Part shown: positions 1 through 38,270 of the stretch, one piece after another
Layout of the letters: each line of letters starts with the position of its first letter
Numbering within the stretch: the first letter of the stretch is position 1
From: Escherichia phage BUCT618
Sequence record: OM735461.1
Direction: 5' to 3' (one strand)
Length of the DNA: 38,270 nucleotides
Notes under the pieces: generated by a model
The model's input: the letters and a program-made list of their open reading frames with translations, nothing else
Told to the model about the DNA's origin: nothing
The model's database searches: none
Made by a program: the position numbers and the translations under genes

Positions 1-19
1 CCATTCCGGGCCTTTTCTT

Positions 20-2389
20 TTACCATGCTGAAAGGTTGTAGCCGGTGACCAGGTTGTCAGAGATGGCGTCTAGCGTAGGGTCAACCTGGTCGTCGTGCTT
101 TCCGTTAGGGAATACGGAGAATTCACCGATGTAGGCAGGCATCCACGGAGCATCCTTCGGCAGGTGAACAAGGCCCGCCTCAATCTGCGGCAGAACATCC
201 AGGGCGCGGGTGAATTTATCCACCGAGCGCTGAATCGGGATTACCGGCACACCCTCCATTTTCAGCGTCTGAATCAGGCCGGTTCCGCTGGCCTTATCCT
301 CAATCTTCATTCCGCGAACAACGCCACGGTTAATGGGTGATTTGTGCAAATCCCAGAATGCGCGAGCCTGTTTTATGAGGTCCGGCGCCTCCCATTTACC
401 ACGAATCTGGTCGAGCAGATAGGCGTGGCCGTTTTTGAATCCCCAGCACTGGAATACAGACCAGTCGTTGTGCTCTTTTGTTTTGAGAGCGGTATCTGCG
501 TATATAACGCGATAATCCCACTCCGGGTGCACAAAGCTGTTGTCGTACCACTGCCACCAGCTGTCTTTGAAAAGGCCGCCGCCTTTCGGTGCAGGGCGCT
601 GCATGTACTGACCAGCGAATACGTAAGGGTTACTGGCCTCCATCTCTGCCAGCTTCTCACGTGAGTGCTTAAAGGGCCACAAGGCGGTGTCATCTGGGTT
701 TACGGCAGGGATACTAAGTACATGCCACTGCTCGCCATTTCCGCCAGCCTGTAGCCATCCTGCAAGGTCTTCCTCGTGGAGTCTCTGCATGATAACGATA
801 ATTGGCGTATCAGGGCTGTTCAGGCGTGATTCCATCGTGGTCTGGAACCAGTCAATGACATTCTGCCGCATGGTGTCAGAATTGGCCTCGCTTGCCTTAT
901 GCGGGTCATCAATTATGATACAGTTAGATACAACGGCACCTGTTTGTGATAATATGAAGTTGTTGTTATCTTCAACCCCTAAACAATAGGTTTCATCAAC
1001 ATGACCGATATACTCAACGAAACATGGCTGACCATCCCCAACACCAATGGGCTTTACGAGGTTTCCGATGCTGGAAATGTCAGAAGGACACGTCCCATCC
1101 GAGCGCTTAAGCCTTCTGTTGACTCCAAAGGATACTTGAGAGTCAACCTTTCCGTTGGCGGTAAGGTCACCTGCAAATACATCGCTCACCTTGTCGCTGA
1201 GAATTTTATAGGCGAAAGGCCCCATAAGAATGAGGTTAGGCACCTGGACGGGAACCCCATGAATAACACCCTTAGCAATCTCGCGTATGGCACTAAGTCC
1301 GACAACATGCAGGACGCTTTGCGGCATGGAACATTCCCCGTGCTCGAAAGAAGACCAGGAGCAGTCCTCGACAGAGTAAAGGTTGTTGAAATATTCCAGA
1401 GCGCCGATGATGCTAAAACTCTCGCTGCCAGGTACGGAGTTAGCGTCGGGGTTATCAGGCAGATCAAACTCAGACAGACATGGCGTAGCGTCACGAATGG
1501 ATTGCCTGATGCTCGGTGGAATGCAAAGCCAAAGCACTCGAAGGAAGTGATAAAAATCGCCATCGACCGGCGCTACAGCAGGGAAGAGGCTTGCAGACTC
1601 ACCGGACTTTCTTTGCACCAGATTAAGAGGCTTCGCAAGATGAATGGCGGAGACCCATCCGGCATCGGTTAATATTTCATGATCAGGAGTGCACTCAAAT
1701 GAAGACCCATCATCAAAGTGCACTCTTATAATGTCATTGCCAGGGTTTACCCACTTGTGAGTGATCCGCTTAACTTCAGCAACCTGATTATTCTCATTGA
1801 ATGAGTTTACCTCCATGACACCGCTGTGGATTATGTCATAGATGGATAGCTCTCCGTCAGGAGTGGAAATAATCTGGCTAGCTGGGAAGCAACCGCCGAA
1901 GCCTTCACGCAGTTTACCTGCGCCATACCCTGTGATAGTCCCGTCCGAACCGGTGGCATAGACGCAGCCGCCGGTTTTGGTGCGCCACTCGTCTTTAGCC
2001 TTAGCGTCCGGCATCATGCCGATGTCGCCGAATACGGCACGGTACTCTTCAGACATGGCAATGGCGCGGGCCTGGTAGGTGTTATTTGCTGCAAGGCGCT
2101 TGGAGTAGCTGGCGTGGATAAATTCGCAGTCAGGATAGTTCCCGATAGCCCAGGCCATGAAGTTGACCACAGCAAGCTCGGTCTTTGAGTAGCGAGGGGG
2201 GATATTGATAATCAGGCGTTTGTACTGTCCGATAAAGCACCGCTCGAGCGCCTCGCAGATTTTCGCATGATGCCAGTTCTCCACAAAGTCAAAGCCCTTG
2301 CGGGCCTTGAACATGTATTTGGAAAACTCAAGCAGGTCACATCGCAGGGTAGCGATGTCGTCGGCGGAAAGTTTAATCTCTTGAGCCAT
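20..2389 (-). CDS. terL: Terminase large subunit, interrupted in frame by an intein (extein about 466 aa)
   Basis: 789-aa ORF. N-extein has Walker A-like IPPRYSKT and ends GAGKLREGFGG; C-extein starts CIIIDDPHKA (Walker B-like) and carries QYMQRP and acidic nuclease-type residues. Lies immediately downstream of terS with a 17-nt overlap. Confidence 0.85.
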   Translation of the reverse strand: MAQEIKLSADDIATLRCDLLEFSKYMFKARKGFDFVENWHHAKICEALERCFIGQYKRLIINIPPRYSKTELAVVNFMAWAIGNYPDCEFIHASYSKRLAANNTYQARAIAMSEEYRAVFGDIGMMPDAKAKDEWRTKTGGCVYATGSDGTITGYGAGKLREGFGGCFPASQIISTPDGELSIYDIIHSGVMEVNSFNENNQVAEVKRITHKWVNPGNDIIRVHFDDGSSFECTPDHEILTDAGWVSAIHLAKPLNLVQRKSGESASLFPAVAPVDGDFYHFLRVLWLCIPPSIRQSIRDATPCLSEFDLPDNPDANSVPGSESFSIIGALEYFNNLYSVEDCSWSSFEHGECSMPQSVLHVVGLSAIREIAKGVIHGVPVQVPNLILMGPFAYKILSDKVSDVFAGDLTANGKVDSQVSFGVNRRLKRSDGTCPSDISSIGNLVKPIGVGDGQPCFVEYIGHVDETYCLGVEDNNNFILSQTGAVVSNCIIIDDPHKASEANSDTMRQNVIDWFQTTMESRLNSPDTPIIVIMQRLHEEDLAGWLQAGGNGEQWHVLSIPAVNPDDTALWPFKHSREKLAEMEASNPYVFAGQYMQRPAPKGGGLFKDSWWQWYDNSFVHPEWDYRVIYADTALKTKEHNDWSVFQCWGFKNGHAYLLDQIRGKWEAPDLIKQARAFWDLHKSPINRGVVRGMKIEDKASGTGLIQTLKMEGVPVIPIQRSVDKFTRALDVLPQIEAGLVHLPKDAPWMPAYIGEFSVFPNGKHDDQVDPTLDAISDNLVTGYNLSAW
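923..1891 (-). mobile_element. Intein within terL (residues C167 to N489, 323 aa)
   Basis: N-terminal Hint blocks CFPASQIISTPDGELSIYDI and ECTPDHEILTDAGW (TxxH); C-terminal blocks ETYCLGVEDNNNFILSQTGAVVSN followed by +1 Cys. The central ~210 residues are low complexity with no endonuclease motif in this frame. Confidence 0.7.
1001..1672 (+). CDS. HNH homing endonuclease (NUMOD4-like N-terminus, HNH_3-like core, C-terminal helix-turn-helix repeats), encoded antisense inside the terL intein
   Basis: 223-aa ORF with ETWLTIPNTNGLYEVSDAGNVRR, KGYLRVNLSVGGK, HLVAENFIGERPHKNEVRHLDGNPMNNTLSNLAYGTKSDN, then two HTH-like segments. No strong Shine-Dalgarno upstream. Confidence 0.8.
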   Translation: MTDILNETWLTIPNTNGLYEVSDAGNVRRTRPIRALKPSVDSKGYLRVNLSVGGKVTCKYIAHLVAENFIGERPHKNEVRHLDGNPMNNTLSNLAYGTKSDNMQDALRHGTFPVLERRPGAVLDRVKVVEIFQSADDAKTLAARYGVSVGVIRQIKLRQTWRSVTNGLPDARWNAKPKHSKEVIKIAIDRRYSREEACRLTGLSLHQIKRLRKMNGGDPSGIG

Positions 2390-2999
2390 ACTTCCTTCTG
2401 AGCGCCTCAGTTACATCTGAGCCTTGTGGTGACATTGAACCGTCGCTTGAGATGTGGTTGACGGTTTCTTTGTATCCGCCAAGCATCTTGATGAGCATAT
2501 CCTGCGCCTTCTGCTGGTCTGCCATCTCGAACTTCGGACCCATCTTCGTGAAGGTGATGCCTTTGATGAGTCCGCGAATCTCTTCGGGTACTTCATCAGA
2601 TGACATCTTCACGACCGGCACAGCCATCTCACCAATCACCTCGCCGTCCTCGTTCACCATTGGGCGTTTCTCCCATCCGATGAACTGAGTCACGTCGGCA
2701 AACGCCTGAGCCTGGATGCGTGATGCAATTTCGTCAAGGCTCATGAGTTTTGACTTGGCAATAAGCCTGCGAGCCTCGCGGATGTATGGGCCGACTTTTG
2801 GATGGGTCAGCAATTTGCATCCAGCGACTACGGCAGACTTATATGCTACATCTTCGCCATAAGCATGGAGATACGCTCTCGTTGCGTTACCATTAGCAAT
2901 ATAATGATTAGCAAATGTTAAATGGTCTTTACTCAGTTGAGCCGCCATTTCCTCAAGCTCAGGCGTGAAGAAAGGCAGCTTATCGTCTGCCTCTGCCAT
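2373..2999 (-). CDS. terS: Terminase small subunit (Terminase_2 / P27-like)
   Basis: 208 aa with FANHYIANGNATRAYLHAYGEDVAYKSAVVAGCKLLTHPKV signature; strong RBS (GAAGGAGG); directly upstream of and overlapping terL. Confidence 0.8.
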   Translation of the reverse strand: MAEADDKLPFFTPELEEMAAQLSKDHLTFANHYIANGNATRAYLHAYGEDVAYKSAVVAGCKLLTHPKVGPYIREARRLIAKSKLMSLDEIASRIQAQAFADVTQFIGWEKRPMVNEDGEVIGEMAVPVVKMSSDEVPEEIRGLIKGITFTKMGPKFEMADQQKAQDMLIKMLGGYKETVNHISSDGSMSPQGSDVTEALRRKYGSRD

Positions 3000-3000
3000 G

Positions 3001-3201
3001 TCAATCCTCCTTCACCAGCACCAGTTTAAACCGTGAACGAGCGACTTTCTCGCCATAGTTATGGATGGCGCGCGGGTTTGGTGTATTAAAACTTTTACTG
3101 CGGCCCGGAGTAATGAATACATCCTCGCCATTAGCCGCAGCATCCATTGCTTCCTTCATGCCGTTACGGATAAAGTCACGCGGGGTAAATTGTTTCATCA
3201 T
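3001..3201 (-). CDS. Hypothetical small protein (66 aa)
   Basis: ORF ending 1 nt before the terS start; no recognisable motif. Confidence 0.4.
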   Translation of the reverse strand: MMKQFTPRDFIRNGMKEAMDAAANGEDVFITPGRSKSFNTPNPRAIHNYGEKVARSRFKLVLVKED

Positions 3202-3249
3202 TAATCCTTTCCGTTGTTTCCCCTATTATCGCCCCGCAATGAAACAGTG

Positions 3250-3750
3250 TCAACCTCGGTATGATTTGATTTCACTGCGCACCCAGTTGCGGGGGATGGA
3301 GAATGTACCCATCTTCTTGCCTGATTCGGATGCCTCTTTGCACTCCAGTCTTCCATCCTCTTCTCGATACCTTGCATTGTTTACCACCTCTTTCAGCCAG
3401 AAGTCGCCATTGACTTTATGGGTGAAGGTTCGCAGTCCATCTTCGGTTGTGACATCTACGGCCATTTCTACATTGCGCAGGATGTTCACGACAGTTCTCC
3501 AGTCACGGAAGCCGTACTTCTTAACCAGGTCTATAGCGGGGATCAGGTCCGGGTCGATTTTGGTGGCTGCTTCTATGAAAGCCTGCTTATCAACCTCGGC
3601 TGACTCCTTGCGTCCTTTAACTTCACTCCGAAGTGTCCGTACTTCTGACTTAACGGATTTAAGTTCAGTGGTGAGTGATTTTACCTGCTCAATCAGCTTT
3701 TCAACATGAAGGGCCAGGTTTGCGTAGTGCGGGGTTGGTTTGCGTTTCAT
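3250..3750 (-). CDS. Hypothetical protein with N-terminal coiled coil
   Basis: ORF track starts at 3774, but the ATG at 3750 is preceded by AAGGAG at the right spacing, so the start is placed there. No confident domain call. Confidence 0.5.
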   Translation of the reverse strand: MKRKPTPHYANLALHVEKLIEQVKSLTTELKSVKSEVRTLRSEVKGRKESAEVDKQAFIEAATKIDPDLIPAIDLVKKYGFRDWRTVVNILRNVEMAVDVTTEDGLRTFTHKVNGDFWLKEVVNNARYREEDGRLECKEASESGKKMGTFSIPRNWVRSEIKSYRG

Positions 3751-3780
3751 GGTTATCTCCTTAGTGTCATGCATGAGGAG

Positions 3781-3809
3781 AATTTAATATGTAGAAAGGA
3801 AGGTGTCAA
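3781..3809 (-). promoter_or_regulatory. Candidate sigma70-type promoter for the minus-strand operon leading to terS/terL
   Basis: TTGACA (reverse complement of 3804-3809), 17-bp spacer, TAAATT; about 25 nt upstream of the RBS. Confidence 0.4.
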
Positions 3810-3971
3810 CATTATATTGATGATTCTCAATCACTGCTCTGCGTGGGGGTGTGGGTGAGAGTCATCGAGGCCTCGCCTCCACCCTGTCCCGTAAAGCAGG
3901 GTTTGAGGTTATCATATTTTTTTTATAAAGTCAATAGATGAGAGGCAAAAAACAAAGTATAAAATTAGTGT

Positions 3972-4000
3972 TTGACATAATCACACCAGGCGGGTAGATT
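3972..4000 (+). promoter_or_regulatory. Candidate early promoter
   Basis: TTGACA, 17-bp spacer, TAGATT; the first ORF starts at 4026 with AGGAG RBS. Shares the 15-mer TAGTGTTTGACATAA with the promoter at 32286. Confidence 0.5.
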
Positions 4001-4025
4001 TACTGAAAACAACAGGAGAAACGAA

Positions 4026-4265
4026 ATGACCAACGAATCAATGAAAGAGTACGAAGAAATCCAGCAGCGCCTTATGGATGAGTTCATTAACAACATCTCA
4101 CCGTGGATTGACTGGGTTGGCATGTCTGGTTTTGAAGAAACAATGGCCCGCTCTGCAGTTCGCAGCCTTATCAGCCTTTCTTATTATGAAGGCACGATGA
4201 ATGGCATTCGTGTCATGCAGCAGAATATGAAGGAGTTCCATGATGATGCAATGCGTGACCGTTGA
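4026..4265 (+). CDS. Hypothetical protein (79 aa)
   Basis: First ORF after the promoter, with RBS. Confidence 0.5.
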   Translation: MTNESMKEYEEIQQRLMDEFINNISPWIDWVGMSGFEETMARSAVRSLISLSYYEGTMNGIRVMQQNMKEFHDDAMRDR

Positions 4266-4277
4266 GGTGGCGAGGGT

Positions 4278-4460
4278 ATGAGACTTTATCAGTGCTACAG
4301 ATGCGGAGAATCGAAAGACTGGTATCGGTTCAACCCTGGCCAGAAGTATTGGGCAAGGCAGTGCATCAGATGTGAAATAACACCAGCCGGAATGATGCCG
4401 GTCCCGCAAGAAAGTGAGCACAGGTTCAGGTGCAAAAAGATTAAAAAGGTGTGCAAATGA
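4278..4460 (+). CDS. Small zinc-ribbon protein (60 aa)
   Basis: CYRCG ... CIRC cysteine pairs. Confidence 0.5.
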   Translation: MRLYQCYRCGESKDWYRFNPGQKYWARQCIRCEITPAGMMPVPQESEHRFRCKKIKKVCK

Positions 4461-4741
4461 AAAGCAGCAGAGAGCAGTTTGAGGAGTGGATTTACAAAAA
4501 TAGGATGCGAGGAGTGCCGTTTGATATTGAAGTTTTCGATGTCGACGGGGCAATTTTCTACAAATCGACAGAAACGCAAGGTCAATGGAATGCATGGCAG
4601 GCCAGCCGTGCGGCGATTGAGATTGAATTGCCAGACAAACTCATGGTTGAAGATGAGTTCGACAATGGGCATAACTGCGCAATCGACTACTGCGCTGATT
4701 CCATCCGTTCCGCTGGCATTACAGTAAAAGGTGATGCATGA
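4457..4741 (+). CDS. Hypothetical protein
   Basis: ATG at 4457 overlaps the upstream stop (ORF track begins at GTG 4451). Confidence 0.5.
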   Translation: MKSSREQFEEWIYKNRMRGVPFDIEVFDVDGAIFYKSTETQGQWNAWQASRAAIEIELPDKLMVEDEFDNGHNCAIDYCADSIRSAGITVKGDA

Positions 4742-4974
4742 ACATCTTCTCAATAATCAATATGGCGCAGGCCGCCAACCCGAAGGCAGAAGTCACCATC
4801 CGCAGCGGTGGTCATGATGCCATCATCATAACCTGGTATTGGGATGGCCAGTACCTGAACCGCAGCTATTGCAAGGCTCGAATGACCGGTCATCGCTTAG
4901 GCGAATATGAGGCGTGGAGAATTGCGTTCAATGCGGTTGCTCAGATTATGGGAGTCGTGGGGTGTGCGAAATGA
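4738..4974 (+). CDS. Hypothetical protein (78 aa)
   Basis: ATGA overlap with the neighbouring genes suggests translational coupling. Confidence 0.45.
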   Translation: MNIFSIINMAQAANPKAEVTIRSGGHDAIIITWYWDGQYLNRSYCKARMTGHRLGEYEAWRIAFNAVAQIMGVVGCAK

Positions 4975-5654
4975 TTATCTGGTCACTATTTGACGGTTCA
5001 GGTCTTATGGTCAAGCCGTGGGCGGAAGCAGGACATACTTGCTATTGTTTCAACTACGACGGAGCTGACCACGGTGACTACGCACGATTGGGCGCAAAAG
5101 TTGAACATGAAAATATCCACTATATAAACGCGTGGATTGATAATAAATTCGACTTCGACGTTGCGCCGGATATTATTTTCGCGTTCCCTCCGTGCACAGA
5201 CTTAGCCGTTAGCGGCGCGTCTCATTTCGAAACGAAGCGTAAGAAGAATGCAACGTTTCAGGTAGAGGCCGTGATTACATGTAAAGTGGCGGCTCGTCTG
5301 GCTAAAAGGTACAACGTACCTTATATGATTGAGAACCCGGTTAGCGTTCTTTCGTCTTTATGGCGCAAGCCTGACTACTCGTTCAATCCGTACGAATACG
5401 GCGGCTATTTACCCGAAGACGACACGCATCCAATGTTCCCTGAATACATAAAACCACGTGACGCATACCCTAAGAAGACATGTATTTGGGCCGGTAACGG
5501 TTTTGTCATGCCTGTTAAATCATGCGTTGCCGTCGGTGACGGGTACTCAAACCAACACAATAAATTAGGCGGTAAATCAGTGAGGACAAAAACAATCCGC
5601 AGCCTGACCCCGCGCGGATTTGCCCGTGCGGTATTTGAGGCTAACAAAGGTTGA
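4971..5654 (+). CDS. DNA cytosine-5 methyltransferase (compact)
   Basis: Motif I LFDGSG, catalytic PC motif FPPCTDLAVSG, ENV-like MIENP. Start placed at ATG 4971 (ATGA overlap) rather than the ORF-track start 4914. Confidence 0.65.
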   Translation: MIIWSLFDGSGLMVKPWAEAGHTCYCFNYDGADHGDYARLGAKVEHENIHYINAWIDNKFDFDVAPDIIFAFPPCTDLAVSGASHFETKRKKNATFQVEAVITCKVAARLAKRYNVPYMIENPVSVLSSLWRKPDYSFNPYEYGGYLPEDDTHPMFPEYIKPRDAYPKKTCIWAGNGFVMPVKSCVAVGDGYSNQHNKLGGKSVRTKTIRSLTPRGFARAVFEANKG

Positions 5655-5709
5655 CCCATCTATAACAGGGCGGGATGATAGCCGCCCCATTTACCTGGAA
5701 TAAATCATC

Positions 5710-7314
5710 ATGGCAGAAGAACAAATAAACAGCCTCGTCAACCTGGCGGCTGAACAGTCACTTATCGGCGGCGTACTGATACTCGGGTTCGATGCAGATT
5801 TTCGTGAGCGCACTGATTACGTTTTCCAGAACGTGCGGGAATCTGATTTCTATGCCGCATCACACCGCATTATCTGGCGTGAAATCTGTGCGATGACCGA
5901 CAAGGCAAAGTCGGTGGATGTGATTACCCTGTTCGACATTATCGAAAGCAAGGGTATGGGTGAAAAGATAGGCGGGTTCGCGTACCTGTCAGAAATAGCC
6001 AAAGGAACGCCCAGCGCCGCAAACATCAATGCCTATGCTGATATTGTGGTTGAGCGTGCAAATGCGCGTGAAGTTCTGCGCCGGATGAATGCCGCCCGTG
6101 AAATCATTACCAAAGAGGACGGTCGTTCGCTGGCTATCCGACTGGCAGAAGCAAGTGACATCACCGCAGGCATCGACAACATATCAGCGGGCCGTATGCT
6201 GTTCAATCCTGTCGATGTGATCGCCTCGCAGCTGGAGACCATTGATGAAGACTATTCCCTTATCGAGAAGATTTTCAATGAATGTATTAAGCACAAAGAT
6301 ATTACTCTGCTTACTGGCGCTGGCGGTACGGGTAAATCCTGGCTCACCATCAAACTTGGCATTTCTGTCGCGCTCGGGCGTCCCGCACTTGGCGGGAAAT
6401 ACAATTTCCTCACTCCCGTGGAGCAGGGGGTGGTGGTCTTCCTGATTGGCGAGGATAGTGTCGATGATTACCGGCATCGCCTGGACAAGCTAATTAAGGC
6501 GGCTGGCATGACCCGTGATGAAAAGGCGCGGATTCTTTCGTCAATCCTGTTCGTTCCACTACGTGATAAGGATATTCGTCTGATTAAGCGCGAGCGTGGT
6601 GGCGACCTGGAGCAGACCGGCGTTATCCGCAATCTTGCAGCATCACTGAAGGCATGTAACTGCCGTCTTGCCATTCTTGACCCGATGAACAAATTCGCCA
6701 GCGGTGAGGAGAACAGTAACAACGAGGCAAACGTATTTATAAACGCTGTGCGGCGCGTGGTTGATTTATCTGGCTCGGCAGTGCTTATGGTCCACCACTC
6801 ATCAAAAACCGACCCTGGAGGCTCGCGCGGGGCTTCTGCGCTGGTGGATGGTGCGCGTTGTCATCTTGCACTGGCAACAATGTCGCAGCTTAAAGGCGAG
6901 AAGGCAGAGGCTGGTGATGATGACATCATTCGCCTGACCATGCCGAAGCATAACAACTTCAAAGGGTGGGACGGACCGGTATGGCTCAAGCGAAGTGACG
7001 CTGGCGATATGCTGACGATTGACCCGCCAGAGATGATTGGTACAGGCGCTATAGCCAAGCGCTTCCATGTGGATACGACGCGCGTTAAATCGCTCATCAT
7101 TGAATGTATCCGCAGCAACTCCAGACCGACAAGCACCAGCGAGTTTATCAACGCGTTTATAGAAGGACCGGGTAAAGAGCTGTGCCCTAACTACGGCAAG
7201 GCAAAGGATATTATCGGCGAGATGCTTAACGACGGCATCCTGGAAGAAGGCACGATGTTCAATCGCAAAGTGTTGCTGGTCGCTGAGCGCGAGAATGATA
7301 ATTTTACCTGGTGA
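5710..7314 (+). CDS. Replicative DNA helicase (DnaB N-terminal-like domain plus RecA-fold AAA_25/RepA-like ATPase)
   Basis: N-terminus EQSLIGGVLILG; Walker A LLTGAGGTGKSWL; Walker B region AILDP; LMVHHSSK. Confidence 0.7.
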   Translation: MAEEQINSLVNLAAEQSLIGGVLILGFDADFRERTDYVFQNVRESDFYAASHRIIWREICAMTDKAKSVDVITLFDIIESKGMGEKIGGFAYLSEIAKGTPSAANINAYADIVVERANAREVLRRMNAAREIITKEDGRSLAIRLAEASDITAGIDNISAGRMLFNPVDVIASQLETIDEDYSLIEKIFNECIKHKDITLLTGAGGTGKSWLTIKLGISVALGRPALGGKYNFLTPVEQGVVVFLIGEDSVDDYRHRLDKLIKAAGMTRDEKARILSSILFVPLRDKDIRLIKRERGGDLEQTGVIRNLAASLKACNCRLAILDPMNKFASGEENSNNEANVFINAVRRVVDLSGSAVLMVHHSSKTDPGGSRGASALVDGARCHLALATMSQLKGEKAEAGDDDIIRLTMPKHNNFKGWDGPVWLKRSDAGDMLTIDPPEMIGTGAIAKRFHVDTTRVKSLIIECIRSNSRPTSTSEFINAFIEGPGKELCPNYGKAKDIIGEMLNDGILEEGTMFNRKVLLVAERENDNFTW

Positions 7315-7320
7315 TTGTGG

Positions 7321-7348
7321 TTGACATTATTCAGTGAAGTGGTAAGGT
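7321..7348 (+). promoter_or_regulatory. Candidate promoter upstream of the SF2 helicase
   Basis: TTGACA, 16-bp spacer, TAAGGT; shares TGTGGTTGACATTA with the site at 35020. Confidence 0.4.
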
Positions 7349-7376
7349 TTAAACGGAATTTTAGCGGGAGCAAAAT

Positions 7377-9143
7377 ATGAAGCAGCCACGATTTTACCAA
7401 ACAGAAGCAAAGGAGGCGGTGATTCACCGCATCCGTGAGAACTCGAAGAAAGGAGTCGCCAGCAGGATACTTGTTGATGCGGCGGCTGGTGCAGGGAAAA
7501 CCATCATGATGGCGATCATTGCCAAACACGTACATGAGCGAGGAGGGCGAGTATTGCAGATTGCGCGTCAGCCAATACTTGCCGAGCAGACCTATCGTGA
7601 GTTCTATGATTTTTCAGTACCGGCGGGGATGTACGCCGCAAAGTTCAATAAGCGCCAGGTATATCAGGTTACCGTAGGCACTGAGGGCACGATTGTTAAT
7701 GGCCTTGCTGACTTCAATAAACCGGTTGATTTGCTTCTTATCGACGAATCGCATCAGGTAGACATTGAGAACGAAGACACGCAATTCATGCGCATAATCA
7801 ATCATCTGGATGGAGTTTCGAAAAAAGCCGGTCGCCTTATGCATATCGTAGGAGTAACAGGTTCTCCATTCCGTGGAACCGCCCACCTTACCACGTTCGA
7901 CTTCTGGCAGGAGGTTGTTTACGACATCGGCGTCGACCGACTGACTGAGATGGGGTTCCTGTCGGTTCCCGTCTATGGGTTCCCTGATGCTGACGATGAC
8001 TCCCTGGATTTCTCCAGCGTGGATACTCGCAGCGGCTCATGGGAGTTCAGCGAAAAGGAACTCGACGAAATCGCCATGTCTGACGCTGGAAAGAAAAAAC
8101 TTGTGCGTATTCTGATGCAGGTCATTGAAAAGACCAAAGACCGGAACCAGCGGATAGTCTTTGCATCGACCAAGCGACACGCCAGGGAGATTCGGCGAAT
8201 CCTCATCGCACTGGGCATCGACAAGTCAAAGATTGGCCTTGTCACTGACGATTCCAGCGAGGCGGAGAAAGACCGCGTAATCAAGCTATCGAAGGAAGGA
8301 AAACTCGACTGGCTGATTAACGTGTCGGTGCTGACTACTGGCTTTAACTCGCCACTGATTGACGTGGTTGTTTACCTGCGCCCGATTGGTTCACTGGTGT
8401 TACTGATTCAGTCTATGGGGCGCGGCGCTCGCTTGCTTGAGGAGTGGATGAAAGAGGCCGGTTTCCATAAAGATAACTATCTGGTTCTGGACTATGCCGG
8501 AGTATTCGACAGGCTTGGGCATTTGCTGGACGACCCGCTTACAGGTGCGGCACTAGCGGAAAAAGGGCGCAAGTCAGGGAAAACAAAGTTATGCCAGCGT
8601 GAAGGTTGCGGGTGCGAAAACGGAATAGGCGCTCGGCGCTGTATCGCAAAGGATCCATCAGAACCTGATGGAAGGTGCTCGTTCTTCTGGGTTTCGCAAA
8701 CATGCCCAGACTGCGGAACAGAAAACGATATAGCAGCTTCTGAGTGCCGCAATCCGAAGTGCAAGCGTGAACTGCGTGACCCTAACAAAGAGCTTTTGCA
8801 TTCCCCATATTCTGATGACCAGCTTGTTGAGGTTAAATCATGGGAGATTACGCCAGCAGAAAACGGAAATGGCATCATGGTTAAGTTCAATCTTAAGGAT
8901 GAGCCAGAGCACGGCAACCCGGTTGTTTTTTATCCCACCGATAGCGAAGGGGCTAAGCGAATAACAATGAAACAGTTCATTGAGGTCTACTGCAGGAATC
9001 CTCGATGGCATCCAGAGTTTAAAGCGCAATTAAATCCACGTGGAATCATGAAATTAAAGCAGGCGTTAACCATGCCATCGCATATCTCTTACCGGATTAA
9101 CGGGCAAAACAAATTTGTTATCGGAAGAAGGCGCTTCTCATGA
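7377..9143 (+). CDS. Superfamily 2 DNA helicase with C-terminal cysteine-rich zinc-finger region
   Basis: Walker A DAAAGAGKT, DESH box LLLIDESHQV, motif III TGSPFR, motif VI QSMGRGAR; several C-x2-C pairs in the C-terminal third. Confidence 0.8.
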   Translation: MKQPRFYQTEAKEAVIHRIRENSKKGVASRILVDAAAGAGKTIMMAIIAKHVHERGGRVLQIARQPILAEQTYREFYDFSVPAGMYAAKFNKRQVYQVTVGTEGTIVNGLADFNKPVDLLLIDESHQVDIENEDTQFMRIINHLDGVSKKAGRLMHIVGVTGSPFRGTAHLTTFDFWQEVVYDIGVDRLTEMGFLSVPVYGFPDADDDSLDFSSVDTRSGSWEFSEKELDEIAMSDAGKKKLVRILMQVIEKTKDRNQRIVFASTKRHAREIRRILIALGIDKSKIGLVTDDSSEAEKDRVIKLSKEGKLDWLINVSVLTTGFNSPLIDVVVYLRPIGSLVLLIQSMGRGARLLEEWMKEAGFHKDNYLVLDYAGVFDRLGHLLDDPLTGAALAEKGRKSGKTKLCQREGCGCENGIGARRCIAKDPSEPDGRCSFFWVSQTCPDCGTENDIAASECRNPKCKRELRDPNKELLHSPYSDDQLVEVKSWEITPAENGNGIMVKFNLKDEPEHGNPVVFYPTDSEGAKRITMKQFIEVYCRNPRWHPEFKAQLNPRGIMKLKQALTMPSHISYRINGQNKFVIGRRRFS

Positions 9144-9556
9144 TAGTCAAAAAGCAGCACGCAGATGGTTATTTTATTTACTGGGATGATGAGGCAAAGG
9201 GAGATTGTCGCCTTGAGGTATCAGAGCAGATTGACGCGATGGCCTGGCTGAAGGAGTTTTACCCTGATGCCAGAAAGGTGACGTTTCATGTGCCCAACGA
9301 GAGCGATTCTAAGCCTCAGCACAGGGCTTCACTTCAACAGCAAGGGGTAACGTCAGGTGTTAGCGACATTGTCACGCTGTGGGGCACTGGCGCGGTTTTT
9401 GAGATGAAGCGAGCCGTCAGGTCGAAGTCATCAGTTAGCAAAGAGCAGAGGGAGTTTCTGAGGCTGTCCCATCAGCAAGGGAAGTTTGCCGCATTGTGCT
9501 ACGGCGCATCAGCTTTTAAGCGGGCATGGGTTGACTATCTCGCCTCTTTTGTTTAA
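9140..9556 (+). CDS. VRR-NUC domain nuclease
   Basis: HVPNE ... G ... EMK ... Q..F pattern typical of VRR-NUC. Confidence 0.65.
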   Translation: MIVKKQHADGYFIYWDDEAKGDCRLEVSEQIDAMAWLKEFYPDARKVTFHVPNESDSKPQHRASLQQQGVTSGVSDIVTLWGTGAVFEMKRAVRSKSSVSKEQREFLRLSHQQGKFAALCYGASAFKRAWVDYLASFV

Positions 9557-9558
9557 GG

Positions 9559-9568
9559 TTGACATAAT
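9559..9568 (+). promoter_or_regulatory. TTGACATAAT motif copy; function uncertain
   Basis: Too close to the ATG at 9587 to act as a -35 element; could be an extended -10 (TGaCATAAT) or a regulator site. Confidence 0.3.
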
Positions 9569-9586
9569 ATCAGAAGGAGAACTGAA

Positions 9587-9796
9587 ATGACCCGCGAAGA
9601 ATTTATCCAGAGAAACATCAAGAAGATTTTAATCAGCGAAGGTTTCAGCCATGAGGCGGCGGAGGTTGGCGCAGATGCGGCGCTCGATTTGTATCTGAGA
9701 AAGTCAGACTTCCCGAATGGAAAGGCTTTCGACTTCTGCCTGATGAACGCCCGTCGTGAAGCCAAGATGAAGCAGTCAGCAATGAGGATTAAATAA
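9587..9796 (+). CDS. Hypothetical protein (69 aa)
   Basis: ORF with AGGAG RBS. Confidence 0.45.
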   Translation: MTREEFIQRNIKKILISEGFSHEAAEVGADAALDLYLRKSDFPNGKAFDFCLMNARREAKMKQSAMRIK

Positions 9797-10746
9797 TGAC
9801 CACAACACTACTTCCGGCGCTCGTACCGGCGCAACAATTCCTGATGGCACAGGAACAACAGTTTCAGGCCGTGCTTTCAGATGACCGTATTAACTTTGCG
9901 AAAGAATGCCAGTTCGCGTTGCAGCACCTGAGCAACAATGATTTTACCCGCCAGGTGGCGATGAAGAATCAGGAATCATTCCGCAACGCAATTATCAATG
10001 TGGCAGCTATAGGCATCAGCCTTAACCCGGCCGCAAAACTGGCTTACCTTGTTCCACGCAAAGGCTCAGTTTGCCTGGATATCGGATACCTGGGGCTTGA
10101 GCATCTTGCGATTGAATCCGGATCCGTGCTATGGGTGCAGACTAAGCTGGTGCACGCCAATGACACCTACGTTAACACCGGCATCAATACCGCGCCAGAG
10201 CATCAGTATTCTGCATTCGGCAAGCGCGGCGATATCGTCGGCTGTTACTGCGTGGCCAAAGTTCATGACGGTTCATTCCTTACCGAAGAGATGAGCATTG
10301 AGGAAATCCACCGCATTCGCGGGCGCTCAGAGTCATTCTCAAAAGGAGGTATGTCGCCGTGGAAAACAGACGAAGGCGAGATGATTCGCAAAACGGTTAT
10401 CAAGCGAGCGGCAAAGCACTGGCCCAAAAAAGCACGACTTGATGCAGCTATCGACATGCTTAACCGTCAGGGTGAGGGAATCGACTTCCAGCGTGAGCGT
10501 GCGCCAGTGCGCGAGAAGGCAATCAACCCGGCAACCGAAGAGCAGGTGAAGACAATCCGTGAAGGTCTGGAGTTTATCAGCCGACCTGAAGAGGCATTCC
10601 TGAAATACTTCTCTGGCAGCATTGCTAAGCGTGTTATTGAGTCCATTGAGGAGTTGACCGAGGAAGAGGCAATTAAGGCTATCAGCACCATTCAGTCAAT
10701 CATGGATAAGCAGGCAGAGAAGCAATCAAACAGAGAGGTATTCTGA
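9796..10746 (+). CDS. recT: RecT-family single-strand annealing recombinase
   Basis: LNPAAKLAYLVPRKG and WKTDEGEMIRKTVIKR regions typical of RecT. Confidence 0.8.
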   Translation: MTTTLLPALVPAQQFLMAQEQQFQAVLSDDRINFAKECQFALQHLSNNDFTRQVAMKNQESFRNAIINVAAIGISLNPAAKLAYLVPRKGSVCLDIGYLGLEHLAIESGSVLWVQTKLVHANDTYVNTGINTAPEHQYSAFGKRGDIVGCYCVAKVHDGSFLTEEMSIEEIHRIRGRSESFSKGGMSPWKTDEGEMIRKTVIKRAAKHWPKKARLDAAIDMLNRQGEGIDFQRERAPVREKAINPATEEQVKTIREGLEFISRPEEAFLKYFSGSIAKRVIESIEELTEEEAIKAISTIQSIMDKQAEKQSNREVF

Positions 10747-11429
10747 TGTTAATCGATGAACTACGCACGCGCCTGTCTGCATTCAATGACATATTCGGAT
10801 TTGACTGCGTTACCGTTGAGCAGAGGTCATACCAATGGCACATGATGCGCCTCGGAGTGATAACAGCGTCCGGCATTGACGCAATACTTGCCAAGCCAGG
10901 TAGCGCCACTCGTGATGGGTACATGGCAACACTAATTGCCGAGATTGCAACCGGAGCGCCAGCAGATCCGGTAAGCGCTAAAACACTGCAATGGGGTATT
11001 GACCACGAACCGGCAGCTATTGAAGCATACTCATTCATGACCGGCAATGTAGTAGAGCAAATCCCGTTCGTGTACCGTGATGAAACCATGCGCTGCGGTT
11101 GCTCGCCGGATGGGGTGATGGATGATTTTACTCTTGAGATAAAATGCCCATACATGAGCCGACGACACATTGAGCTGATTGTGGATGGACGCATGGACAA
11201 AGACTACATGGCGCAGACGCAATTCCAGATGTGGGTAATGGGGACGGATAAGGTGGACTTTCACAGCCATGACCCCCGTATGCTGAAACATACGGATCAC
11301 ACCGTAACGGTAGAGCGCTCAGACCTGTTCATGAAGAAATTCGACGATGCTATCCCGCAATTCATCATGGAGATGGATGCCAAACTGGAGCGACTTGGAT
11401 TCAGGTTCGGGGAGCAATTTAAAGCATGA
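10746..11429 (+). CDS. YqaJ-type (lambda-exonuclease-like) recombination exonuclease
   Basis: YQWHMMRLGVITASGI N-terminal signature; paired with recT by an overlapping stop/start. Confidence 0.8.
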   Translation: MLIDELRTRLSAFNDIFGFDCVTVEQRSYQWHMMRLGVITASGIDAILAKPGSATRDGYMATLIAEIATGAPADPVSAKTLQWGIDHEPAAIEAYSFMTGNVVEQIPFVYRDETMRCGCSPDGVMDDFTLEIKCPYMSRRHIELIVDGRMDKDYMAQTQFQMWVMGTDKVDFHSHDPRMLKHTDHTVTVERSDLFMKKFDDAIPQFIMEMDAKLERLGFRFGEQFKA

Positions 11430-11433
11430 GAAA

Positions 11434-11458
11434 GGGGCCGATTGGCCCCTTATTTTAT
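11434..11458 (+). terminator. Rho-independent terminator between convergent transcription units
   Basis: GGGGCC-gatt-GGCCCC stem followed by a T-rich run. Confidence 0.55.
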
Positions 11459-12036
11459 TCTGGAATCTCTGGCCATTGTGGATTCGATGTATCCACACGC
11501 ATCAGTAGCACCCGGTACATTTCCCATTCATCGAGTTCTGTCACTTCTTCAGCCGTGGCAATTCCTTTATCAACCGCATACTTTCGCCATGTAATCTCTT
11601 CAGCGGCGGTGGCGAGTAACCGTGCTTTTTTCTGTTCTGCTGAAGCAACGTCAGCCGCATGCTGAGCATCCGCATCCGTTACCCACTCAGATCCATTCCA
11701 TTTGTCATATGGCGTTGCTGGAGCCAGGAGAGTATAAGCATCATCGAGAGGACCAAGAGTGCGAACGGTTTCTGTCGAGCGGTCGCTTTTCTTATATACG
11801 GTTGTTCCCCGTAAATCCTCAATTTGTCTCCATGCAGAGCCATCCCAACAAACTGCATACCCGTCATTAGCCACGGGTGCTGGAATCATAGTGGAGAAGC
11901 CGGGGATGCCGGTACCAACTAAAATACGCACGTCGTAAGTAGCAGTATGCTCGCCAGTGATAGGATCAAACCCACTCACAGTCACTGTTTGCGTTTCTGT
12001 AGCATTTCCGTTCTTATCGAATAACTCAGCCATCAT
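11455..12036 (-). CDS. Tail fibre assembly protein (Tfa-like)
   Basis: Lambda Tfa / P2 gpG-like C-terminal region (DEWEMYRVLLMRVDTSNPQWPE). Confidence 0.65.
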   Translation of the reverse strand: MMAELFDKNGNATETQTVTVSGFDPITGEHTATYDVRILVGTGIPGFSTMIPAPVANDGYAVCWDGSAWRQIEDLRGTTVYKKSDRSTETVRTLGPLDDAYTLLAPATPYDKWNGSEWVTDADAQHAADVASAEQKKARLLATAAEEITWRKYAVDKGIATAEEVTELDEWEMYRVLLMRVDTSNPQWPEIPE

Positions 12037-12809
12037 TTAGCCCTCACAATCATATTCCACGCAACGTTTCTCATTCTGTTTTCTGCTGCTGTCTGAACTA
12101 CTTTACTGACATCAAGAACCAGTGTCTCGCAACCACCCCAGCCAGGGTCCGAGCCAATTCCGTTTTTTGAGCCGACATTCGTAACAGAAAATGCGCCCGT
12201 TGCCGTTACTGCGTCCCCAATAAACTGCTGACTAGTGTCTGTGCCTCCCGATACCGTACCCGTGATATTTCGAATCGCGTCCTCCTGCGCAGACATAAGA
12301 ACGCGTCCCGTATCAATTCCTCGTCCGTTATCCCATCCGCGGGGAACATATCCTCTCATATCGGATGGTAGTACGTTCGTTGGGTGCAACTGAGAAAGTA
12401 ATGGATATTTAACAGGATCGAACGATTGGGCCATGTACGGGATAAACTCCATTCCGCAGTCTGGCCAGATTTCCTGTGGCATTTTCTGAAGTGGCCACTC
12501 AATCAGCTGACCAATGAGCGGCGACCCATATTTGAGATTTCCCAAACCAAGATTTGTTAGAGCCGTAGAAATCGCTGCTGCTCCATCCGATTTGATGTCT
12601 CCGAATGGGTCTGTTCTTTGTAGCTTATTTGAATACAGCCATTGAGATTTCAGGTCTGATAAATTTTGCAGATAGCTGAAGTCGTTTTTCGTTGGGGGGT
12701 TTGACCCCACAAACTCCCAGCCCTTTGCATAGTTAACATCACCGATTGGCGTTAATCCGCCAGTGGCTGTAGAGCCGAAAATCTTATTGAAATCTTCTGG
12801 CAGAGCCAT
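12033..12809 (-). CDS. Tail fibre protein (C-terminal receptor-binding type)
   Basis: GYVPRGWDNGRGIDTGRVLMSAQEDAIRNITG resembles the conserved region of lambda Stf / P2 gpH-type fibres. Confidence 0.6.
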   Translation of the reverse strand: MALPEDFNKIFGSTATGGLTPIGDVNYAKGWEFVGSNPPTKNDFSYLQNLSDLKSQWLYSNKLQRTDPFGDIKSDGAAAISTALTNLGLGNLKYGSPLIGQLIEWPLQKMPQEIWPDCGMEFIPYMAQSFDPVKYPLLSQLHPTNVLPSDMRGYVPRGWDNGRGIDTGRVLMSAQEDAIRNITGTVSGGTDTSQQFIGDAVTATGAFSVTNVGSKNGIGSDPGWGGCETLVLDVSKVVQTAAENRMRNVAWNMIVRAK

Positions 12810-12820
12810 GCGATCACCTC

Positions 12821-13471
12821 TTAGTTAATAAAATGACCAACATCAAAACCTTTCATTCCTGGCTGGTCAGCGAATCCAAAGATATTGCCGTCACCACTAA
12901 AGAACAAATTAACCTTTATGCCGGCCGCTCTTGGTATGATGTCCGAACCGTTCAGTATAGACTTAATATTATCACTAACCAGGCCGATGATGTAGATATT
13001 GAACTCTGCAGGACTTCCCTGATAAACCAGAACCCGGTCTGCCCGAGTCATATTAAGAACAGATGTTGCGACGCCAACCTCTGACACATCACCATAGTTT
13101 CTGGCTATCTGCCCAATGATAATCACGCGGTAATCATCATCATTAAGGATTGACGAAGCGGTTGTTTTATCATTTTGCTCCCTGAATCTGGCCTGACCAA
13201 ATCCTGTAACATTTTCCTGGTCTGAGAAGCCAAAATAAGTAGGCTGAATCTGCTTGTCAAAAACTCGGCTAACCCCGACAATGTCGCCAATCAAATCAAG
13301 CCAAACCCCTTTGGCCTTCATGATATTAATGTTTTTAGCGACGTAGTCGTAGATGTCGCTGGATGCGTCGAAATCCTCGGCAAGCAATCGAATCACTTCT
13401 ACATAGTTTGGCGAATCCCTTAGCTGGTTAACAATCAGGTCGTGGGAATATTTCTGATAAAACTTACTCAT
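12821..13471 (-). CDS. Baseplate or tail-associated protein
   Basis: Position between baseplate J-like gene and tail fibre gene; no confident motif. Confidence 0.4.
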   Translation of the reverse strand: MSKFYQKYSHDLIVNQLRDSPNYVEVIRLLAEDFDASSDIYDYVAKNINIMKAKGVWLDLIGDIVGVSRVFDKQIQPTYFGFSDQENVTGFGQARFREQNDKTTASSILNDDDYRVIIIGQIARNYGDVSEVGVATSVLNMTRADRVLVYQGSPAEFNIYIIGLVSDNIKSILNGSDIIPRAAGIKVNLFFSGDGNIFGFADQPGMKGFDVGHFIN

Positions 13472-14634
13472 GGCGTCACCGTGATATTGATGTTTTCATC
13501 AGTGATATTCAGCCGCTGATATGCTGTCAGGATAACGCGGTCTGTCCCATTAATCGTTACCGAGTTTATATCAATGCCGGGGACAAGGTTGACAGGCGTA
13601 TAAAGTCTGCTGGCATAAAGCACCTTGCCAATCGGCCAGGCATTAACGAAGTTGACCAACTCATTCTTGATAAGCTGCTGCCCATCTGTCGGGAAGTTTG
13701 CATCCGTGCTTATGTTGATCGCAATCGTCGCCGTGGTGTTTGTTGGTCTTACAAACCAGACCATCACAGGCTGACCATTTGCCGTATTGATCACAGAAAC
13801 GCTTTTCCATGTTGCCGCCGGTATGTCTGAAGACGTAGTAAACTGAATCCCAGCCGCGCGTGTCTCAAGAATGGCAAGCGCAACTTCATTGTCATCACCA
13901 CCATCAACTACCGGCATTATTGAGTGCGGCGGCATACCGGCGTCATTGGTTGTATCGGTGAAGTTCTCCAGCACTGAGGCATAAGTTACGCCATCAACCT
14001 GACTTACAGCAGTGTAAATCCCCTCTGGTGTCCCGCTTGCCGCAGATGAAGTTTGCAGCATACGGAAACGAAGCTGGGCATCAGTTTCACGCGCGCGGCC
14101 AAGCGTCCCATCGTTTGGGTTTGTTACCGATGAAATTCCGTACACGCCAGACTCAAGAACCGTCATTGTCCCTGCTGTTGGCTTGAAGTTGCTGGCCTCT
14201 ATTGCCTCGGCAAGCACTACGCCGCTGCTGTTCGGGGCAACGACCAAATCCTGAGTGGTAGCGAATTTCTTCGTTTTATCCAGTGATGACGAAACGATGG
14301 TCCCATCCGGCACAGTAGCGCCGTTGTTATCAGCATTGAATTGCAGCGTTACCTGGCTGTAGATGCGTGGTAGACGACGCTTGTTCATCAATGGTGCAAG
14401 ATTTGATAGTTGCGCACCTATAGCCGAGAACGGGCTGAATGAGTTGATGATGTACTCAGCCTTTGCGTTCAGGTTGTCATGGATTGCTGATTGTATTGAG
14501 ATGATACGACCAGCCACGCGCGGTGTACTGGTGTCCATGTCAGGGAACGAGTCATTCCAGCGCTTGGCGTTTTCCTCGCGCACATCCTGATACCTGTCTC
14601 TCTGGAATCCAGTTTCGTCAATTTTAGTAGCCAT
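13468..14634 (-). CDS. Baseplate J-like protein
   Basis: 388 aa; size and position typical of a gp47/gpJ-family baseplate wedge protein. Confidence 0.6.
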   Translation of the reverse strand: MATKIDETGFQRDRYQDVREENAKRWNDSFPDMDTSTPRVAGRIISIQSAIHDNLNAKAEYIINSFSPFSAIGAQLSNLAPLMNKRRLPRIYSQVTLQFNADNNGATVPDGTIVSSSLDKTKKFATTQDLVVAPNSSGVVLAEAIEASNFKPTAGTMTVLESGVYGISSVTNPNDGTLGRARETDAQLRFRMLQTSSAASGTPEGIYTAVSQVDGVTYASVLENFTDTTNDAGMPPHSIMPVVDGGDDNEVALAILETRAAGIQFTTSSDIPAATWKSVSVINTANGQPVMVWFVRPTNTTATIAINISTDANFPTDGQQLIKNELVNFVNAWPIGKVLYASRLYTPVNLVPGIDINSVTINGTDRVILTAYQRLNITDENINITVTP

Positions 14635-14669
14635 GCCACCCCCGGTAATTTTTAATCATTATATCACGC

Positions 14670-15023
14670 TCAGAGTGATGAGCTGAAAATCTCGCCATCA
14701 TCGGTGATTCCTTCAAATTCGCATGTGGCAATAGCTGAATCAGTATTAACCGCAACCTCAATCCTTGTAAGCTCAATGGCCCCAGGGGTGCTCATAATCA
14801 CATCACGGATAATCTGCTTCTTGGCGGCAATGCTAACCTGTGGGCTTACCATGTCGGTAAGCCACGGCATTCCGATTCTGTTGTCGTCGAAAACCTCACC
14901 CTGAATAAGTTGGAGTGAGAACTTACTATCCTGAGACGTCATGGCTGCATCTTCAATGATGCCAATATCATCGGTGATGACAAGGTCCCATGAATTTCTA
15001 TCAAGTTCGAAATCGCTTCTCAT
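14670..15023 (-). CDS. Baseplate wedge protein (gp25/GPW-like)
   Basis: 117 aa, located between J-like and spike-like genes. Confidence 0.5.
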   Translation of the reverse strand: MRSDFELDRNSWDLVITDDIGIIEDAAMTSQDSKFSLQLIQGEVFDDNRIGMPWLTDMVSPQVSIAAKKQIIRDVIMSTPGAIELTRIEVAVNTDSAIATCEFEGITDDGEIFSSSL

Positions 15024-15718
15024 GAAGTCGGACCTCCTGATGTTCCGCCACCTGTCTCTACGCCTGTATGTTTGTGATTGTTGAACGGAATGCCGTTAAT
15101 CGTCGCGCCATTTGGCATGGTGACAGGTACGCCGAAATTCACGCCTGAAGCCGTTGCGGTCATGGCGTTGGCTCCGCCAACCGAAAGCGAGTAATTAGAT
15201 GCCGACAGGGTGTGGGTAGAATCACCAACCTTTGCCGTGATGGATGACGCATTTACATGAAGGCTGACTGAGCCATCAAGCGAGCGCACGTCAATACCAT
15301 CCTGCACCCCGCCAACAGCGTCAGGAAACGCATTCAGGCCGAAGTAGGCCACAGCGTCATTCATGTTATGGTGCTGGGGACTTTTCGGGTCAACTATGCC
15401 ACCGGTTAGCTTCCATTTAGAGATGTTGCGGTCGCTTATCAGCAACATGCAGACATCGCCAGGGGAAGGATTATGGGTTATGACGAACCCGCCAGCCTGA
15501 TAGAATCCAACAGGCACATCTTTTATCGGCGGGATGTTGCTGACATTCCCGTCAATGTTGGTCTGTAGTAATGGCTGGACGGTGACGCAGTTTCTCCCCG
15601 CATCAAATGACACGCATTCGGCCAGCATCATGGTGCGCAGGGTTAGCGCGTTCTGGTCCATTGAGTACAGGAGAGATTCATCGCTCTCCATTTCGTGCAT
15701 TGAGGTATCAAGTAGCAT
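15020..15718 (-). CDS. Baseplate spike / hub protein (gpV-like)
   Basis: 232 aa with Gly/Ser/Thr-rich C-terminus; position in baseplate cluster. Confidence 0.45.
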   Translation of the reverse strand: MLLDTSMHEMESDESLLYSMDQNALTLRTMMLAECVSFDAGRNCVTVQPLLQTNIDGNVSNIPPIKDVPVGFYQAGGFVITHNPSPGDVCMLLISDRNISKWKLTGGIVDPKSPQHHNMNDAVAYFGLNAFPDAVGGVQDGIDVRSLDGSVSLHVNASSITAKVGDSTHTLSASNYSLSVGGANAMTATASGVNFGVPVTMPNGATINGIPFNNHKHTGVETGGGTSGGPTS

Positions 15719-16658
15719 CTGGTAACTCTATCGTTTCGAGCCTGCATTCAAATGGGCCGCCAGCGTTATTGCCAACGAATTGAACTGACTGGCAGATATA
15801 AAATCCATTATAGTCTTTGCCGCGCTCAACCGGGTAGGTCTTTTCCTTTTGCACCTGCTGAGTCTTTCCGCTCTTTTTGTCTTTCTTTACCTGTGTGCCA
15901 TCCATCACGCCAGTGCCGCCGGAATCAACGGTCCACGATGATGACTCCAGCTTAACCACCTTGCCCGGCCTTAAATCGGGGTGAAGCTGACACCGTATAT
16001 TTACACCCTTCTCTGATACCGATGGCGCTTCAAGCAAGCCGGATGATGAATCCAGTACGATAGCCTCGCCATCAATCGGCTTAGTGATTGGCGTGACCTG
16101 TAATTCATTGTCCTGAATAGACCACTCACCACCGGCGTTGCGCACAACCTGGTCAAGTGCAAGCTGTGATTTTCCATGCAGGGTAATGGAGCCATCAAGC
16201 AAGCCTTTGAGGATGTTGGCTGACTCTTTCAGCGCGATGCCCATATCGCGCGCTGTCTGCTCAACTATGGTCCTGATCGGCGTTCCTGCTGCGTAATTCC
16301 TGCTGGTAATAGACTGACTGAATGACCGGAATCCATCCCCGGCTTTAATCTCGGTCTTCCAGTCAACATCCTCTTTCACCGTCGAAACGAATACGACATC
16401 ACCCACAAAGATGAGCTTGTTGTCGCCATCGTAACCCGCATACAGCCGAACGGATTTGGCGTCCCGTTCAATGCGTCTGCGGTCGGTTTCTGCCAGGTTA
16501 TAAATCGCAATGACTCCCTGATTTGGCGTCTTGCTGCGGCTCATCTTGATATCGAAATCCACCTGCAACATGCGTCCGGCGTCATTCTTCTGGTCGTAAA
16601 CGATAGCCTCGTTTTCGTAGATAACCTCTAGATATGCCTCGCTCTTGAAATACCTCAT
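15708..16658 (-). CDS. Baseplate hub / tail protein
   Basis: 316-aa ORF in the baseplate cluster. Confidence 0.4.
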   Translation of the reverse strand: MRYFKSEAYLEVIYENEAIVYDQKNDAGRMLQVDFDIKMSRSKTPNQGVIAIYNLAETDRRRIERDAKSVRLYAGYDGDNKLIFVGDVVFVSTVKEDVDWKTEIKAGDGFRSFSQSITSRNYAAGTPIRTIVEQTARDMGIALKESANILKGLLDGSITLHGKSQLALDQVVRNAGGEWSIQDNELQVTPITKPIDGEAIVLDSSSGLLEAPSVSEKGVNIRCQLHPDLRPGKVVKLESSSWTVDSGGTGVMDGTQVKKDKKSGKTQQVQKEKTYPVERGKDYNGFYICQSVQFVGNNAGGPFECRLETIELPDAT

Positions 16659-17044
16659 CGCGCGTACCCGGTATCAGCAACAAATTCATTGTAGTTAACT
16701 TTTGGCACGTACAGCAGCAGATGATCAACTCCGAACGACTCAAACGTTAACTCTTTTTGCTCTGGTGTTACCGAGACAAGAAACAGGCCGCCAAGCGAAT
16801 CCTGAGCGTGAGGCTCAAGAATGTCGCAGCCGCCAGTGATAACTATGCCATAAGCCTCAAATTCATCGTTTGAGATGTCCATATTCCAGCAGCCTTCTGG
16901 AACCCATCCATCATCAGCGGCGAGAGCTGAAAGGCTTTCATCGAAATCAGACCAGTACAGGCGAATGGTTGTCGGCTTTCCGTCCAGGTCCATGCGCATG
17001 GTCTGGTCCGGGTACTGCTCAATTGGTATAAGGATATTGTCCAT
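16655..17044 (-). CDS. Hypothetical tail protein
   Basis: Overlapping stop/start with neighbours in the tail module. Confidence 0.35.
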   Translation of the reverse strand: MDNILIPIEQYPDQTMRMDLDGKPTTIRLYWSDFDESLSALAADDGWVPEGCWNMDISNDEFEAYGIVITGGCDILEPHAQDSLGGLFLVSVTPEQKELTFESFGVDHLLLYVPKVNYNEFVADTGYAR

Positions 17045-17733
17045 CAGTTAAGCCACCCGTTAATTTTTTTAGCTCCCCATTCACCAGATTGCAGAAGCCA
17101 TGATTTCGACTTCTCTGGCGTAGCTGCGCCAACCTTCTTACCTGCGGCGTTAATCTGTCCTGCGGTATTCGATTTCTTGCCAACATCCTTTTTAGGGGCC
17201 ATCTTCTTAGACCCGCCATTTTTGTTGTCACTCATTGCACTGGCAGGAACCTGAGTGGTTCTCGCTGAGATGATGTTGATGCCAGTCAGCGTGGCGGTGA
17301 AGAATAGCGCGTCACTGGTCGTCAGGTCACGATTGACGGTAATGGGACCATCAAAGAACATATTCTTATAAGTTCCGAGCGATGTCACCAGCGTAAAAGG
17401 CTCGCGCATCTTGCGAATCTCATGCAGCTTGGCGAGCTTGTCCTCCCAAGTGCTCATAGTGGACGGGGTAAATCCGTCGTCCAGTGCTGACTGCACAAGC
17501 TCAATCCCCTTATTCAGTAGCGACTGGTCAGTGAAAATCCCCTGAATGGTCACGCTGTCAGGCTCGATCAGGATGTTATCAGAGATTGTCGCCCCGTCCT
17601 GCACTGGCTTGCGGGTGATGGTGTGGTTAAACGTATGTGTTTCAACCTGAGTCACATCAATCGGAATGACTGAAATCTGGTTATAGTCACTGCCAAACAG
17701 CTTTCTCAGTACGCCGGGTTCGAAAATAAGCAT
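17044..17733 (-). CDS. Hypothetical tail protein (possibly distal tail or baseplate)
   Basis: Immediately downstream of the tape measure gene. Confidence 0.35.
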   Translation of the reverse strand: MLIFEPGVLRKLFGSDYNQISVIPIDVTQVETHTFNHTITRKPVQDGATISDNILIEPDSVTIQGIFTDQSLLNKGIELVQSALDDGFTPSTMSTWEDKLAKLHEIRKMREPFTLVTSLGTYKNMFFDGPITVNRDLTTSDALFFTATLTGINIISARTTQVPASAMSDNKNGGSKKMAPKKDVGKKSNTAGQINAAGKKVGAATPEKSKSWLLQSGEWGAKKINGWLN

Positions 17734-19298
17734 CAGTATTTAACCCCCGTATCAGTTCCTTTCACTCTTGATGCGTTGTCTCTTCGTAGCTCCTGTCGTA
17801 TAGCCTGTGCAGTTGCTACCGGATTTTCAGCGCCATTGACAATAATCTCGCCAACTGTTGTGTTCCCGCTGTTAGTGGTAATGACGTTTGCTCTACCGGC
17901 ATTAGCTTGTGCCAGTCCCTGAGCCATTGTCGGCGGCGCAATAACAGTATTTCCTGGAATATCTAACTGCCGGTTTGCGCCTTTTACTATTTCCGCATAA
18001 CCCGGGATGCGCTCATGACCTGGAATATCAGGCTGTAGGTTGCTTTGTGTTCTATAATTCCTGTTTGGATTGTACGACCCGCCAGACAATGACGTCATAA
18101 GTTCCTGCATCCATTCAGGCATGGAGTTGTAAATGGCTTTGTCTATCCTTCCCAGCGCACCGATGATGTAATCAACAAGCCCGTCCCATATACCCCTTAT
18201 GCTGGTGTCCATTCCTTTGAAACTTTCAATTATGCGCCCTGTAACTGAGTCTCCGCCGGTGAAGTAGGTATATACATCCTGTATGGCAAGAATGAGCGCG
18301 CCGATTGCAAGTCCTACCAGCGCAGGACCAGCAGCAGCGGCAGCCCACGCCAGCAATGCACCTGCTCGCATTGTGGCGAATGCCGTTGTTAGCGCATTGG
18401 TTAGCGCGATTAGTTTTGCCCATGACGCGATTGCAGCAGAGCCAACCAGGTAAGGCATGGCAATAGCTGCAGCTATGCCCAGGTATTTGATGGAGGCAAT
18501 GAGACCTTTAATCGCAGCGGTAAGGCCATTAACTATCTCATCGCCGTGAAGGTCGAAAAACTCCTTCATCTGGCGTGTTATTCGCGTGAATATCGGCAGC
18601 AGGTTAGAGGCTACGATATTCCATAGTCCTTTGATACGCGCCTGTAACAAGTCCATTTCACGGGTATATTCCCGCGCCATGTCGATGTTTTCCTGGCTAA
18701 TTACCAGCCCGGATTCTCGCGCCTGCTTCTGAAGTGCCGCGATTTTTTCGGATGTCTGCGCAAAAAATTCACCGCCAACATCTGCAAGCCCGCCACCGAA
18801 AAGGGCATCAGCAAGGAATTGCCGCTTGCCCTGCTCTTTAACCTCGCTCAGTTTATTCCTGACAAGCCTAAAAAGCCCTTCGATATTGTTGCCGTACTGT
18901 TTGACCTGGGCCTGCGTGATGCCGATTTCGCCAAACGCATCAGCATTAGCCTTACCGTCAAGCGCAAACTCGCCAGCACGCATCGACAGCTCTTTCATGC
19001 CATCAGCAAGCTGGTCTTGCTCAATACCGAATGATTTTGCGGCGAAGGCGGTGGCCTGGAACGCCTCAGCGTTGACGTTCAGGCGCTTGGTTAACTGGTC
19101 AATCTCTGTTGCTGTATTGGCAAAGTCATTAACCATCGCATAAGCCGCACCGGTGACCGCTGTGGCCGCCGATGCTGCAATGGTGATAAGACCAGCCATA
19201 ACCTTAGTGACGTCCTTAACGGACTGCTCGGCATCGTTAAATGAAGCATCATCAACATCGAGGCCGATGTAACCCAAAAGCTCAGTGACAAATGCCAT
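17733..19298 (-). CDS. Tail tape measure protein
   Basis: 521 aa, Ala/Gly-rich hydrophobic segments and coiled-coil regions; follows the chaperone gene with its frameshift extension. Confidence 0.7.
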   Translation of the reverse strand: MAFVTELLGYIGLDVDDASFNDAEQSVKDVTKVMAGLITIAASAATAVTGAAYAMVNDFANTATEIDQLTKRLNVNAEAFQATAFAAKSFGIEQDQLADGMKELSMRAGEFALDGKANADAFGEIGITQAQVKQYGNNIEGLFRLVRNKLSEVKEQGKRQFLADALFGGGLADVGGEFFAQTSEKIAALQKQARESGLVISQENIDMAREYTREMDLLQARIKGLWNIVASNLLPIFTRITRQMKEFFDLHGDEIVNGLTAAIKGLIASIKYLGIAAAIAMPYLVGSAAIASWAKLIALTNALTTAFATMRAGALLAWAAAAAGPALVGLAIGALILAIQDVYTYFTGGDSVTGRIIESFKGMDTSIRGIWDGLVDYIIGALGRIDKAIYNSMPEWMQELMTSLSGGSYNPNRNYRTQSNLQPDIPGHERIPGYAEIVKGANRQLDIPGNTVIAPPTMAQGLAQANAGRANVITTNSGNTTVGEIIVNGAENPVATAQAIRQELRRDNASRVKGTDTGVKY

Positions 19299-19839
19299 TA
19301 GTCGGCCTCATAAAGTGATTCGTTGATTCTGCGATTAATCTCAGCTTCGACGTGAAGTGATTCGCAGCAGTCCAGGAACATTTGATAAGTCCATTTGTTC
19401 AGTACGTCATCCGGGCTTGCATAGTATGCTTTGGCTACGCGCATCACCGCCGCCATCTCATCAGAGTATGACGGCTGGATGTCACGCGTGTAAATCAGCT
19501 TTCCGCCGACCCTGAGTTCTCCGCCATCTTGCGTTGAAACATAGCGGTCGCCTTCCCCAAAAAACTTGGGTACATCTCCTTGACGTAAGCAAAGAAAACG
19601 GTATCGGCAAGGTCAATCTGGCCTTCAAAGAATTTGTCGAAATCAAGCGGCTGGTTATCGACTTCCGCGCCGTTCAGCATAGATTTTAGCAGTTCGTACT
19701 GCTCATCGCCTTGCAGTTTTCCCTGATAGGTCAGCGCCGCGATGTTCATCAGCTTGGCCTGAATGCGGAAGCCTTCGCGTGTGGTTGGCATGACTACGCT
19801 GAAAGTGTGTTCGCCTGCTTTGATGTCTTTGAGTTGCAT
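19298..19839 (-). CDS. Tail assembly chaperone GT-like fusion made by programmed -1 frameshift
   Basis: Slippery heptamer T-TTT-TTG at 19558-19564; the -1 frame is open for 86 codons and stops at TAA overlapping the tape measure ATG (TAATG). Confidence 0.55.
19495..19839 (-). CDS. Tail assembly chaperone (G-like, zero-frame product)
   Basis: 114 aa directly upstream of the tape measure gene; RBS GGAG. Confidence 0.65.
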   Translation of the reverse strand: MQLKDIKAGEHTFSVVMPTTREGFRIQAKLMNIAALTYQGKLQGDEQYELLKSMLNGAEVDNQPLDFDKFFEGQIDLADTVFFAYVKEMYPSFLGKATAMFQRKMAENSGSAES

Positions 19840-19866
19840 GGTATGTCTCCGTGTTTGGTTGACATA

Positions 19867-19876
19867 ATTATAACAC
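19867..19876 (-). promoter_or_regulatory. Candidate extended -10 promoter (TGtTATAAT) for the chaperone and tape measure genes
   Basis: Sits between a terminator and the chaperone RBS; the -35 is weak (TTTTCA). Confidence 0.4.
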
Positions 19877-19891
19877 GGAGGGAGGGGAATG

Positions 19892-19911
19892 AAAAAAGCC
19901 CCGTTAGGGGC
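19892..19911 (-). terminator. Rho-independent terminator closing the moron cassette
   Basis: GGCCCC-taac-GGGGC hairpin followed by TTTTTT, immediately after the stop at 19912-19914. Confidence 0.6.
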
Positions 19912-20160
19912 CTAGAATTTCACTACTTTTGCTGATTTCACATTTGGTGGGTCAAAGTCAGGTACAAATATTGGCATCCAGTGGGTTGCTTCCCTTATGA
20001 CATATCCACCTATCTCCTTGAATCTTGGCCTGGAGAATCTTTCTGTCCCTGCTCTTTTACTGACCTCATATATGCAAAATGGCTGAATGTATGCGCCATT
20101 AAAAACGTGAACTATTTCCCCAACGGCAGGCAATCTCTCACTGCACTTAATCCATTCCAT
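19912..20160 (-). CDS. DUF551-like small protein
   Basis: N-terminus MEWIKCSERLPAVGEIVHV is typical of DUF551 phage proteins. Confidence 0.55.
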   Translation of the reverse strand: MEWIKCSERLPAVGEIVHVFNGAYIQPFCIYEVSKRAGTERFSRPRFKEIGGYVIREATHWMPIFVPDFDPPNVKSAKVVKF

Positions 20161-20163
20161 CAG

Positions 20164-20292
20164 TCAACCCTCATCTTCATAATCAGAAAAACACTTAGCA
20201 GAAAGGTTATCCCCATCGCAAAGCGTTGCTTTCCCGTACACCTCAAATATCCATTTTGCAAAATCCAGCGTAAATTCGTCATATGCTGTCAT
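20164..20292 (-). CDS. Small ORF (42 aa), translationally coupled
   Basis: ATGA overlap with the upstream stop; not in the ORF track because it is under 60 aa. Confidence 0.3.
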   Translation of the reverse strand: MTAYDEFTLDFAKWIFEVYGKATLCDGDNLSAKCFSDYEDEG

Positions 20293-20588
20293 TTCTTCAC
20301 CCCATACTTACGGTTAATATCATACTCACTGGTACACAGCAGGATAATGAACTCGATAAACGCAACGAAAAAGGTGATTCCAGTCCAGCAGAACAGAATG
20401 TACATCACCCCGGAAAACGGTCGCCCCAGGTAGAAGCGGTGAATGCCAATAAAACCGAAGAAGAAGCAAAGCAGCACCGCGGTAACTTTGCTCTTCGTGT
20501 AAACCTGTTGCTTCGCGCCGCAGTTAGGGCAATCGGTCGCTGATTCGTGGATTTGTGTGCCGCAAGCGCGGCAGTAAGTGTTGCTCAT
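20289..20588 (-). CDS. Zinc-ribbon plus TM2-domain small membrane protein
   Basis: CRACG...CPNCG zinc ribbon, then two hydrophobic helices with GIHRFYLG. Confidence 0.6.
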   Translation of the reverse strand: MSNTYCRACGTQIHESATDCPNCGAKQQVYTKSKVTAVLLCFFFGFIGIHRFYLGRPFSGVMYILFCWTGITFFVAFIEFIILLCTSEYDINRKYGVKK

Positions 20589-20824
20589 TTACCCTCCCAT
20601 GATATGTATTTTGCGTGAAGTTTGTTTCTCATTTCCTGTAAATGAAATTCTGGAACTGTTACAAAGTGCTCACTGTTATCGTCTCCCTCTGGTATGAACT
20701 CAAAAAGAACGCCGTCAATCCATCTCATGGTTGCCGACCAAATCTGTCCATTGTGGCACCAAATTGAAACAAACTGACCACTGCCGGGAAGTTCATCAAG
20801 AAAATCAATTGTGCTTTCAGTCAT
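20585..20824 (-). CDS. Hypothetical protein (79 aa)
   Basis: ORF inside the moron cassette. Confidence 0.45.
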   Translation of the reverse strand: MTESTIDFLDELPGSGQFVSIWCHNGQIWSATMRWIDGVLFEFIPEGDDNSEHFVTVPEFHLQEMRNKLHAKYISWEGK

Positions 20825-20897
20825 TTGTTAACCCTCGTAAAAACAGACCCATCACTAAGCGCGGCAGTAGATGTTGCTCATTTTAATCACCCTTGTA

Positions 20898-21161
20898 TCA
20901 AATTTTACCTTCAGCCATCAGCCCTTCGACTAATGTCATTTTATAAGTCGCAGGCTTCCATGACTGCATTGCCCTTTCAGCGCCTTTGCGTGTTTTGTAA
21001 GGCTTAATGGATGGAACTATAGCGCTCACAACCCCCTGCCCATAACCTCTGTCTGTCTCCTGGAACACCCTGAAAAAGCCGGAGTCTTCTTTGACAACGA
21101 GTCGTTTAAAGGCATAAACACCAGTATCTTTGTTTAGGTAACGGCTAAGTATGATTTCCAT
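20898..21161 (-). CDS. Hypothetical protein (87 aa)
   Basis: First ORF of the cassette; RBS GGAG 5 nt upstream. Confidence 0.45.
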   Translation of the reverse strand: MEIILSRYLNKDTGVYAFKRLVVKEDSGFFRVFQETDRGYGQGVVSAIVPSIKPYKTRKGAERAMQSWKPATYKMTLVEGLMAEGKI

Positions 21162-21350
21162 GATTACTCCTTGTGGTGTTATTGGTGGGGTGGCGTGCTT
21201 CGTCGGTAGCCTCGGTTAAGTAACCGCACTAGCGTTCTCCGTTTCCGGTAGTGTGTGCGTTCTGGCCTCACGGTTGGGAATCCTGACACTACGATCAAGC
21301 CCCTGCGTTGCTCCTCTCCTGCTGCATCCTGCCGCCTCCCTATGTGTTGA

Positions 21351-21378
21351 ACTATACACCACATTTCTATTGTGTCAA
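21351..21378 (-). promoter_or_regulatory. Candidate sigma70 promoter for the moron cassette
   Basis: TTGACA, 16-bp spacer, TATAGT, directly downstream of the tube-gene terminator; gives a leader of about 180 nt. Confidence 0.5.
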
Positions 21379-21381
21379 CCA

Positions 21382-21401
21382 TTACATGCGTAAAAAAGGG
21401 G
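21382..21401 (-). terminator. Rho-independent terminator after the tail tube gene
   Basis: GGGGCTTCGGCCCC hairpin followed by T run, 18 nt after the stop. Confidence 0.65.
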
Positions 21402-21418
21402 CCGAAGCCCCAATTTGT

Positions 21419-21832
21419 TTAATCCAGTGCCTGACCTGTATGGATGATATAGCCATCCACAAACTTGAAGGTGAATTGCACGATGGTTAACTCCTGCGCC
21501 TTCACCAGGGCCGGAGGCCGCGCCAGCATCGCCTCTTTTGCGCCGGCAACCTCGCCAGTGCTGTTTCGGTCAATCAACAGGAGTGGCAGCGGTTTGCCAG
21601 CCTCATAAAGCGCCTGCCATGCCGCCTTTGTCGGGCTTACGTCCTGCAAGGAGACAACGCAAGTGCCTGTTTTATCAAGGGATTTGACGAAAGCGCCACC
21701 ACCTTTAATGGAAGCGTAGGTGTTCCAGATGTCATTGTTAAATGTAAAGTTGAACATCTCGCCATTGGCTACAGCTCTTGCCGCCACTCCGCCCCAGCTT
21801 AATGTAACTTTCTCAGGGTTATAAATTGGCAC
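21419..21832 (-). CDS. Tail tube protein
   Basis: 137-aa ORF immediately downstream of the sheath gene. Confidence 0.55.
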   Translation of the reverse strand: MPIYNPEKVTLSWGGVAARAVANGEMFNFTFNNDIWNTYASIKGGGAFVKSLDKTGTCVVSLQDVSPTKAAWQALYEAGKPLPLLLIDRNSTGEVAGAKEAMLARPPALVKAQELTIVQFTFKFVDGYIIHTGQALD

Positions 21833-21834
21833 GA

Positions 21835-23307
21835 TTAGATACCCCCAATTGACCAGGTGCCGCGAACAACCCAGCCATCAATGGCGGAGTTTAGCGTTGC
21901 CTGATATACGTCGTTAAATGTTGCCTGACCGGATTTACGCACAGACGCAGGAATGCTGTCAGGGTCTGGCAGTGATACGGTGTAATCTTCCAGGATAATA
22001 CGGCGGTCTACCGCTCTCTCCAGCCACTCACGAATCAGCGCTTCAGCATCCGTGAACGTTTCTTCGTCGAATGCCATCAGCGGCGTGCGGAATGCGTAAT
22101 TCGCCAGGCTTGCCTGCAGATTGTTATCGAACCAGTCTGCACCCCACTGAATACGGATTTCCCTGTCGGTACAGGTGCGCCCTTTGAACAGGTGCGTGAA
22201 CGTTGTATTCGTGAATGTTTCCACGAAGTTGTAACCCTTAGCCCGAAGGTTATTCTGCTCTGTTGGGCTTAATCCTGAGTCGCTGGCGGTGGTCAGGGTT
22301 TTATAATCCCACTGCTGAGCGCCCGGGTCAGTCCAGAGCATTCGACCAAGAATCGCAGCGTCAGGACGCTGACCGGTCATGTCCACACCATTAACCACGC
22401 CAGTGGGGTGATAGATTACTGACGACCGCTCCATGCTGGTATTGCGCAACTGATAGCCGATGTCACTCGTTGCAGTGTTAAGCACAGCATTTTGGTCGGT
22501 AGTCATGAACATGGCCTGAGCCTTGTTCTCCGTGCTTGACTGAACCCATGCTGCGATTGTTTTCTGGTCTGCAATAGCATCAGCATTAACGCCAGCGTAA
22601 GCGTAGAAATAAGCGTTTCCACCACGTGAGTAGAAATCATTCATGACATCAGGGAATGACTCGCCAGTGGTTTGAGCGGTTCCGGTAGTTGACACCGAGC
22701 CAGCAGATGTTGCCAGTTTCATCGCCTGCGACAGAGCGGTATCTCCGCCAGTGATGGTGACGCTTGATGCGCTGCCAGTTGTCGCAGAGGTTACGATAAA
22801 TTGCGCGGTTCCTGCCGCCCATGCAACGGTGGCCACAGGCGTGGTCTTGTTGTTAAGCGCGGTAGCAACGTCATCCATAGAAGCGACACTGGAAAGGTCA
22901 ACTCCAGTAATGGCCTTTGGCGTGCCGTCGATGGTCAGGCTCATGGCACCATCACTAATGCCGGTGAATTTTGCCAGCGCCTGCTCTTCAGAAGAAAGCA
23001 CGCCGCCGGTGAGTTTGCCAGCAGTTGCCGGAGTGTTTAAGGCGGTCTTGTTCCAGTAAATCACTGCAACGTCAGCAGGCGCGCCACCTTCCTGCGAGAA
23101 GTGGGTTTGCAGCCACTTGAACTCAACAGGATGCGACACCGCATCAACCTCGTCAGCATAGGAGTCAGGGGTGAGGATGCGATAACGCTCACCGCTGAAT
23201 AAATCGTTTGTTGTTATAAAGCCTGCGCGGTTCAGCACATCGACAGTGGCTACTTTATCGTTCAGCAGCGTATCGACCGCGAAACGGCGGCGAATCGGAG
23301 TAGGCAT
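21835..23307 (-). CDS. Tail sheath protein
   Basis: 490 aa; size and position (upstream of tube). Confidence 0.65.
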   Translation of the reverse strand: MPTPIRRRFAVDTLLNDKVATVDVLNRAGFITTNDLFSGERYRILTPDSYADEVDAVSHPVEFKWLQTHFSQEGGAPADVAVIYWNKTALNTPATAGKLTGGVLSSEEQALAKFTGISDGAMSLTIDGTPKAITGVDLSSVASMDDVATALNNKTTPVATVAWAAGTAQFIVTSATTGSASSVTITGGDTALSQAMKLATSAGSVSTTGTAQTTGESFPDVMNDFYSRGGNAYFYAYAGVNADAIADQKTIAAWVQSSTENKAQAMFMTTDQNAVLNTATSDIGYQLRNTSMERSSVIYHPTGVVNGVDMTGQRPDAAILGRMLWTDPGAQQWDYKTLTTASDSGLSPTEQNNLRAKGYNFVETFTNTTFTHLFKGRTCTDREIRIQWGADWFDNNLQASLANYAFRTPLMAFDEETFTDAEALIREWLERAVDRRIILEDYTVSLPDPDSIPASVRKSGQATFNDVYQATLNSAIDGWVVRGTWSIGGI

Positions 23308-23357
23308 GTTTAAATCCTCGTTTTGGCAAGTACTTGCCTGGTAATAATATCACAGCC

Positions 23358-23885
23358 TCACAGCGCTGGCGAAGATGGCGCCACTGTTTCAATAGTAAGC
23401 ACATCGTCAGTTGATACCCACTGCCCTGTGACGTAAAACTGGCGCAGTCGGTAATCGTCAAATTCCGTCATTGGCGAGATATGGAAAACAACGTCTGACT
23501 GCCAGCGGGTGCGGTAAGCCTCATCACCCAACTCTGAAAGGTTTCTGGCCTGCCCGATGCTGATCAGCGCCATTCCCTCTGCTGCCAGTGCTCCGCGCGC
23601 CTCATAATAGTTTTTTAGTCCATGAAGCCCCATCAGCAAAGAATAGCCACCAGGACCATAAGCGTTCACGCTAACGGTTAGCTCTGAGTGGAACCAGTTT
23701 GTTTCCGTGAACGTCTCGTTATCAGCCTGCAGCACTCGCCTCTTCATCGGGCTGCGTTGCGGGATGATGGCCATTGGCTGAAACGTCATGTATACGCCAG
23801 TTGGACGCGGCCCGTTGTATGGCGCTTGCTTAACGACAGGCGTGAGGCGCTTAAGGAGTGCAGTCAATGCTGATTCAATACTCAC
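23358..23885 (-). CDS. Hypothetical structural protein (neck or tail completion)
   Basis: Position between head and sheath genes. Confidence 0.4.
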   Translation of the reverse strand: MSIESALTALLKRLTPVVKQAPYNGPRPTGVYMTFQPMAIIPQRSPMKRRVLQADNETFTETNWFHSELTVSVNAYGPGGYSLLMGLHGLKNYYEARGALAAEGMALISIGQARNLSELGDEAYRTRWQSDVVFHISPMTEFDDYRLRQFYVTGQWVSTDDVLTIETVAPSSPAL

Positions 23886-24274
23886 GAATCCCCCTGAATT
23901 TTCCGCACGGTGGCTTTGTAGTAATTGCCGAGGATGTCGCGGGTTTCCACCTTGATAACCTCGTATTCCTGACCCTCAAACTGGAAGCGGTCGGCATTAA
24001 CCTCATCAGTCCTGACGCGGACCGGAAAGGAGGTATAAATCTTCTGGATGTCCTGAATCTTCTGCCCGTCCGTGAATTGCATCAGTTCCTTTTCATTCAG
24101 TGGCTGCGGCGGCATTCCCTGGATTGTTTGCGTGGTCGACGTGCCTGGAACGTAAACCCCCTCGGAATTATCAGCCCCGGCAGAATATCGTATTAGGGTG
24201 TAGTTAATAAACTGATCGCCCCACACCTGATTAAAATCAAATAACATTATTCCTCCGGCTTGACGTATGCCCAT
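23882..24274 (-). CDS. Hypothetical structural protein
   Basis: Overlapping stop/start in the structural module. Confidence 0.4.
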   Translation of the reverse strand: MGIRQAGGIMLFDFNQVWGDQFINYTLIRYSAGADNSEGVYVPGTSTTQTIQGMPPQPLNEKELMQFTDGQKIQDIQKIYTSFPVRVRTDEVNADRFQFEGQEYEVIKVETRDILGNYYKATVRKIQGDS

Positions 24275-24729
24275 CTGATTGAGCTTACCAGTTGCCCGGT
24301 ATCAATCAGCGGGTTATCTGATTTCTTCTTATCAATTGTGCTTTGCGCGTTTGGCGGTGACTTCAGTTGCACGATTGCCCGCTGCACATCCTGCTGCGCA
24401 ACCTCGCCAAGCCTGCCCATTGCCTGCCGCAGATTATAATTCTGTTCATTCATCACGCGAGCGGTAATCTTCCCCATGATGCCGATGTACTTCGCTTTCT
24501 CTTTCGCAAAGGTCGGTCGCAGCGTCGGGCGCTCAGGAATGCGTGATGTGCCAAATTCGTTCCACCAGTACACCTCTGCAACCGTTGTCCCAGTGGCGTG
24601 ACCCTGCTCATCCTTATGCGCTCCAGCGTCACCATGAACGCCAACAGCTACAGCGTGCGCACCGATGCGCCGCTGAATGTCGCGGATAGCGTTAGGATTG
24701 CGAATGACCAGTTTGTTTTTAGCAGCCAT
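24247..24729 (-). CDS. Head-tail connector protein (HK97 gp10-like)
   Basis: PLIDTGQL motif near the C-terminus. Confidence 0.5.
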   Translation of the reverse strand: MAAKNKLVIRNPNAIRDIQRRIGAHAVAVGVHGDAGAHKDEQGHATGTTVAEVYWWNEFGTSRIPERPTLRPTFAKEKAKYIGIMGKITARVMNEQNYNLRQAMGRLGEVAQQDVQRAIVQLKSPPNAQSTIDKKKSDNPLIDTGQLVSSIRWAYVKPEE

Positions 24730-25108
24730 AACCGGTTGCCGCTTCTGTCAGATATGGCCCAGCCCCGAACATGGTAATCAGGTTTTTGAACATCTGCCCG
24801 TAAGTCGTCCCATCCCACATTGAGCCATCAGAGCCAACGCCAATTGCCTGCCCTGATACGCTGACGTCACCAACCGTCCGCCCGGTAGTGACAACCGTAA
24901 CCGAACCGCCACCAGACTGACCAGTCGTCAGGTTGTAATTTGTCGCCAGCATGTGCGCCACATAGTAACCCTGCAGCACGTCGTAATATTCACCGTAGCA
25001 GCCGGTATATAAAACTGCGAACTCAGCAAGGTATCGCTGAATTACTTCATCCGGTACGTTAACAAACTCAGGGTATGAAGCACGAAATTTCGCAAGGTCT
25101 AGAGCCAT
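24719..25108 (-). CDS. Hypothetical head-tail joining protein
   Basis: ORF in the head completion region. Confidence 0.4.
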   Translation of the reverse strand: MALDLAKFRASYPEFVNVPDEVIQRYLAEFAVLYTGCYGEYYDVLQGYYVAHMLATNYNLTTGQSGGGSVTVVTTGRTVGDVSVSGQAIGVGSDGSMWDGTTYGQMFKNLITMFGAGPYLTEAATGYGC

Positions 25109-25119
25109 ATTCCACCTGT

Positions 25120-25144
25120 AAAAAAGGGACGCCGTAGCATCCCT
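25120..25144 (-). terminator. Rho-independent terminator downstream of the capsid gene pair
   Basis: AGGGA-10 nt loop-TCCCT hairpin followed by TTTTTT on the minus strand. Confidence 0.5.
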
Positions 25145-25165
25145 TTATTTTAACACGTCACCGGA

Positions 25166-25348
25166 TTATTTCTTAATCACGATGTAACCGGCATCAACGA
25201 GGTGCTTTTCGTTGCTTTCGATGAACGCCAGTTGTTCGGCAGTCACTTCGGTTTCAACGCCAGGAAGCAGACGCAGGTCGCCGGAGTAGTGAATGTTAGC
25301 GCGCTGGTTGGTAGCGGTAACTTTCTTGGTTGCTTTTACTTCAGCCAT
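25166..25348 (-). CDS. Small protein after the major capsid gene (60 aa)
   Basis: Short ORF 2 nt downstream of the capsid stop. Confidence 0.45.
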   Translation of the reverse strand: MAEVKATKKVTATNQRANIHYSGDLRLLPGVETEVTAEQLAFIESNEKHLVDAGYIVIKK

Positions 25349-25350
25349 GA

Positions 25351-26379
25351 TTAAATCCCGTTAGTTACAGTAACAGACAGCGGGAAGTATACCACAACGC
25401 CAGCGGTTGCCAGGTAGCCATCCACCACAGTTGCCAGGTTGCGAGCTTCTGGCGGCATCATGGTAAACGGTTTTGGAACCTCAACGCCGAGCTTCTCGGA
25501 ATCGTTGCGATAGTGAATCATAGCGCTGTTGGTCTGACCGGTTCCCTGCGGACCCAGCCATTCCACGGTTTCAACCGTGATTTCCGGGTAGGATTTCTTG
25601 AAGCGCTCCATCGCATTCTCGCCGGTGTTATCGGTGAAGAATGTGGTGCGGGCACGCTCATAGCTCGCAGATGTCATGACGACGGTATCAGGACGCTCAG
25701 CGCCGATGGTGTCTGTCGCCTGCTGGGTAATTGGGTAAACCAGGTCAGCATAGATTTCTTCTGCTGTTTTAGTTGCCCAGGTCGATGTACCCTTCGCGCC
25801 GTTTGTTGCGGTGCGAGTGGTAACGTTCGGCGCGTTATACAGACCGGTAAGACCAGTTTCAGCATCGCCAACCCAGATGATCTGGTCCAGCTTCTGCTCT
25901 GCTGCATTTCGGATCGCCATACCCTTACGGTCAACGATATTCATGCCAGCAACGGTTGCTTTGGCGATTTCGAATACGCTGTAAATAATCGAGCCACCGA
26001 ATGCACGGATGTTTACAACCTTCTTCTCGCCAGTGACCTCGATGTTTGGCAGGTCGTCGGCGTAGTTGGTGATGTGCTCCAGCATACCAACGCGGTCAGC
26101 GACAGTGTAGGCAAACTCTTCAGCACCGAATGGCGCTTCGTTCTGCATAGGCAGCAGGTTTTTACCCTTGAATTGCGGGTATGCCTTCTCCCGGATGCGG
26201 TTAGACATCGCCTGCAACTGCTGCGCAAAGATAACACCGGTTGCGGCATCAGCACGGAAGCCAAGCTGTTGCACATCCAGCGCTTTAGATACCAGGCTCG
26301 CCAGCATGGTAGGAGTGGTTTCCCAGCCCGCATCCAGCTTCACGCCCTTAAGATGATCCAGTCGTAAATTGATATTCAT
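25351..26379 (-). CDS. Major capsid protein
   Basis: 342 aa, between the scaffold-like and head completion genes, with a terminator downstream. Confidence 0.7.
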   Translation of the reverse strand: MNINLRLDHLKGVKLDAGWETTPTMLASLVSKALDVQQLGFRADAATGVIFAQQLQAMSNRIREKAYPQFKGKNLLPMQNEAPFGAEEFAYTVADRVGMLEHITNYADDLPNIEVTGEKKVVNIRAFGGSIIYSVFEIAKATVAGMNIVDRKGMAIRNAAEQKLDQIIWVGDAETGLTGLYNAPNVTTRTATNGAKGTSTWATKTAEEIYADLVYPITQQATDTIGAERPDTVVMTSASYERARTTFFTDNTGENAMERFKKSYPEITVETVEWLGPQGTGQTNSAMIHYRNDSEKLGVEVPKPFTMMPPEARNLATVVDGYLATAGVVVYFPLSVTVTNGI

Positions 26380-26392
26380 TTATAATCCCCTG

Positions 26393-26866
26393 TTAGGCAG
26401 CTGGTGCGGTGGTGGCAGGTTTCAGGTTGACAATCGCAACGCCTGCACCAGTGGTGGAGGTGTCGAAGATGCCTACCGGTCGTGTTGCTGCTGAGGCTGC
26501 AACGTTGGTGAATCCAGAGCCATCAGTGAGGGCGTAGGCCAGCTCACCCTGATTCACAGCTGCCTTAACAGTTACCCACACCGGGCCATCGGTCACAACA
26601 GAAACGTCTTTGCCGATTGCGTGAACCTGCTCGGTTGCGCCATCAGCGGCAACCCAGGTGGCTTCCCAGCGAACCACGCCGATAACCACATCGTTGGCAG
26701 AAGATACCGGCTTAACTTTGTGGTCGTTGTTATCACGCACAGCAGCCTGACCTGCTTTGATAGCAGCAGATGCGATACGGCTGACGGTCTGCGTCATTCG
26801 TGCGTCCGCAACCATGCCAGGGGAGTACGGCTGTGGAGTTAAGGAATAGGTGTTATTAAGCGCCAT
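26393..26866 (-). CDS. Head structural / decoration-like protein
   Basis: 157-aa Ala/Val/Thr-rich ORF between scaffold and capsid genes. Confidence 0.45.
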   Translation of the reverse strand: MALNNTYSLTPQPYSPGMVADARMTQTVSRIASAAIKAGQAAVRDNNDHKVKPVSSANDVVIGVVRWEATWVAADGATEQVHAIGKDVSVVTDGPVWVTVKAAVNQGELAYALTDGSGFTNVAASAATRPVGIFDTSTTGAGVAIVNLKPATTAPAA

Positions 26867-28137
26867 TATGCTTTCCCCGCGTAGAATTTAGCGTTATATG
26901 CGGCCTGACCAGACTCTTCGCGAGAGTTGAACATGCCATCAAGATTCAGACCCTGGCGCTGAGTGCGCAGGCTGTCGGTGCGATTCTTCAGGCCATCTAC
27001 TGCGGCATCGAATCGACCGCTGATATAGGCATCGGACTTGCCATCAGCATTGAAGCCGGATTTTGCGGCAATGAGCGCCTCAACCTGGATTTCGCGAGCA
27101 GTTTTCACGCGCTTGCCATCCATGTGGCTGATGCCCGGTTTCAGTTTTTTGGCATCCTCGATGATTCGCAGCATTTTGCTGAGGGAGTCGGTTTTCTGCT
27201 CCGGGTCGGTGTCGGTGTCTTCATCCACCTTATCCGGGCATTCTTCATCCATTAAGGAATCAGGAGTGTCGCCGCTTACCGCGTCAGCCAGCTCATCCAG
27301 CTGAGCCTGAAGGGTGTCTACCGCTTCGGAAACGCTGGCTACTGCGTTTTCTACCGCCGGAACATCGACTTCCACCACTTCCTTGTTCTCGTCGTCGGCA
27401 TCTTTAATGATGTCGTCAGCGTCTAGCTTAAGTTTTGGAGCGATGGCTTTTACCAGCTTTTTCAGCTGACCTGTAGCGGAATCAAGGCGCTTGCCCTGCT
27501 TCGCCAGCGCCGCGTTGATGGTCGCTGCCGTAGCTGCATCTGCAACTTCAACAGTGCCGCCGCCGGGCAGTTTGATTTGAGTCATTGATTTCTCCTCGTT
27601 ATTCGGCACATGTGCGCCATCAAAACGCAGTGAACAGATTGAGCCACCTCGCGCGGCATCCACGATGGCCTGATGGTTATAGCGCCGATTGCGCTGGACA
27701 CGGTCATACTTCTGGCCCTGCCATTCGCCCGGCGTTTCATCAAGGTCAACGGAATAACCCGGAGAAAGCTCAGTTACACCGCCGTATTCTACAGCATGTA
27801 AAGCCTCGTTGCCAATTACCAGCATTGACGCAACAAGATTGTCACCATCACGCTTTGGCATCCCGTTAACGCTGCCCTGTGAATACTGTTTGTAATTGGA
27901 TGGCGTAACCATTTCAGGTGGGTGCTGCAAAGTCACCGGAGCGCCAGCCAGGGACTTCAGCGATTCCTCATCAAACAGCGTCTCCTCTGGCACAAATTCA
28001 CGGATAATCGTGCCATCATCTTCCATATACTCAAGAATGCCGACATGAGCCACCACGCCATCAATGCGCAGGTATCCGTTTTCGTCAATCTTTGAGGTGA
28101 TTCTACCGCCTTTGTCGATGCGATAATCTTTTTTCAT
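26866..28137 (-). CDS. Putative prohead scaffold / protease-like protein
   Basis: N-terminal globular domain followed by a long acidic coiled-coil region; position between head morphogenesis and capsid genes. Confidence 0.5.
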   Translation of the reverse strand: MKKDYRIDKGGRITSKIDENGYLRIDGVVAHVGILEYMEDDGTIIREFVPEETLFDEESLKSLAGAPVTLQHPPEMVTPSNYKQYSQGSVNGMPKRDGDNLVASMLVIGNEALHAVEYGGVTELSPGYSVDLDETPGEWQGQKYDRVQRNRRYNHQAIVDAARGGSICSLRFDGAHVPNNEEKSMTQIKLPGGGTVEVADAATAATINAALAKQGKRLDSATGQLKKLVKAIAPKLKLDADDIIKDADDENKEVVEVDVPAVENAVASVSEAVDTLQAQLDELADAVSGDTPDSLMDEECPDKVDEDTDTDPEQKTDSLSKMLRIIEDAKKLKPGISHMDGKRVKTAREIQVEALIAAKSGFNADGKSDAYISGRFDAAVDGLKNRTDSLRTQRQGLNLDGMFNSREESGQAAYNAKFYAGKA

Positions 28138-28145
28138 TTTTTACC

Positions 28146-28991
28146 TCAGAACTCAATTACATTACTTGCGTAGCAGCGGCAGTTTATTGCCTGCCCTGGA
28201 AAAGTATCGCGAGCACCAGCACCATCTGACCAGTTATACGTCTTGCCGTTACGCGCATAGTGCGATGGTTTGGCTTTCGGGTATCGGCCTGATGGGTTTC
28301 CTCGCACCCGCTGGTCTTCCATCGTGCGCCATACGAATTGCTTGATTTCCAGGTCTGCCGCACGTTGCTTTGTTACCTGCATATTCATAGTGGCGACCTG
28401 GTCACGGGCAATCAGGTCGGCGCGTCGTTTAGCAACCCCGGTTTCGGCCCGAATGTTTTTGCTGATGTCGCGCCATGACAGGCCATCGCGAAATCCAGAG
28501 TTAACGGCAGTTGTAATCTTGCTCAGGTAGCTTTGCGTCAGATTGGTAATCAGCGCAGTATTTTCCTCAGCCCATGCGTCAATATTTGCGCTCATGTCAG
28601 TTCCTGGCAATGCCACGTTGACGCCAATGGCCTGGTTGATTGCTTTCTGCCAGTTACCATCAATTGCCGAACGAATAGAATCGCCAATGTTGCGCACGAA
28701 TGACAGTCCCGGAATATTACCCGTTGCCAGTGAGCGAATAGCTCGCAGAACAGCAGACAGGTCATCAACCCGATAACCATCCTCACGCGCCGCAATCTCT
28801 GCTTTTAATTCATCAGCGATGCGGGTTTTCAGCTCGGCATTAATGCCGTCAATGATGCCGCGCAGCATCTTCGCGTACTGCTGTTCAATCCGTACAGGGT
28901 GACGGGCTGGCAGCAGAACCTTACGCTTCCGCTTGTCAGGCTTCAGTGCTTCCAGTTGTTTCTGAAATTCCGTTTGTGCCATTTTCGCCAC
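28146..28991 (-). CDS. Head morphogenesis protein (Mu F / SPP1 gp7 family)
   Basis: C-terminal FVWRTMEDQRVRGNP ... GQAINCRCY signature. Confidence 0.75.
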   Translation of the reverse strand: MAKMAQTEFQKQLEALKPDKRKRKVLLPARHPVRIEQQYAKMLRGIIDGINAELKTRIADELKAEIAAREDGYRVDDLSAVLRAIRSLATGNIPGLSFVRNIGDSIRSAIDGNWQKAINQAIGVNVALPGTDMSANIDAWAEENTALITNLTQSYLSKITTAVNSGFRDGLSWRDISKNIRAETGVAKRRADLIARDQVATMNMQVTKQRAADLEIKQFVWRTMEDQRVRGNPSGRYPKAKPSHYARNGKTYNWSDGAGARDTFPGQAINCRCYASNVIEF

Positions 28992-30303
28992 CGAGTGAGT
29001 TAAGACCTAACGGATCCTGTTCTTCTTCATCCTCCGGCAATTCTTCCAGCGAGAACAGGCCAGTATCGTTGGCCAGATTGCGCACCTCGTTAGGCGTGAG
29101 CGCAGCAGATTGCTCAAGCGTTGAAATTGCCGTCGCTACCGATGCCATCGAGGTTGCTTTCTTGTCTGGTGACATCGCACTAAGTTCTGCCCACCGCCAG
29201 TCGAAGTCCAGTCCGGTCTGCATCTTCACGTTATCAATGCATGACTGCACCAGCGCAGACGGATCGCCTTCCTGAATCGCGGCAATCTTGTCGTAGTAAA
29301 CCGACAGGATTTCCTCCTGGCTGGCATTCAGCCCTGCAGGAGATTTCCCGAACAGCATCATTTCGGAAAGGCCAGTCGCGCCAGCTACCGCAGTGGCAAA
29401 GCGGTCAACGAAGTCGGGGATTCCCTGGAGTGATCGGTTAACGAACTCGAATGACTCTTCCTTATCGACAACCGCCGCCCGGTAGATTGACTTACCCTGG
29501 TTGAAGGCGTTTGCACGGTTCATTACTGCCTGCGATGCCGTCATCCCCATTGATTGCGCAGCTGTCAGGTTAGGCACGGAAAGAATGCCAACCCCTGACT
29601 CTTTCAGCAGGAATGAAGCATCCTGTAATGTCTCGTTGTATGCGGCAATTGCCGACCATGCCATCGCAACATAAGAGCCACCCCATCCCTGCAGTTCAAT
29701 CTGGGTATCGTAAGGAACCGGGCAGCCATAGAAAGGCGCAATGCGGTCGCGGTGATACGTCACGCCGTTGCGAGCCACATAATTCAGTGCACGCCCATAA
29801 TGCGGGGACTCAGGGTCAAGGTCGATTTCATCAACACTTAATGACCAGCGGTCGAGCGGCACCAGGTCAATGATGGCCGCCGTTTCTGATGGGGGTGATT
29901 CTGGCGGGCGAGAATCGTCGTAAACCTTCAGCACGCCAGCACCACCGAACAGGCGTGACCAGGCGATACCCTTGCGAACTGCCGCGCGCAGACCAATCTC
30001 ATCAAGCATGGTTTCAACGCGCTTTTTGTCCTCACCATCCAGACCGGTGATTTCGATAAACTTGCGTGTCGCATCCTCTGCGGGGAGGTCGCAGATTTTA
30101 CGCGCCAGCCAGTCCGACAAATAGATGTTAGTCAGCACCTGCTGATTGTTGTGCATCAGGTGCGCAAATGCAGGAGACAGAACTTGCCCGAGGCTCTTGT
30201 CGATGCCAGGAATACCCTGCCCGGATATTGGGTTAGCCCACGCATCAACGCGGTAAGACATGCTGCCGTCATTATGCAGCTTGAGGTGGGGCTTCTTAGC
30301 CAT
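28936..30303 (-). CDS. Portal protein
   Basis: 455 aa immediately upstream of the Mu F-like gene; acidic C-terminal tail; RBS GAGGG. Confidence 0.65.
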   Translation of the reverse strand: MAKKPHLKLHNDGSMSYRVDAWANPISGQGIPGIDKSLGQVLSPAFAHLMHNNQQVLTNIYLSDWLARKICDLPAEDATRKFIEITGLDGEDKKRVETMLDEIGLRAAVRKGIAWSRLFGGAGVLKVYDDSRPPESPPSETAAIIDLVPLDRWSLSVDEIDLDPESPHYGRALNYVARNGVTYHRDRIAPFYGCPVPYDTQIELQGWGGSYVAMAWSAIAAYNETLQDASFLLKESGVGILSVPNLTAAQSMGMTASQAVMNRANAFNQGKSIYRAAVVDKEESFEFVNRSLQGIPDFVDRFATAVAGATGLSEMMLFGKSPAGLNASQEEILSVYYDKIAAIQEGDPSALVQSCIDNVKMQTGLDFDWRWAELSAMSPDKKATSMASVATAISTLEQSAALTPNEVRNLANDTGLFSLEELPEDEEEQDPLGLNSLGGENGTNGISETTGSTEA

Positions 30304-30355
30304 TATCAGTCCCTCATGAAAATTAACGTCAGTATATCACGGAGGATTGGATAAG

Positions 30356-30382
30356 AAAAAACCCGCCGAAGCGGGTCTTTTT
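30356..30382 (-). terminator. Rho-independent terminator (bidirectional shape) between the tRNA and portal gene
   Basis: ACCCGC-cgaa-GCGGGT hairpin flanked by A run and T run. Confidence 0.6.
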
Positions 30383-30386
30383 GATT

Positions 30387-30463
30387 TGGCGCACACGGAC
30401 GGATTTGAACCTTCAATCAGCCGATTATAAGTCGGTTGCTTTAACCAATTAAGCTACGCATGC
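30387..30463 (-). tRNA. tRNA, 77 nt, anticodon UAU (would read AUA, Ile)
   Basis: Hand-folded cloverleaf: 7-bp acceptor stem with two G-U pairs, D loop AATTGGTTA, anticodon loop CUUAUAA, T loop TTCAAAT, discriminator G, encoded CCA. One mismatch each in the anticodon and T stems. Confidence 0.65.
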
Positions 30464-30498
30464 GAAATTTGCTGGTTTAAGCATTGCCAGCGTGCTTT

Positions 30499-30564
30499 CT
30501 TAATATCCAGCCCCGTAACCCATACATACCCCTACATATGATTGCGATAACGCTGGATATTAAG
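30499..30564. repeat. Perfect 13-bp inverted repeat with 40-nt spacer
   Basis: CTTAATATCCAGC at 30499-30511 and GCTGGATATTAAG at 30552-30564. Confidence 0.6.
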
Positions 30565-30818
30565 TGTTGCGGCGTTTCGCGATTAACTGAAACTGGCATA
30601 ACAATGGATGCAACCCTATCAAAATAATCAATTTGGCATTACCACAACGGCAAGAGCACTGCATGGTTTTACCATTACATCCGAAGATTTATCTGGTGTA
30701 GTCAATGCCCTTGCCTGTTGTGTGCCGGTTACGCGTCCGGCGTCAACCAAGTTGACCGATTCACAGACACAACGGGAGCAACGTTGTGATGTAAGTATCA
30801 CCCAATCTGATTATCGTG

Positions 30819-31049
30819 TCAACCTTTCCGCGATGGCATTTTGTCGTCGTTGCACTTTTTCTTCCACGTTTCGTTGTGGGTCAGAATCTGGCGCAGCGTA
30901 CCATCGGTCATATGGTCGATTTCAGTGCGGTCCAGCCAGATTGGGTGCACCCAGTAGCAGCTGGTGTCAATTACCTGGACGGGTCCATTCGTCGCGCAGC
31001 TTGTCGCGGACAGAGCCAGGATTGCTGCGCAGAACTTCATCTTTAACAT
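30819..31049 (-). CDS. Rz1-like o-spanin lipoprotein, overlapping the 3' end of the Rz-like gene
   Basis: Signal-peptide-like N-terminus with lipobox-like LSATSC; different frame from the Rz-like ORF. Confidence 0.45.
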   Translation of the reverse strand: MLKMKFCAAILALSATSCATNGPVQVIDTSCYWVHPIWLDRTEIDHMTDGTLRQILTHNETWKKKCNDDKMPSRKG

Positions 31050-31230
31050 CGTTTGCCACCTTAACGGATTCTGTGCGGGCTTTCTCTTGTGCCAATGCCT
31101 GTTGCGCCTGCTGGATGTATGATTTAGATTTCTGCTCTGACTTACCGCGAGACTTACCGCCGAGCCAGAGTCCGACAGCGCCGATGATTAGCGCGGTGAT
31201 TGCGCCGATGATGGTGCTCAGGGTTATCAT
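30967..31230 (-). CDS. Rz-like i-spanin
   Basis: N-terminal transmembrane helix followed by a charged coiled coil; follows the holin. Confidence 0.5.
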   Translation of the reverse strand: MITLSTIIGAITALIIGAVGLWLGGKSRGKSEQKSKSYIQQAQQALAQEKARTESVKVANDVKDEVLRSNPGSVRDKLRDEWTRPGN

Positions 31231-31263
31231 TTATCAGCCTCCTGAAACCTTTCTGCCTTCCGG

Positions 31264-31488
31264 TTATCCAGCGGTCGAATCATCTTTCTTCTCCCTCACG
31301 GCAATCAGCTTGTTAACGGAGTTGCCAGCAACGACGACGGCGAGGTAAATGCCGAACATATCTGTCGTCAGCGTGTTCTGATATGCCTGCCAGACGATGA
31401 CGCCTGACGCAATCATGACGCCGATGAACTGGCATGTTTTTGACAGAGAAAAGTCGCCGACTGGCGAGGTTAGCAGGTCTTTAAGCAT
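31264..31488 (-). CDS. Holin (two predicted transmembrane segments)
   Basis: 74 aa with two hydrophobic helices and a charged C-terminus; sits between endolysin and spanins. Confidence 0.5.
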   Translation of the reverse strand: MLKDLLTSPVGDFSLSKTCQFIGVMIASGVIVWQAYQNTLTTDMFGIYLAVVVAGNSVNKLIAVREKKDDSTAG

Positions 31489-31556
31489 CGGTTCCCCAGA
31501 ATAGCGCGACCAGGATTAGCACTACTGTAGCACCAATACAGACCTCGACCAAATAA

Positions 31557-32105
31557 TCAAAGGGAAATGCGATTGGCAATCCAGCCATATGCGAAAGCCT
31601 CGTTATCCTGACGGCCTTCCGCCAGCTCAATATACCGCGCACCCTGGAGGCAGTTCAGTGCCTTGAGCATCACAGTTTCACCTTGCTTGCCGCGCAACCC
31701 CAGATAGCTTTTAAGGGCTGAAGCAGTAGCAGGGCCAACCTTTCCGTCGACAGCAATATCAGCGTATGTCTTGCCCTGGTTGTTAAAGGCGTTCAGGCAG
31801 CGCTGAAGGAACTTTCCCGCCACTGATGGCCCCATGTTAACCCCTGTATCAACCACTTTGGCAGCGATGGATTCAGACAGCGGAATAAGCAGGTCAAACT
31901 TTGGCTTCGATACGTATTGAGTGTAGTAGATGTTTTCGGCAAGTGAGATGGGGAGGTCTTTCATTGCGCCGGTGTAACCATTGGCAACAGCTACCGACTT
32001 TGTAATGCCGTACATCGTTTCGCCGCCGGAGTCGTTTGGGTTATTTGAGTAACCACCTTCGACTTTGATGATGTCGTCAATAATTGACTTTACAGCCGGG
32101 GTCAT
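31557..32105 (-). CDS. Endolysin (GH108-type muramidase with PG_binding_3-like C-terminal domain)
   Basis: N-terminal IIDDIIKVEGGYSNNPNDSGGETMYGIT is the GH108 hallmark. Confidence 0.8.
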   Translation of the reverse strand: MTPAVKSIIDDIIKVEGGYSNNPNDSGGETMYGITKSVAVANGYTGAMKDLPISLAENIYYTQYVSKPKFDLLIPLSESIAAKVVDTGVNMGPSVAGKFLQRCLNAFNNQGKTYADIAVDGKVGPATASALKSYLGLRGKQGETVMLKALNCLQGARYIELAEGRQDNEAFAYGWIANRISL

Positions 32106-32285
32106 AAAAACCTCATTATTAAGTTTTGGCTCGATTTCGCTCTAGCGGGTTCGTCGTGGCATACTTGCCTGTCGGCGATGCCCCGCTTCCTATCCAGGAA
32201 AGCGAAGCCAATTTAACATATAAAAAAGCAAAAGTCAAAAGAAGGAGCACAAAATGACGCTGGTGGAAATAGATTGTTATAGTGT

Positions 32286-32313
32286 TTGACATAAGGCATA
32301 GATGCGGTAAGAT
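32286..32313 (+). promoter_or_regulatory. Candidate early promoter for the right-hand plus-strand block
   Basis: TTGACA, 16-bp spacer, TAAGAT; shares TAGTGTTTGACATAA with the promoter at 3972. Confidence 0.5.
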
Positions 32314-32343
32314 TTAGCCATCACCAACAAGTGGAGCAATAAC

Positions 32344-32649
32344 ATGAAAGAGTTTAAAGGTACGCCTGGGCCGTGGGTTGCAGATAAGACATCTCGCGCG
32401 ATAGGCCCAATTAGCCATGATGATGACCAGTCTTACGGAATTTTAATTCCTGTTGCCTGGGTGGAGTTTGACCAAGATGAGGGGATTAAGGCGTCAAACC
32501 AACGCCTCATCGCTGCAGCGCCTGAGTTGCTGGAGGCCTTGAAGAAAATGGTCAGCAAAGCGTATAAGCAAAACTGGAATGATGCATACCCAGAAGAGAT
32601 TCAATCAGCACAGGCAGCAATCAACAAAGCACTGGGAGAAAAACAATGA
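32344..32649 (+). CDS. Hypothetical protein (101 aa)
   Basis: First ORF after the promoter. Confidence 0.5.
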   Translation: MKEFKGTPGPWVADKTSRAIGPISHDDDQSYGILIPVAWVEFDQDEGIKASNQRLIAAAPELLEALKKMVSKAYKQNWNDAYPEEIQSAQAAINKALGEKQ

Positions 32650-33527
32650 AACTTATCGACTTGCTGGTTAAAGAGTTACCGCAGTGGGGCGGGTGGCCTG
32701 AAGGTGCGATAAATGCTACACAAGATAAAGATGGGGTGGTGAATTTCTATGAAGGTGCAACACCTGTATTTGCCTCGGTCGCCTGGCTTGGTGGTGACTG
32801 GTGCGGAAATGAGTTTAACACAATTACGGCCAGCGACTACGACACCGCCATTGTCACCCGAGAACAATACGAATCCGCGCTCGCAGCCAGTAAAGCCGTT
32901 GTTGGCCATGACGGATGGATTCAATGGGCTGGCGGTGAGTGCCCGGTTGATAGTGACGCAATTGTTGAAGTCAAATACCGAAATCCGAGCCGGAACAAAT
33001 TCAATAATGATCGTGCTGGCGATTTTACCTGGTCACATGATGGATTTGGCGGTGACATCATCGCCTACCGCCTGCAACAGCCGACGAAATCAGAACAGGC
33101 TTGCGATGACGCTGCGGAAGCTGATGACGAAGCAGACCTGAACGAGTGCATTGGTCAGGATATTGATATTCCGGAATGGAATGGTGAAGGGTTGCCGCCA
33201 GTTGGCACTATCTGCCAGGCCAAAGTCCCGCGCTCAATTACTGGGTGGGAATGGCGAAGGGTGAAGGTTGTCGAGTCTGGCATCCCAGGCGCAGAGAAAG
33301 AGGTGCTTGTTTATGACCTGGAGACAACAATCCCATCATGGGCAGATGAATTCCGACCACTCCGCACCGAAGCGGAAAAGGCGCGTGAGAAATTGGCCGC
33401 GTCGCTTCATATTGCGGCTGGCGCCAGTCCAATCGAATTAAACGGCATAGGGACTTTATACTTCAAGCTGGCTGATGCCATCATTTCAGGAAGCGTTTTC
33501 GGAACTACATTCAAGGCGGGTAAATAA
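32646..33527 (+). CDS. Hypothetical protein (293 aa)
   Basis: ATGA overlap with the upstream gene. Confidence 0.5.
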   Translation: MKLIDLLVKELPQWGGWPEGAINATQDKDGVVNFYEGATPVFASVAWLGGDWCGNEFNTITASDYDTAIVTREQYESALAASKAVVGHDGWIQWAGGECPVDSDAIVEVKYRNPSRNKFNNDRAGDFTWSHDGFGGDIIAYRLQQPTKSEQACDDAAEADDEADLNECIGQDIDIPEWNGEGLPPVGTICQAKVPRSITGWEWRRVKVVESGIPGAEKEVLVYDLETTIPSWADEFRPLRTEAEKAREKLAASLHIAAGASPIELNGIGTLYFKLADAIISGSVFGTTFKAGK

Positions 33528-33751
33528 TGGATATTGACGTAGTTAACCATCCATCGCACTACACTAAGGGCAGAATCGAGTGCATTGATGCCATTGATTC
33601 AGCCACCACCGGAAAATCAGGAATCGAAGCCGTATGCGTGGCAAATATCATTCGTTACCTGTGGCGCTACGAAGAAAAAGGTGGCCTTGAAAGTGTAAGG
33701 AAGGCGCAGTGGTATCTTAACAAATTAATCTCTGAACTGGAGTCAAAATAA
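33527..33751 (+). CDS. DUF3310-like phage protein
   Basis: [16 protein letters not shown] ... [13 protein letters not shown] ... [10 protein letters not shown]. Confidence 0.55.
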
Positions 33752-34275
33752 TGGCATCGAGAGGCGTTAACCGTGTAACAATCCTGGGCAACCTCGGCAA
33801 TGACCCGGATGTAAAATACACCGCATCAGGAAGCGCAATCGCAAACCTGACGGTGGCAACATCTGAGTCATGGAATGACAAGGCAACCGGTGAGAAGAAG
33901 GATTTGACCGAATGGCATCGCGTCGTGCTGTTCGGCAAACTGGCAGAGGTGGCAGGTGAATACCTCCGAAAAGGTTCGCAAGTCTATATTGAAGGCCAGC
34001 TTCGAACCCGCAAATGGACCGACCAATCCGGCCAGGAGAAATACACCACAGAGATTGTTGTCGGCATGAATGGGGTGATGCAGATGATTGGCGGAAAGCA
34101 GGATAGCAAGCCTCAGCAACAAAGCGGATGTGGGCAGCCTCAACAACCAAAGCCGCAGCAGCAGAGCAAGCCAGCACCAGCCGGGCATAATGTTCCTCCA
34201 GTGGACTTTTCTGACGACATTCCGTTCGCTACCATTGGTTTGCAGTACGGGAAATCGAGAATCTACGCCCTATAA
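33751..34275 (+). CDS. ssb: Single-stranded DNA-binding protein with C-terminal extension
   Basis: OB-fold N-terminus ([16 protein letters not shown] ... [13 protein letters not shown]), Gln/Pro-rich linker, DFSDDIPF tip, then 15 further residues before the stop. Confidence 0.85.
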
Positions 34276-34293
34276 TTATCACCATATCAACCA

Positions 34294-34314
34294 ACCCGCT
34301 ACGGCGGGTTTTTC
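34294..34314 (+). terminator. Rho-independent terminator after ssb
   Basis: ACCCGC-tacg-GCGGGT hairpin followed by TTTTT. Confidence 0.6.
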
Positions 34315-34331
34315 ATCTTTTACGCAATCTG

Positions 34332-34360
34332 TTACAATTTCAAGATTGTTCCAGTATATT
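34332..34360 (+). promoter_or_regulatory. Candidate promoter
   Basis: TTACAA, 17-bp spacer, TATATT, about 50 nt upstream of the ATG at 34409. Confidence 0.4.
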
Positions 34361-34408
34361 CACTCAAAGGCAGGCGTGTACCCTAAGGAAAGAAGAAAGG
34401 GGGTGCAT

Positions 34409-34726
34409 ATGCCAAACAGGATGAACATGTCTACAGTCGAAGAGCGGCTAACGAAAGTTGAGACGAATCTTGCGAACCTTGCAGATGCACAAAGGGATGT
34501 TAGCCAGGCTTTAAACAAGGTGTCTGAGTCCATCCACGCCATCCAGATTAGCATTGAGCGCCAGAACGCGAGTATTCATCAGATAGTTGAGTTGCGTCGT
34601 GATGTTGATGCAATGTCGAAGGATGTGGATAAGCTAAAAGGCAAGGTGTGGTGGTTAGGCGGCGTGGCAGCCGCCTGTACTTTCATTATCGTGAACTTCT
34701 CGCGCATGAAAGACTTCTTTCACTGA
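34409..34726 (+). CDS. Coiled-coil protein with C-terminal transmembrane anchor (XhlA-like architecture)
   Basis: Start placed at ATG 34409 after a purine-rich RBS; the ORF-track upstream extension is unlikely to be coding. Confidence 0.5.
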   Translation: MPNRMNMSTVEERLTKVETNLANLADAQRDVSQALNKVSESIHAIQISIERQNASIHQIVELRRDVDAMSKDVDKLKGKVWWLGGVAAACTFIIVNFSRMKDFFH

Positions 34727-34849
34727 TGCGGATTATATCCATGTCGCGCATGGTTGCATGACGTGCGCGGGCGAAGTAGTATCGCGCGAATGTGAATCCA
34801 TAGCGGCGCAATCCGCCAGCAAATCCCCACCGTTCAATCAGCCACCATT

Positions 34850-34981
34850 TCATTTCATCCTCCCCAGATAGAAGCATACTCCCGCCGCACTGAGATATAT
34901 TGCCGCTGAAATATCGCGGTTGATAGCTGCCGAGAATATTGCCGACAGCACCAGGAAAAGCATTGGCATCCACTTGATCAT
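34850..34981 (-). CDS. Small hydrophobic protein (43 aa), divergent from the 35027 promoter
   Basis: ATG with GAGGGG RBS 7 nt upstream; MIKWMPMLFLVLSAIFSAAINRDISAAIYLSAAGVCFYLGRMK. Confidence 0.3.
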   Translation of the reverse strand: MIKWMPMLFLVLSAIFSAAINRDISAAIYLSAAGVCFYLGRMK

Positions 34982-35026
34982 TTTTTTACCCCTCATCATA
35001 TTTCGCCTCAAATCCACAGATTGTGG

Positions 35027-35054
35027 TTGACATTACCATGATACATGGTAACCT
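35027..35054 (+). promoter_or_regulatory. Candidate promoter with overlapping palindromic operator
   Basis: TTGACA at 35027-35032; palindrome TTACCATG-ATA-CATGGTAA at 35033-35051 covers the spacer and -10 region. Confidence 0.4.
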
Positions 35055-35079
35055 TATCCATATCAACACGGGAGGTAGT

Positions 35080-35196
35080 ATGAATCAGCAGAAATTTGAA
35101 TCAGCACAACGGGCGGCAAGACTGGCAGTTAAGTGTAGAAGCAAAGGCGCATGGAAAGAGGCGATGCGCCTGCTTCGGGAGGCTATTTATGCTTGA
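35080..35196 (+). CDS. Small basic protein (38 aa)
   Basis: ATG after GGGAGG RBS; stop overlaps the next start (ATGCTTGA). Confidence 0.3.
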   Translation: MNQQKFESAQRAARLAVKCRSKGAWKEAMRLLREAIYA

Positions 35197-35335
35197 CCGT
35201 CATTGCCCAATCGACCGCGACGAACGCATCCACGCCGACAGCTGGCAGGATGAGCCAACAGAGGAAGATATTGAGCGCCAGCGCTCAATCATCGAAGCAC
35301 AGGCAGACTTAGAGGAGATGTACAATGGCTGGTGA
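35189..35335 (+). CDS. Small acidic protein (48 aa)
   Basis: ATG start inside ORF-track entry 35096-35335, coupled to the upstream small ORF. Confidence 0.35.
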   Translation: MLDRHCPIDRDERIHADSWQDEPTEEDIERQRSIIEAQADLEEMYNGW

Positions 35336-35501
35336 ATTTGCAGTTTACACATCGGTAGCTGTCGGCGGGAAGAGTGGCCGACAAACCAAGCAAGAAACAC
35401 GCGAGCAGGTCATCGCTCGCAATAGTTTCCCTGGTCCAGACCAGAATCGTTACATTGATAAGTTTTTAGCGGAGCAGAAGAAAAATGAGCAACTGGCATA
35501 A
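35325..35501 (+). CDS. Small protein (58 aa)
   Basis: ATG overlaps the upstream stop; below the ORF-track length cutoff. Confidence 0.3.
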   Translation: MAGEFAVYTSVAVGGKSGRQTKQETREQVIARNSFPGPDQNRYIDKFLAEQKKNEQLA

Positions 35502-35568
35502 CGAACACATCATGCAGTGGCATCGCCGTCGCATTAAGTCAATCATTAACCCTTGTGAGGTTTAACAA

Positions 35569-35955
35569 ATGGCAAAAACTACATATAGTCGAGAAGAACT
35601 TGAGCGCCAACTAGCAGAATCACGCCGCGAGTTCTGGGCAGCAGACGCTACCATTAGCAATCTTGAAATGAAGCTCGCAGACATGGCGGCACAGCTCGCT
35701 AACGCAGAGAACAAGTGCGCAGCGCCGGTATCTGTGCCTGCTGAGCGTGCAGCATTTGAAACCTTCATGGAGAAACGCTTTAAAGACCTTATCGACCGTC
35801 GCCTGGTGAAGAATGGTGATGGTGAATACTTCGCGTGGGACATGCAGGTTGCATGGATTGTCTGGCAAGAGCGCGCCGCTATGCTTAAGTGCTCCGAACC
35901 TGTAACGGACAACACGAATCAGCAATTCGAATCTCTAAGCAGAGGCGACAAATGA
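35569..35955 (+). CDS. Hypothetical protein (128 aa)
   Basis: ORF with GTGAGG RBS. Confidence 0.5.
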   Translation: MAKTTYSREELERQLAESRREFWAADATISNLEMKLADMAAQLANAENKCAAPVSVPAERAAFETFMEKRFKDLIDRRLVKNGDGEYFAWDMQVAWIVWQERAAMLKCSEPVTDNTNQQFESLSRGDK

Positions 35956-36356
35956 ACGGAAAAATAGCACTTCGCGACATCATAAAAGCAATTGTTATTC
36001 TTAAACCTGGCGTTACGATGGCGGTAATTCAGCGGATGATATGGACAAAAACACCAAGCGCAACAATTGGGACGGCGCTGCACTGCATGTCAGCACAAGG
36101 GTTATTTACGACAAGGAGGGTTGAAAACAAAGGAAGGCGAGGATTCAAATGCAATGCCTACTATCCAACGAAGAAGCTACTGGACTCGTTCACGGTTACG
36201 AGCGAGATGCGGGAGTATCTTGGGCTGACGGATGGCGACCTTAACCCAGGGAAGGTGAAGCGCAAGTGCAACACTGTCTTTGAGTCATGTAAACAAAGCC
36301 CGGCAACGAAACGCATCCTTTGGTTTTATGGGCGCGGTGAATTGCCAGCCATCTGA
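35952..36356 (+). CDS. Hypothetical protein (134 aa)
   Basis: Start placed at ATG 35952 (ATGA overlap) rather than ORF-track start 35889. Confidence 0.5.
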   Translation: MNGKIALRDIIKAIVILKPGVTMAVIQRMIWTKTPSATIGTALHCMSAQGLFTTRRVENKGRRGFKCNAYYPTKKLLDSFTVTSEMREYLGLTDGDLNPGKVKRKCNTVFESCKQSPATKRILWFYGRGELPAI

Positions 36357-36395
36357 TTGGTTAAGCGAGGTTATGACGATTATGGAGAAGTTTCG

Positions 36396-38258
36396 ATGAT
36401 TACAAATGATGGTGTTAAGTTAATTCATGGTGATTGCCTGGAGGTGCTGAAGGGAATGCCAGACAATTCCGTGGATAGCATAGTCACAGACCCGCCTTAT
36501 GGACTTTCATTCATGGGGAAGAAATGGGACTACGAAGTTCCTGACCAGGCTATCTGGGAGGAATGCCTACGCGTCCTTAAGCCTGGTGGTCATCTGCTGG
36601 CCTTTGCTGGTACACGAACGCAGCACCGCATGGCTGTTCGCATTGAGGACGCTGGGTTCGAGATACGGGACATGATTGCATGGGTATATGGCAGCGGGTT
36701 TCCTAAAAGTGCGAACGTTTCAAAGCAGATAGACCAGCAAGAAAGAAACAGATGGGTTAAAATCATCAAGGCGATTGATAAAACAAACCTTTCTGAAATG
36801 GCTGAACTATGGATAAACTCAAGAAATGCGAATGCTGCGGGGCTTTCATTCCAAAGGAATCAAACCGAAGCTGGGCTCAATACGCAAAAAAACGGTTTTG
36901 CTCACGGAAGTGTTCTGCTTCAAGTCAGTCACAAAAACTGCGATGCGCTTGCAGTCATTGCGGAACTAAATTCGACCGAAGCCCATCCCACAAGCGAGGG
37001 GAATTGCAGTTCTGCACAATCGAATGCCGAAAGCACTATCACGGCATCGAAAAGCCATGCGACCACTGCGGAAAAATCACCAGAAAACCGCGAAGCAACG
37101 CTGTGCATGGTGGATTTTTCTGCTCTACACAGTGCATGGGGCTGGCAAGGCGAAAGCAGGGCGGACAAACTCAAGGCCGTCGAAGCCCTGAAGATTTGGC
37201 TTGGAAGAAAGCCATCCTCAAGGCGGGAGGCTACAAGTGCGCTATGTGCGGCACTGACAGACGACTTGAAGCGCATCACGTTAAGCCAATCAAAGACTTT
37301 CCTGAGCTACGACACGACACGTCAAATGGCTTGTGCGTCTGCCATCAGTGCCACTATTACGGAATCCACGGCGGCAAGCCTAATTTCATTCACGGCAGGT
37401 ACTCTAAAAAGTAAGGCCATCGACAAGGCGGCTGGTGCGGAGCGCGAGGTGGTCGGCAGCTACGAGGTGACTCGCGACATGTCTGGCGGATCATGGGCGG
37501 AACTTCACGGAAAACCGAACAGCGCCAAGATGCACAACATAACCGCACCAGCCACCGACGCCGCAAAACAGTGGCAAGGCTGGGGTACAGCCCTAAAGCC
37601 AGCACTTGAACCAATCACCGTAGCACGCAAGCCGTTCAAAGGCACTGTGGCGGCTAACGTGATGGAGTGGGGAACGGGGGCGCTGAATATTGATGGGTGC
37701 AGGGTGGTGGGGGATGTTTGGACTAGAAGAACACCTTATAAAGACAACATCAAAGGCGGACAGCTTCACGCCGCAAAAAGTGAATCAACCTACGCATGCG
37801 GCCCTCAATCTTGCAATGAATTGGGGCGCTGGCCCGCGAACCTGATTCACGACGGAAGCCATGAGGTGATGTCGGAGTTTCCTGCAAATGTTGTCGCGAA
37901 CGGAGGTAGCGGCGTATTTAACCAGCACGCATGGATGCGCTACGAGACGCCGCAGAACATCAATCGCAGCAAAGGCAGCGCAGCTCGCTTCTTCTACTGC
38001 GCTAAGGCCAGCAAGAAAGACCGAGGCGAAGGTAATAACCACCCTACCGTCAAGCCAACCGACCTCATGGCGTACCTTTGCCGCCTTGTAACGCCTCCTG
38101 GTGGCGTGGTTCTCGACCCGTTCATGGGCAGCGGTAGCACCGGCAAGGCAGCCGTGCGCGAAGGCTTCCGCTTCATCGGCATTGAAATGGACGCGGAGTA
38201 CCTTGCAATCGCTGAGGCGAGAATTGCGCATGATGCAGGGAAGCAGACTGAGAAATAA
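36396..38258 (+). CDS. DNA N6-adenine / N4-cytosine methyltransferase (beta class) carrying a 630-nt in-frame insertion
   Basis: DPPY motif (SIVTDPPYG) near the N-terminus and FxGxG motif (DPFMGSGSTG) near the C-terminus. Start placed at ATG 36396 after GGAG (ORF track begins at TTG 36357). Residues about 140-350 are Ser/Thr/Ala-rich low complexity. Confidence 0.75.
   Translation: MITNDGVKLIHGDCLEVLKGMPDNSVDSIVTDPPYGLSFMGKKWDYEVPDQAIWEECLRVLKPGGHLLAFAGTRTQHRMAVRIEDAGFEIRDMIAWVYGSGFPKSANVSKQIDQQERNRWVKIIKAIDKTNLSEMAELWINSRNANAAGLSFQRNQTEAGLNTQKNGFAHGSVLLQVSHKNCDALAVIAELNSTEAHPTSEGNCSSAQSNAESTITASKSHATTAEKSPENREATLCMVDFSALHSAWGWQGESRADKLKAVEALKIWLGRKPSSRREATSALCAALTDDLKRITLSQSKTFLSYDTTRQMACASAISATITESTAASLISFTAGTLKSKAIDKAAGAEREVVGSYEVTRDMSGGSWAELHGKPNSAKMHNITAPATDAAKQWQGWGTALKPALEPITVARKPFKGTVAANVMEWGTGALNIDGCRVVGDVWTRRTPYKDNIKGGQLHAAKSESTYACGPQSCNELGRWPANLIHDGSHEVMSEFPANVVANGGSGVFNQHAWMRYETPQNINRSKGSAARFFYCAKASKKDRGEGNNHPTVKPTDLMAYLCRLVTPPGGVVLDPFMGSGSTGKAAVREGFRFIGIEMDAEYLAIAEARIAHDAGKQTEK
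36783..37412 (+). mobile_element. Putative in-frame insertion carrying the HNH gene, bounded by duplicated KAIDK codons
   Basis: AAGGCGATTGATAAA at 36768-36782 and AAGGCCATCGACAAG at 37413-37427 both encode K-A-I-D-K; the 630 nt between them is a multiple of three. Confidence 0.45.
36809..37414 (+). CDS. HNH endonuclease with three N-terminal zinc-ribbon repeats, nested in the +2 frame of the methyltransferase gene
   Basis: Three C-x2-C ... FC-x3-C repeats, then CAMCGTDRRLEAHHVKPIKDFPELRHDTSNGLCVCHQCH. Confidence 0.75.
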   Translation: MDKLKKCECCGAFIPKESNRSWAQYAKKRFCSRKCSASSQSQKLRCACSHCGTKFDRSPSHKRGELQFCTIECRKHYHGIEKPCDHCGKITRKPRSNAVHGGFFCSTQCMGLARRKQGGQTQGRRSPEDLAWKKAILKAGGYKCAMCGTDRRLEAHHVKPIKDFPELRHDTSNGLCVCHQCHYYGIHGGKPNFIHGRYSKK

Positions 38259-38270
38259 AATAAACAAGGC

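Follow-up and report, generated by a model that had tools for sequence, protein, structure and literature searches.

The homing endonuclease of an intein is usually a domain encoded in frame, and the origin of this partnership is debated. The existence of long antisense overlapping genes in prokaryotes and phages is contested. An antisense homing-endonuclease ORF is reported in the DnaX intein of Synechocystis (Gorbalenya, 1998, Nucleic Acids Res 26:1741, as cited by Gosselin et al., bioRxiv 10.1101/2025.01.02.630785). Actinophage inteins were reported with antisense LAGLIDADG or VSR-like (EDxHD) endonucleases (Gosselin, Arsenault & Gogarten, bioRxiv 10.1101/2025.01.02.630785), and HNH endonucleases have been reported in inteins only in frame (Gosselin et al., bioRxiv 10.1101/2025.01.02.630785). 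The antisense layout is rare but already published; the locus analyzed here differs from the reported LAGLIDADG/VSR-like cases in its HNH type but not in its architecture. It lies in a stretch of 38,270 nt from Escherichia phage BUCT618 (OM735461.1; the whole stretch is termed the window) and is probably a composite mobile element at the Walker B motif of terL, in which the linker of a cis-splicing intein would be the antisense reading of a complete HNH gene (probability roughly 0.8).

The terL gene and its intein

The terL precursor occupies 20..2389 on the minus strand and, in agreement with the original prediction, is a single ORF of 789 codons plus stop in the ORF list, open through the intein. 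It matched Pfam Terminase_6C (E 4.1e-12), carried a Walker A-like PPRYSKTE within the N-extein, and had relatives with Gammaproteobacteria as hosts. Phage large terminases aligned to it by tblastn as two pieces on either side of an insertion of 323 codons (codons 167-489; 923..1891) that starts with CFPASQ and ends with VVSN followed by Cys. The N-extein (TerL aa 1-166; 1892..2389, minus strand) ends in GKLREGFGG, with the junction taken from the intein-less alleles L093 and L094, and the C-extein (20..922, minus strand) includes the +1 Cys, IIIDDPHK (Walker B), the nuclease domain, and the stop. Compared with the spliced terL, the two intein-less alleles showed 98-99% amino-acid and 93.5% nucleotide identity, and at the Walker B motif they lacked precisely the 969 nt of the insertion. 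They place the extein junction at the site previously given (GFGG/CIIIDDPH), but its +1 residue depends on the intein: the codon is GCA or GCC (Ala; GFGG/AIIIDDPH) without it versus TGT (Cys; 920-922) with it, and Cys stands at +1 in every intein-bearing locus.

Both ends of the insertion contain intein splicing blocks. The N-terminal splicing region (intein aa 1-86; 1634..1891, minus strand) has block A with Cys1 (1889-1891) and block B, reading TPDHEIL, with T68-x-x-H71 (1679-1690), while the C-terminal splicing region (aa 286-323; 923..1036, minus strand) has blocks F and G and ends in ...GHVDETYCLGVEDNNNFILSQTGAVVSN with Asn323 at 923-925. Between them, the linker (aa 87-285; 1037..1633, minus strand) is what the terL frame reads across the antisense HNH gene. 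Residues C1, G13, T68, H71, C303, and N323 were invariant in the 18 inteins compared, so that the predicted blocks are borne out by the invariance of C1, T68/H71, N323, and the +1 Cys in relatives. The Cys1 nucleophile, TxxH block B, and terminal Asn with Cys at +1 are the features of class 1, and the element can be regarded as a putative cis-splicing intein of this type. The canonical penultimate His of block G is absent from the window intein, which has Ser322 (the His was seen in the L003, L012, L018, and L033 inteins), and the canonical Asp at block F position 4 is absent from the 18 inteins, with the invariant Cys C303 in its place. Both positions are variable among active inteins, and these departures are therefore compatible with splicing. 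Given the non-canonical Ser322 and C303, the case for splicing competence is made by conservation rather than by the canonical motif set.

Two other identities were considered and rejected. Class 3 inteins reportedly have Trp at B:12, Cys at F:4, and Thr at G:5 and are without an N-terminal nucleophile; from this WCT motif the terL intein has the F:4 Cys alone, with Ile73 at B:12 and Val at G:5, and Cys1 is retained. A group I or II intron does not agree with a host frame that is open and holds intein motifs; ribozyme structure was not found, and an Rfam scan of 700..2100 gave zero matches at E<=1 and hence no intron-like RNA.

The AlphaFold model of the intein had pLDDT values of 83-94 at the N-terminal end, 86-91 at the C-terminal end, and ~25 in the linker. 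It matched the Mtu RecA, Ssp DnaB, and Npu DnaE inteins (Foldseek, E 5e-6), with the Npu DnaE intein spanning both ends of the model (target-normalised TM 0.79-0.80), and a mini-intein profile matched PDB inteins at 9e-15. Pfam Intein_splicing was found in 17/17 family members (best E 6.4e-13), with the window intein at 25.8-33.5 bits, under the gathering score of 35.8. The Hint fold anticipated for the insertion is supported by the modeled ends, the Foldseek hits, and the profile matches, and it can be predicted with confidence that the two intein ends (~86 + 38 residues) form this fold around an unstructured linker of ~200 residues. The linker in the terL frame had no Pfam match, and the only Pfam match of the insertion in this frame was to the N-terminal part of Intein_splicing, consistent with the endonuclease motif having been reported missing there. 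For protein engineering, the family indicates that a Hint domain can accommodate some 200 residues of arbitrary, unstructured linker.

The antisense HNH gene

The plus-strand ORF (1001..1672; 223 aa plus TAA) had been put forward as an HNH endonuclease, an assignment upheld by Pfam profiles and a fold match. It contains NUMOD4 (aa 7-51; 1019..1153, plus strand; Pfam 4.3e-10, 40.1 bits, cut-off 23.4), HNH_3 (aa 63-104; 1187..1312, plus strand; Pfam 1.7e-9, 37.6 bits, cut-off 24.8), and a C-terminal helix-turn-helix (about aa 185-217; 1553..1651, plus strand). The HNH catalytic residues H81, N89, N93, and N102 were invariant in 18 homologues. The AlphaFold model of the HNH protein, built from an alignment equal in depth to that for the intein, had a mean pLDDT of 83.4, and its best PDB match was I-HmuI (1u3e; E 1.2e-8, 26% identity over 160 aligned columns). 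Profiles and model together confirm the predicted product as an I-HmuI-like HNH homing endonuclease, with a putative cleavage specificity.

Candidate expression signals for this gene lie within the intein blocks. A Shine-Dalgarno-like TAGG (987..990, plus strand), presumptive in function, is placed 10 nt upstream of the HNH ATG and antisense to the block F codons T-Y; an AGG-containing motif occurred 6-16 nt before the ATG in 18/23 loci, taking the form GGAGG in L003, L020, and L042. A consensus scan also returned a putative promoter-like site, TAGATA-17 nt-GATAAT with an upstream TG (extended -10), at 925..953 on the plus strand, which is antisense to NFILSQ...VSN/C and kept in close relatives. 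The conservation of both motifs is confounded by their overlap with conserved intein blocks.

Codon-aligned overlap and avoidance of antisense stops

The exact codon antisense register noted from the window alone was verified, with 0 stops over the HNH span in the aligned frame versus 18 and 4 in the other antisense frames. The HNH ATG (1001-1003) is antisense of His297, immediately before block F, and the HNH stop TAA (1670-1672) is antisense of Leu74 in block B. What keeps the overlap intact is the complete lack of TTA, CTA, and TCA in the HNH gene, as no other codons would put a stop into terL. The window HNH ORF has 0 of these against about 6.7-7.3 expected, a single-locus P of ~2e-4 to 1e-3.

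Comparison was extended to 24 loci with an antisense HNH inside an open terL, from IMG/VR, ENA, JGI, and Logan. Their terL frames measure 750-1145 aa, their HNH proteins are 30-97% identical to that of the window, and their GC is 0.31-0.63. TTA, CTA, and TCA made up 0/744 of their Leu/Ser codons versus 333/1387 (24%) in 52 free-standing homologues, and for Leu codons of this kind in the low-GC group the counts were 0/130 embedded versus 103/187 free-standing. The eight embedded loci with GC below 0.40 had zero such codons versus about 8-17 expected each, and the per-locus P in AT-rich loci went down to 1e-10 or 1e-11. Both frames were open across all 24 loci, with 0 antisense stops in terL, and the search for homologues whose stops would break the overlap thus favored the original prediction.

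These counts bear on the reading in which a permissive codon-aligned antisense frame is coincidental and one strand alone is biologically read. A 284-aa codon-aligned antisense ORF without Pfam match lies inside the major head gene of the same genome, so a lone open antisense frame is weak evidence and the comparative evidence is decisive. The high-GC free-standing genes L035, L049, L080, and L088 likewise have open antisense frames, which encode Arg/Gly/Pro-rich junk. Coincidence is nevertheless extremely improbable, being opposed by the complete absence of the three codons from 24/24 embedded homologues, by the run of the open frame into conserved intein blocks and terL exteins on both sides, and by an HNH frame that matches HNH profiles and folds like I-HmuI. 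Judged by codon usage, the open antisense frame is not due to chance, and terL is held open by selection.

The absence of stops between the intein halves in the 24 loci also opposes a terL that is not read through, with two polypeptides that trans-splice via a split intein and the endonuclease gene between them. Such fractured genes are documented in phage (Dassa et al. 2009, PMC2677866), with terminase among them and split inteins on either side of a free-standing endonuclease gene, and gene callers split terL in L005 and L006. The split calls are artefacts, since gene callers disallow nested antisense genes, and strongly selected stop avoidance would be pointless for a split intein. In the Dassa loci the three genes share one strand, and the host gene is interrupted by a stop and then restarted (PMC2677866), whereas the terL ORF is continuous and the HNH gene antisense, and trans-splicing is very improbable here. 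Because such calls break terL in two and conceal the intein, an essential gene can end up mislabeled or truncated in automated phage annotation.

Selection on the two frames and decay of the element

Divergence at codon positions 1/2/3 was 0.33/0.22/0.58 in the HNH frame, over 36 close pairs, and 0.60/0.24/0.36 in the terL frame of the linker, the latter a mirror image of the flanking segments. In the exteins (the N-extein among them) and the Hint ends, the terL frame varied most at position 3. This flip of the codon-position pattern within the overlap points to amino-acid selection on the HNH frame while terL merely stays open, and by these divergences the terL-frame linker is apparently constrained only to remain stop-free.

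Decay products of the element were found at the same site. The HNH of L021 is a pseudogene (K87*, with 8/9 substitutions non-synonymous) in a terL that is still open, and mini-inteins or partly deleted linkers occur in other terL proteins. These observations are compatible with the window element being a dead relic, in effect a mini-intein whose long linker is junk and whose plus-strand HNH is neither expressed nor mobile here, and antisense ORFs have been argued to be unprotected by host-gene selection (Gosselin et al., bioRxiv 10.1101/2025.01.02.630785). The HNH ORF of the window is, however, full length with every catalytic residue present, variability in the HNH frame is highest at third positions (0.58 vs 0.22 at position 2), the HNH ATG and Shine-Dalgarno-like motif are conserved, and intein presence differs among near-identical terL alleles, which makes a relic rather unlikely. 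Extein and intein identities were roughly alike between distant loci, so only the presence/absence polymorphism argues for horizontal transfer; precise loss via recombination could be an alternative source of this polymorphism among near-identical alleles.

Origin of the nested gene

The intein-embedded HNHs formed essentially one clade, within which the free-standing HNHs of L022, L023, and L071 were nested, located antisense directly upstream of an intein-less terL. The embedded gene is built like a complete free-standing one, with an ATG, a Shine-Dalgarno motif, a stop, and a helix-turn-helix of its own. In the original prediction the HNH had switched strands within its own intein, a scenario in which an in-frame HNH domain of the ancestral intein was flipped in place and stops were cleared afterwards. 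In-frame HNH inteins are known in phages, as cited by Gosselin et al. (bioRxiv 10.1101/2025.01.02.630785), and the gene occupies precisely the point between blocks B and F at which endonucleases are canonically inserted. The proposed comparison of related inteins for an in-frame endonuclease was informative, and a match to an HNH profile was found in just 1 of the best 150, a weak one in a non-terL protein. Together with the free-standing gene architecture, the terL-adjacent antisense relatives, and the several terL mini-inteins at the same site, this disfavors inversion, which is unlikely. The capture of a terL-adjacent free-standing HNH gene is more likely than the inversion of an in-frame domain.

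The family joins three states, namely a free-standing terL-adjacent HNH, an intein-embedded antisense HNH, and a mini-intein at the same site, and these linked states support the model of a splicing domain first with the endonuclease captured later.

Proposed mechanism and significance

For the family, the analysis shows how the element is built, that its parts have Hint and HNH folds, that both frames are under selection, that alleles with and without the intein coexist, and that decay products occur. From these, we infer splicing, antisense expression, and cleavage specificity as parts of a homing cycle. In the composite element, the HNH gene occupies the position normally filled by an in-frame endonuclease domain in inteins, and terL translation would run through the linker to give an 89-kDa precursor. 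Splicing would drop the 323-residue insert and leave a TerL of 466 residues (about 53 kDa) with the junction GFGG-CIIIDDPH and an expected junction peptide of ...EGFGGCIIIDDPHK. The HNH would be transcribed off the opposite strand and translated using its own ribosome-binding site, and its product may nick or cut the intein-less terL of co-infecting phages at the predicted site CGTGAAGGCTTCGGCGGC/GCAATCATAATTGATGATCC. Through recombinational repair, the cut allele would then acquire the intein together with the HNH gene and the +1 Cys codon. The presence/absence polymorphism and the exchanged +1 codon lend indirect support to such cleavage and homing.

The terL/HNH family represents a clean, statistically strong natural case of two antisense coding frames under simultaneous selection. 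With a slight preference for this wider interpretation, it may rank among the largest and best-supported natural examples of long (~220 codons), fully nested, codon-aligned antisense pairs with both strands translated, held across GC 31% to 63% by avoiding three codons; a terL-adjacent antisense HNH would have joined a mini-intein residing at the site it targets, the two thereafter moving as one element, and the antisense transcript might in addition modulate terL. HNH is a third nuclease class among the few known antisense intein cases, in a family abundant in metagenomes. Of the best 150 mini-intein profile matches, counted as clusters at 50% identity, 84 had the same linker as the window intein, and all 84 were terL.

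Comparison with known systems

The published antisense-endonuclease inteins resemble the terL element in having the gene on the opposite strand between the splicing blocks with the intein frame open throughout, in a structureless in-frame reading, in the terminase large subunit being among the hosts, and in the proposed origin from a free-standing endonuclease gene invading an intein. They differ in nuclease, as LAGLIDADG and VSR-like types compared to an I-HmuI-like HNH with NUMOD4 and helix-turn-helix, and the published phage cases are from actinophages whereas relatives of this terL infect Gammaproteobacteria. Collaborative homing is said to pair a free-standing endonuclease gene with a nearby endonuclease-less self-splicing element, the endonuclease reportedly targeting a neighboring conserved gene at the insertion site of that element, with group I introns as the elements. 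The free-standing HNHs that adjoin terL (L022, L023, and L071) recall this arrangement, but the terL partner is an intein and the two elements are physically nested.

Fractured genes share with the terL element a phage or metagenomic setting and a free-standing-type endonuclease gene between intein halves, terminase included, and both illustrate the entry of endonuclease genes into inteins (Dassa et al. 2009, PMC2677866). They lie on one strand with a stop and restart, trans-splice, and carry GIY-YIG or Vsr-like endonucleases (PMC2677866), unlike the contiguous terL intein with its antisense gene. I-HmuI (1u3e) resembles the terL HNH in its HNH_3 catalytic motif and in binding DNA through an extended, modular architecture but is encoded in a group I intron rather than inside an intein on the opposite strand, and the terL HNH has NUMOD4 and a longer C-terminal helix-turn-helix in addition. 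In ShiLan-type phage DNA methylase insertions, the host ORF likewise reads through an HNH coded in another frame (Arsenault, Gosselin & Gogarten 2025, PMC11855218), although on the same strand and without a splicing domain (PMC11855218), compared to the antisense gene and Hint domain of terL. A methylase gene in the window (36357..38258) resembles the ShiLan-type case. Relative to these systems, the new aspects of the terL element are its HNH type, the large family, the avoidance of stops seen at the codon level, and the connection with free-standing relatives next to terL.

Layout of the terL Intein and Its Antisense HNH Gene

The window is a phage genome of ~38 kb encoding small and large terminase subunits, helicases, RecT, baseplate, tape measure, tail sheath, major head protein, protease, and portal. 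The large terminase gene terL (20..2389, minus strand) is one 789-codon ORF containing an insertion (923..1891, minus strand, codons 167-489) that starts with Cys (CFPASQ...), includes TPDHEIL, and ends in ...VVSN followed by Cys, in agreement with the original prediction of a continuous terL frame with intein blocks. A 223-codon HNH ORF is nested in terL on the plus strand (1001..1672) and the two frames are codon-aligned, the aligned antisense frame having no stops over the HNH span compared to 18 and 4 in the other two. The plus-strand protein matched the Pfam families NUMOD4 (4.3e-10) and HNH_3 (1.7e-9), both above gathering score, plus a weak helix-turn-helix, and the terL-frame insertion matched only the N-terminal part of Intein_splicing. 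The TAA stop of the HNH ORF is antisense to Leu74 in block B and its ATG is antisense to His297, six codons ahead of the block F Cys, such that the plus-strand gene occupies precisely the stretch separating blocks B and F. This stretch is the usual place of the endonuclease domain in inteins. The alternative that the insertion is an intron was rejected based on an Rfam search of 700..2100 that detected no intron-like RNA at E<=1. The observation underlying the original prediction was confirmed, and its interpretation is supported except as regards how the arrangement arose and how novel it is.

Candidate expression signals of the HNH gene include a Shine-Dalgarno-like AGG-containing motif 6-16 nt 5' of the ATG in 18 of 23 loci, with a full GGAGG in L003, L020, and L042. 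A promoter-like TAGATA-17-GATAAT with TG upstream was identified at 925..953 in the window and is kept in close relatives, a conservation confounded by the site being antisense to intein blocks F and G.

Stop-Codon Avoidance and Selection on the Two Frames

The window HNH ORF contains no TTA, CTA, or TCA codons versus ~7 expected (P roughly 2e-4 to 1e-3), which is moderate evidence against chance from this locus alone. How little one open antisense frame proves by itself is illustrated by a codon-aligned 284-aa ORF (25513..26367, plus strand) antisense to the major head gene (25351..26379, minus strand). This ORF had no Pfam match and has probably stayed open by chance, the head gene being strongly codon-biased.

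Relatives were gathered with the HNH protein and with its alignment from IMG/VR, ENA, JGI, and Logan contigs. This gave 24 distinct loci (HNH identity to the window 30-97%, GC 0.31-0.63) in which the HNH gene runs antisense and in codon register within an open frame that spans 750-1145 aa or reaches the contig end, and in all of them that frame was a terL carrying this intein at an identical position (...G|C[FL]P... ...[SH]N|C..DDP). The 52 free-standing homologues from the same search served as controls in place of L003 and L004, since L003 is itself a member of the antisense-HNH intein family. TTA, CTA, or TCA accounted for 333 of 1387 Leu/Ser codons in the free-standing homologues versus 0 of 744 in the intein-embedded genes, where the terL frame stays open; in the low-GC group, TTA/CTA made up 103 of 187 Leu codons in free-standing versus 0 of 130 in intein-embedded genes. 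A few high-GC free-standing homologues had open antisense frames, the encoded product being junk and not terL. At the level of sequence comparison, this evidence settles the question of chance. The 960-nt contig L007 has an antisense frame open across its HNH gene, and the flank 3' of the gene (806..960), where block B is expected, contains a stop and lacks the TxxH motif; this contig could be either a decayed copy or an assembly chimera.

Divergence was compared in both frames across the homologues. The HNH frame showed an ordinary coding pattern in the overlap (0.33/0.22/0.58 at codon positions 1/2/3; 36 close pairs). In the terL frame, variability peaked at position 3 (0.50-0.67) in both exteins and both Hint ends, but the order was reversed in the linker (0.60/0.24/0.36). 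This flipped pattern indicates amino-acid selection on the HNH strand, with selection on the terL strand acting solely to keep its frame open. The HNH catalytic residues H81, N89, N93, and N102 were invariant.

Among intein-bearing terL genes, the C-extein beside the intein (~710..922, TerL aa 490-560, 70 residues) had 76% identity compared to 43% in the rest of the C-extein and 54% in the N-extein. This conservation could stem from the Walker B core, from co-conversion with the intein, or from constraint imposed by the HNH upstream region.

Protein Models and Splicing Residues

The HNH and intein proteins were modeled for the same nucleotides from alignments of equal depth (18 sequences). The HNH model had a mean pLDDT of 83.4 and its only strong PDB match was the HNH homing endonuclease I-HmuI (1u3e; E 1.2e-8). 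The intein model had pLDDT values of 83-94 at residues 1-86 and 86-91 at residues 290-323, with ~25 at residues 87-285, and matched the solved mini-inteins Mtu RecA (E 5e-6), Ssp DnaB, and Npu DnaE, the last with a TM score of 0.79-0.80 when both ends were aligned. A profile of the joined ends matched PDB inteins at 9e-15 to 2.5e-14 and Pfam Intein_splicing was matched in 17 of 17 members, supporting a Hint fold.

Residues C1, T68, H71, N323, and the +1 Cys were invariant in the intein family. Two positions are unusual. The penultimate residue (Ser322 in the window, 926..928) is mostly Ser across the family, with His instead in L003, L012, L018, and L033. Block F position 4, usually Asp, is an invariant Cys303 (983..985). 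The family has Cys1, and neither Trp nor Thr of the WCT motif that marks class 3 inteins is present. Splicing would yield a TerL with the predicted junction peptide EGFGGCIIIDDPHK.

Distribution, Intein-Less Alleles, and Decay

A word-indexed protein search with the terL-frame intein gave 0 matches, likely due to limited sensitivity and to gene callers dropping the read-through ORF, whereas an exhaustive HMMER profile search yielded 21,674 Hint matches and many read-through intein proteins of this kind. Public gene calls cut terL to its C-terminal 278-289 aa in L005 (2684..3520) and L006 (2121..2990) with the HNH called on the other strand, which leaves these annotations without the read-through precursor. 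Among the 150 best cluster representatives, 84, every one of them terL-like, had a linker that matched an HMM built on the "shadow" sequence of the antisense HNH. At the same position, other terL proteins had mini-inteins (123-154 aa) or inserts of intermediate length (175-245 aa), as would be expected if the endonuclease gene is being lost. The terL of L043 (1680..5114, minus strand) is a 1145-aa open frame with an antisense-HNH intein and a second, shorter intein-like insert downstream in the nuclease domain (HDD|SCFVAG...ILVSN|CD).

Intein-less alleles located the extein junction. The spliced window protein shared 98-99% identity with the TerL proteins of viral contigs L093 and L094 (93.5% at the nucleotide level) and 95-96% with those of L095 and L099, all four of these alleles being without exactly the 969 nt. 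Their junction reads GGC|GCA ATC ATA (G|AIII), compared to GGT|intein|TGT ATC ATA in the window, and the site in L094 is ...CGTGAAGGCTTCGGCGGC|GCAATCATAATTGATGATCCGC.... The Ala codon in place of TGT indicates that the +1 Cys codon travels with the intein, and no co-conversion tract was seen at the insertion site beyond positions -1 to +3.

The HNH gene of L021 (3501..4214) is a pseudogene, nearly identical to that of L018 with nine substitutions, eight of them non-synonymous and one giving K87* (AAA to TAA), and the terL frame remains open despite this stop. The 3' part of terL differs between the two loci, which suggests recombination.

Origin of the Nested Arrangement

In a neighbour-joining tree, the intein-embedded HNHs formed essentially one clade. 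Any terL was nearby in only 4 of 63 free-standing loci, and the free-standing members nested in the clade, L022 (HNH 2405..2986, opposite strand to terL), L023 (HNH 3504..4106; terL 1906..3444, minus strand), and L071 (HNH 3441..4211, between terS and terL; terL 1924..3474, minus strand), each sit immediately upstream of an intein-less terL in divergent orientation. They may be precursors of the intein-embedded form or have escaped from it. The HNH gene has its own start codon, candidate ribosome-binding site, and stop, and no homologous in-frame HNH intein at the terL site was found among the best 150 of the 21,674 Hint matches. Together these features favor capture by a mini-intein of a terL-adjacent, antisense, free-standing HNH gene. 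The original prediction that the endonuclease had been moved to the antisense strand of its own intein, i.e., inversion of an in-frame HNH domain, is less likely on the same evidence. Capture by mini-inteins has been proposed for other nuclease types (Gosselin, Arsenault & Gogarten, bioRxiv 10.1101/2025.01.02.630785, preprint).

Other Features of the Window

A 633-aa DNA methylase (36357..38258, plus strand) matched Pfam N6_N4_Mtase (3.3e-33) in two separated stretches around an insertion of ~250-290 aa whose in-frame translation is Ser/Thr/Ala-rich junk. Homologues occur in phages Taj, Wee, and Spoonbill, along with a 345-aa cyanophage methylase without the insertion. Nested in the gene is a 201-aa ORF (36809..37414, plus strand, frame +2) with at least six CxxC pairs and with HNH_2 and HNH matches above gathering scores. 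It is the second endonuclease gene of this phage to lie in an alternative frame, and it is reminiscent of the out-of-frame HNH hidden in mycobacteriophage methylases ("ShiLan"; PMC11855218). The phage also encodes a tRNA-Ile (30387..30463, minus strand; anticodon TAT, reading ATA).

Comparison With Known Systems

No DNA nearly identical to 1..2400 turned up by megablast in GenBank phages or E. coli genomes, and tblastn with the intein and HNH protein found no deposited phage genome in the searched collection with this arrangement. The "endonuclease" beside terL in Pseudomonas phage MR14 and Proteus phage ZX7 proved to be an ordinary same-strand free-standing gene, and in phage Aurca01 the feature labeled "RecB" that covers an HNH match is a free-standing HNH gene under a wrong name. 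A literature search on antisense HNH genes in inteins retrieved only the Gosselin et al. preprint, where the HNH is in frame.

The architecture is already known though rare. An antisense endonuclease ORF was described for the Synechocystis DnaX intein (Gorbalenya, 1998, as cited by Gosselin et al.), and actinophage inteins, including terminase ones, carry antisense LAGLIDADG or VSR-like nucleases with HNH only in frame (Gosselin et al., preprint). Fractured genes have the endonuclease gene between split-intein halves on the same strand (Dassa et al., 2009, PMC2677866), in contrast to the antisense gene of the terL intein. The finding is not categorically new. What is contributed here is quantitative support for selection on both frames, together with a plausible free-standing precursor. 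The window and its relatives share the same rare architecture as the published antisense-endonuclease inteins but differ in their nuclease class (HNH), host phages, and large family, and it is in these respects that the terL element is new.

Follow-up and report, generated by a model that had tools for sequence, protein, structure and literature searches.

A recurring TTGACATWA motif in Escherichia phage BUCT618 and its predicted role as a sigma70 -35 element

Introduction

The genome sequence of Escherichia phage BUCT618 (record OM735461.1), analysed here as a single stretch of 38,270 nucleotides (hereafter, the window), contains a short motif, TTGACATWA, that recurs outside the genes. The original prediction placed it at the heads of transcription units, with four copies serving as -35 elements of sigma70-type early promoters and with the other two, at 9559 and 19859, being extended -10 elements or sites for a phage regulator. 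The question is therefore what the motif is, and whether all of its copies are the same thing. From the sequence and its conservation, we consider it likely that the motif is the consensus sigma70 -35 hexamer TTGACA followed by T-N-A, belonging to promoters for the host polymerase, with the copies at 9559 and 19859 as special cases.

Results

Exactly six matches to TTGACATWA were found in the window, namely at 3972, 7321, 9559, 19859, 32286, and 35027; all are on the plus strand, all match the TTGACA hexamer at 6/6 positions, and all lie in non-coding DNA, precisely where they had been predicted. The genome-wide motif search bore out the enrichment in non-coding DNA, with six copies against a mean of 0.79 (maximum 3) in dinucleotide-preserving shuffles, none of 100 of which gave six. 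Non-coding DNA makes up 5.0% of the window when every listed ORF is counted and 8.4% when four dubious ORFs are left out, and the probability that six random positions would all be non-coding is 1.5e-8 to 3.5e-7; on both strands of this ∼2.9 kb, 0.04 copies are expected. An unbiased k-mer count ranked TTGACAT words at the top of the non-coding k-mers, with six of the seven TTGACAT occurrences in the window being non-coding. The longer identity claimed for two pairs of copies is real, although its start positions needed slight correction: TAGTGTTTGACATAA begins one base earlier than stated, at 3966 and 32280 rather than at 3967 and 32281, and TGTGGTTGACATTA starts at 7316 and 35022 (the latter not at 35020), where the identity extends to 17 nt, GATTGTGGTTGACATTA, at 7313 and 35019. 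The description of the copies as standing at the heads of transcription units holds for 3972, 32286, and 35027, whose setting is either a divergent region or the DNA behind a terminator, but not for 7321 and 9559, which are internal to a plus-strand gene block. An Rfam search of the whole window returned a tRNA alone, with no RNA family at any motif copy.

Table 1. Positions of the motif copies and of the predicted promoter features in the window
Feature	Position	Strand	Description
P3972	3972..4000	+	-35 TTGACA 3972-3977, then TAA; 17-nt spacer; -10 TAGATT 3995-4000
P7321	7321..7348	+	TTGACA, then TTA; 16-nt spacer; extended -10 TGG-TAAGGT 7340-7348
9559 copy	9559..9567	+	TTGACATAA adjoining the stop codon of a VRR-NUC-like gene
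19859 copy	19859..19867	+	TTGACATAA in the tail-gene region; minus strand reads TTATGTCAA
Terminator-promoter module	19867..19913	-	terminator 19913-19896; extended -10 TGTTATAAT 19875-19867
P32286	32286..32313	+	TTGACA, then TAA; 16-nt spacer; -10 TAAGAT 32308-32313
P35027	35027..35054	+	TTGACA, then TTA; 16-nt spacer; extended -10 TGG-TAACCT 35046-35054
P(-)35066, divergent promoter candidate	35038..35066	-	TTGATA, 17 nt, TATCAT; scan score 10/12

The copies at 3972, 7321, 32286, and 35027 are supported as the -35 boxes of complete predicted sigma70-type promoters (Table 1), a part of the original prediction that is backed by promoter anatomy, position, orientation, and the pattern of conservation in relatives. 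The four share a uniform layout, in which the motif starts 53-58 nt 5' of an ATG with a GGAG-type Shine-Dalgarno sequence and its hexamer is separated by a 16-17-nt spacer from a -10 hexamer that carries both A2 and T6. P3972, which has an A-rich stretch upstream, begins 54 nt from the ATG of the gene that opens the 4026-7314 block; P7321 is internal, lying between a DnaB-like helicase gene and a helicase gene, 56 nt from the ATG at 7377; P32286 begins 58 nt from the ATG at 32344 and heads a block that ends with an SSB gene and then a terminator (34293-34310); and P35027 begins 53 nt from the ATG at 35080, in front of a block that runs to a methyltransferase gene ending at 38258. Both P3972 and P32286 score 10/12 in a promoter scan. 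P7321 and P35027 have the weakest -10 hexamers, each of which matches just three of the six consensus positions and has TGG immediately upstream. Five of the six motif copies are co-oriented upstream of a gene with a ribosome-binding site, the exception being 19859, which faces away from the local genes. The downstream genes are of early type, encoding a DnaB-like helicase, a helicase, RecT, an exonuclease, SSB, a NinD-like protein, and methyltransferases. Generic promoter scans stayed near background (30 hits vs 23.2 +/- 5.1, and 26 vs 18.8 +/- 4.8), and the case for these promoters thus rests on context and conservation rather than on the scan.

Conservation was assessed in 14 orthologous sequences from IMG/VR relatives, in four groups for the four full promoters. 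Variable columns amounted to 0/24 in the -35 hexamer, 3/24 in the -10 hexamer, and 16/53 in the remaining spacer, and no spacer indels occurred in any of the 14; drift in the relatives is concentrated in the sequence of the spacer, its length and the hexamers being kept. At P3972, both hexamers and the TAA are retained in L001 and L003, with 8 of the 14 other spacer columns varying. The P7321 group (five orthologous sequences) keeps TTGACAT.A, the TGn, and the 16-nt spacing, with C at position 8 in L002, and the P35027 orthologues in L001, L003, and L012 keep TTGACAT.A, TGG, and TAAYCT, with T, A, or G at position 8; all four bases therefore occur at that position. Both hexamers and their spacing are identical in the P32286 orthologue of L011. 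T7 and A9 of the motif are invariant in the orthologues, which is weakly significant when judged from spacer variability (p ∼0.04-0.06), and we know of no established sigma70 contact that accounts for them.

Between the end of the 9559 copy and the ATG at 9587 there are 19 nt, and the original view that this copy is too near the start codon is thus confirmed. Recombination genes follow (a 69-aa ORF, RecT, and an exonuclease), and the best -10 candidate, TGAAAT at 18 nt, is poor: it has no A at -11 and runs into the ATG. The TTGAC box is present at this site in all six lineages examined. The junction reads TTGACTCAA in L006, TTGACATAA in L005, and TTGACGTTG in L004; L002 and L003 have TTGACACTA-16-TATGAT here, together with an inserted gene; the equivalent in phage PY100 is TTGACAAGT-17-TATAAT at 47189, just before recT. 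A full -35/-10 promoter sequence is thus found at the site in L002, L003, and PY100. A -10 element requires A at -11. Read as the extended -10 word TGACATAAT, the site offers CTCAAT in L006, with no -11 A, and CATAAA in L005 (where the sequence is TTGACATAAA), with no -7 T. The roles originally suggested for this copy, an extended -10 or a regulator site, are not supported by the comparison: TTGAC is retained in every relative, the orthologous site can be a full promoter, and the L006 variant stays -35-like. Given those promoters and the TTGAC box in every relative, this copy is probably the -35, not an extended -10, of a weak or decayed internal promoter before the recombination genes; it would descend from an ancestral internal promoter whose good -10 was lost, or was never present, in this genome.

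The copy at 19859 is most likely not a plus-strand element, as judged from its surroundings. The plus strand 16-18 nt after it reads GGAGGG/GAGGGG, with no usable -10, and this stretch is variable in relatives. On the minus strand, the copy forms the discriminator, start-site, and leader region directly downstream of the -10 of a predicted promoter, P(-)19875, and it overlaps the extended -10 by one base, which agrees with the overlap noted originally. In P(-)19875, the T-tract of the terminator doubles as a weak -35 (TTTTCA), from which 17 nt of spacer lead to a perfect extended -10, and the scan score is 10/12 with the TG; the intrinsic terminator, located by a terminator scan, closes an accessory-gene cassette. 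The genes after P(-)19875 encode a tail chaperone and the tape-measure protein (ATG at 19839). In relatives, the terminator stem shows compensatory changes, whereas the -10 and the leader are invariant, and the block CGTGTTATAATTATGTCAAC[C/A]AAACACGGAGA is kept in 13 distinct relatives. CAAC..ACACGGAG leaders like the one at 19859 also follow P35027 and P(-)21378. On this reading, the 19859 copy would owe its sequence to the opposite strand, as the complement of the start site and leader that belong to a strong extended -10 promoter; that promoter may restart tail-gene transcription behind the terminator. What speaks against it is that an exact 9-mer is unlikely to arise here by pure chance, with ∼0.04 copies expected in all of the non-coding DNA. 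The word TGACATAAT matches TGnTATAAT at 8 of 9 positions at 3973, 9560, and 19860; at 19859 it is invariant in relatives and offers no variation to compare. A small plus-strand ORF after 19859 (MKKAPLGA) was rejected, as it is not conserved in relatives. A family of extended -10 sites with a weak -35 heads the late gene groups; P(-)25155 (TGTTAAAAT) was discarded as a late promoter, having an intrinsic terminator hairpin directly after it.

Discussion

Two further accounts of the shared 9-mer bear on the same evidence. In one, it is a site for a phage or host regulator (a repressor, an activator, or a sigma appropriator) that co-ordinates the plus-strand units and also touches the promoter-less copies at 9559 and 19859. 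Such a site would fit the retention of T7 and A9 beyond the canonical hexamer and the two copies that lack a -10 partner, each exactly 19 nt from a start codon, and the distinct promoter type of the late genes would suit a switch that blocks -35 recognition. We nevertheless regard a regulator site as very unlikely, since the motif has neither dyad symmetry nor a second half-site or repeated partner at fixed spacing, its position 8 takes all four bases in relatives, and its conserved core is already accounted for by a perfect sigma70 -35. A search of the promoter regions for inverted-repeat operators gave one match, a 17-nt 76% palindrome at 35027, and this spacer palindrome is lost in relatives (∼65% complementarity in L001, by hand count). 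The Pfam and PHROG scans of ∼20 small ORFs brought up no DNA-binding family, whether HTH, Mor/C-type, Ogr-type, AsiA-like, or any other, and matched NinD, DUF551, TM2, and VRR-NUC only; no cognate protein gene for a repressor or activator operator was seen among these ORFs. A candidate CRP site at 3972, TGTTTGACATAATCACA, was rejected, with its half-sites 7 bp apart instead of 6 and the sequence not kept in L001. The other account attributes the extended shared sequence to the descent of promoter cassettes that were duplicated or exchanged at module junctions, rather than to selection on bases 7-9, and treats the copies at 9559 and 19859 as junction relics or coincidences. The promoter pairs do have 15 and 17 nt in common around the box and similar -10 regions, GCGG(G)TA(A)GATTTA and TGGTAA..TT; 9559 borders variable DNA, next to the gene inserted in L002 and L003; 19859 borders an accessory cassette, with the DNA past the terminator differing between relatives; and CAAC-rich leaders raise the odds of a TTGACA complement at 19859 above random. 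However, the boxes remain intact while neighbouring spacer bases diverge by ∼30%, and L005 keeps the exact 9-mer at the 9559 site despite only 44% amino-acid identity in the flanking gene. Common descent in place of selection is hence highly improbable, and it is compatible with functional promoters, largely complementing the promoter interpretation.

A different possibility is that GGTTGACAT(A/T)A is used in both directions, being a -35 or an extended -10 (TGACATAAT) on the plus strand, with its complement ATGTCAACC as a divergent start-site box; polymerase in one orientation would then exclude the other, which would couple or time the two strands at 19859 and 35027. At both of these sites, a good minus-strand -10 (TATAAT and TATCAT, respectively) stands 0-2 nt upstream of T(A/T)ATGTCAACCA, and minus-strand -10-like words also adjoin 9559 (TGATATTAT) and 7321 (AATAAT); the 8/9 match of TGACATAAT to the extended -10 at three copies points the same way. 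The divergent candidate P(-)35066, which overlaps P35027 and might serve the small minus-strand ORFs 34850-34981 and 34686-34853, has a predicted leader whose first bases, TAATGTCAACC, are complementary to the 35027 motif, and its site reads TTGATA-17-TATTAT in relatives, as read by eye from the sequences. Bidirectional promoters and competition between orientations are documented in Escherichia coli (bioRxiv 10.1101/2020.01.31.928960; PMC12825309), where the preferred spacings of divergent starts are 18 bp and also 23, 29, 12, 10, and 7 bp (bioRxiv 10.1101/2020.01.31.928960). At 19859, however, the plus-strand CATAAT (19863-19868) and the minus-strand TATAAT (19872-19867) predict starts ∼15 bp apart, outside these spacings and unlike a bidirectional promoter with a symmetric -10. 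Furthermore, 7321 and 9559 have no minus-strand gene to express, the divergent genes at 3972 and 32286 have separate promoters 163 and 48 nt away (by coordinate subtraction), and the L006 variant at the 9559 site abolishes the -10 reading, and we therefore consider use in both directions unlikely. A narrower version, in which TGGTTGACAT(A/T)A is a dual-purpose box acting as a rightward early -35 and as the start-site box of leftward extended -10 promoters, is a long shot. If it were true, the orientation of polymerase on the box would be an early/late toggle, either protein-free or assisted by a small factor; T7 and A9 would be part of the promoter on the other strand and not of the -35; and the leftward targets would be the tail genes (19859) and the small membrane-protein ORFs (35027).

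The identification of the motif as a -35 element has a close parallel in phage lambda. The identical 9-mer, TTGACATAA, is the -35 region of PL, a promoter of established identity and activity; its sequence was confirmed at J02459.1 35564-35631, flanked by the annotated operators OL2 and OL1. As in BUCT618, it is paired with an imperfect -10 at canonical spacing, and PL drives an early operon that the host sigma70 polymerase transcribes. The two differ in that PL is set in the CI/Cro operators OL1-OL3 of a lysogeny switch, whereas the BUCT618 boxes have no conserved dyad operators beside them, no repressor gene was detected, and the genome looks lytic. The nearest cultured relative is Yersinia phage PY100 (capsid, 50% amino-acid identity), which has the same gene order (dnaB, helicase, VRR-NUC-like gene, recT, exonuclease) and carries TTGACA(T/C) boxes at the heads of gene blocks in syntenic places, followed by CA-rich, CATCRACAACA-like leaders; these are predicted promoters, read from sequence. 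PY100 differs in that its boxes are mostly TTGACATTG or TTGACAC, not T-N-A, and in that its -10 elements are near consensus and often lie between GC-rich inverted repeats. Many intergenic boxes, with a phage-specific base bias after TTGACA, also occur in the Pseudomonas phages pf16 (TTGACAC) and phiPMW (TTGACAA) (PMC5587285), which differ from BUCT618 in host, lineage, and extension and whose promoters are likewise predictions. Against the class of extended -10 promoters (TGnTATAAT), which three copies match at 8/9 through TGACATAAT and the minus-strand TGTTATAAT matches perfectly, the comparative data favour a -35 identity for the motif. A comparative paper on the phiPLPE group does not discuss promoters. 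A megablast search against 50,697 phage records matched the tRNA region and a methyltransferase gene shared by horizontal transfer, and nothing else, and a helicase search of the genome collection found no relative, and so gave no host or prophage clue. The exact 19-mer GTGTTATAATTATGTCAAC was set aside as a lead: it had 8 matches in the genome collection (596 Gb) against ∼4 expected by chance, which is about a chance number, and all were in unrelated MAGs, mostly in Firmicutes promoter-like contexts.

In the mechanism that we propose, the host RNA polymerase holoenzyme would recognise the TTGACA of the motif; the phage itself encodes neither an RNA polymerase nor a sigma factor. The four complete promoters would work with an imperfect -10 that keeps the -11 A and the -7 T, with TGn present in the weakest two, and each would lead through a leader of ∼20 nt and a Shine-Dalgarno sequence to an ATG. 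Together, they would fire the plus-strand blocks for replication, recombination, SSB, and DNA methylation, which may belong to the early or middle class in this "dwarf" myovirus, a lytic-type phage like PY100. The sequences themselves show the enrichment, the position, the promoter anatomy, and the conservation; that polymerase starts at these sites, and does so early, we infer.

The motif is of a familiar type, found here in a new phage lineage, that of small (∼38-41 kb) PY100-like myoviruses known only from metagenomes and with no close cultured relative, and it implies nothing new about transcription initiation. What it offers is a working transcription map for BUCT618, in which (i) four predicted promoters with a consensus -35 would serve the replication, recombination, and methylation blocks; (ii) a separate set of extended -10 promoters, several of them directly behind terminators, would serve the structural genes; and (iii) accessory cassettes would have their own promoter and terminator. 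Such a map may be of use for annotation, for picking strong compact promoters, and for the design of transcript mapping.

The motif and its placement

All six TTGACATWA copies of the original prediction (3972, 7321, 9559, 19859, 32286 and 35027) were recovered on the + strand, against 0.79 expected, and 100 shuffles never gave as many. Each lies outside coding sequence, as had been proposed, though non-coding DNA makes up only 5.0-8.4% of the window (probability of six random positions all being non-coding, 1.5e-8 to 3.5e-7), and a blind k-mer count in non-coding DNA placed TTGACAT words at the top rank, with no other word standing out. The motif is real and highly non-random. The two longer shared identities also exist, although not quite where they had been placed: the first is a 15-mer at 3966 and 32280, with coordinates slightly shifted, and the second comprises 17 nt in common, at 7313 and 35019.

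Positions of predicted promoter elements and gene groups (window coordinates unless a relative is named)
Feature	Position	Strand	Sequence or remark
P3972, motif promoter	3972	+	TTGACA-17-TAGATT; ATG 54 nt from motif start
P7321, motif promoter	7321	+	TTGACA-16-TAAGGT, TGG before -10; ATG 56 nt from motif start
P32286, motif promoter	32286	+	TTGACA-16-TAAGAT; ATG 58 nt from motif start
P35027, motif promoter	35027	+	TTGACA-16-TAACCT, TGG before -10; ATG 53 nt from motif start
Uncultured relative L006	9559 junction		TTGACTCAA
Uncultured relative L005	9559 junction		TTGACATAA; flanking protein only 44% identical, downstream gene differs
Uncultured relative L004	9559 junction		TTGACGTTG
Uncultured relatives L002 and L003	9559 junction		TTGACACTA-16-TATGAT, predicted to drive inserted gene
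Yersinia phage PY100	47189		TTGACAAGT-17-TATAAT, immediately before recT
Intrinsic terminator	19913-19896	-	
TTTTCA, then 17-nt spacer	after terminator 19913-19896	-	
Extended -10 site	19875 (19867-19875)	-	TGTTATAAT
Leader	between TGTTATAAT and ATG	-	TATGTCAACCAAACACGGAGAC, then 5 nt
Tail chaperone gene, then tape-measure gene	ATG 19839	-	
Extended -10 site	30339 (30331-30339)	-	TGATATACT
Extended -10 site	23352 (23344-23352)	-	TGATATTAT
Extended -10 site	14666 (14658-14666)	-	TGATATAAT
Extended -10 site	34338 (34330-34338)	+	TGTTACAAT; before coiled-coil/TM ORF 34409-34726
Packaging genes TerS and TerL	20-2999	-	
Mu-like head and contractile-tail genes	11455-30303	-	portal, protease/scaffold, major head protein, sheath, tape measure, baseplate
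Lysis genes	31264-32105	-	
Two gene blocks	4026-11429 and 32344-38258	+	

Four predicted sigma70-type promoters

The reading of four copies as sigma70-type promoters holds as a prediction. All four -10 hexamers keep the key A2 and T6, a GGAG-type Shine-Dalgarno sequence precedes each downstream ATG, and the -10 to ATG distance of 25-30 nt implies a leader of ~20 nt. In a generic promoter scan, P3972 and P32286 scored 10/12, whereas P7321 and P35027 fell under the -10 threshold, but with a TGn extension; because promoter-like sites overall occurred at a near-background rate, the scan was not counted as evidence, and the case rests on context and on conservation in relatives.

All four promoters were found at orthologous places in relatives with helicase identity of 74-98%. 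Among 14 sequences in four orthologous groups, variable columns numbered 0/24 in the -35 hexamer, 3/24 in the -10 hexamer, 16/53 in the rest of the spacer, 10/44 in the upstream flank, and 19/43 in the downstream flank, with no spacer insertions or deletions, which is the signature expected of functional -35/-10 promoters. T7 and A9 are invariant, although this constraint is only marginally significant given spacer variability (about 0.04-0.06), and position 8 takes all four bases (A, T, C in L002, and G in the further relative L012), so that the true word is TTGACATnA. Distant relatives (helicase identity 61-62%) carry TTGACATAA at promoter-like sites (L004, 387 and 6030; L005, 4533). The P35027 region (35024-35060) also forms an imperfect palindrome with 17-nt arms that are 76% complementary (TGGTTGACATTACCATG / CATGGTAACCTTATCCA); this is weaker in relatives (about 65%) and is therefore probably no operator.

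A weak preference for T after the hexamer is also seen in classical E. coli promoter compilations. The same 9-mer is present in lambda (J02459.1), between the annotated operators OL2 and OL1 and hence in the -35 region of PL. Phage-specific biases after TTGACA have been tabulated elsewhere, namely TTGACAC in pf16 and TTGACAA in phiPMW (PMC5587285). In the window, all six promoter-like + strand sites are TTGACAT, those on the minus strand (3809, 3253, 21378, 30822, and 30970) are all TTGACAC, and the next base is mixed within genes; the hexamer would effectively be TTGACAY, with Y depending on the strand or module. Promoter-like sites of PY100 (e.g., 4571, 7945(-), 18555, 42077, and 47189) have in common an A-tract-TTGACAY, a near-consensus TATAAT, often within GC-rich inverted repeats (GCGGGGC...GCCCCGC), and a CATCRACAACA leader. 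The -10 at 47189 overlaps the start codon annotated for recT, so the annotation of that start may be wrong.

The copies at 9559 and 19859

The 9559 copy follows the VRR-NUC-like gene, 2 nt past its stop codon, and precedes the ATG (9587) of a 69-aa ORF by 19 nt, which is indeed too near for a -35 of that ORF; its best -10 candidate, TGAAAT at 18 nt, has no -11 A and runs into the ATG. A TTGAC box occurs at exactly this junction in every lineage examined. The proposal of an extended -10 is not supported here by comparison, as L006 has CTCAAT without the -11 A and L005 has CATAAA without the -7 T, while both variants retain -35 likeness. We conclude that 9559 is a predicted conserved internal-promoter position before the recombination genes, one at which this genome probably carries a weak or vestigial copy. 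L002 (3575-3640) and L003 (12169-12230) have an extra small gene at this junction; a 9-bp inverted repeat (TTCTGATGA ... TCATCAGAA) flanks the -10 of its promoter and may be an operator.

The genes around 19859 lie on the minus strand, where the promoter scan gave 10/12 plus TG at 19875. The terminator at 19913-19896 ends a cassette of five small minus-strand accessory ORFs (21382-19912), including a TM2/zinc-ribbon protein and a DUF551 protein; this cassette (19896-21411) is 'moron'-like and sits within the tail gene cluster. It has its own predicted promoter, TTGACACAA-16-TATAGT at 21378 (-), and lies between that terminator and an upstream, bidirectional one at 21398-21411, so that 19875 is predicted to be a restart promoter. 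In relatives, the DNA next to the 19896-19913 terminator in the direction of the cassette differs.

Read as a + strand -35, the 19859 copy lacks a -10 partner, with GGAGGG or GAGGGG at 16-17 nt in a stretch that differs between relatives; read as a + strand extended -10 (TGACATAAT), it would place its start about 15 bp away from that of the minus strand, outside preferred bidirectional spacings. The block CGTGTTATAATTATGTCAAC[C/A]AAACACGGAGA is invariant in 13 distinct relatives save that one position, so that the fixity of the + strand 9-mer does not set it apart from the rest of the block. Variation is seen in the -35-to-spacer stretch, in the 5 nt that precede the ATG, and in the terminator loop, with compensatory changes in the terminator stem. 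It is improbable, in our judgment, that the motif has a dual use at 19859 and 35027, as a + strand -35 and, on the complement, as the start-site box of a minus-strand promoter. This reading draws on a recurrent geometry, in that a predicted divergent promoter, P(-)35066 (TTGATA-17-TATCAT; TATTAT in relatives), has a leader beginning with the complement of the 35027 motif, as at 19859. Leaders of the CAAC..ACACGGAG type are found after P35027 (tatCAACACGGGAGG) and the cassette promoter P(-)21378 (tCAACACatAGGGAGG) as well, and such common leader composition partly explains the complement of TTGACA at 19859. Both atypical copies are best explained without the regulator that had been suggested. 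In each, exactly 19 nt (9568-9586; 19840-19858) separate the motif from a start codon, in opposite orientations, toward a + strand ATG at 9587 and a minus-strand ATG at 19839; with two cases only, this distance may be coincidence.

Genome context and a second promoter class

The window, of 38,270 bases, appears to be an entire phage genome that is circularly permuted. Two helicases (one of them DnaB-like), RecT, an exonuclease, SSB, DNA methyltransferases, and proteins resembling VRR-NUC and NinD are encoded in the + strand blocks; in the window, no gene was detected for an RNA polymerase, a sigma factor, an integrase, or a repressor. Megablast against 50,697 phage records matched a methyltransferase gene and the tRNA region only. 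In its major capsid protein the phage shares 50% identity with PY100, a 'dwarf' myovirus (PMC8309999, PMC3391216), and the relatives (38.3-41.2 kb) are available solely as contigs from IMG/VR and metagenomes.

The cytosine-C5 methyltransferase gene (4961-5621) is 91-92% identical in DNA to that of Kagunavirus-type Salmonella/E. coli siphoviruses, and cultured phages offer no DNA-level relative for the remainder of the genome, which points to a recent horizontal transfer and an enterobacterial host. The large terminase (20-2389, -), at 789 aa far above the usual length, matches its PHROG in two pieces (residues 16-158 and 490-778), with a sub-threshold Pfam Intein_splicing match at residues 183-246 (25.8 bits vs cutoff 35.8); it likely carries an intein or homing-endonuclease insertion. 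A tRNA gene at 30387-30463 (-), upstream of the portal gene (ARAGORN: Ile, anticodon TAT; Rfam tRNA model, 61 bits), lies in ~365 nt (30379-30744) with 88-93% identity to many Salmonella/E. coli phages, where it is mostly unannotated, one matching record having tRNA-Met. It is preceded by a promoter-like TTGACAC-17-GATACT at 30822 (-) and followed by a terminator (30376-30361) and then the extended -10 site at 30339.

A predicted extended -10 class, (c)CGTGnTAnnnT, occurs in minus-strand gaps before late (structural) gene groups, with only weak -35 matches. Three extended -10 sites lie directly behind a terminator T-tract, and diverged relatives retain the TG-TA-AAT positions of the 14666 site; a candidate at 25155 was dropped because a terminator follows immediately downstream. 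The leader after 23352 (23308-23343, -) includes a perfect palindrome, GGCAAGTACTTGCC, and the relative L007 has a different perfect palindrome, ATGCAATTGCAT, instead, which suggests a conserved 5' stem-loop or operator before the sheath gene.

Replication genes have a perfect -35 with a weak -10, whereas structural genes have an extended -10 with a weak -35. A switch that works through -35 recognition would fit this contrast, but small-ORF scans found no factor for it, so this stays speculation. The motif promoters hold as predicted sigma70-type promoters in a new uncultured lineage. Promoters of this kind are long familiar from lambda, T-odd, and many other phages, and the result is useful for annotation rather than surprising.

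Follow-up and report, generated by a model that had tools for sequence, protein, structure and literature searches.

The described systems closest to the locus reported here are the phage moron and several RNAs. Morons were reportedly defined by Hendrix and Juhala, with HK97 and HK022 among the examples, and the ompA 5′ UTR is said to act as a 5′-terminal mRNA stabiliser, in work of 1992 attributed to Emory, Bouvet and Belasco. RNAs bound by CsrA include those of the CsrB/RsmZ type, with ~18 GGA motifs in CsrB, and the leaders of flhDC and pgaA. The c4 RNA of P1 and the CI RNA of P4 are derived from operon leaders, and the putL and putR RNAs of HK022 are cis-acting, factor-independent antiterminators that lie near early promoters, are ~70 nt long, and form two hairpins. 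The locus we describe is a cassette in a phage late operon that resembles morons in consisting of extra non-structural genes with their own promoter and terminator and with a base composition unlike that of the flanks. It departs from them in that the host phage looks virulent, all relatives found carry some cassette, the contents are mosaic, and in one sublineage a large conserved RNA, predicted to be structured, separates the promoter from the cargo.

Within the window (the whole stretch of DNA that was analysed, 38,270 nucleotides), every feature of the preliminary description, that is the promoter, the leader, the ORFs, and the terminators, was found on the minus strand, to which all of the feature coordinates given here refer. 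Along this strand the tube gene is followed by an intrinsic terminator (T1), a sigma-70 promoter, a leader of ~183 nt, five small ORFs, a second intrinsic terminator (T2), and the tail chaperone gene. T1 (21392-21411) lies 3′ of the tube gene and consists of the hairpin GGGGCTTCGGCCCC at 21398-21411 (GGGGC-UUCG-GCCCC as RNA) with a T6 run to 21392 (U6), and T2 (19889-19913), which marks the cassette end, consists of a hairpin at 19896-19913 and a T run. Both terminators had been proposed before, with coordinates that were off by little, T1 having been placed at 21382-21401. They are the sole strong minus-strand intrinsic terminators of the structural operon and both are kept in relatives, T1 in those with the RNA and those without it, and T2 with a G-U to A-U change that leaves the stem intact. 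The promoter (TTGACA-16-TATAGT, 21351-21378), previously called near-consensus, indeed matches the consensus at 11/12 positions; matches of at least 11/12 occur only twice in the whole 38-kb window, both strands included, compared with 0.63 expected from shuffles, and the cassette promoter is the top-scoring site within the 19.6-kb structural region. These predicted elements, conserved among relatives, agree with the earlier view of a unit insulated by a promoter and terminators of its own. A second promoter-like site with an extended -10 (TTTTCA-17-TGtTATAAT, 19867-19895) precedes the tail chaperone gene, as a candidate by consensus match only.

Transcription is predicted to start at ~21344 and the ATG of the first ORF, ORF87, is at 21161, which gives the leader length of ~183 nt. 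The structured leader RNA spans 21176-21346, as judged from CM and DNA matches and from covariation, and an unstructured, C/A-rich and G-poor linker (21162-21187) holds the ORF87 Shine-Dalgarno (SD) sequence AAGGAG (21167-21172). ORF87 (87 aa, 20898-21161) belongs to phrog_27467, a widespread small phage protein of unknown function; it is followed by ORF79 (79 aa, 20585-20824; phrog_6314, function unknown), a 99 aa membrane protein with a Zn-ribbon and a TM2 domain (20289-20588), ORF42 (42 aa, 20164-20292), and an 82 aa DUF551 protein (19912-20160). The description of all five as tightly coupled holds for the last four, which are joined by a 4-nt overlap or a 3-nt gap, whereas the first is set off by a 73-nt gap. 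This gap contains a 27-nt scar, ATGAGCAACATCTACTGCCGCGCTTAG (20857-20883), which duplicates the 5′ end of the TM2 gene and is 100% identical to the TM2 gene start of the relatives L016 and L200.

Domain profile matches agree with the initial identification of zinc-ribbon/TM2 and DUF551-like proteins (TM2, E = 2.8e-18; DUF551, E = 1.6e-9; Zn-ribbon, E = 3.7e-5, slightly under the Pfam cutoff), and four of the five cassette ORFs match PHROG families of unknown function, with ORF42 giving no family match in the profile searches. DUF551 has been described (PMC10834534) as a portable domain, with occurrences in YfdS and a Stx-phage Ea22 variant. Searches of the five proteins against NCBIfam and PDB sequences, and of the literature on TM2 domains in phages, returned nothing useful, and a PADLOC search matched no defence-system family for any of the five, which speaks against the defence role that had been considered. 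That none of them looks like a virion protein is borne out by the difference in ORF content between genomes that are ~91% identical; ORFs that vary among such genomes are therefore not essential tail proteins. In PHROG searches of the flanks, the sheath matches phrog_205 and the tube candidate matches phrog_280 ('virion structural protein'), a tape measure protein is present, and the tail chaperone gene gives a weak match only (E = 2.6e-4). The G+C content of the cargo ORFs is 44% (range 0.40-0.49), compared with 53% for the sheath and tube genes and 0.51 for the chaperone-tape measure region, which supports the view that the cassette is foreign by base composition. It is made up of non-virion accessory genes.

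The cassette is not the five-gene unit that it had been taken for, and the gene set at this site differs in each of eight related genomes (the window and seven others). T1, the -35 and spacer, the TM2/Zn-ribbon gene, and T2 alone are constant in all eight, the TM2/Zn-ribbon gene being the sole cargo gene common to 8/8. Among these genomes ORF79 is confined to the window, the DNA of ORF42 is conserved in relative L285, and divergent versions of the DUF551 protein are present in most relatives. The comparisons show that the small ORFs other than TM2/Zn-ribbon are swapped freely and that the cassette is a mosaic, not inherited whole. They also show that this myovirus (~39 kb, apparently virulent) has a hotspot at its tube/chaperone junction, with an insulated accessory transcription unit: the junction is occupied by a cassette in 8/8 genomes, and an empty site was not found. 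Expression from a prophage, as had been envisaged, is unlikely because a scan of the 30 larger ORFs revealed neither an integrase nor a repressor; these ORFs include terminase, methyltransferases, helicase/primase, RecT/RecE, SSB, endolysin, and structural genes. Neither the 5,426 complete E. coli genomes nor the 72,556 plasmids searched contain the leader sequence. Turnover of accessory genes within a late operon is routine in phages, and the cassette itself is an example of it.

The leader had been regarded as a spacer of ~180 nt, and is instead the most conserved and most unusual part of the locus, a structured RNA that is present in several otherwise unrelated phage groups. Positions 21360-21174 are the only part of the locus that matches other phages at the DNA level, and matches of 80-96% identity were found in at least 171 records of coliphages and other enterobacterial phages (173 places), with a single copy per locus. 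The carriers include Dhillonvirus, Warwickvirus, Jilinvirus, Sortsnevirus, and other enterobacterial phages, and among them are members of collections in wide use (BASEL phages, HK578, tunus and swan01-like phages); copies in Jilinvirus siphoviruses share 94-96% identity with the window leader, which CM R1 matches with 177.4 bits (E = 9e-44). Most records leave the leader unannotated, and many in GenBank have a hypothetical protein in its place. A 16-mer scan of genome and metagenome contigs gave seven real copies in 240 matches, with ~230 matches due to chance; the 16-mer is estimated to be short enough for a few hundred chance occurrences in the genome collection.

Four close relatives (L285, L287, L288, and L289) align with the window so as to lack exactly this ~170-nt segment, while T1, the -35 and spacer, the SD, and the TM2 gene are retained, and the leader RNA is therefore an acquired, dispensable module. 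The -10 in the RNA-less relatives is TATGCT. Comparison of the two forms indicates that the -35 and spacer are ancestral in the phage group and that the -10 came along with the RNA. In the window sublineage, an original ~21-nt leader and its -10 were evidently replaced by a -10, the ~170-nt structured RNA, and the linker.

The leader RNA (~165 nt) is predicted to fold into at least five helices within a domain closed by P1, and has 68 invariant positions. P1 (21336-21340 with 21188-21192) encloses the P2 hairpin, with its AGGA loop (21321-21335), P3 (21276-21303), P4a (21266-21267 with 21214-21215), P4 (21254-21260 with 21223-21231), the P5 hairpin (21237-21251), and a possible P6 (21310-21314 with 21206-21210). 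In an unfitted MAFFT alignment 82% of cells pair, compared with 73% when shuffled, and 17 pairs change on both sides; in the CM alignment 86% of cells pair, again compared with 73%, and 21-23 pairs change on both sides. None of 500 shuffles equalled the real alignment in either case, and slid controls on the CM alignment gave 28-51% pairing. P4 is represented by eight different complementary sequence pairs, and three constant or near-constant G-U pairs would be A-C mismatches if the other strand were read. The core is invariant across phage groups in which the P1, P4, and P5 helices have fully diverged. Taken as covariation evidence, these data argue strongly that the conserved segment is a structured RNA on the minus strand and that its helices are well supported.

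Single-sequence folding was uninformative, the MFE of the leader being no better than that of shuffles (z = -0.08). RNAalifold missed P1, P2, and P4 on the MAFFT alignment because the variable helices are misaligned there, and on the CM alignment it favours a different long-range helix of invariant bases, such that pairing in the core is ambiguous. An all-against-all covariation scan is dominated by the split between two main sequence types, and therefore gives no reliable tertiary pairs. A tRNA-like 'ACCA' 3′ of P1 was considered and dropped, as very close relatives differ at this position (ACCA to AUCA, and ACCA to ACUCA).

A search of the whole window with Rfam 15 (4,227 models) at the gathering threshold found only a tRNA at 30390-30463 and no match to the leader, and a permissive scan of the leader region (E up to 10) gave two chance-level matches only. 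ARAGORN called tRNA-Ile only, with no tRNA-like or tmRNA-like call in the leader, and no description of the leader RNA was found in the literature searched, either by topic or by sequence string. The leader RNA is apparently a new, undescribed RNA family.

The -10 hexamer lies 7-11 nt upstream of P1 in 23/23 loci measured. In every copy read, an SD and a start codon follow close 3′ of P1 (roughly 25-55 nt by eye), and no terminator was seen between the RNA and the SD and ORF. In three independent lineages a terminator is located 51-61 nt upstream of the RNA, which is therefore kept at the primary 5′ end. The ORF 3′ of the RNA differs in nearly every lineage, and includes a lipoprotein, the TM2 protein, EaA, and unrelated unknowns; the effect of the RNA must therefore be generic.

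The reading that we favour, tentatively and with a probability of roughly 40%, is that the leader RNA is a portable 5′-terminal stability or expression domain that acts via a host factor. The RNA would form the very 5′ end of the cassette mRNA, where its compact P1-closed fold would leave no more than about 4-5 unpaired 5′ nucleotides, and it would serve any ORF that follows as a cis-acting, portable module of expression or stability. It would probably bind a conserved host factor, which would account both for the 68 invariant positions and for the occurrence in phages of Enterobacterales only. The 5′ end may be shielded in this way from RNase E/RppH-dependent decay, and ribosome loading may perhaps be aided at the nearby SD. 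Like the ompA-type stabilisers, the leader RNA is paired within a few nucleotides of its 5′ end, can be joined to unrelated coding regions, and precedes an accessible RBS, although those stabilisers are said to be simple hairpins with little sequence constraint, in contrast to the multi-helix junction and 68 invariant positions seen here. A simple 5′ hairpin would suffice for a stabiliser role, and a 165-nt fold with that many invariant positions far exceeds the need.

CsrA is the one concrete candidate for the host factor. The P2 loop is always AGGA, and two further GGA motifs are conserved; in most copies P2 contains CAGGAUG, the sequence of the CsrB repeat. As in CsrB/RsmZ and the CsrA-bound leaders, AGGA is presented in a short loop, and further GGAs lie near the 5′ end and at the SD. 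Unlike CsrB with its ~18 sites, the leader RNA has one canonical hairpin site, and most of its fold has no counterpart there; the CsrB/CsrC/Rsm families of Rfam gave no match to the leader even at E up to 10. A single hairpin-loop motif with only two other GGAs counts against a link to CsrA.

The main rival explanation, which we consider possible though less likely than the favoured one, is that the RNA itself is the payload: a horizontally mobile, protein-free RNA gene that would be cleaved from the 5′ end of the transcript and serve in trans as decoy, sponge, or inhibitor, its target being a conserved host factor (e.g. CsrA) or a small-molecule signal, with the ORFs riding along on its promoter. 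The invariance of the core where P1, P4, and P5 have diverged, the turnover of cargo between genomes ~91% identical, the presence of one copy at each of the 173 places in 171 records, and the patchy distribution in close relatives, where the RNA is as dispensable as many accessory and counter-defence genes, are all consistent with this, and the invariant core despite cargo turnover, the single copy, and the patchy spread fit an autonomous RNA at least equally well as a module acting in cis. The architecture is also aptamer-like with no expression platform, and the RNA and the SD of Alux-21, PT1, and MQ-4 are separated by an additional G+C-rich hairpin, which could mark processing that frees the RNA. 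However, the copies read have no terminator of their own and in all of them an SD and ORF stand close behind, and three conserved GGA motifs compare poorly as a CsrA sponge with the number in CsrB. As with the P1 c4 and P4 CI RNAs, this is a phage RNA at the 5′ end of an operon after a constitutive promoter, and it could be processed out; unlike them it is much larger, is present in virulent phages, and has no Rfam C4 match, and complementary target sites downstream, as for C4, are absent because the cargo varies. More doubtful, though compatible with the same observations, is the fuller proposal that the leader is an autonomous RNA gene spreading among unrelated virulent enterobacterial phages via recombination at its -10 and SD boundaries, and serving as an aptamer-type decoy or sponge for a conserved host factor or for an immune or physiological signalling molecule, that is, as an RNA-only host-takeover or counter-defence factor.

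It seems improbable that the RNA is a processive antiterminator of the put type, in which the nascent RNA would bind its own RNA polymerase and enable it to read through T2 and other terminators. The leader RNA is promoter-proximal in all members and, like the HK022 put RNAs, can move as one piece with its promoter; host RNA polymerase is a conceivable conserved partner, and the extreme conservation suits it. T2 lies between the window cassette and essential tail genes, and the first gene 3′ of the RNA in HK578 is succeeded by a strong terminator, with no promoter before the next genes. In the Jilinviruses, however, the downstream terminator is directly before the late activator and lysis genes, where read-through would be harmful; the window has a separate promoter-like site after T2, the RNA-less relatives retain the same T2, and swan01 and IME279 have no downstream terminator within 3 kb. 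At ~165 nt and with at least five helices the leader RNA has no sequence similarity to put, and its fold is unlike that of a two-hairpin RNA of ~70 nt, a distinction drawn from the description of put.

We think it quite improbable that the RNA is a riboswitch, with a junction aptamer for a metabolite or signalling nucleotide controlling translation or stability of the downstream mRNA. A P1-closed multi-helix junction with invariant junction nucleotides and covarying helices, located in a 5′ UTR with the SD soon after P1, would suit such a role, but inspection revealed neither a terminator/antiterminator pair nor an SD-sequestering alternative, and neither the 3′ strand of P1 nor the linker is complementary to the SD. 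The downstream genes are functionally unrelated, and no similarity to an Rfam aptamer was found at E up to 10. We hold it to be very improbable that the cassette is a plain moron with an inert leader, as the preliminary description had it, whose proteins, once produced from a prophage, confer exclusion or defence. The promoter and terminators, the lower G+C content, and the small non-virion proteins agree with this, and the TM2 membrane protein is of a kind compatible with exclusion; however, there are no lysogeny genes among the ORFs scanned, the leader is absent from the 5,426 E. coli genomes, the PADLOC search gave no matches, the cassette is not a unit, and the leader is under strong selection and is not inert.

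That the conserved segment is not an RNA, and is instead a small protein gene (a 67-aa ORF at 21179-21382), a replication origin, or a repeat element, is hardly credible: open frames do span the region in the window and in HK578, with GenBank hypothetical proteins there, and primase or helicase genes adjoin the element in three lineages, but the substitutions are compensatory and strand-specific, the open frames differ by lineage and are broken by 1-2-nt indels, the RNA-less L285, L287, L288, and L289 are near-full-length phage contigs and an origin is therefore unlikely in the window's lineage, and a MITE/ERIC-like transposable repeat does not fit a single copy whose P1 covaries and is not conserved as terminal inverted repeats would be.

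Recognition of the leader RNA would correct many genome annotations, and since natural RNA-bearing and RNA-less sister genomes are at hand, its function is directly testable. A role as portable stabiliser or expression module would make it a new, tool-like part with which to build expression constructs, and a role as released decoy or polymerase-binding RNA would mean a new interaction between phage and host.

All of the elements proposed for the cassette in the preliminary description (terminators, promoter, leader and five ORFs) are present on the minus strand, although the terminator coordinates given there were ~10 nt off. Downstream of the tube-candidate gene (21419-21832) are the intrinsic terminator T1 (21392-21411; hairpin GGGGCTTCGGCCCC followed by T6), a promoter, TTGACA-16-TATAGT (21378-21351), matching the consensus at 11 of 12 positions, a leader of ~183 nt without a credible gene, ORFs of 87, 79, 99, 42 and 82 aa in that order, and a second hairpin with a T run, T2 (19889-19913). 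Just two promoter matches in the whole window reach at least 11 of 12 positions, with 0.63 expected in shuffled sequences, the other being TTGACA-17-GATAAT at 3253 (minus), and the ~19-kb structural operon has no strong minus-strand terminators besides T1 and T2. The tight coupling attributed to all five ORFs holds for the last four; a 73-nt gap follows ORF87, and contains 27 nt (20857-20883, minus) duplicated from the start of the TM2 gene; this copy ends in a stop codon and is a scar of cargo insertion ahead of the TM2 gene. Ahead of the 114-aa tail chaperone candidate there is another promoter-like site (19895-19867, minus), whose -10 is of the extended type. In this region (19298-19839, minus) the -1 frame behind the chaperone ORF is open for ~100 codons, includes a 52-aa ORF (19298-19456) and ends at the tape measure start, making it a candidate for programmed frameshifting; no slippery site was identified.

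The five ORFs are, as first supposed, accessory non-virion genes. Domain matches were obtained for only two of the proteins. One has a TM2 domain (E = 2.8e-18) together with a zinc ribbon at the N terminus; the other matches DUF551 (E = 1.6e-9), which has been described from a Stx-phage Ea22 variant and YfdS as a portable domain of unknown function (PMC10834534). Searching the cassette proteins against PADLOC, NCBIfam and PDB sequences yielded nothing further. ORF87 corresponds to phrog_27467, with homologues 62-68% identical in 57 records from phages that differ greatly and are mostly lytic, and in both phages examined the homologue is a lone small gene, in one of them on the opposite strand to its neighbours. 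In the flanks, PHROG and Pfam scans support the sheath and tape measure genes and place a 'virion structural protein' where the tube gene is expected, with only a weak match for the chaperone. Elsewhere the window carries genes for terminase subunits, helicase/primase, RecT/RecE, SSB, endolysin, portal and major head protein, as well as two DNA methyltransferases (4914-5654 and 36357-38258, plus). Expression from a prophage had been envisaged, but no integrase or repressor is present among the window ORFs scanned.

There is no close relative of the window among 50,697 phage records, and the matches comprise just two short non-coding patches. When the whole locus was compared with phages by megablast, the sole matching span was query 241-427 (window 21360-21174), which starts at the -10, takes in the leader and stops just short of the Shine-Dalgarno (SD) sequence. 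Identity is 96.5% to Salmonella phage PT1, 93.6% to Escherichia phage Alux-21 and ~83% to Arya, IME279, MQ-4 and the swan01/tunus group. Searching with greater sensitivity gave matches in 171 records, most with no annotated feature beneath, and the members listed include Dhillonvirus, Warwickvirus, Jilinvirus and Sortsnevirus; neither 5,426 complete E. coli genomes nor 72,556 plasmids contain the leader. The other patch (30344-30744), comprising tRNA-Ile(UAU) (30387-30463, minus) and ~280 nt of non-coding DNA around it, matches many siphoviruses of Salmonella and Escherichia (64795_sal3, SeSz-2, LPSTLL, EcoIv28_Lewi) at 88-93% identity, and is a second horizontally shared non-coding patch in addition to the leader.

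The leader is a structured RNA. Among 25 distinct copies 68 columns are invariant, yet several helices, identified by eye and by count, are completely different in sequence. The closing helix P1 is formed by pairs such as GGGCGGCG/CGCCGCCC, GACGGGC/GCCCGUC, GUCGAC/GUCGAC and AGGCAG/CUGCCU, and the long-range helix P4 by eight different complementary sequence pairs. P2 is a hairpin with AGGA always in its loop, the informative changes in P3 are all compensatory (C-G to U-A in L272, U-A to G-U in Lumpael), and in the P5 hairpin, with a loop that is usually GAAA or GCAA, three pairs flip. In an unfitted MAFFT alignment 82.2% of cells pair, compared with 72.8% when shuffled and 31-53% in slid controls, and 17 pairs are changed on both sides, a result reached by none of 500 shuffles; an alignment fitted to a covariance model (CM), which leans towards the model structure, gives 86.4% versus 73.2% and 21 two-sided pairs. 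G-U pairs that hardly vary or do not vary at all make the fold strand-specific. For the invariant core RNAalifold favours a long-range helix that competes with the P3 reading, and candidate P6 shows a single switch from A-U to G-C, which tracks one phylogenetic split. True copies score 159-187 bits with the CM (window, 177.4 bits at 21176-21346), and ~0.65 Mb of unrelated DNA gave no score above 15 bits. No Rfam match was found even at E values up to 10, and this is apparently an undescribed RNA family present in several otherwise unrelated enterobacterial phage groups. Contig QFQS01000013.1, which bears the label of a Cereibacter sphaeroides MAG and is probably a mis-binned enterobacterial phage contig, has an IME279-like copy (179 bits).

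Many GenBank records, including many Dhillonvirus, annotate ORFs over the RNA as hypothetical proteins, and in the window an ORF spans it at 21179-21382 (minus); the PT1 ORF so annotated (QIG65642.1) lies on the other strand, and the open frame of HK578 continues into gp44. Because ORFs spanning the element use different frames in different lineages, we rejected a coding reading, and these annotations are probably wrong.

In each phage examined the RNA occupies an intergenic gap directly upstream of the next genes on the same strand, and these genes differ between lineages. All 23 loci measured have a -10 hexamer 7-11 nt ahead of P1, with -35 quality varying widely, and every copy read has an SD and start codon a short way after P1 (by eye, roughly 25-55 nt), beyond a C/A-rich, G-poor linker; no terminator separates RNA and SD in these copies. 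In three independent lineages a terminator is located 51-61 nt upstream, and in most lineages a strong one is 0.5-2.8 kb downstream. Between the RNA and the next SD, Alux-21, PT1 and MQ-4 have a G+C-rich hairpin that lacks a U tract and may serve in processing or stabilisation. HK578 has a strong intrinsic terminator (3619-3638) immediately behind the first gene that follows the RNA, with equivalent sites in two further loci (L009 and L014), and no promoter-like site was found before the genes that follow it, which include an exonuclease; this terminator could be an attenuator or read-through point.

We compared the window with the seven related contigs recovered, reading gene orders outward from the promoter. 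The leader RNA is present in the window (ORF87, scar, ORF79, TM2, ORF42, DUF551), in L016 (the same contig as L286) and the identically arranged L250 (ORF55, TM2, DUF551-like), and in L200 (TM2, ORF93, ORF138, DUF551-like). CM searches found none in L285 (another ORF, TM2, ORF42, further genes), L287 (TM2, ORF178, ORF90, ORF138), L288 (TM2, ORF71, DUF551-like) or L289 (ORF87, TM2, ORF209, DUF551). L288 also has a 180-aa ORF (4496-5038), HNH endonuclease-like on inspection of its sequence, upstream of the promoter, between the tube gene and T1. T1, the -35 and spacer, the TM2/zinc-ribbon gene and T2 are constant throughout. The moron-like anatomy is real, with its T1/T2 frame and cargo AT-richer than the flanks (G+C 0.44 versus 0.53), but the five genes do not travel as the unit first described, and the cassette is an ordinary moron-type mosaic in an apparently virulent phage.

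Alignment of these genomes (A5) shows T1 and TTGACA plus spacer common to all relatives, followed in RNA-less genomes by GTGTATGCTTACCACATCAACCA-CAAGGAG...ATG, and in RNA-bearing genomes by GTGTATAGTT-CAACACAT, ~165 nt, then CAATAACACCACAAGGAG...ATG. The RNA is thus a discrete, acquired and dispensable module, with one recombination joint at the -10 and the other close to the SD. The RNA is present in all five Jilinvirus-type copies that were retrieved but in just a subset of the window phage's relatives, and the window copy is closest to those of Jilinvirus; transfer from a Jilinvirus-like phage to the window's myovirus lineage is therefore the most likely direction.

The placement of the -10, SD and terminators fits an insulated unit whose transcript would have to begin with the leader fold, and for this reason we prefer, with a probability of only about 0.4, a reading in which the RNA acts in cis, by way of a conserved host factor, as a domain at the 5' terminus that promotes stability or expression. 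The one concrete candidate for this factor is CsrA, suggested by the AGGA hairpin. Our caution stems from a fold far more elaborate than a 5' stabiliser requires, and from a core that is invariant while cargo turns over, one copy per genome and patchy gain among relatives, all of which fit an autonomous released RNA nearly as well, although we regard release as rather unlikely. Antitermination would account for the HK578 terminator after the first gene with no promoter before the next genes, but is improbable given that the Jilinvirus terminator precedes the late activator and lysis genes, and that RNA-less relatives retain the same T2. A riboswitch is more doubtful still, there being neither an expression platform nor a coherent set of downstream genes, and a simple moron that has an inert leader and is expressed from a prophage is no more credible, when no lysogeny genes are seen and the leader is clearly under selection. 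A replication origin or coding region is effectively excluded for this lineage. The real interest of the cassette is the leader RNA family, and the natural gain and loss variants make the function of this RNA directly testable.

Follow-up and report, generated by a model that had tools for sequence, protein, structure and literature searches.

Whether a phage tRNA-Ile gene with the anticodon UAU can be a working reader of the AUA codon is the question raised by a locus in the window (the whole stretch of DNA that was analysed, 38,270 bases). In nearly all bacteria, AUA is read by means of lysidine, made by the essential enzyme TilS, and the rare exceptions that use a tRNA-Ile with UAU have been linked to synthetases and ribosomes adapted to it. 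The original prediction for this locus was a 77-nucleotide cloverleaf on the minus strand with an encoded CCA end, the anticodon loop CUUAUAA and single mismatches in two stems, the last of which left the fold in need of independent confirmation.

This confirmation was obtained. ARAGORN identified tRNA-Ile with the anticodon tat at identical coordinates, 30387–30463 on the minus strand, as its sole tRNA call in the window. The Rfam family RF00005 matched positions 30390–30463(-) over model positions 1–71 of 71 with 61.1 bits (E = 5e-11; gathering score 29), and no other Rfam family reached its gathering score anywhere in the window. Direct reading of the sequence places the anticodon UAU at 30429–30427, within the loop C32-U33-U34-A35-U36-A37-A38, the discriminator G73 at 30390, and the encoded CCA at 30389–30387; the full gene is GCAUGCG-UA-GCUU-AAUUGGUUA-AAGC-A-ACCGA-CUUAUAA-UCGGC-UGAUU-GAAGG-UUCAAAU-CCGUC-CGUGUGC-G-CCA. 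A UUCAAAU-type T-loop in the T arm GGTTCAAATCC, U33 and a purine at position 37, all typical of tRNAs, are present, and all pairs of the acceptor stem are formed, two of them as G.U. The sequence bears out the two predicted mismatches, the anticodon stem containing A27.C43 and the T stem A51.G63. Essentially all of the 15 alleles of this tRNA family have them, so that they are family traits rather than signs of decay.

Several other identities of the gene were considered and rejected. A pseudogene is not indicated by the stem mismatches, since these are family-wide and other substitutions keep pairing. A suppressor or recoding tRNA is excluded because UAU pairs with a sense codon, and a sequencing error at position 34 because UAU is present in six independent assemblies representing four alleles. 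An origin as a host tRNA bordering a prophage, or as an attachment site, was likewise rejected: the gene has its own promoter and terminator within the phage late region, no integrase was found among the annotated ORFs of the window, and neither the portal nor the tRNA occurs in the 185,579 species genomes or the 5,426 E. coli genomes searched. The finding is confirmed as a real phage tRNA of a known general kind, the unusual feature of which is UAU on a tRNA-Ile2 scaffold in phages of probable enterobacterial hosts, for which present biochemistry predicts poor function.

The surroundings of the gene also agree with the original prediction, which had placed it between lysis and structural genes and directly before an intrinsic terminator and the portal gene. 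The genes for endolysin, a small membrane protein and the Rz and Rz1 spanins lie upstream on this strand, with the Rz/Rz1 end at 30819; downstream, the terminator hairpin at about 30354–30382 is followed by the portal gene, which starts at 30303 (Table 1). The terminator has its stem at 30377–30361 and a T run at 30360–30356, and an A run precedes the stem; such an arrangement of A and T runs could provide termination in both directions. Alignments show the terminator to be conserved whether or not a relative carries a tRNA. A plus-strand ORF at 30608–31348 (246 codons) was rejected as spurious, being without a family hit and overlapping both Rz/Rz1 and the RNA cassette described below.

Table 1. 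Position, strand and supporting evidence of the features at the tRNA locus (window coordinates).
Feature	Position	Strand	Evidence
Portal protein gene, first structural gene downstream	28936..30303	-	phrog_146, E = 1.7e-86
Intrinsic terminator hairpin, GACCCGC-TTCG-GCGGGTC	30354..30382	-	sequence, terminator-like site, 11-pair stem in fold
tRNA gene, 77 nt, CCA encoded	30387..30463	-	ARAGORN, Rfam, cloverleaf in 15 alleles
Structured RNA block adjoining the tRNA on its 5' side	30464..30572	-	fold z = -3.3; 139 GenBank phages
Upstream RNA modules of the tRNA unit	30573..30744	-	alignments, fold, BLAST
Sigma-70-like promoter, TTGACA, 17 nt, GATACT	30794..30822	-	10/12 matches; just past the Rz1 stop codon
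Rz and Rz1-like spanin genes (overlapping), last in the lysis cassette	30819..31230	-	phrog_1026, phrog_1275

The tRNA gene is not free-standing; it is the last (3') module of a non-coding unit of ~430 nucleotides with its own promoter. Because this promoter is of the sigma-70-like type and belongs to the cassette, the tRNA is not tied to late expression. An equivalent promoter is present in the relative L018 (TTGACA-17-AATACT), and chi-like phages have TTGACA-17-TAGATT at the same place. According to the alignments, the cassette is built of the promoter, paired conserved blocks round variable inserts, a nearly invariant block of ~110 nucleotides, a slot and the terminator. In the predicted fold, the conserved blocks 30703–30744 and 30637–30661 form a long-range helix round a variable insert, next to which lies a second variable module; BLAST homology with chi-like phages extends to position 30744. 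The whole RNA unit folds much better than shuffled sequence, with z = -4.8.

The ~110-nucleotide block directly upstream of the tRNA (30464–30572) has a predicted outer helix of 13 bp (30564–30552 with 30511–30499), an inner stem of 9 bp closed by a GGGG loop, and, at 30491–30471, another hairpin with the invariant 11-nucleotide loop CAAUGCUUAAA. It was found in 139 GenBank phages, mostly at 95–99% identity, and gave no match to Rfam. The outer helix shows a U-A / U.G / C-G series, and the inner stem an A-U to G-C swap in phage C1; these compensatory changes support the predicted hairpins, in a set of block sequences too alike for a strong covariation test. In phages SeSz-2, C1 and Segz_1, the block runs directly into the terminator, with no tRNA in between. 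Its retention in phages lacking the tRNA marks the block as an RNA element in its own right, behind which tRNAs are optional insertions. A short ORF in the conserved block (MYGLRGWILRKHAGNA, containing AUA and AGA) was set aside on account of poor Shine–Dalgarno spacing, conservation of every nucleotide and covariation of the RNA type. The block is unannotated in nearly all 139 GenBank carriers.

A search against 50,697 phage records, covering 24 kb of the window, showed that the best DNA-level matches all fall on ~400 bp round the tRNA (window 30344–30744), with 88–93% identity. These matches belong to chi-like and Skate-like siphophages of Salmonella and E. coli, unrelated to the window phage, in which the homologous DNA forms an island on the opposite strand, flanked by a head-tail gene and the tail-tube gene. 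A survey of the slot in public viral contigs, conducted with a 34-mer from the invariant block, revealed the following contents: an Ile-type tRNA; an Ile-type tRNA with tRNA-Arg(UCU); tRNA-Ser(GCU) with tRNA-Arg(UCU); tRNA-Asn(GUU); or nothing. The portal relatives in IMG/VR, with 93–97% amino-acid identity, also differ at this site: L019 has the same tRNA-Ile(UAU), L018 has tRNA-Asn(GUU) behind the same block, and L020 and L021 lack the tRNA while having the same terminator and portal leader as the window. Since the slot is occupied by Ile or Asn or is empty among close portal relatives, the tRNA is an accessory gene. Judged by these comparisons, the cassette is a mobile RNA unit, with the tRNA as its optional, single-slot, swappable cargo. 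Other coliphages bear tRNAs for AUA and AGA/AGG, namely, the T4 tRNA cluster, whose tRNAs share a transcript with small stable RNAs of unknown function, and ileZ-argN-argO of Shiga-toxin phages. The cassette differs from these sets in being a single-slot swappable module; the Ile tRNAs of T4 and Shiga-toxin phages have the gene anticodon CAT and are lysidine-dependent.

The window itself contains structural and packaging genes for the large and small terminase subunits, portal, head protease, major head protein, tail sheath, tape measure, baseplate and tail fibre, as well as genes for RecT/RecE-like proteins, helicases, SSB and DNA methyltransferases. This gene content identifies it as a myovirus of ~38 kb (G+C content 50.5%), the portal of which is ~40% identical to the nearest GenBank phages, of the Yersinia PY100 group. 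The portal and the tRNA were absent from a set of one genome per species covering 185,579 bacterial and archaeal species, and none of 5,426 complete E. coli genomes contained the tRNA cassette; accordingly, the window phage is not a common prophage. All 139 GenBank carriers of the cassette are phages of Salmonella, Escherichia or Shigella, short patches elsewhere in the window resemble DNA of these phage groups with 82–90% identity, and the spanins imply a Gram-negative host. The host is therefore very likely enterobacterial, as far as cassette carriers, mosaic patches and spanins can tell; the search with the tail-fibre DNA gave no matches useful for host assignment, and the portal protein, looked up by exact match, is not recorded in public assemblies.

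Among the viral, metagenome and GenBank copies, 15 distinct alleles of the tRNA family were distinguished. Position 34 is occupied by C in seven alleles (CAU), by A in four (AAU) and by U in four (UAU), with G34 in none. Alleles with CAU and AAU are found in siphophages, and all UAU alleles in the context of the window-type myovirus. The UAU alleles differ from one another solely at a D-loop position, at T-loop positions 59/60 and at C4-G69 versus U4.G69; U4.G69 is found in the window and in L050, while C4-G69 is retained in L019 and L041. All of them have C2-G71 and G73, neither of which ever occurs with CAU or AAU, the alleles of both these kinds having G2-C71 and A73. The siphophage copies, of which STGO-35-1 (CAU) and Skate (AAU) are examples, belong to the same gene family as the window tRNA: the tRNA body is 92–95% identical, and the upstream RNA block and the place before the terminator are shared. 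They differ from it in the wobble base (C or A instead of U), in the 2:71 pair (G-C instead of C-G), in the discriminator (A instead of G) and in context, which is the island between head-tail and tail-tube genes in the siphophages and the lysis–portal junction of a PY100-like myovirus in the window. In GenBank, the CAU copies are labelled tRNA-Met (as in STGO-35-1) or have no label, and the AAU copies are labelled tRNA-Ile (as in Skate). The trees of upstream and downstream flanks conflict with each other, with A and C alleles interleaved; this disagreement indicates recombination.

The nearest host genes to the phage family, with ~75% identity, are those of E. coli tRNA-Ile2 (ileX/ileY type); for the CAU form, the best matches in E. 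coli are genes with the CAT anticodon bearing the RefSeq label tRNA-Ile (i.e., tRNA-Ile2). The anticodon loop is the same except for position 34, as are the pairs C29-G41, G30-C40 and A31-U39, and a frequent partner cargo in relatives is tRNA-Arg(UCU), the reader of the other classic enterobacterial rare codon. On this basis, the family is best interpreted as a phage tRNA-Ile2. The E. coli gene has the anticodon CAT, which is modified to lysidine-34 by TilS, whereas the window copy has U34 and is not a TilS substrate; E. coli tRNA-Ile2 reads AUA, as the window tRNA would. The two also differ in the discriminator (A73 in E. coli, G73 in the window) and in the pairs 4:69 (C4-G69 and U4.G69) and 5:68 (C5-G68 and G5.U68). 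The window copy has the anticodon arm and the closest homologue of a lysidine-type tRNA-Ile2 and lacks the CAT anticodon; it thus descends from this family while no longer being a functional member of it. UAU is best read as a derived state of the tRNA-Ile2 scaffold, produced by a C34-to-U34 change. The literature search brought up no relevant paper on a phage tRNA-Ile having TAT as its anticodon. In principle, all three wobble states could read AUA, C via lysidine, U directly and A via inosine, which G cannot do.

The cloverleaf is preserved across the family. Over the 15 alleles, 89.8% of pair cells are standard (21 pairs), compared with 22–45% when the partners are slid, most substitutions keep or improve pairing, and the 2:71 pair has undergone a compensatory G-C to C-G swap in the UAU alleles. 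Between carriers of UAU, the tRNA differs at 0–4 of 77 nucleotides, while third-codon positions of the portal gene differ by 7–39%; the tRNA is therefore under constraint, with a pattern of purifying selection. In the variable RNA modules further upstream, these carriers show 16–39% mismatches plus indels. The pattern of constraint could be mimicked if the cassette had spread repeatedly and recently between backbones.

Reading of AUA had been proposed on the grounds of the anticodon, and a comparison of AUA use in late genes with that of the host had been suggested. In 40 family-supported window genes, AUA was found at 7.6 per 1000 codons, versus 3.7 in 40 annotated E. coli genes standing for the host, and its share among Ile codons was 11.8% versus 6.3% (odds ratio 2.0, p = 3e-4); AGA is approximately four-fold and AGG eight-fold higher in the window than in the E. 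coli sample. By module, AUA is used at 10.0 per 1000 in tail genes, 9.5 in early genes and 8.0 in packaging genes, but only at 2.2 in the head genes directly downstream of the tRNA (p = 0.002 versus the rest of the window). The excess thus lies in the tail, packaging and early genes, and the head genes are almost without AUA. With a cruder gene caller and partial loci, no difference in AUA use was found among relatives with UAU, with tRNA-Asn or without tRNA, nor among chi-like phages with CAU, with AAU or without tRNA. Accordingly, the excess of the cognate codon typical of a codon-supplementing tRNA is present in the phage, and late-gene enrichment or tracking of the tRNA is not. Codon supply by the tRNA is plausible, with a loose coupling as expected of an accessory gene. 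The proposal of AUA reading is the natural one and is strengthened by the roughly two-fold excess of the codon and by the conservation of the tRNA; its weak point is that efficient charging with isoleucine cannot be assumed, given the properties of IleRS and the presence of G73.

For E. coli IleRS, kcat/Km with UAU tRNA-Ile2 is 360-fold below that with the lysidine form, and this discrimination rests on Trp905 (PMC3575796); in its loop and in the three stem pairs nearest the loop, the tRNA of this kinetic test was identical to the window tRNA. A73 is a strong determinant of E. coli IleRS, while C4-G69, C29-G41 and U12-A23 are minor ones (PMC9976931). The window tRNA has G73 instead of A73, U.G instead of C4-G69 and U34 instead of G34/lysidine-34; it keeps A35, U36, A37 (the t6A site), A38, C29-G41 and U12-A23, the last two of which are found in all alleles of the family. 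In addition, UAU tRNA-Ile alone does not rescue a tilS deletion in E. coli (PMC4237120), and no synthetase or tRNA-modifying enzyme was found among the genes of the window.

Two systems are known in which a tRNA-Ile with UAU reads AUA without lysidine. Mycoplasma mobile tRNA-Ile2(UAU) is like the window tRNA in having UAU on a tRNA-Ile body (PMC3575796). In B. subtilis lacking TilS, tRNA-Ile1 with G34U, a suppressor of the tilS deletion, arose like the window tRNA by a single wobble mutation of an existing tRNA-Ile and decodes AUA well with unmodified U34 and little misreading of AUG (PMC3919564). In B. subtilis, IleRS has Arg where E. coli has Trp905 (PMC3919564); M. mobile IleRS also has Arg at this site, and its ribosome is adapted as well. 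In contrast, an IleRS of the Trp type, instead of one with Arg or Lys at this site, is expected in the likely enterobacterial hosts of the window phage, and the phage itself encodes no partner enzyme; the scaffold is tRNA-Ile2-like in the window and tRNA-Ile1 in the B. subtilis suppressor.

With respect to TilS, EcTilS reads the acceptor pairs 4:69 and 5:68, both C-G in E. coli tRNA-Ile2 (PMC11947777). The window tRNA has neither, the pairs being U4.G69 and G5.U68. The CAU relatives have C4-G69 and either G5.U68 or G5-C68, and match the EcTilS identity at 4:69 but not at 5:68. Owing to the deviation at 5:68, TilS may act poorly on these relatives, a situation that would favour wobble variants independent of TilS.

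The explanation that we judge slightly more probable than improbable is that the gene is an expressed, functional phage tRNA-Ile, derived from tRNA-Ile2 by the C34-to-U34 change, which decodes AUA bypassing TilS and is carried as accessory cargo. Host RNA polymerase would transcribe it from the promoter of the cassette as the 3' module of the ~430-nucleotide structured non-coding RNA; RNase P and 3' trimming would free the tRNA, in which CCA is already encoded; the host IleRS would charge it with isoleucine, and the tRNA would then read AUA, the demand for which would be mainly in tail, packaging and early genes. Direct U34-A pairing would remove the need for TilS lysidine, unlike in the CAU relatives. 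The evidence of constraint is in tension with the expected poor charging, and this tension could be resolved by strong expression from the multi-copy phage genome, by compensation through the linked acceptor-stem changes, or by modification of U34 by the host. The best reading of the gene is an optional AUA decoder of uncertain efficiency, which may benefit the phage.

The changing content of the slot brings in another explanation, in keeping with a newer view of phage tRNAs, according to which the cargo substitutes for, or protects, host tRNAs that are cleaved by the anticodon-arm nucleases of anti-phage systems; the change at position 34 would alter recognition by such a nuclease, and decoding would be secondary. 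It agrees with the cargo being a varying set of ANN readers (Ile-type, Asn(GUU), Ser(GCU) and Arg(UCU)), with position 34 being tri-allelic, its A and C alleles interleaved in the flank trees, and with AUA use not tracking the presence of the tRNA. We know of no nuclease with tRNA-Ile2 as its main target; tRNA-Ile(CAU) is listed among the minor targets of an Enterobacterales Schlafen nuclease (PMC13056530). The PARIS nuclease AriB cuts tRNA-Lys, tRNA-Thr and tRNA-Asn, which have the common motif U36-A-A-U-C, and the Asn cargo of L018 has C39-U40 where the reported AriB targets all have U39-C40 (PMC12409363). The phage T5 tRNAs that overcome PARIS (AriB) are likewise phage tRNAs of the ANN-reading type. 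The window tRNA, for its part, keeps the AriB-target motif as U36-A-A-U39-C40-G41, and tRNA-Ile is not among the reported AriB targets. Unlike the reported nuclease-resistant phage tRNAs, it is the same as host tRNA-Ile2 in the loop, except for position 34, and in the three proximal stem pairs, and a spare tRNA would still need charging, so that the problem of IleRS stays. A role of the gene mainly in counter-defence, for which the support is indirect, is considered unlikely. A hitch-hiking tRNA, carried along by selection on the upstream structured RNA, with C34U neutral or a loss of function, is on our estimate improbable. The retention of the upstream block in many phages without any tRNA, the loss or replacement of the tRNA in close relatives, the lack of two strong E. 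coli IleRS determinants in the window copy and the missing link between tRNA presence and AUA use all speak in its favour. However, in all four UAU alleles the cloverleaf is complete and the anticodon loop unaltered, with changes only at tolerated positions, on backbones with third-position divergence of up to 39%, and the 2:71 pair shows a compensatory swap; neutral decay would scatter changes and indels in the stems, as in the neighbouring variable modules.

Finally, G73, C2-G71 and U34 together might alter the identity of the tRNA, leading to charging by a synthetase other than IleRS, or to reading of AUG as well as AUA, with a change of the proteome. In favour of this, G73 and C2-G71 are found in all UAU alleles and never with CAU or AAU. 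Against it, no E. coli synthetase apart from IleRS is known to accept U34-A35-U36 (PMC9976931). On E. coli ribosomes, a UAU tRNA-Ile2 does bind AUG in addition to AUA (PMC3575796), but competition from abundant tRNA-Met should limit misreading of AUG (PMC4237120). A change of identity or ambiguous decoding is thus regarded as very improbable. A wider and doubtful proposal, put forward only tentatively, is that a mobile tRNA-Ile2 scaffold switches between C, A and U, that its UAU form with C2-G71 and G73 is efficiently charged and used in hosts with an IleRS believed to reject UAU, and that the invariant RNA in front of the slot is a new phage RNA with a regulatory or anti-defence role, acting together with the cargo. 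If true, it would represent a natural bypass of TilS in gamma-proteobacteria and would expose new identity rules.

The presence of a constrained UAU tRNA-Ile2 in phages very probably infecting E. coli or Salmonella is a natural experiment on whether TilS dependence can be bypassed where IleRS is reported to reject UAU, and the linked acceptor-stem changes suggest compensations open to testing. The RNA block and the C/A/U wobble polymorphism are the features most worth following up. GenBank annotation of the tRNA family is inconsistent (tRNA-Met, tRNA-Ile or none), and about 140 phage genomes contain the RNA block without annotation; some of the phages carrying it belong to groups used in studies of phage therapy and biocontrol. 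Neither ARAGORN nor Rfam at E <= 0.5 detected decayed tRNAs in the variable modules upstream, and T-arm-like GGTTCGATTCC strings are present in those of Skate and L019.

The tRNA slot of the minus-strand RNA cassette is preceded by a structured RNA block of approximately 110 nt, which is near-invariant across 139 enterobacterial phages in GenBank, is almost never annotated in its carriers and gave no match in the Rfam search. The block is composed of an outer helix of 13 bp, an inner stem whose loop reads GGGG, and another hairpin, the 11-nt loop of which, CAAUGCUUAAA, is invariant. It is kept also in phages with no tRNA behind it, and probably represents a small phage RNA that is independent of the tRNA.

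Features of the window and of the comparison loci (L-handles)
Feature	Location	Strand	Remarks
Structured RNA block, ~110 nt	window 30464-30572	minus	also in L001, L002, L015-L017, L025-L036, L054, L055
Two conserved blocks of the RNA unit	30703-30726 and 30637-30661 (within window 30637-30744)	minus	mutual complementarity
tRNA-Asn(GUU)	L018 2845-2919 (L029 = same contig)		slot equivalent to that of the window's tRNA-Ile(UAU)
AAU tRNA copies	L001 3043-3119; L017 2508-2584; also L006, L012, L028, L044, L048, L051		
246-codon ORF	window 30608-31348	+	without family match
DNA methyltransferases (two)	window 4914-5654 and 36357-38258	+	
Ren-like exclusion protein homologue	window 35889-36356		

The two complementary blocks of the unit pair as a long-range helix around a variable, branched insert, and the motif CACAAC/GUUGUG occurs three times in the unit. 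Upstream of the conserved block, the variable modules of L001 (Skate, ~3230-3290) and L019 (a portal relative of the window phage, ~2700-2760) contain the T-arm-like strings GGTTCGATTCC and GGTTCGAGTCC, each with ACCA behind it. These strings received no call by ARAGORN or Rfam; their sequence, together with ACCA, suggests leftovers of former tRNA genes. The permuted tmRNA family of Rfam gave a weak, sub-threshold match in the variable upstream part of the cassette at the chi-like phage locus L030 (5205-5328; 25 bits, E = 0.19), probably by chance.

The slot also holds other tRNAs, and every tRNA carried in it reads ANN codons. In L018, which is closely related to the window phage, it is occupied by tRNA-Asn(GUU) with the anticodon stem U36-A-A-C39-U40, whereas host tRNA-Asn and all reported targets of PARIS AriB have U36-A-A-U39-C40; the phage tRNA may serve as an AriB-resistant spare. 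Further combinations are represented by tRNA-Ser(GCU) with tRNA-Arg(UCU) and the Ile-type tRNA with tRNA-Arg(UCU) (loci L030 and L036, in the slot behind the conserved block; L008, L017 and L032).

Four alleles of the window's tRNA family have the anticodon AAU, which, to our knowledge, is not a normal tRNA-Ile anticodon in bacteria. Copies with A34 and C34 are interleaved in trees of flanking DNA, a pattern that points to either repeated mutation or recombination. The AAU tRNA would decode AUU, AUC and AUA if its A34 were deaminated to inosine by TadA.

Codons AUA, AGA and AGG are avoided in the head genes of the window (23358-30303; 2.2, 1.3 and 1.3 per 1000 codons, respectively), being 4-5 times commoner in the tail, packaging and early genes.

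The 246-codon ORF is almost certainly not a gene, since both the RNA cassette and the spanin genes Rz/Rz1 lie across from it on the opposite strand; its lack of a family match likewise counted in its rejection. One of the two DNA methyltransferases is a fusion-like protein of 633 aa.

Follow-up and report, generated by a model that had tools for sequence, protein, structure and literature searches.

The ssb locus of Escherichia phage BUCT618

The DNA analyzed here, referred to as the window, is a stretch of 38,270 nucleotides from Escherichia phage BUCT618 (OM735461.1). The window ends have no terminal overlap in common, and the window is probably a near-complete phage genome, since related contigs cluster at 38–41 kb. 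These relatives are phage contigs that carry capsid, portal, terminase, endolysin, DnaB-like helicase, and DEAD helicase genes. [quoted passage not shown]

33527–33751, plus strand: 74-aa DUF3310 protein (Pfam PF11753, E 2.1e-16), upstream of ssb
33751–34275, plus strand: ssb gene, 174 codons and TAA (open reading frame and domain matches)
33766–34065, plus strand: OB-fold ssDNA-binding domain, residues 6–105 (PF00436)
34087–34197, plus strand: disordered linker rich in Gln/Pro/Gly, residues 113–149 (from the sequence; AF2 pLDDT <50 from residue 113)
34198–34227, plus strand: acidic tip (SSB-Ct motif, DFSDDIPF), residues 150–159, internal and not terminal
34228–34272, plus strand: post-tip tail of 15 codons (homologue conservation, dN/dS, and related tails on other scaffolds)
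34228–34288, plus strand: segment missing from close relatives that end at IPF (alignment with contigs L003 and L005)
34293–34318, plus strand: intrinsic-terminator-like hairpin AACCCGCTACGGCGGGTT (34293–34310) with a T run to about 34318, also present in tailless relatives
34310–34360, plus strand: two overlapping sigma-70-like promoter matches before the next gene (consensus matches only)
34409–34726, plus strand: 105-aa coiled-coil protein with a hydrophobic C-terminus, the next gene downstream of ssb

The start codon of ssb overlaps the stop codon of the DUF3310 gene (TAATG). Residues 6–105 of the product match Pfam PF00436 (E 7.5e-37, 126 bits against a cutoff of 26), and the whole 174-aa protein matches phrog_44, "single strand DNA binding protein" (E 9e-61). 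A Gly/Gln/Pro linker and then a D-[FW]-x-D-D-I-P-F motif are both present in residues 113–159. By its domain and motif, BUCT618 ssb encodes an intact bacterial-type phage SSB. However, bacterial SSBs usually have IPF at the extreme C-terminus, and here the IPF codons (34219–34227) are followed by 15 more residues, encoded by GCT ACC ATT GGT TTG CAG TAC GGG AAA TCG AGA ATC TAC GCC CTA (34228–34272), with TAA at 34273–34275. An earlier sequence-only reading had described an SSB that runs 15 residues past DDIPF, and the open reading frame bears this out, with exactly the sequence claimed. The tail is encoded on a phage genome and not at a uvrA-linked housekeeping locus.

The genes just upstream of ssb are mosaic in this family (window 32646–33751 compared with L003 9315–10001 and L362 1785–2501). 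BUCT618 has a 293-aa protein of unknown function and the separate 74-aa DUF3310 protein; its relatives have either one 228–238-aa protein with DUF3310 or 211–296-aa proteins without it. A megablast search with the ssb gene against isolated phages and E. coli genomes gave no match. The sole nucleotide match of the window to isolated phages was a methyltransferase segment: positions 4961–5621, the only such stretch in the first 25 kb, are about 92% identical to a cytosine-C5 methyltransferase region found in Salmonella and Escherichia phages of the Kagunavirus type, a similarity that suggests recent exchange of this module. Another DNA methyltransferase ORF (phrog_67; 633 aa, 36357–38258), whose first possible start is TTG, ends 12 nt before the window does.

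Presence and absence of the tail among close homologues

The BUCT618 SSB was compared with its best 120 homologues (78–94% identity) in a collection of 5.8 billion proteins. In the alignment with SSBs of related phages, about 100 of the 120 have the same 15-residue tail with conservative variation (consensus A-[PST]-[FIVLM]-G-L-Q-[YH]-G-K-[SA]-R-[IV]-Y-A-[LI]); these proteins are 172–177 aa long, most of them 173–175 aa. The sequence-only reading had named a common occurrence of the extension in homologues as something that would refute it. Such an occurrence is seen here, and the feature is not a peculiarity of the BUCT618 sequence. The remaining homologues, about 20 of the 120, are 158–159 aa long, are 89–94% identical, and end directly at IPF. 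No intermediate lengths or partial tails were found among the 120 nearest homologues, which have either a 15-residue tail or none; aberrant, seemingly frameshifted tails are rare and occur among distant fragments. The tail was found in about 100 independent cluster representatives, many of them on 38–41 kb contigs from different samples, and a metagenome scan yielded one further close relative only.

The tailless members belong to the same phage family and have the same neighbor genes as the tail-bearing ones. Indeed, the 105-aa coiled-coil gene, which is not a homing endonuclease, lies downstream of ssb in both. At the DNA level, the two forms differ by a clean indel of about 50–60 nt between the IPF codon and the shared terminator (alignment with L003 and L005), which contains the tail, TAA, and about 13 nt. 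A point change in a stop codon is excluded, because the difference is an indel of about 50 nt. Stop-codon read-through or frameshifting was also rejected, as there is no stop present and the tailless relatives do not have the tail DNA altogether. These alignments indicate that the tail is gained or lost as a discrete cassette of about 50 nt where the tip codons meet the terminator region.

Selection on the tail and the tip

Nei-Gojobori dN/dS values were obtained for eight genes of BUCT618's own family, none of which has a downstream endonuclease. The values were 0.156 for the OB fold, 0.160 for the linker, 0.045 for the tip, and 0.143 for the tail (pS 0.32, pN 0.057), the last being a rough value that comes from 15 codons in eight sequences. 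Synonymous changes within this family affect Gly4, Gly8, Ser10, Ile12, Ala14, and Leu15 of the tail. Across sub-families (25 genes), synonymous divergence of the tail is saturated (pS 0.70, pN 0.27), and the pN/pS of the tip is 0.046. In addition, Leu5 (TTG/CTC), Ser10 (AGT/TCG), and Arg11 (CGA/AGA) are retained despite codon-family switches. We conclude from substitution patterns that the tail peptide is under purifying selection, because the dN/dS of the tail is low and residues are retained through these switches. It should be noted that tail DNA in the LPYPRHAIYVI sub-family is about 97% identical among loci with mosaic flanks, which points to DNA-level forces too, such as a recombination boundary or recent spread, beside peptide-level selection.

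Spread and sub-types of post-tip tails

Viral contigs were scanned with a degenerate DNA pattern, and a profile search, a genome scan, and tblastn were then run. This led to a wider family of tails, A-P-Φ-[GT]-L-x-[YF]-[GP]-x3-Φ-[YH]-x-Φ, of 14–16 residues, located directly after IPF wherever tested. Their position logo is A-P-Φ-[GT]-L-[PQM]-[YF]-[PG]-[RK]-x-x-Φ-[YH]-x-Φ, and the variants are the BUCT618-type 15-mer (with an optional S), APIGLQYGRNFLHCF, APIGLPYPRHAIYVI, APVTLPFPRHAIHAI, APIGLMYPRHFINVI, and APIGLQYPALLNCM. The BUCT618 tail begins A-T-I-G-L-Q-Y-G, in agreement with A/S-P/T/S-Φ-G/T-L-x-Y/F/H-G/P after IPF. Its 15 residues, ending in I-Y-A-L, also fit a length of 14–16 with a Φ-[YHN]-x-Φ end and one extra residue allowed; such an extra terminal residue is present on some tails (...YALS, ...YALA). 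The most conserved stretch is the N-terminal half (A-P-Φ-G-L-x-Y-G/P) and not the extreme C-terminus. The junction residues F-A-P are almost invariant across tails, and the tails end in hydrophobic residues (...RIYAL, ...AIYVI, ...LLNCM). A 48-aa profile search returned mostly short fragments, and a single-sequence scan of 1.84 billion representatives, which was underpowered, gave 11 matches.

The tails are carried by SSB-type proteins of phages, prophages, and phage-like plasmids of Gammaproteobacteria. The hosts given in the records are Enterobacterales, Vibrionales, Alteromonadales, and Aeromonadales, with shorter "AP..." tails in a few other Proteobacteria. At least three scaffolds bear a tail: several phrog_44 SSB sub-types, phrog_4477, and phrog_3284. 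The family profiles of the latter two end at IPF, and phrog_4477 is a two-OB protein of about 400 aa from rV5-like phages that has no Pfam SSB match. Of 83 viral loci with the LPYPRHAIY variant, about 80 have IPFAPIG immediately before it, and the other three are truncated remnants. A tip-plus-tail query was covered to at least 80% in 151 isolated-phage and 121 plasmid records, while a gene of the g341c type, annotated plainly "ssb", is present in at least 301 of 5,426 complete E. coli genomes. Among 152 sampled loci, no uvrA-linked housekeeping ssb had a tail (0/38), versus 40 of the 114 other ssb genes (Fisher p = 2.4e-6).

Extensions of 5–9 residues of the "AP..." kind were also seen after DDIPF on five genome contigs, L028, L049, L071, L077, and L090. 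Their sequences are APLHLLMGA, APVKLI, APQVL, APHTLP, and APLTLRRHW, and the hosts are Pseudomonas, Sneathiella, Acidisphaera, a Myxococcales MAG, and an Eremiobacterota-labelled contig. In the LPYP sub-family (L190–L268), the acidic part of the tip is relaxed (DWDDPIPF, DWDDNIPF, DWDDQIPF, EWIDDIPF) in comparison with the near-invariant DFDDDIPF, and IPF-AP is fixed.

The SSB of E. coli (tip ...PMDFDDDIPF) resembles that of BUCT618 in its OB fold, its Gln/Pro/Gly-rich linker, and a near-identical acidic tip, with about 60–69% identity to enterobacterial-type phage SSBs. However, the E. coli tip is terminal, while that of BUCT618 is followed by 15 residues. The same architecture of OB fold, linker, DDIPF, and 15-residue tail is found in the SSBs of Salmonella phage g341c (gp30), Escherichia phage mEpX2, and the Vibrio phages V039C and vB_VpP_BT-1011. 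The two Vibrio phage proteins (62–64% overall identity) end in DDIPFAP[VI]GLQYGRNLLHVI and have tails of the same GLQYG sub-type as BUCT618, while g341c and mEpX2 have another sub-type, APVTLPFPRHAIHAI. No study of the tail in these four SSBs was found in the literature searched. The same holds for papers on any of these tails, in a literature search that covers few subscription journals, so that an earlier description is possible; database records name the tail-bearing proteins simply SSB or hypothetical. The post-tip tail is common and not unique, and it appears to be uncharacterized and biologically meaningful.

Homing endonucleases and mosaic DNA at the tail

The rV5-like phrog_4477 proteins (Bas49_0089, nieznany_212, and PVP-SE1 gp39) mirror the BUCT618 family in that a tail is present or absent among near-identical proteins. 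The two-OB SSB-like protein of Bas49 (EmilHeitz) ends with almost the tail of BUCT618, and a homing endonuclease gene starts within this tail, at the ATG contained in its Tyr-Gly codons (TAT GGC). Bas52 (RudolfGeigy) is near-identical to Bas49 and has neither the tail nor the endonuclease. The two differ by one insertion of about 655 nt, made up of the 45-nt tail and the endonuclease, directly after the IPF codon (L276 2440–3260 versus L278 7105–7290), and divergence is raised in the 30 nt that precede it, in the tip codons. The same arrangement of tail and endonuclease is found in phage nieznany and several viral contigs (L009, L011, L021, and L025). An endonuclease gene starts in the tail, or in one case just after it, in 9 of 18 non-redundant loci of the GLQYG type, and in eight loci its start codon is in the Tyr-Gly codons. 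Thus, the tail in phrog_4477 arrives with a homing endonuclease gene that starts inside it, whereas BUCT618 has no endonuclease. Its Tyr-Gly codons (TAC GGG, not TATGG) contain no start codon and are followed by the terminator and then the 105-aa coiled-coil gene. The close relatives of BUCT618 likewise have the tail without an endonuclease and without an ATG in the tail.

Different downstream genes, one of them not an endonuclease, start at the Tyr-Gly ATG of the tail (L016 from 4656 onward, L276 2559, and L277 2556). They share their first residues, M-[AE]-K-[VA]-E-S-T-H..., and these shared starts may reflect translational coupling to ssb.

In Shigella phage Sf6 (AF547987; L274 2083–3045), SSB gene 27 ends in ...DSDIPF, and the HNH endonuclease gene 26 begins 9 nt later. 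The gene 26 product ends in ...PVTLPFPRHAIHAI, which is the tail that comes directly after DDDIPF-A in the SSB of Salmonella phage g341c (L275 2581–3087), as if an endonuclease gene had been inserted precisely between tip and tail. In Vibrio phage K40 (L364 730–805), a second copy of the IPF codons ATTCCGTTC lies 7 nt beyond the stop codon of ssb, and an HNH endonuclease gene that is a homologue of Sf6 gp26 starts 56 nt downstream. The repeat resembles an insertion footprint at the tip codons. In Proteus/Providencia-type prophages (L190–L268), a block of about 65 nt (45 nt of tail codons, TAA, CCAAAGGATATAACC, and ATG) is about 97% identical in DNA, and its flanks are mosaic, with identities of below 60% to 90% for the ssb body, 72% for the tip codons, and 64% for the 300 nt downstream. 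The gene set downstream of the block is variable, and remnants of the block without ssb are found in L207 and L222. From this pattern, the block behaves like a module boundary beside a variable gene slot.

Together, the junctions suggest that a group of endonucleases inserts at the IPF-codon/stop junction of ssb-type genes and that co-conversion can carry the tail to new genes. In T4, the free-standing homing endonuclease gene segG lies beside gene 32, adjoining a phage SSB gene. Free-standing endonucleases near phage ssb genes are similar to those described here in their location at the 3′ end of ssb and in a co-conversion-like divergence of the flank, but in the tail loci the endonuclease gene begins inside a conserved SSB extension that is itself translated.

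Structure, motif, and partner searches

AF2 gave a poor model of the full-length SSB (mean pLDDT 50, shallow alignment). For the tip-plus-tail peptide, with an alignment of 73 sequences, it gave no secondary structure, and the peptide is predicted to be disordered. In a sequence search of the PDB, the tip alone was matched. No gene cluster within 10 kb was convincingly linked to the presence of the tail (96 loci); the best positive neighbor cluster (11 versus 6, p = 0.026) is a gene whose ATG lies in the tail.

Several known motifs were considered for the tail and rejected. The beta-clamp-binding motif is Q-L-[SD]-L-F or Q-L-x-L-x-L; the tail has no such spacing, and other sub-families have Pro or Met in place of its Gln6. 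An ssrA-like degron or ClpX C-motif-1 (L-A-A-COOH) has only its non-polar character in common with the tail, which ends in R-I-Y-A-L. A PDZ-type or "new tip" recognition of the last residue did not fit either, as extra terminal residues are tolerated. Indeed, because some tails have one extra residue, recognition is not strictly by the terminal carboxylate. Finally, the tail is too short and too rich in Pro and Gly to be a membrane-targeting amphipathic helix.

Possible roles of the tail

Docking of SSB-Ct to its partners needs both the free alpha-carboxylate and the side chain of the last Phe, as in complexes with ExoI, chi, PriA, RecQ, and RecO. This free C-terminal Phe is regarded as the universal site at which well over a dozen genome-maintenance proteins dock, and it is also a drug target and a design constraint in recombineering. 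The sequence-only reading had started from the premise that the extension buries the tip. Established SSB biochemistry, in which the free terminal Phe docks, agrees with it to the extent that the extension must change how the tip is used. Three options had been offered for the extension, namely processing of the protein, a role of its own, or a stop codon lost by error; the last is refuted, and the evidence favors a role of its own over processing, which remains the alternative.

The explanation that we prefer, tentatively and with slightly less than even confidence, is that the tail is a short linear motif that caps the tip, so that the Phe carboxylate is no longer free, and that re-routes or gates the binding of partners. 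Generic docking to the host SSB interactome would be blocked by the tail, because such docking needs the free carboxylate of the last Phe. The tail and the still-conserved tip would together bind one conserved partner, probably host-encoded, and a hub motif open to all partners would thereby become private or gated. A short linear motif is proposed because the tail is sequence-specific, predicted to be disordered, and present on unrelated scaffolds in unrelated phages without a linked phage gene. Homing endonucleases inserting at the IPF codon/stop junction probably spread it between scaffolds by co-conversion, which would account for the same tail on unrelated scaffolds. A precedent for the private use of an SSB tip is found in phage HK620, whose SSB recruits its cognate annealase Sak4 through its last six residues (NDYPPF) and thus has a C-terminus tuned to a specific partner; however, this motif is terminal, ends in Phe, and has no post-tip extension (PMC5928155). 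Against the short linear motif, it should be noted that close relatives, as well as the well-studied Sf6 and Bas52, do well without the tail, which means that its function is dispensable or conditional. In an extended version, which we regard as doubtful but conceivable, the tail is a portable switch: endonucleases would graft it onto phage genes ending in host-like DDIPF codons, and the hub motif would become private or gated, either because the tail recruits a single conserved host factor or because it conceals the tip from host partners and SSB-sensing defense.

Other explanations make the tail a transient, a silent, or an idle peptide. The protein could be a pro-SSB, or carry a degron, if its non-polar C-terminus were read by a cytoplasmic protease (ClpXP, ClpAP, Lon, or FtsH) that either trims the tail to expose DDIPF in time or keeps the SSB short-lived. 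The capped tip is still under very strong selection (dN/dS 0.045; pN/pS 0.046), as expected if it is later exposed; the F-A-P junction is almost invariant, the tip and tail are predicted to be disordered, and the hydrophobic tail ends are in line with the fact that non-polar C-termini destabilize proteins in E. coli. We nevertheless consider this unlikely, as there is no ssrA-like Ala-Ala end, conservation is highest in the N-terminal half of the tail and not at its end, extra terminal residues (...ALS, ...ALA) are tolerated, and we know of no protease site at F|AP. If instead the tail had no specific partner and only silenced the host-like tip, the phage would avoid titrating host SSB partners or triggering defense. 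Presence and absence among near-identical phages would fit such a conditional, arms-race trait, and phage SSBs have been reported as triggers of several defense systems. Among them is the tailless two-OB protein Bas52_0087, a reported trigger of DRT10 (preprint), whose sister Bas49_0089 bears the tail. Yet any extension would cap the tip, and a specific 15-residue pattern has been kept from Vibrio to Salmonella phages while synonymous divergence became saturated; moreover, a permanently silenced tip should decay, but the tip is the most constrained part of the protein. A pure cap thus seems distinctly unlikely.

The tail could also be an idle peptide, translated by accident because recombination-boundary DNA, or the 5′ flank of a cassette with a homing endonuclease, lies in frame with ssb. 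This agrees with the single insertion of tail and endonuclease in Bas49 relative to Bas52, with the endonuclease start codons in the Tyr-Gly codons of eight loci, with the tail sitting on the endonuclease in Sf6, and with the block of about 97% identical DNA between mosaic flanks in Proteus/Providencia, which spans the tail, the stop codon, and the next ribosome-binding site. However, BUCT618 and its whole family have the tail without an endonuclease and without an ATG in it. In this endonuclease-free family, the dN/dS of the tail is 0.14 with synonymous changes at six residues, and no truncated tail was found among the 120 nearest homologues; Leu, Ser, and Arg persist from one sub-family to another although the codon-family switches alter the overlapping frame. 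The selection data thus weaken an incidental origin for BUCT618's family, and we find this explanation very improbable. As for the suggestion that a sequencing or assembly error had removed the stop codon after DDIPF, such extensions are indeed rare in textbook SSBs, but the same in-frame tail, under purifying selection, is present in about 100 independent cluster representatives from different samples, and what sets the tailless relatives apart is an indel of about 50 nt and not a point change. An error is refuted by these data and has a negligible chance of being the cause.

The tail challenges the assumption that SSB tips are always terminal. With a capped tip in 40 of the 114 sampled ssb genes that are not uvrA-linked, it points to an unrecognized way for phages to tune or hide the SSB hub. 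This bears on how phage SSBs trigger or evade defense systems, on the choice of phage SSB/annealase pairs for genome engineering, and on the possible transfer of a functional peptide module from one gene to an unrelated one by homing endonucleases. Since the BUCT618 family and Bas49/Bas52 provide natural near-isogenic pairs that differ in having the tail, the question is directly testable. If the tail is indeed a portable switch, its presence or absence would be an arms-race polymorphism.

Follow-up and report, generated by a model that had tools for sequence, protein, structure and literature searches.

In the immI region of phage P22, binding of Arc represses both Pant and Pmnt (PMC2724298). 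The locus described here resembles immI in its divergent, overlapping promoters of predicted sigma-70 type, in a dyad placed in the core promoter region and in the small genes that stand first in the operon, and immI, with the operator of the ribbon-helix-helix protein Arc between Pant and Pmnt, is its closest regulated analogue. In contrast to immI, no Arc-, Mnt- or ribbon-helix-helix-like protein was detected among the scanned proteins of the window (the whole stretch of 38,270 nt that was analysed), the dyad is found in one genome only, and there is no sign of an antirepressor or of an immunity function. Bacterial bidirectional promoters, as described by Warman, Grainger and colleagues, have a shared -10 element and divergent starts that lie 18 (also 10 or 23) bp apart (PMC12825309). 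As in that class, mRNA genes would be driven both ways from our locus. Assignment to the class was nevertheless ruled out: in place of a single shared -10 element there are two separate ones (35038-43 and 35049-54), each with a good -35 of its own, and the predicted starts are spaced by about 30 bp.

In phage lambda, whose PL, one of the strong early phage promoters used by the host RNA polymerase, reads GTGTTGACATAAATACC..., spacer and -10 carry conserved operators for CI and Cro. The window resembles lambda PL in a consensus TTGACAT -35 preceded by GTG, in a short leader, in several similar promoter copies per genome and in the predicted dependence on host sigma-70; unlike in lambda, the spacers are unconserved and no CI/Cro-like protein was found. 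As a whole, the genome recalls the PhiPLPE-like and PY100-like 'dwarf myoviruses' in its size of ~38 kb, and its best portal match is Yersinia phage PY100, a dwarf myovirus (PMC8309999), although this portal identity is ~40% and DNA similarity is limited to short mosaic patches.

Here, we analysed a 19-bp palindrome that a first-pass annotation had taken for the operator of a repressor-controlled genetic switch. Our preferred reading, which we hold with a probability of roughly three in four, is that of an ordinary divergent early-promoter region in which the palindrome is a genome-specific by-product, as opposed to a repressor site. The proposed operator and switch found no support, as the left arm of the palindrome is unconserved and the adjacent proteins match no DNA-binding family.

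Two interleaved predicted promoters

For comparison, we examined 33 related loci. When exact copies of the 38- and 43-aa proteins, encoded on either side of the promoters, were looked up, 10 metagenomic contigs sharing the gene order of the window were obtained, the longest of 30-39 kb. A scan for the promoter-core pattern, in which the 8-nt left arm of the palindrome was left free, brought in 18 more true relatives out of collections of viral, metagenome and genome sequences (one contig, present in two of the collections, is counted twice), and five further loci, reached via a 134-aa protein encoded downstream, carry the same promoter core. A viral-contig protein search with the 48-aa protein led to the same five contigs as the DNA pattern, indicating that the sample is not biased by the use of that pattern. 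Matches of the pattern on five Bacteroides-type contigs (L028, L032, L037, L040 and L044) were chance hits on unrelated DNA and were left out. The 134-aa protein has homologues in 290 clusters, every one metagenomic, with 46.5 kb as the longest contig listed. The longest related contigs measure 36-46 kb and none of the related contigs lies within a bacterial chromosome; a tblastn search of phage records with the 38-aa protein gave no match.

Read directly, the rightward promoter P_R has the layout TTGACA-16-TG-n-TAACCT. Its extended -35 motif GTGGTTGACAT (35023-35033, plus strand; hexamer TTGACA at 35027-35032) is invariant in all relatives, with a nucleotide diversity of 0 in the 10 genomes ascertained by protein. 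Further downstream on the same strand follow a TG (35046-35047) and the -10 hexamer TAACCT (35049-35054; spacer 16 nt), of which T1, A2 and T6 are invariant; among the relatives, the hexamer reads TAATCT in 17 and TAACCT in 6. TAACCT agrees with the consensus at only three of six positions, and P_R would rely on the TG and the perfect -35.

The leftward promoter P_L, found by a promoter scan as TTGATA-17-TATCAT with 10 of 12 matches, lies on the minus strand. Its -35 hexamer TTGATA (35061-35066) is invariant in 24 of 24 distinct contexts, in columns that had been free in the search pattern. Its -10 hexamer TATCAT (35038-35043), which is TATTAT in most relatives, keeps T1-A2-T3 and T6 throughout, whereas position 4 can be T, C or G. 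A Shine-Dalgarno sequence for the first rightward gene, GGAGG (35071-35075, plus strand, 5 nt before the ATG at 35080), is likewise invariant in relatives. In both promoters the hexamers are 16-18 nt apart, the -10 has A2 and T6, and the hexamers are conserved with a variable spacer among relatives, as is typical of sigma-70 promoters. Almost all invariant columns belong to -35, -10, TG or Shine-Dalgarno elements of P_R or P_L; the exceptions, for which we see no canonical promoter role, are C35044, A35045, G35048 and the GTGG at 35023-35026. A generic promoter scan of the region returned 10 sites against 8.5 in shuffled sequences, which is no excess, and the promoter case thus rests on conservation. 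From this pattern we infer that the region is a conserved pair of divergent, host-type sigma-70 promoters, as predicted from sequence.

P_R is one of four members of a promoter family with the layout GTGNTTGACAT-N14/15-GTA(A)G. The motif GTGNTTGACAT occurs four times in the window (3968, 7317, 32282 and 35023) against 0.23 expected, a count reached in none of 100 shuffles, and every copy lies on the plus strand, 57-60 nt upstream of a gene start. The sister promoters are GTGTTTGACAT...TAAGAT (32282-32313) before the gene starting at 32344, GTGTTTGACAT...TAGATT (3968-4000) before the gene starting at 4026, and GTGGTTGACAT...TAAGGT (7317-7348) before the helicase gene starting at 7377. In relatives, their -35 and T1, A2 and T6 of their -10 are fixed while their spacers vary freely, which is how plain promoters without operators behave. 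By eye, we found no dyad-symmetric element common to the four promoters. The sister promoters resemble lambda PL and PR (GGCGG before the -10); those spacer bases vary among relatives.

Could a regulator act on the conserved core itself? In such a case, the GTG(G) before the -35 elements and the CA..G in ATACATGG would be contacted by a conserved factor, of phage or host origin, through which all four GTGNTTGACAT promoters are controlled, so that the region would be regulated and the palindrome irrelevant to it. This idea draws on the extended motif, which is common to the four promoters and invariant in relatives beyond the canonical hexamers, and on the conserved 134-aa protein as a possible DNA binder. 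Bases adjoining the -35 and -10 are, however, equally compatible with selection on promoter strength or with common ancestry of the promoters, and the varying sister spacers, the missing common dyad and a DNA-binding assignment of the 134-aa protein that is not significant all speak against it. We consider a family-wide regulator of this kind unlikely.

Returning to a pair of ordinary promoters, we propose that a pair of divergent early transcription units would be controlled jointly from this region, in a ~38-kb phage that shows no sign of lysogeny. P_R, with a predicted start near 35061, would drive the genes for the 38-, 48-, 58- and 134-aa proteins and a methyltransferase, and P_L, with a predicted start near 35031, those for the 43- and 55-aa proteins. 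The two -10 hexamers are separated by 5 bp, and the predicted start of each promoter lies within or beside the -35 of the other. Given the known footprint of RNA polymerase, one bound polymerase should therefore exclude a second one. The promoters would compete for RNA polymerase, and their relative strengths would set the ratio of leftward to rightward transcription. The locus may thus offer a natural example of two strong promoters that are interleaved enough to compete, with a geometry unlike that of the bidirectional class with a shared -10. Together, the four GTGNTTGACAT promoters and the leftward one form a predicted early-promoter map that helps to annotate the transcription units of a phage family known from metagenomes.

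The palindrome and its variable left arm

The palindrome itself, TTACCATG-ATA-CATGGTAA, is a perfect 8+3+8 dyad at 35033-35051 (no strand), precisely where the first-pass annotation had placed it, and the TTGACA directly 5' of it, which had been called a -35 element, turned out to belong to the strongly conserved predicted promoter P_R, which the palindrome overlaps. The palindrome spans the whole P_L -10 and half of that of P_R. The right arm (CA-TG-G-TAA) is made up of the extended -10 of P_R and the first half of its -10 hexamer, the P_L -10 begins at the central ATA, and the left arm sits within the P_R spacer; the P_L -10 spans the centre and the inner end of the left arm. Perfect 8+8 inverted repeats with spacers of 0-6 nt number six in the whole 38,270-nt window against 4.2 +/- 2.6 in dinucleotide-preserving shuffles, and are thus not in excess. 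A scan of the whole genome revealed no second copy of the palindrome within three mismatches; further operator copies, as a regulon or cooperative sites would have, were hence not seen.

Across the 33 related loci, TTGTGGTTGACAT, the ATA with the right arm CATGGTAA (ATACATGGTAA) and CATATCAACACGGGAGG change little or not at all. For the left arm, 15 loci have TAAACATA and 8 have TGAACATA, and TGAATACA, TAACAAGA, TAACCATA, TGACCATA and TTAACATA occur at one locus each. The left arm TTACCATG was found in 0 of the 33, and none of them has the perfect palindrome. When about 20 distinct relatives were scored against the ideal arm, matches of 3, 3, 4, 5 (13 times) and 6 (three times) of 8 positions were obtained; a full match is confined to the window. 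The bases that complete the palindrome are minority alleles, with T35034 present in 2, C35036 in 4 and G35040 in 1 of 24 distinct contexts. Over the 10 distinct genomes ascertained by protein, nucleotide diversity is 0 at 35021-35033 and at 35041-35051, but 0.30 in the left arm (35034-35040), compared with 0.20-0.23 at third and 0.005-0.04 at second codon positions of the two downstream genes. Constraint on the left arm therefore does not exceed that on third codon positions, whereas the right arm shows no variation. An operator kept in relatives with the same neighbouring genes, which would have favoured the earlier claim, is consequently not observed: the left arm matches at 3-6 of 8 positions elsewhere and changes no more slowly than third codon positions do. 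The first-pass annotation had named a palindrome unconserved in relatives, together with adjacent proteins that do not bind DNA, as grounds for refutation, and as far as computation can tell both apply here.

How, then, could a perfect palindrome arise over a promoter pair? In our preferred reading it would be a by-product of promoter symmetry plus three variant bases (T35034, C35036 and G35040) in the weakly constrained P_R spacer, and we infer that it has no function. Perfect palindromes over promoters can come from promoter symmetry and drift, and relatives separate such cases from true operators. As found, the palindrome has no support as a functional element, and in that regard the finding matters little.

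The opposite view would be that the perfect palindrome is a new site, specific to this lineage, for a dimeric protein, which might be the 134-, 38- or 58-aa phage protein or a host factor. By analogy to Arc at Pant and Pmnt of P22, binding would shut both overlapping promoters. The perfection of the palindrome and its position over the full P_L -10 and half of the P_R -10 fit this view. So does the fact that all three differences from the family consensus raise complementarity, which is unlikely for one given genome: by our own calculation, three random substitutions in an 8-nt arm would do so with a chance of about 1 in 1500. On the other hand, the palindrome is present in no relative, the same neighbouring proteins are encoded beside other left arms, the site occurs once in this genome, and 8+8 palindromes occur at chance frequency. 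On balance, a site of this kind appears very improbable. The palindrome might also have originated in one step, through a template-switch 'correction' of the 5/8 quasi-palindrome of the family. In an informal comparison, the dyad had no convincing match to the sites of the host regulators CRP, LexA and Fur or of the GntR/PdhR type.

A structural role of the palindrome was considered as well, be it as a cruciform or as a stem-loop that would serve a transcript as terminator, processing site or stabiliser. An 8-bp stem with a 3-nt loop does appear in the minimum-energy fold of both strands. Its folding energy is, however, ordinary (z = -0.85 and -0.89), the hairpin is missing in relatives (z = +1.4 and +0.3), no T-run lies 3' of it, no Rfam family matches, and by the predicted starts neither transcript would hold the entire palindrome. 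We regard such a role as having a next to negligible probability, and the ordinary promoter pair stays our reading of the site.

Several observations on arms and spacers stand beside this argument. The half-site TTACCATG has six copies in the window against about one expected, a number that none of 100 shuffles reached. Two of the six are the palindrome itself; the others include positions 20, 24770 and 25459, and one lies within another perfect palindrome, an 8+5+8 dyad (GGCTTACC-ATGTC-GGTAAGCC, 14843-14863) inside a coding region. Since the spacings of the half-sites differ, their excess is probably due to chance. Matches to the palindrome on 11 viral contigs were chance finds on unrelated DNA without similarity to the window. 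The nearest relative, L018, is diverged by ~5-7% in the flanks and has an odd spacer of its own. Such odd spacer variants, some of which alter the leftward -10, cluster in genomes whose promoter is adjoined by the 43-aa gene and not by NinX: five distinct variants occur in genomes of the 43-aa type versus one among ~13 of the NinX type (compared were the window, L012, L018, L021, L043 and L050). The leftward promoter may have been retuned after loss of NinX.

Adjacent genes and candidate DNA-binding proteins

The divergent small ORFs listed in the first-pass annotation proved to be present as described, with a 43-aa hydrophobic ORF running leftwards (34850-34981) and overlapping ORFs of 38, 48 and 58 aa running rightwards (35080-35196, 35189-35335 and 35325-35501). 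Five of five small ORFs examined bear a coding signature, with diversities of 0.20-0.29 at third versus 0.005-0.06 at second codon positions, and are thus real genes. The first gene behind P_R (plus strand) encodes a basic helical 38-aa protein with a pI of 10.5 that belongs to PHROG 2180 and has codon-position diversities of 0.05/0.005/0.20; it is identical on eight other contigs, whose left arms differ. It overlaps by 8 nt with the gene for the acidic 48-aa protein (plus strand, pI 4.2), which also has a coding signature, shares 87-98% identity with its counterparts in relatives and has no family match in Pfam or PHROGs. The 58-aa protein that follows on the plus strand is assigned to PHROG 4684 and weakly matches DUF2737.

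On the left (minus strand), the first gene behind P_L in this genome encodes the 43-aa protein (GRAVY 1.12; coding signature 0.09/0.03/0.29), which is identical in L020 and L021. The promoter is flanked on this side either by a NinX-family gene, which in most relatives lies between the promoter and the 43-aa gene, or, as in the window, by the 43-aa gene directly. The next gene, for an arginine-rich 55-aa protein (34686-34853, minus strand; pI 11.4; coding signature 0.06/0.06/0.27), starts within the stop of the 43-aa gene (ATGA). Its 3' end overlaps by 41 nt with a convergent gene at 34409-34726 (plus strand), and within the overlap none of the three codon positions varies freely. The convergent gene encodes a coiled-coil protein of 105 aa that carries a membrane segment at its C-terminus and weakly matches PHROG families of holins and haemolysins (XhlA-like).

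Almost all relatives without the palindrome encode the neighbouring proteins at ~70-100% identity, and the 38- and 43-aa proteins are fully identical in several of them. With the same proteins standing beside differing left arms, no neighbouring protein varies with the palindrome.

None of the 38-, 43-, 48-, 55-, 58-, 128- and 134-aa proteins could be assigned to a DNA-binding family in Pfam or PHROGs. The earlier statement that no repressor-like protein was recognisable hence held, in that no helix-turn-helix or ribbon-helix-helix family matched any adjacent protein. Sequence searches of the PDB with the 38- and 58-aa proteins gave nothing. Structure prediction for such folds, which the annotation had suggested as a check, was no more favourable: the 58-aa protein, the best ribbon-helix-helix candidate, is modelled by AlphaFold (pLDDT 70) as two helices after a disordered N-terminus, with no strand. 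This model shows no ribbon-helix-helix or helix-turn-helix topology and has no structural match, although, being of a monomer, it could miss a strand that forms in the dimer only.

The remaining candidate is the 134-aa protein, a conserved basic protein encoded near the end of the rightward gene set (35952-36356, plus strand) and assigned to PHROG 142, 'Ren-like' (1.4e-7). Its model is of low confidence (pLDDT 48.8) and has the order helix-helix-helix-strand-strand; the Foldseek matches are all weak (E > 0.6) and uniformly winged-helix domains, and the best PDB profile match, an Lrs14-like regulator, is not significant at E = 0.097. Judging from these models, it is possible that the protein is a winged-helix DNA binder. 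If so, it would be the sole candidate transcription factor seen in the genome and might control late genes.

These protein data bear on a lineage-specific operator in both directions. The uniformly winged-helix matches of the 134-aa protein, non-significant as they are, would suit such a site, and the 38-, 55-, 58- and 134-aa proteins are all basic. Against it stand the lack of any helix-turn-helix or ribbon-helix-helix family match and the 58-aa model without such a topology. The 134-aa protein is 65-90% identical in relatives that lack the palindrome. In its most specific form, a recently evolved operator at which a dimeric protein (the 134-aa protein or a host regulator) would shut both promoters at once, the idea is in our view highly improbable, even a little more so than a new site as such. 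If true, a recent operator would mean an Arc-like switch in one lineage of a phage family that is otherwise without a recognisable repressor. We thus retain the reading of a promoter pair whose palindrome is incidental.

The first gene behind P_R deserves a separate remark. At least three strongly divergent versions of it occur (MNQQKF..., MKIKDF... and MNIKDK...; compared were 35080-35196 of the window and L023, L024, L027, L029, L030, L036 and L039), while promoter and leader are near identical. This suggests either that modules are exchanged at the conserved regulatory boundary or that the gene evolves rapidly.

Genome context

The window seems to comprise an entire phage genome, ~38 kb long and circularly permuted. 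Small and large terminase subunits are encoded, and a leftward block at ~11.5-30.3 kb contains, by position, the head and tail genes, among which the portal gene (28936-30303) and no other was confirmed. There are a lysis cassette with a GH108 endolysin and genes for replication and recombination, comprising DnaB, a DEAD-box helicase, VRR-NUC, RecT, a YqaJ-type exonuclease, SSB and DNA methyltransferases. A scan of ~30 non-structural proteins detected neither an integrase nor a repressor family.

Two genes of this genome are unusually long. The large terminase (20-2389, minus strand) has 789 aa versus ~466 aa in most relatives, L020 having 789 aa as well, and its residues 183-246 give a sub-threshold Intein_splicing match; the sequence suggests that the insertion may be an intein. 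The N6/N4 DNA methyltransferase (36357-38258, plus strand) has 633 aa, and its Pfam domain is split around a Ser/Thr/Ala-rich insertion of ~300 aa. At the same position, relatives have a methyltransferase of 375-466 aa or none, and the long form is absent among those compared.

Near-identical DNA in phage, plasmid and E. coli genome records is restricted to short mosaic patches, with no annotated relative. Two such patches, at 35473-35605 and 35720-35905, share 84-96% identity with siphophages of Salmonella and E. coli and with DUF551 genes of E. coli prophages, which suggests that the host is an enterobacterium and that mosaic exchange took place recently. In relatives, genes for HNH homing endonucleases are found at differing positions near the promoter (L015, 4744-5250; L050, 509-1015 and 1350-1859; L012, 3339-3839; L060, 1056-2009). 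One insertion follows the 43-aa gene, another separates the 38- and 48-aa genes and the others lie further downstream, which marks the region as a hot spot for such insertions.

Follow-up and report, generated by a model that had tools for sequence, protein, structure and literature searches.

The window analysed here (the whole stretch of 38,270 nucleotides from Escherichia phage BUCT618, record OM735461.1) holds a DNA methyltransferase gene interrupted by an insert which, based on sequence comparisons, is probably a selfish homing element, that is, an HNH endonuclease gene invading the VSK|AIDK site of a phage N6/N4 methyltransferase gene (Table 1). In the mechanism that we propose, neither RNA nor protein splicing would take out the insert; with a length divisible by three and a stop-free methyltransferase frame, it would leave the host gene readable from end to end, and its +2 frame would encode the nuclease. 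Given the open host frame, the host protein would be made with a 230-residue passenger segment, which in the structural model appears to be largely unstructured. A preliminary description of this DNA had already put forward a homing-type HNH gene, inserted so that the methyltransferase stays translatable, and this proposal now seems supported by the existence of empty homologues, by selection on the HNH frame, by an insert that is better conserved than its host gene and by the divergence of its hosts.

Table 1. Features of the BUCT618 methyltransferase gene and of its insert (positions in the window).
Feature	Position	Strand	Remarks
DNA methyltransferase CDS, read through the insert	36396..38258	+	beta-class N6/N4, PF01555, 620 aa (P0001)
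DPPY catalytic motif (motif IV)	36489..36500	+	residue 45; invariant in alignment A1
Inserted element, 690 nt = 230 codons	36726..37415	+	stop-free in the methyltransferase frame (QIDQQ...TLKSK)
Element leader, 83 nt 5' of the HNH start	36726..36808	+	methyltransferase-frame substitution pattern
-35-like box TTGATA	36775..36780	+	inside the first KAIDK copy; TTGACA in most relatives
-10 box position	36797..36802	+	TATAAT in most relatives; AATGGC in BUCT618; 6 nt 5' of the HNH ATG
Hidden HNH endonuclease ORF, 201 aa	36809..37414	+	frame +2 relative to the methyltransferase
Second KAIDK copy	37413..37427	+	K = last codon of the insert (or repeated AAG); AIDK = genuine host sequence
Methyltransferase C-terminal part: target-recognition region and SAM-binding FxGxG	37416..38258	+	FMGSG at 38121-38135, residue 589

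The host gene codes for a beta-class N6/N4 DNA methyltransferase. Its open frame extends over 36357-38258 (633 codons, with the annotated start at the ATG at 36396), and the product (P0001) is a 100% match to 'site-specific DNA-methyltransferase [Escherichia phage BUCT618]'. The initial assignment to the N6/N4 family, made from DPPY and FxGxG, is borne out, since the Pfam N6_N4_Mtase profile matches well above its cut-off (3.3e-33, 115.9 bits versus 26.7, in two stretches) and both motifs were located, with DPPY N-terminal to FxGxG. Nucleotide searches with the methyltransferase gene gave no match in the phage and E. coli genome collections, and neither did a tblastn search with the HNH protein in the same phage collection; BUCT618 and the element are absent from these sets. 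We found no paper mentioning BUCT618.

Alignment to homologues, together with a search for uninterrupted alleles, defined the insertion site and yielded close empty homologues (P0046, P0050, P0066 and L016). The empty alleles P0046/L016, P0050/L019 and P0066 read VSK|AIDKAAGA, and in the syntenic relative L016 (empty allele at 979-2046, with the junction ...GTAAGCAAG|GCAATTGATAAG...) exactly 690 nt are missing when compared with the BUCT618 gene. In the latter, the insert is flanked by ...GFPKSANVSK on the 5' side and by AIDKAAGAEREVVG on the 3' side, with a boundary ambiguity of 3 nt (AAG); the site VSK|AIDK lies directly 3' of the GFPKS motif, and in the protein it corresponds to the start of the variable target-recognition region. 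The GC content is 0.49 in the insert versus 0.55 in the flanks, and the translation in the methyltransferase frame includes QIDQQERNRWVK... and ...LISFTAGTLK. The extra segment relative to uninterrupted homologues, free of stops and a multiple of three in length, had been correctly recognized in the preliminary description, but its size had been set too low (630 nt, about 210 residues), the empty alleles giving 690 nt or 230 codons. The two KAIDK copies that had been taken for its boundaries do exist, but the first one (36768-36782) is internal to the insert, since the empty alleles place the 690 nt at 36726-37415, and the pair does not delimit the element.

The ORF read in the +2 frame is built from three zinc ribbons of the form CxxC...(F/Y)CSxxC followed by a C-terminal HNH domain, and its TAA stop falls within the last 4 nt of the insert. 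Profile searches confirm that this predicted product belongs to a real HNH nuclease family, in agreement with what had been proposed for a 201-aa zinc-ribbon HNH protein in this frame: the Pfam profiles HNH_2 (3.1e-5, 24.2 bits versus a cut-off of 21) and HNH (1.8e-4, 22.0 bits versus 21.4) both match, as do at least six PHROG HNH families (best 2.8e-11), and 14,249 homologues are found at E<1e-3. The Cys pairs (including C144/C147 and C178/C181) and the residues H157, N173 and H182 are near-invariant. The AlphaFold model of the HNH protein has a pLDDT of 89.9, and the best fold match of its C-terminal domain is a phage HNH protein (5H0M, probability 1.00, target TM 0.60). Scores above the curated cut-offs, the H-N-H and CxxC residues and the fold match all place the protein in the HNH superfamily (PF01844 / PF13391).

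Altogether, viral and metagenome contigs yielded 43 distinct copies of the insert. The 15 viral loci all have both frames open, as do nearly all of the distinct copies (the methyltransferase frame in 42 of the 43), and the third frame contains 8-35 stops. When a given HNH protein is synonymously recoded, the probability of an open methyltransferase frame is 0.2-2% per copy with the codon usage of the flanks and 0.01-0.3% per copy with uniform codon usage, figures which are not simply multiplicable, as the copies are phylogenetically related. In free-standing HNH relatives (47-50% identity) the corresponding frame is closed, and the nearest non-nested relatives (P0122, P0123 and P0125, on contigs of only 1-1.8 kb with little context) offer a natural control, with their other frames closed.

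The two frames also differ in how they accumulate substitutions. Counted by methyltransferase codon position, the differences amount to 0.29/0.19/0.60 in the flanks, to 0.375/0.281/0.536 in the leader (the pattern of the methyltransferase frame) and to 0.215/0.413/0.254 in the overlap, which is the wobble pattern of the HNH frame. Within the BUCT618 sublineage this HNH wobble pattern is kept, with HNH amino acid differences at about half of those in the methyltransferase frame. The signal of purifying selection in the overlap is carried by the HNH frame, and these figures are quantitative evidence that the two frames are selected differently, one for its amino acid sequence and the other only for staying open. 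No Pfam or PHROG family matches the translation of the insert in the methyltransferase frame. In the AlphaFold model of the methyltransferase (shallow alignment, 23 sequences) the pLDDT is 26-46 at residues 132-365 versus 86-93 in the core, which is weak evidence, given that the genuine target-recognition region is low in pLDDT as well; the whole model is poor (mean pLDDT of 46.6) owing to the shallow alignment, and says little on where the insert projects. The preliminary description had held that equally long homologues, conserved in the methyltransferase frame, would speak against an insertion. On the surface such proteins do exist, many methyltransferase homologues of 570-710 aa aligning across the insert in this frame, but what they share is not a conserved methyltransferase domain: their conservation is, as far as the substitution patterns tell, a by-product of HNH-frame selection on the shared nucleotides.

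The histories of the insert and of its flanks appear to be decoupled. Between BUCT618 and the loci L036, L001 and L002 the inserts are 89-95% identical across flanks of only 69-78% identity, which implies recent transfer, and the nearest flanks (L016 and L019, 80-89% identity) belong to empty alleles. Additionally, the same insert is present in methyltransferases with very different target-recognition regions, and empty, apparently functional methyltransferase alleles are common. In three loci (L030, L033 and L057) the HNH frame is broken by nonsense mutations and the methyltransferase frame is intact, and in L045 the converse is seen. The nearest free-standing relatives of the HNH gene (L021 and L023) have one half of a related methyltransferase on either side and are antisense to both. 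As for the spread of the element, the nuclease would presumably cut empty alleles close to the insertion point in relatives that co-infect the cell or reside in it, and repair from the filled allele would then copy the element in; the decoupled histories, the conserved target site and the degenerate copies give indirect support to such homing. The BUCT618 copy has its HNH ORF intact, and its changes are still constrained by the HNH frame.

Read in the methyltransferase frame, the leader of the element repeats the 3' flank motif SKA(I/V)DK... twice in degenerate form (the second copy being SKA(I/L)D(N/K)), and the mimicry of the 3' flank by the 5' end of the insert is reflected in a mean BLOSUM62 score of +10.4 versus -7.0 in controls. 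This leader contains a conserved predicted sigma-70 promoter, TTGACA-16-TATAAT-6-ATG, which is new here: 25 of the 37 distinct full copies agree with the consensus at 10 or more of the 12 positions, the spacer being always 16 nt and the distance to the ATG always 6 nt, and in L009 a promoter-scanning tool gives 12/12. Within the leader, conservation is highest at the -35 hexamer (1.81 bits per position), and the positions of the two hexamers are the best conserved ones, third positions of the methyltransferase frame included. From this geometry, the first transcribed base is predicted to be the A of the HNH ATG, which would give a leaderless HNH mRNA. In most members of the lineage, expression would then proceed from a near-consensus promoter in the 83-nt leader, whose -35 box would lie in a degenerate second copy of the A-I-D-K codons of the host gene. 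No Shine-Dalgarno sequence was found 5' of the HNH ATG in BUCT618, and nothing consistent across the copies; L013 has GGAGG, only 1 nt from the ATG. In BUCT618 itself the -35 box matches at 5/6 positions and the -10 box at 2/6, and a promoter scan of its insert region returned no promoter-like site. The same TTGATA is combined with AATGGC, AATAGC or AATAAC (2-4 of 6 for the -10 box) in BUCT618, L001, L002 and L036, and, as the -10 box is degraded in BUCT618, current expression of its HNH gene is uncertain.

An intein is rejected, as the preliminary description had anticipated: no intein family in Pfam matches the 633-aa protein or the insert, Hint and splicing blocks are lacking, and the ends of the insert (Q...SK and then A) are not those of an intein (C/S/T ... 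HN | C/S/T). Several other readings have to be weighed. The BUCT618 copy may be fixed and decaying or silenced, its HNH ORF intact but unexpressed and the insert a tolerated passenger loop. Nonsense-broken copies elsewhere prove that decay occurs, and the degraded -10 box shared by BUCT618, L001, L002 and L036, with neither a promoter-like site nor a Shine-Dalgarno sequence in BUCT618, points in the same direction; nevertheless, we regard this reading as rather doubtful, because the same sublineage keeps the HNH wobble pattern, with HNH amino acid changes at about half of the methyltransferase-frame ones, and because the identity of the inserts across much more diverged flanks implies recent transfer. 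The two enzymes might also make up a compact restriction-modification-like or addiction module, in which the HNH protein would cut DNA without the methyl mark of its host methyltransferase instead of (or besides) homing; this is suggested by the physical nesting of one gene in the other and by the occurrence of HNH relatives inside or beside methyltransferase genes (also PMC11855218, section 3.6). Such a module is improbable when the same insert is found across methyltransferases with very different target-recognition regions, when the histories of insert and flanks are apparently decoupled and when empty, apparently functional methyltransferase alleles are common.

In a further reading, an unrecognised self-splicing intron carrying the HNH ORF removes the insert from the RNA. 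In its favour, phage group I introns often contain HNH ORFs, the last base of the insert is a G and its 5' end resembles the 3' exon; Arsenault et al. (PMC11855218) call the resemblance of the 5' end an intron-like trait. We consider this very unlikely. An Rfam scan of the insert, which by itself could overlook an unrecognised ribozyme, returned three chance-level matches and no intron even at E<=10, only 83 + 1 nt lie outside the HNH ORF, and a U at the end of the 5' exon is impossible under every allowed boundary. RNAalifold predicted 0 pairs over 20 leaders (-95 to +25), the structure being unconserved, for which reason a ribozyme or an IRES-like leader was dropped, and on all these grounds a recognisable group I or group II intron was rejected. 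Moreover, splicing would make it needless to keep the host frame open, and yet this frame is open in 42/43 copies, against a chance of 0.2-2% per copy. It is still harder to believe that the methyltransferase-frame segment is a genuine domain with the HNH ORF as a by-product, or that the HNH protein is made as a -1 frameshift fusion, in spite of the many long homologues aligning over the insert and of an A AAA AAC run at 36886-36892 in BUCT618. In the overlap, the codon positions vary in the manner of the HNH frame; no family matches the segment read in the methyltransferase frame, and its pLDDT is low, the HNH protein having, on its side, a confident model and thousands of homologues. The -1 frameshift was rejected as the A-run occurs in only a few copies and is not conserved; additionally, the HNH frame is closed by a TGA two codons 5' of the ATG in BUCT618, and in related copies it extends only 1 to 14 codons 5' of the ATG. 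A homing HNH gene, translated through in the host frame, is the reading that we keep in what follows.

With the HNH protein of GVE2 (5H0M), the BUCT618 nuclease shares the fold, the CxxC...CxxC zinc site and the H-N-H residues. Zinc-ribbon HNH proteins of this type are encoded by stand-alone genes beside terminase or cos and have a packaging role (Xu et al. 2013, PMC3592412). The BUCT618 HNH gene, in contrast, is nested in a methyltransferase gene, as part of an insert that behaves like a mobile element.

The usual view is that homing endonuclease genes, so as not to kill the gene that they invade, depend on an intron, an intein or a place between genes. Like inteins with homing endonucleases, the BUCT618 element is an in-frame insert at a conserved site of a phage gene, co-translated with it and presumably mobile by homing; unlike them, it has no Hint or splicing blocks, and its nuclease, being read in another frame, is not part of the host polypeptide. 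The BUCT618 genome also contains an HNH gene antisense to the middle of a terminase intein, whose sense frame is stop-free; a literature search on antisense endonuclease genes inside inteins found nothing relevant. The HNH endonucleases encoded by group I introns (I-HmuI, I-TevIII) are found in phage protein-coding genes at conserved sites, often with their own promoter. The element resembles them in being an HNH homing gene at such a site, but it has no detectable ribozyme, almost no sequence outside the ORF and a maintained host frame. Free-standing homing endonuclease genes can also split their host gene ('genes in pieces'), as mobE does with nrdA of Aeromonas phage Aeh1. Here too an endonuclease gene lies inside a host gene with neither intron nor intein, but in BUCT618 the host ORF is unsplit, a single continuous frame overlapping the nuclease gene.

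The closest known system is the ShiLan domain, a hidden out-of-frame HNH insert in mycobacteriophage DNA methylases (Arsenault, Gosselin and Gogarten 2025, Genes 16:178, PMC11855218; earlier PMC9957025). It is found in the same methyltransferase family, so that the kind is already published and the BUCT618 phenomenon is not unprecedented. The report dealt with two actinophage cases and left their expression unexplained: neither a promoter nor a ribosome-binding site was reported, and a Mycobacterium-specific leaderless route was proposed, this genus being seen as specially permissive (PMC11855218). We observed the ShiLan-type insert directly in Murica gp102 and OwlsT2W gp66. The host genes of the two systems are of one family (the BUCT618 methyltransferase and its mycobacteriophage homologues share about 50% identity), and in both a stop-free in-frame insert, with a length multiple of three, is spanned almost completely by an alternative-frame HNH gene whose stop codon falls within the final 4 nt, the insert begins with ~10 residues that mimic the 3' flank (PMC11855218 Fig. 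1), intein and intron signatures are missing, the distribution is disjunct and the insert is less diverged than the host gene. The strategy is thus of the ShiLan type, but the element is not a ShiLan domain proper. The insertion sites differ (VSK|AIDK after GFPKS in BUCT618, ALKP..EP|..EPIVVARKP in ShiLan), and so does the nuclease, with three N-terminal ribbons and a C-terminal PF01844-type HNH in BUCT618 versus a ribbon, an HNH_3-like core and a ribbon in ShiLan; between the two proteins an alignment is obtained for the zinc-ribbon modules (28% over 81 aa, E 3e-5) but not for the HNH cores. The HNH start is an ATG 84 nt into the insert in BUCT618 and a GTG at 18 nt in ShiLan, a conserved sigma-70 promoter is predicted in the BUCT618 lineage and none is reported for ShiLan, and the lineage occurs in an E. 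coli phage and at least 40 metagenome or virome contigs, not in actinophages.

The BUCT618 lineage is, on the sequence evidence, independent and widespread, the strategy apparently having arisen separately at another site of the same methyltransferase family. To the known niches of homing endonuclease genes, the ShiLan report suggested a fourth solution, which is to stay in the gene, keep its frame open and place the nuclease in another frame; the present lineage extends this strategy to a phage of a Gram-negative host and to dozens of environmental contigs, and offers a concrete expression mechanism, a predicted consensus sigma-70 promoter firing at the AUG. As BUCT618 is a cultured E. coli phage, homing, transcripts, both proteins and methylation are directly accessible. 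There is also a warning for annotation, since the standard procedure gives only a long 'methyltransferase' and misses the nuclease. Whether translated-through homing endonuclease genes are a general and nearly overlooked class of phage mobile elements, keeping the host frame open without splicing, is in our judgement evenly balanced. In this view, the BUCT618 lineage would carry its own promoter for a leaderless mRNA, with a -35 box derived from a duplication of the target site, the methyltransferase and terminase-intein cases, which differ in geometry, would together suggest that gene callers systematically hide such elements, and these would be common well beyond the actinophages in which the ShiLan domain was described.

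The methyltransferase gene of BUCT618, whose 620-aa product is 100% identical to the NCBI-listed site-specific DNA-methyltransferase of this phage, has two separate stretches of similarity to Pfam N6_N4_Mtase (3.3e-33). The preliminary description placed in this gene an HNH endonuclease in an alternative frame of stop-free methyltransferase sequence, and this is now confirmed: the 201-codon ORF scores above the curated Pfam thresholds for both HNH_2 and HNH and has matches to several PHROG families of HNH endonucleases (best 2.8e-11), and the methyltransferase-frame reading of the same nucleotides has no match in Pfam or PHROG. The HNH frame belongs to a large, real protein family (14,249 members found at E<1e-3, of which 563 at E<1e-10), with near-invariant zinc-binding Cys pairs and conserved H157, N173 and H182. 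The protein is predicted to fold with a mean pLDDT of 89.9, its model being best matched by the HNH endonuclease of phage GVE2 (5H0M). When the whole methyltransferase is modelled, pLDDT is 26-46 over residues 132-365, versus 86-93 in the catalytic core; this is weak evidence, the alignment being shallow.

Features of the methyltransferase and terminase genes and of the related mycobacteriophage methylases
Feature	Sequence	Position	Strand	Remarks
Methyltransferase open frame	window	36357-38258		633 codons; annotated start ATG 36396
DPPY motif	window	36489-36500		methyltransferase
FMGSG motif	window	38121-38135		methyltransferase
Insert	window	36726-37415		690 nt = 230 codons, QIDQQ...TLKSK; from empty-allele comparison
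KAIDK-coding copies	window	36768-36782 and 37413-37427		
Nested HNH ORF	window	36809-37414		frame +2 versus methyltransferase; 201 codons
Terminase large-subunit gene	window	20-2389	minus	789 aa, versus 466 aa in the syntenic relative L016
Terminase intein	window	923-1891	minus	323 residues, GFGG/CFPASQ...AVVSN/CIIIDD (slashes, junctions)
Antisense HNH ORF	window	1001-1672	plus	223 aa; NUMOD4 + HNH_3
Murica gp102 (Mycobacterium phage)	L026	483-2291		ShiLan-type insert in homologous methylase
OwlsT2W gp66	L025	483-2399		ShiLan-type insert in homologous methylase

The insert is delimited by empty alleles: uninterrupted homologues of the methyltransferase do exist. Three short homologues (P0046, P0050 and P0066), with 73-85% identity to the window protein over the shared columns, read ...GFPKSMDVSK/AIDKAAGAxREVVG across the insertion point, and exactly 690 nt are missing from the contig encoding P0046 (L016), which is syntenic with the window phage and 83-92% identical to it in nucleotide sequence; together, these place the insert at the limits given in the table, with a boundary ambiguity of AAG. 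A 630-nt insert bounded by a pair of KAIDK-coding copies had been proposed; both copies are present, but the first is internal to the longer insert. The HNH ORF starts 84 nt from the 5' end of the insert and closes with a TAA in the insert's final 4 nt, and in most relatives the HNH frame continues for a few codons into the host A-I/V-D-K codons before stopping. L016 is devoid of both mobile inserts (this one and the terminase intein), and the window is circularly permuted relative to the gene order, the methyltransferase ending at 38258 and its terminase neighbour in L016 starting at the window's opposite end. The closest long homologue, P0002 (78% identity overall), is almost identical to the window protein in the insert and the N-terminal flank and diverges directly downstream of AIDKAAGA, which suggests recombination or co-conversion ending beside the insertion site.

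Searching viral contigs with the HNH protein returned 15 loci (58-94% identity), and a DNA pattern from the CVCHQCHYYGI region recovered 37 further metagenome DNA stretches, leaving 43 distinct copies of the element after duplicate removal. In 42 of them (all but L045) no stop interrupts the methyltransferase frame along the HNH ORF, and the third frame of the overlap contains 8-35 stops. When each HNH protein was recoded synonymously, the probability of an open methyltransferase frame was 0.2-2% with the codon usage of the flanks, 0.01-0.3% with uniform usage, and still only 3-17% with the element's own, already biased, usage. The closest non-nested HNH relatives (P0122, P0123 and P0125, 47-50% identity) have stops in each of the two remaining frames, a natural control that agrees with stop avoidance in the element. 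The genes for these relatives (L023 1-1765, L021 1-973 and L022 1-1000) split methyltransferase genes; in L023 and L021 the methyltransferase halves lie on one strand and the HNH gene on the other, with ...GFPKSQNIGAALDSM at the end of the N-terminal half and ...AYLIDAEREVVG within the C-terminal half. L023 also has, antisense to the HNH, an extra open frame of 282 codons that differs in frame from both halves.

Differences among copies reveal which of the two frames is under selection. In the flanks, they are distributed over methyltransferase codon positions 1/2/3 as 0.29/0.19/0.60, a normal coding signature, which returns in the first 27 insert codons, before the HNH start (0.375/0.281/0.536). 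In the overlap the values are 0.215/0.413/0.254 and, given that methyltransferase position 2 is HNH position 3, this is what a normally coding HNH frame shows (position 3 > 1 > 2), so that it is the HNH protein sequence that is conserved. The methyltransferase-frame peptide of the insert varies freely, provided that it stays open. An equally long domain conserved among homologues would have spoken against an insertion, and many homologues of 570-710 aa do seem to share a "conserved" insert; their conservation follows the HNH frame, however, and is the shadow of selection on that frame in the same DNA.

The copies also bear signs of mobility and decay. The window shares 89-95% nucleotide identity with three related loci (L036, L001 and L002) in the insert and 69-78% in the flanks, while the loci most similar to it in the flanks (L016 and L019, 80-89%) have no insert, and the host methyltransferases have strongly different downstream regions (e.g. 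of AIDKAAGAERE or AVDKLQGNERE type). With the methyltransferase frame intact, L030 and L033 carry one nonsense codon each in the HNH frame, L057 carries two plus a fourth ribbon repeat, and L050 has lost the first ribbon by in-frame deletion; only L045 has an intact HNH together with a stop in the methyltransferase frame. These observations are as expected for a homing element with successive phases of invasion, fixation and decay, the host gene remaining under selection throughout. The open frame, the insert and flank identities and the decay series support the original idea of a homing-type endonuclease inserted with its host gene still translatable, and we infer that the element cleaves and homes.

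Other classes of element fared less well. The element does not qualify as an intein, as had been anticipated, nor as a group I or II intron or a frameshift product; a free-standing endonuclease that splits its host gene is ruled out by the continuous host frame. Expression of the HNH by frameshifting is likewise excluded, because no slippery site is conserved among the copies and the HNH frame is closed just upstream of its ATG (by a TGA two codons away in the window, and after merely 1 to 14 codons in related copies).

The HNH ATG is kept in every copy, always within the methyltransferase-frame codons xTA TGG, and neither a consistent Shine-Dalgarno sequence among copies nor a conserved RNA structure in the leader (the 83 nt of insert preceding it) was found. 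Instead, most leaders contain, at a fixed place, a near-consensus sigma-70 promoter-like sequence (TTGACA-16 nt-TATAAT-6 nt-ATG), matching at least 10 of 12 consensus positions in 25 of 37 distinct full-length copies with invariant spacing (12/12 by promoter scan in L009); in L013, where the -35 spacing is lost, TGaTATAAT forms an extended -10. Conservation across the leader is highest at the two hexamers (1.81 and 1.40 bits per position, versus 0.85 in the spacer), even at methyltransferase-frame third codon positions. Transcription starting 7 nt downstream of the -10 box would begin at the A of the AUG, and the HNH mRNA would therefore be leaderless. The -35 box falls in A-L/I-D-N/K codons, a degenerate copy of the host A-I-D-K, whose own sequences (such as GCG ATT GAC AAG) already contain TTGACA, and the first ten insert residues mimic the ten after the insertion site (mean BLOSUM62 +10.4, versus -7.0 for control windows); the leader thus appears to consist of two degenerate copies of the downstream half of the target, one of which may have been recruited as a promoter element. 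In the window copy the boxes read TTGATA and AATGGC (a decayed -10) and the promoter scan finds no promoter-like site; the HNH wobble pattern persists in this sublineage despite the degraded -10 box.

A second "hidden" endonuclease of BUCT618 is the HNH antisense to the middle of the terminase intein, where the sense frame is stop-free. The intein has classic ends (C...SN/C) and an empty allele in L016 (GFGG/AIIIDD), and the 223-aa ORF has in addition an HTH match that is weak and falls short of the Pfam threshold. The layout recurs in three other loci, L064 and L065 (67-68% identity) and L066 (33%). Differences in the antisense region fall on terminase codon positions as 128/44/75, in line with wobble in the antisense HNH frame (terminase position 1 being its position 3), and substitutions in the exteins and intein splicing blocks follow the terminase frame. 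No description of an HNH endonuclease ORF antisense to an intein was found in the literature searched.

One precedent for the nested design has been published (Arsenault, Gosselin and Gogarten 2025, PMC11855218; for background, PMC9957025). This is the ShiLan domain, an insert of 202 codons without stops, present in methylases of the same family from mycobacteriophages; its alternative frame encodes a 195-aa HNH (GTG 18 bp in, TAA in the final 4 nt). The authors noted a resemblance between its first 11 residues and the 3' flank, found neither intein nor intron features, reported no ribosome-binding site, offered as a speculation that Mycobacterium favours leaderless translation, and presented Pacc40 as a second hidden-HNH case (PMC11855218). 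We saw ShiLan-type inserts independently in Murica gp102 and OwlsT2W gp66, where a S-, T-, A- and P-rich read-through segment between ALKPSYEPVCVAMKP and AFEPIVVARKP contains a 184-codon alternative-frame ORF in which an HNH module lies between ribbon modules; Murica also has a Shine-Dalgarno-like GGAGGA 3 nt ahead of the proposed GTG (L026, about 1098-1109). In Taj gp79, from another Mycobacterium phage (L024 480-2153), a LAGLIDADG endonuclease domain (YWLAGLIDGEGCF...), already recorded as a "lone" endonuclease (PMC9957025), is read in the methyltransferase frame directly after DPPYNLSFMAKTWD, with no evident intein blocks.

BUCT618 being a cultured phage, functional tests are feasible. Its element shares the ShiLan strategy, but the two are not the same: its site follows GFPKS..VSK, whereas that of ShiLan is within ALKP..EPIVVARKP; in its nuclease three N-terminal ribbons precede a C-terminal PF01844-type HNH, whereas the ShiLan nuclease has an HNH_3-like core between two ribbons (the two align only in the ribbon modules); and it occurs in an E. 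coli phage as well as in many contigs from the environment. As a new and independent version of the design first described in 2025, it adds 43 copies outside actinophages, evidence of frame-specific selection, a decay series and a specific promoter with a leaderless-mRNA model.
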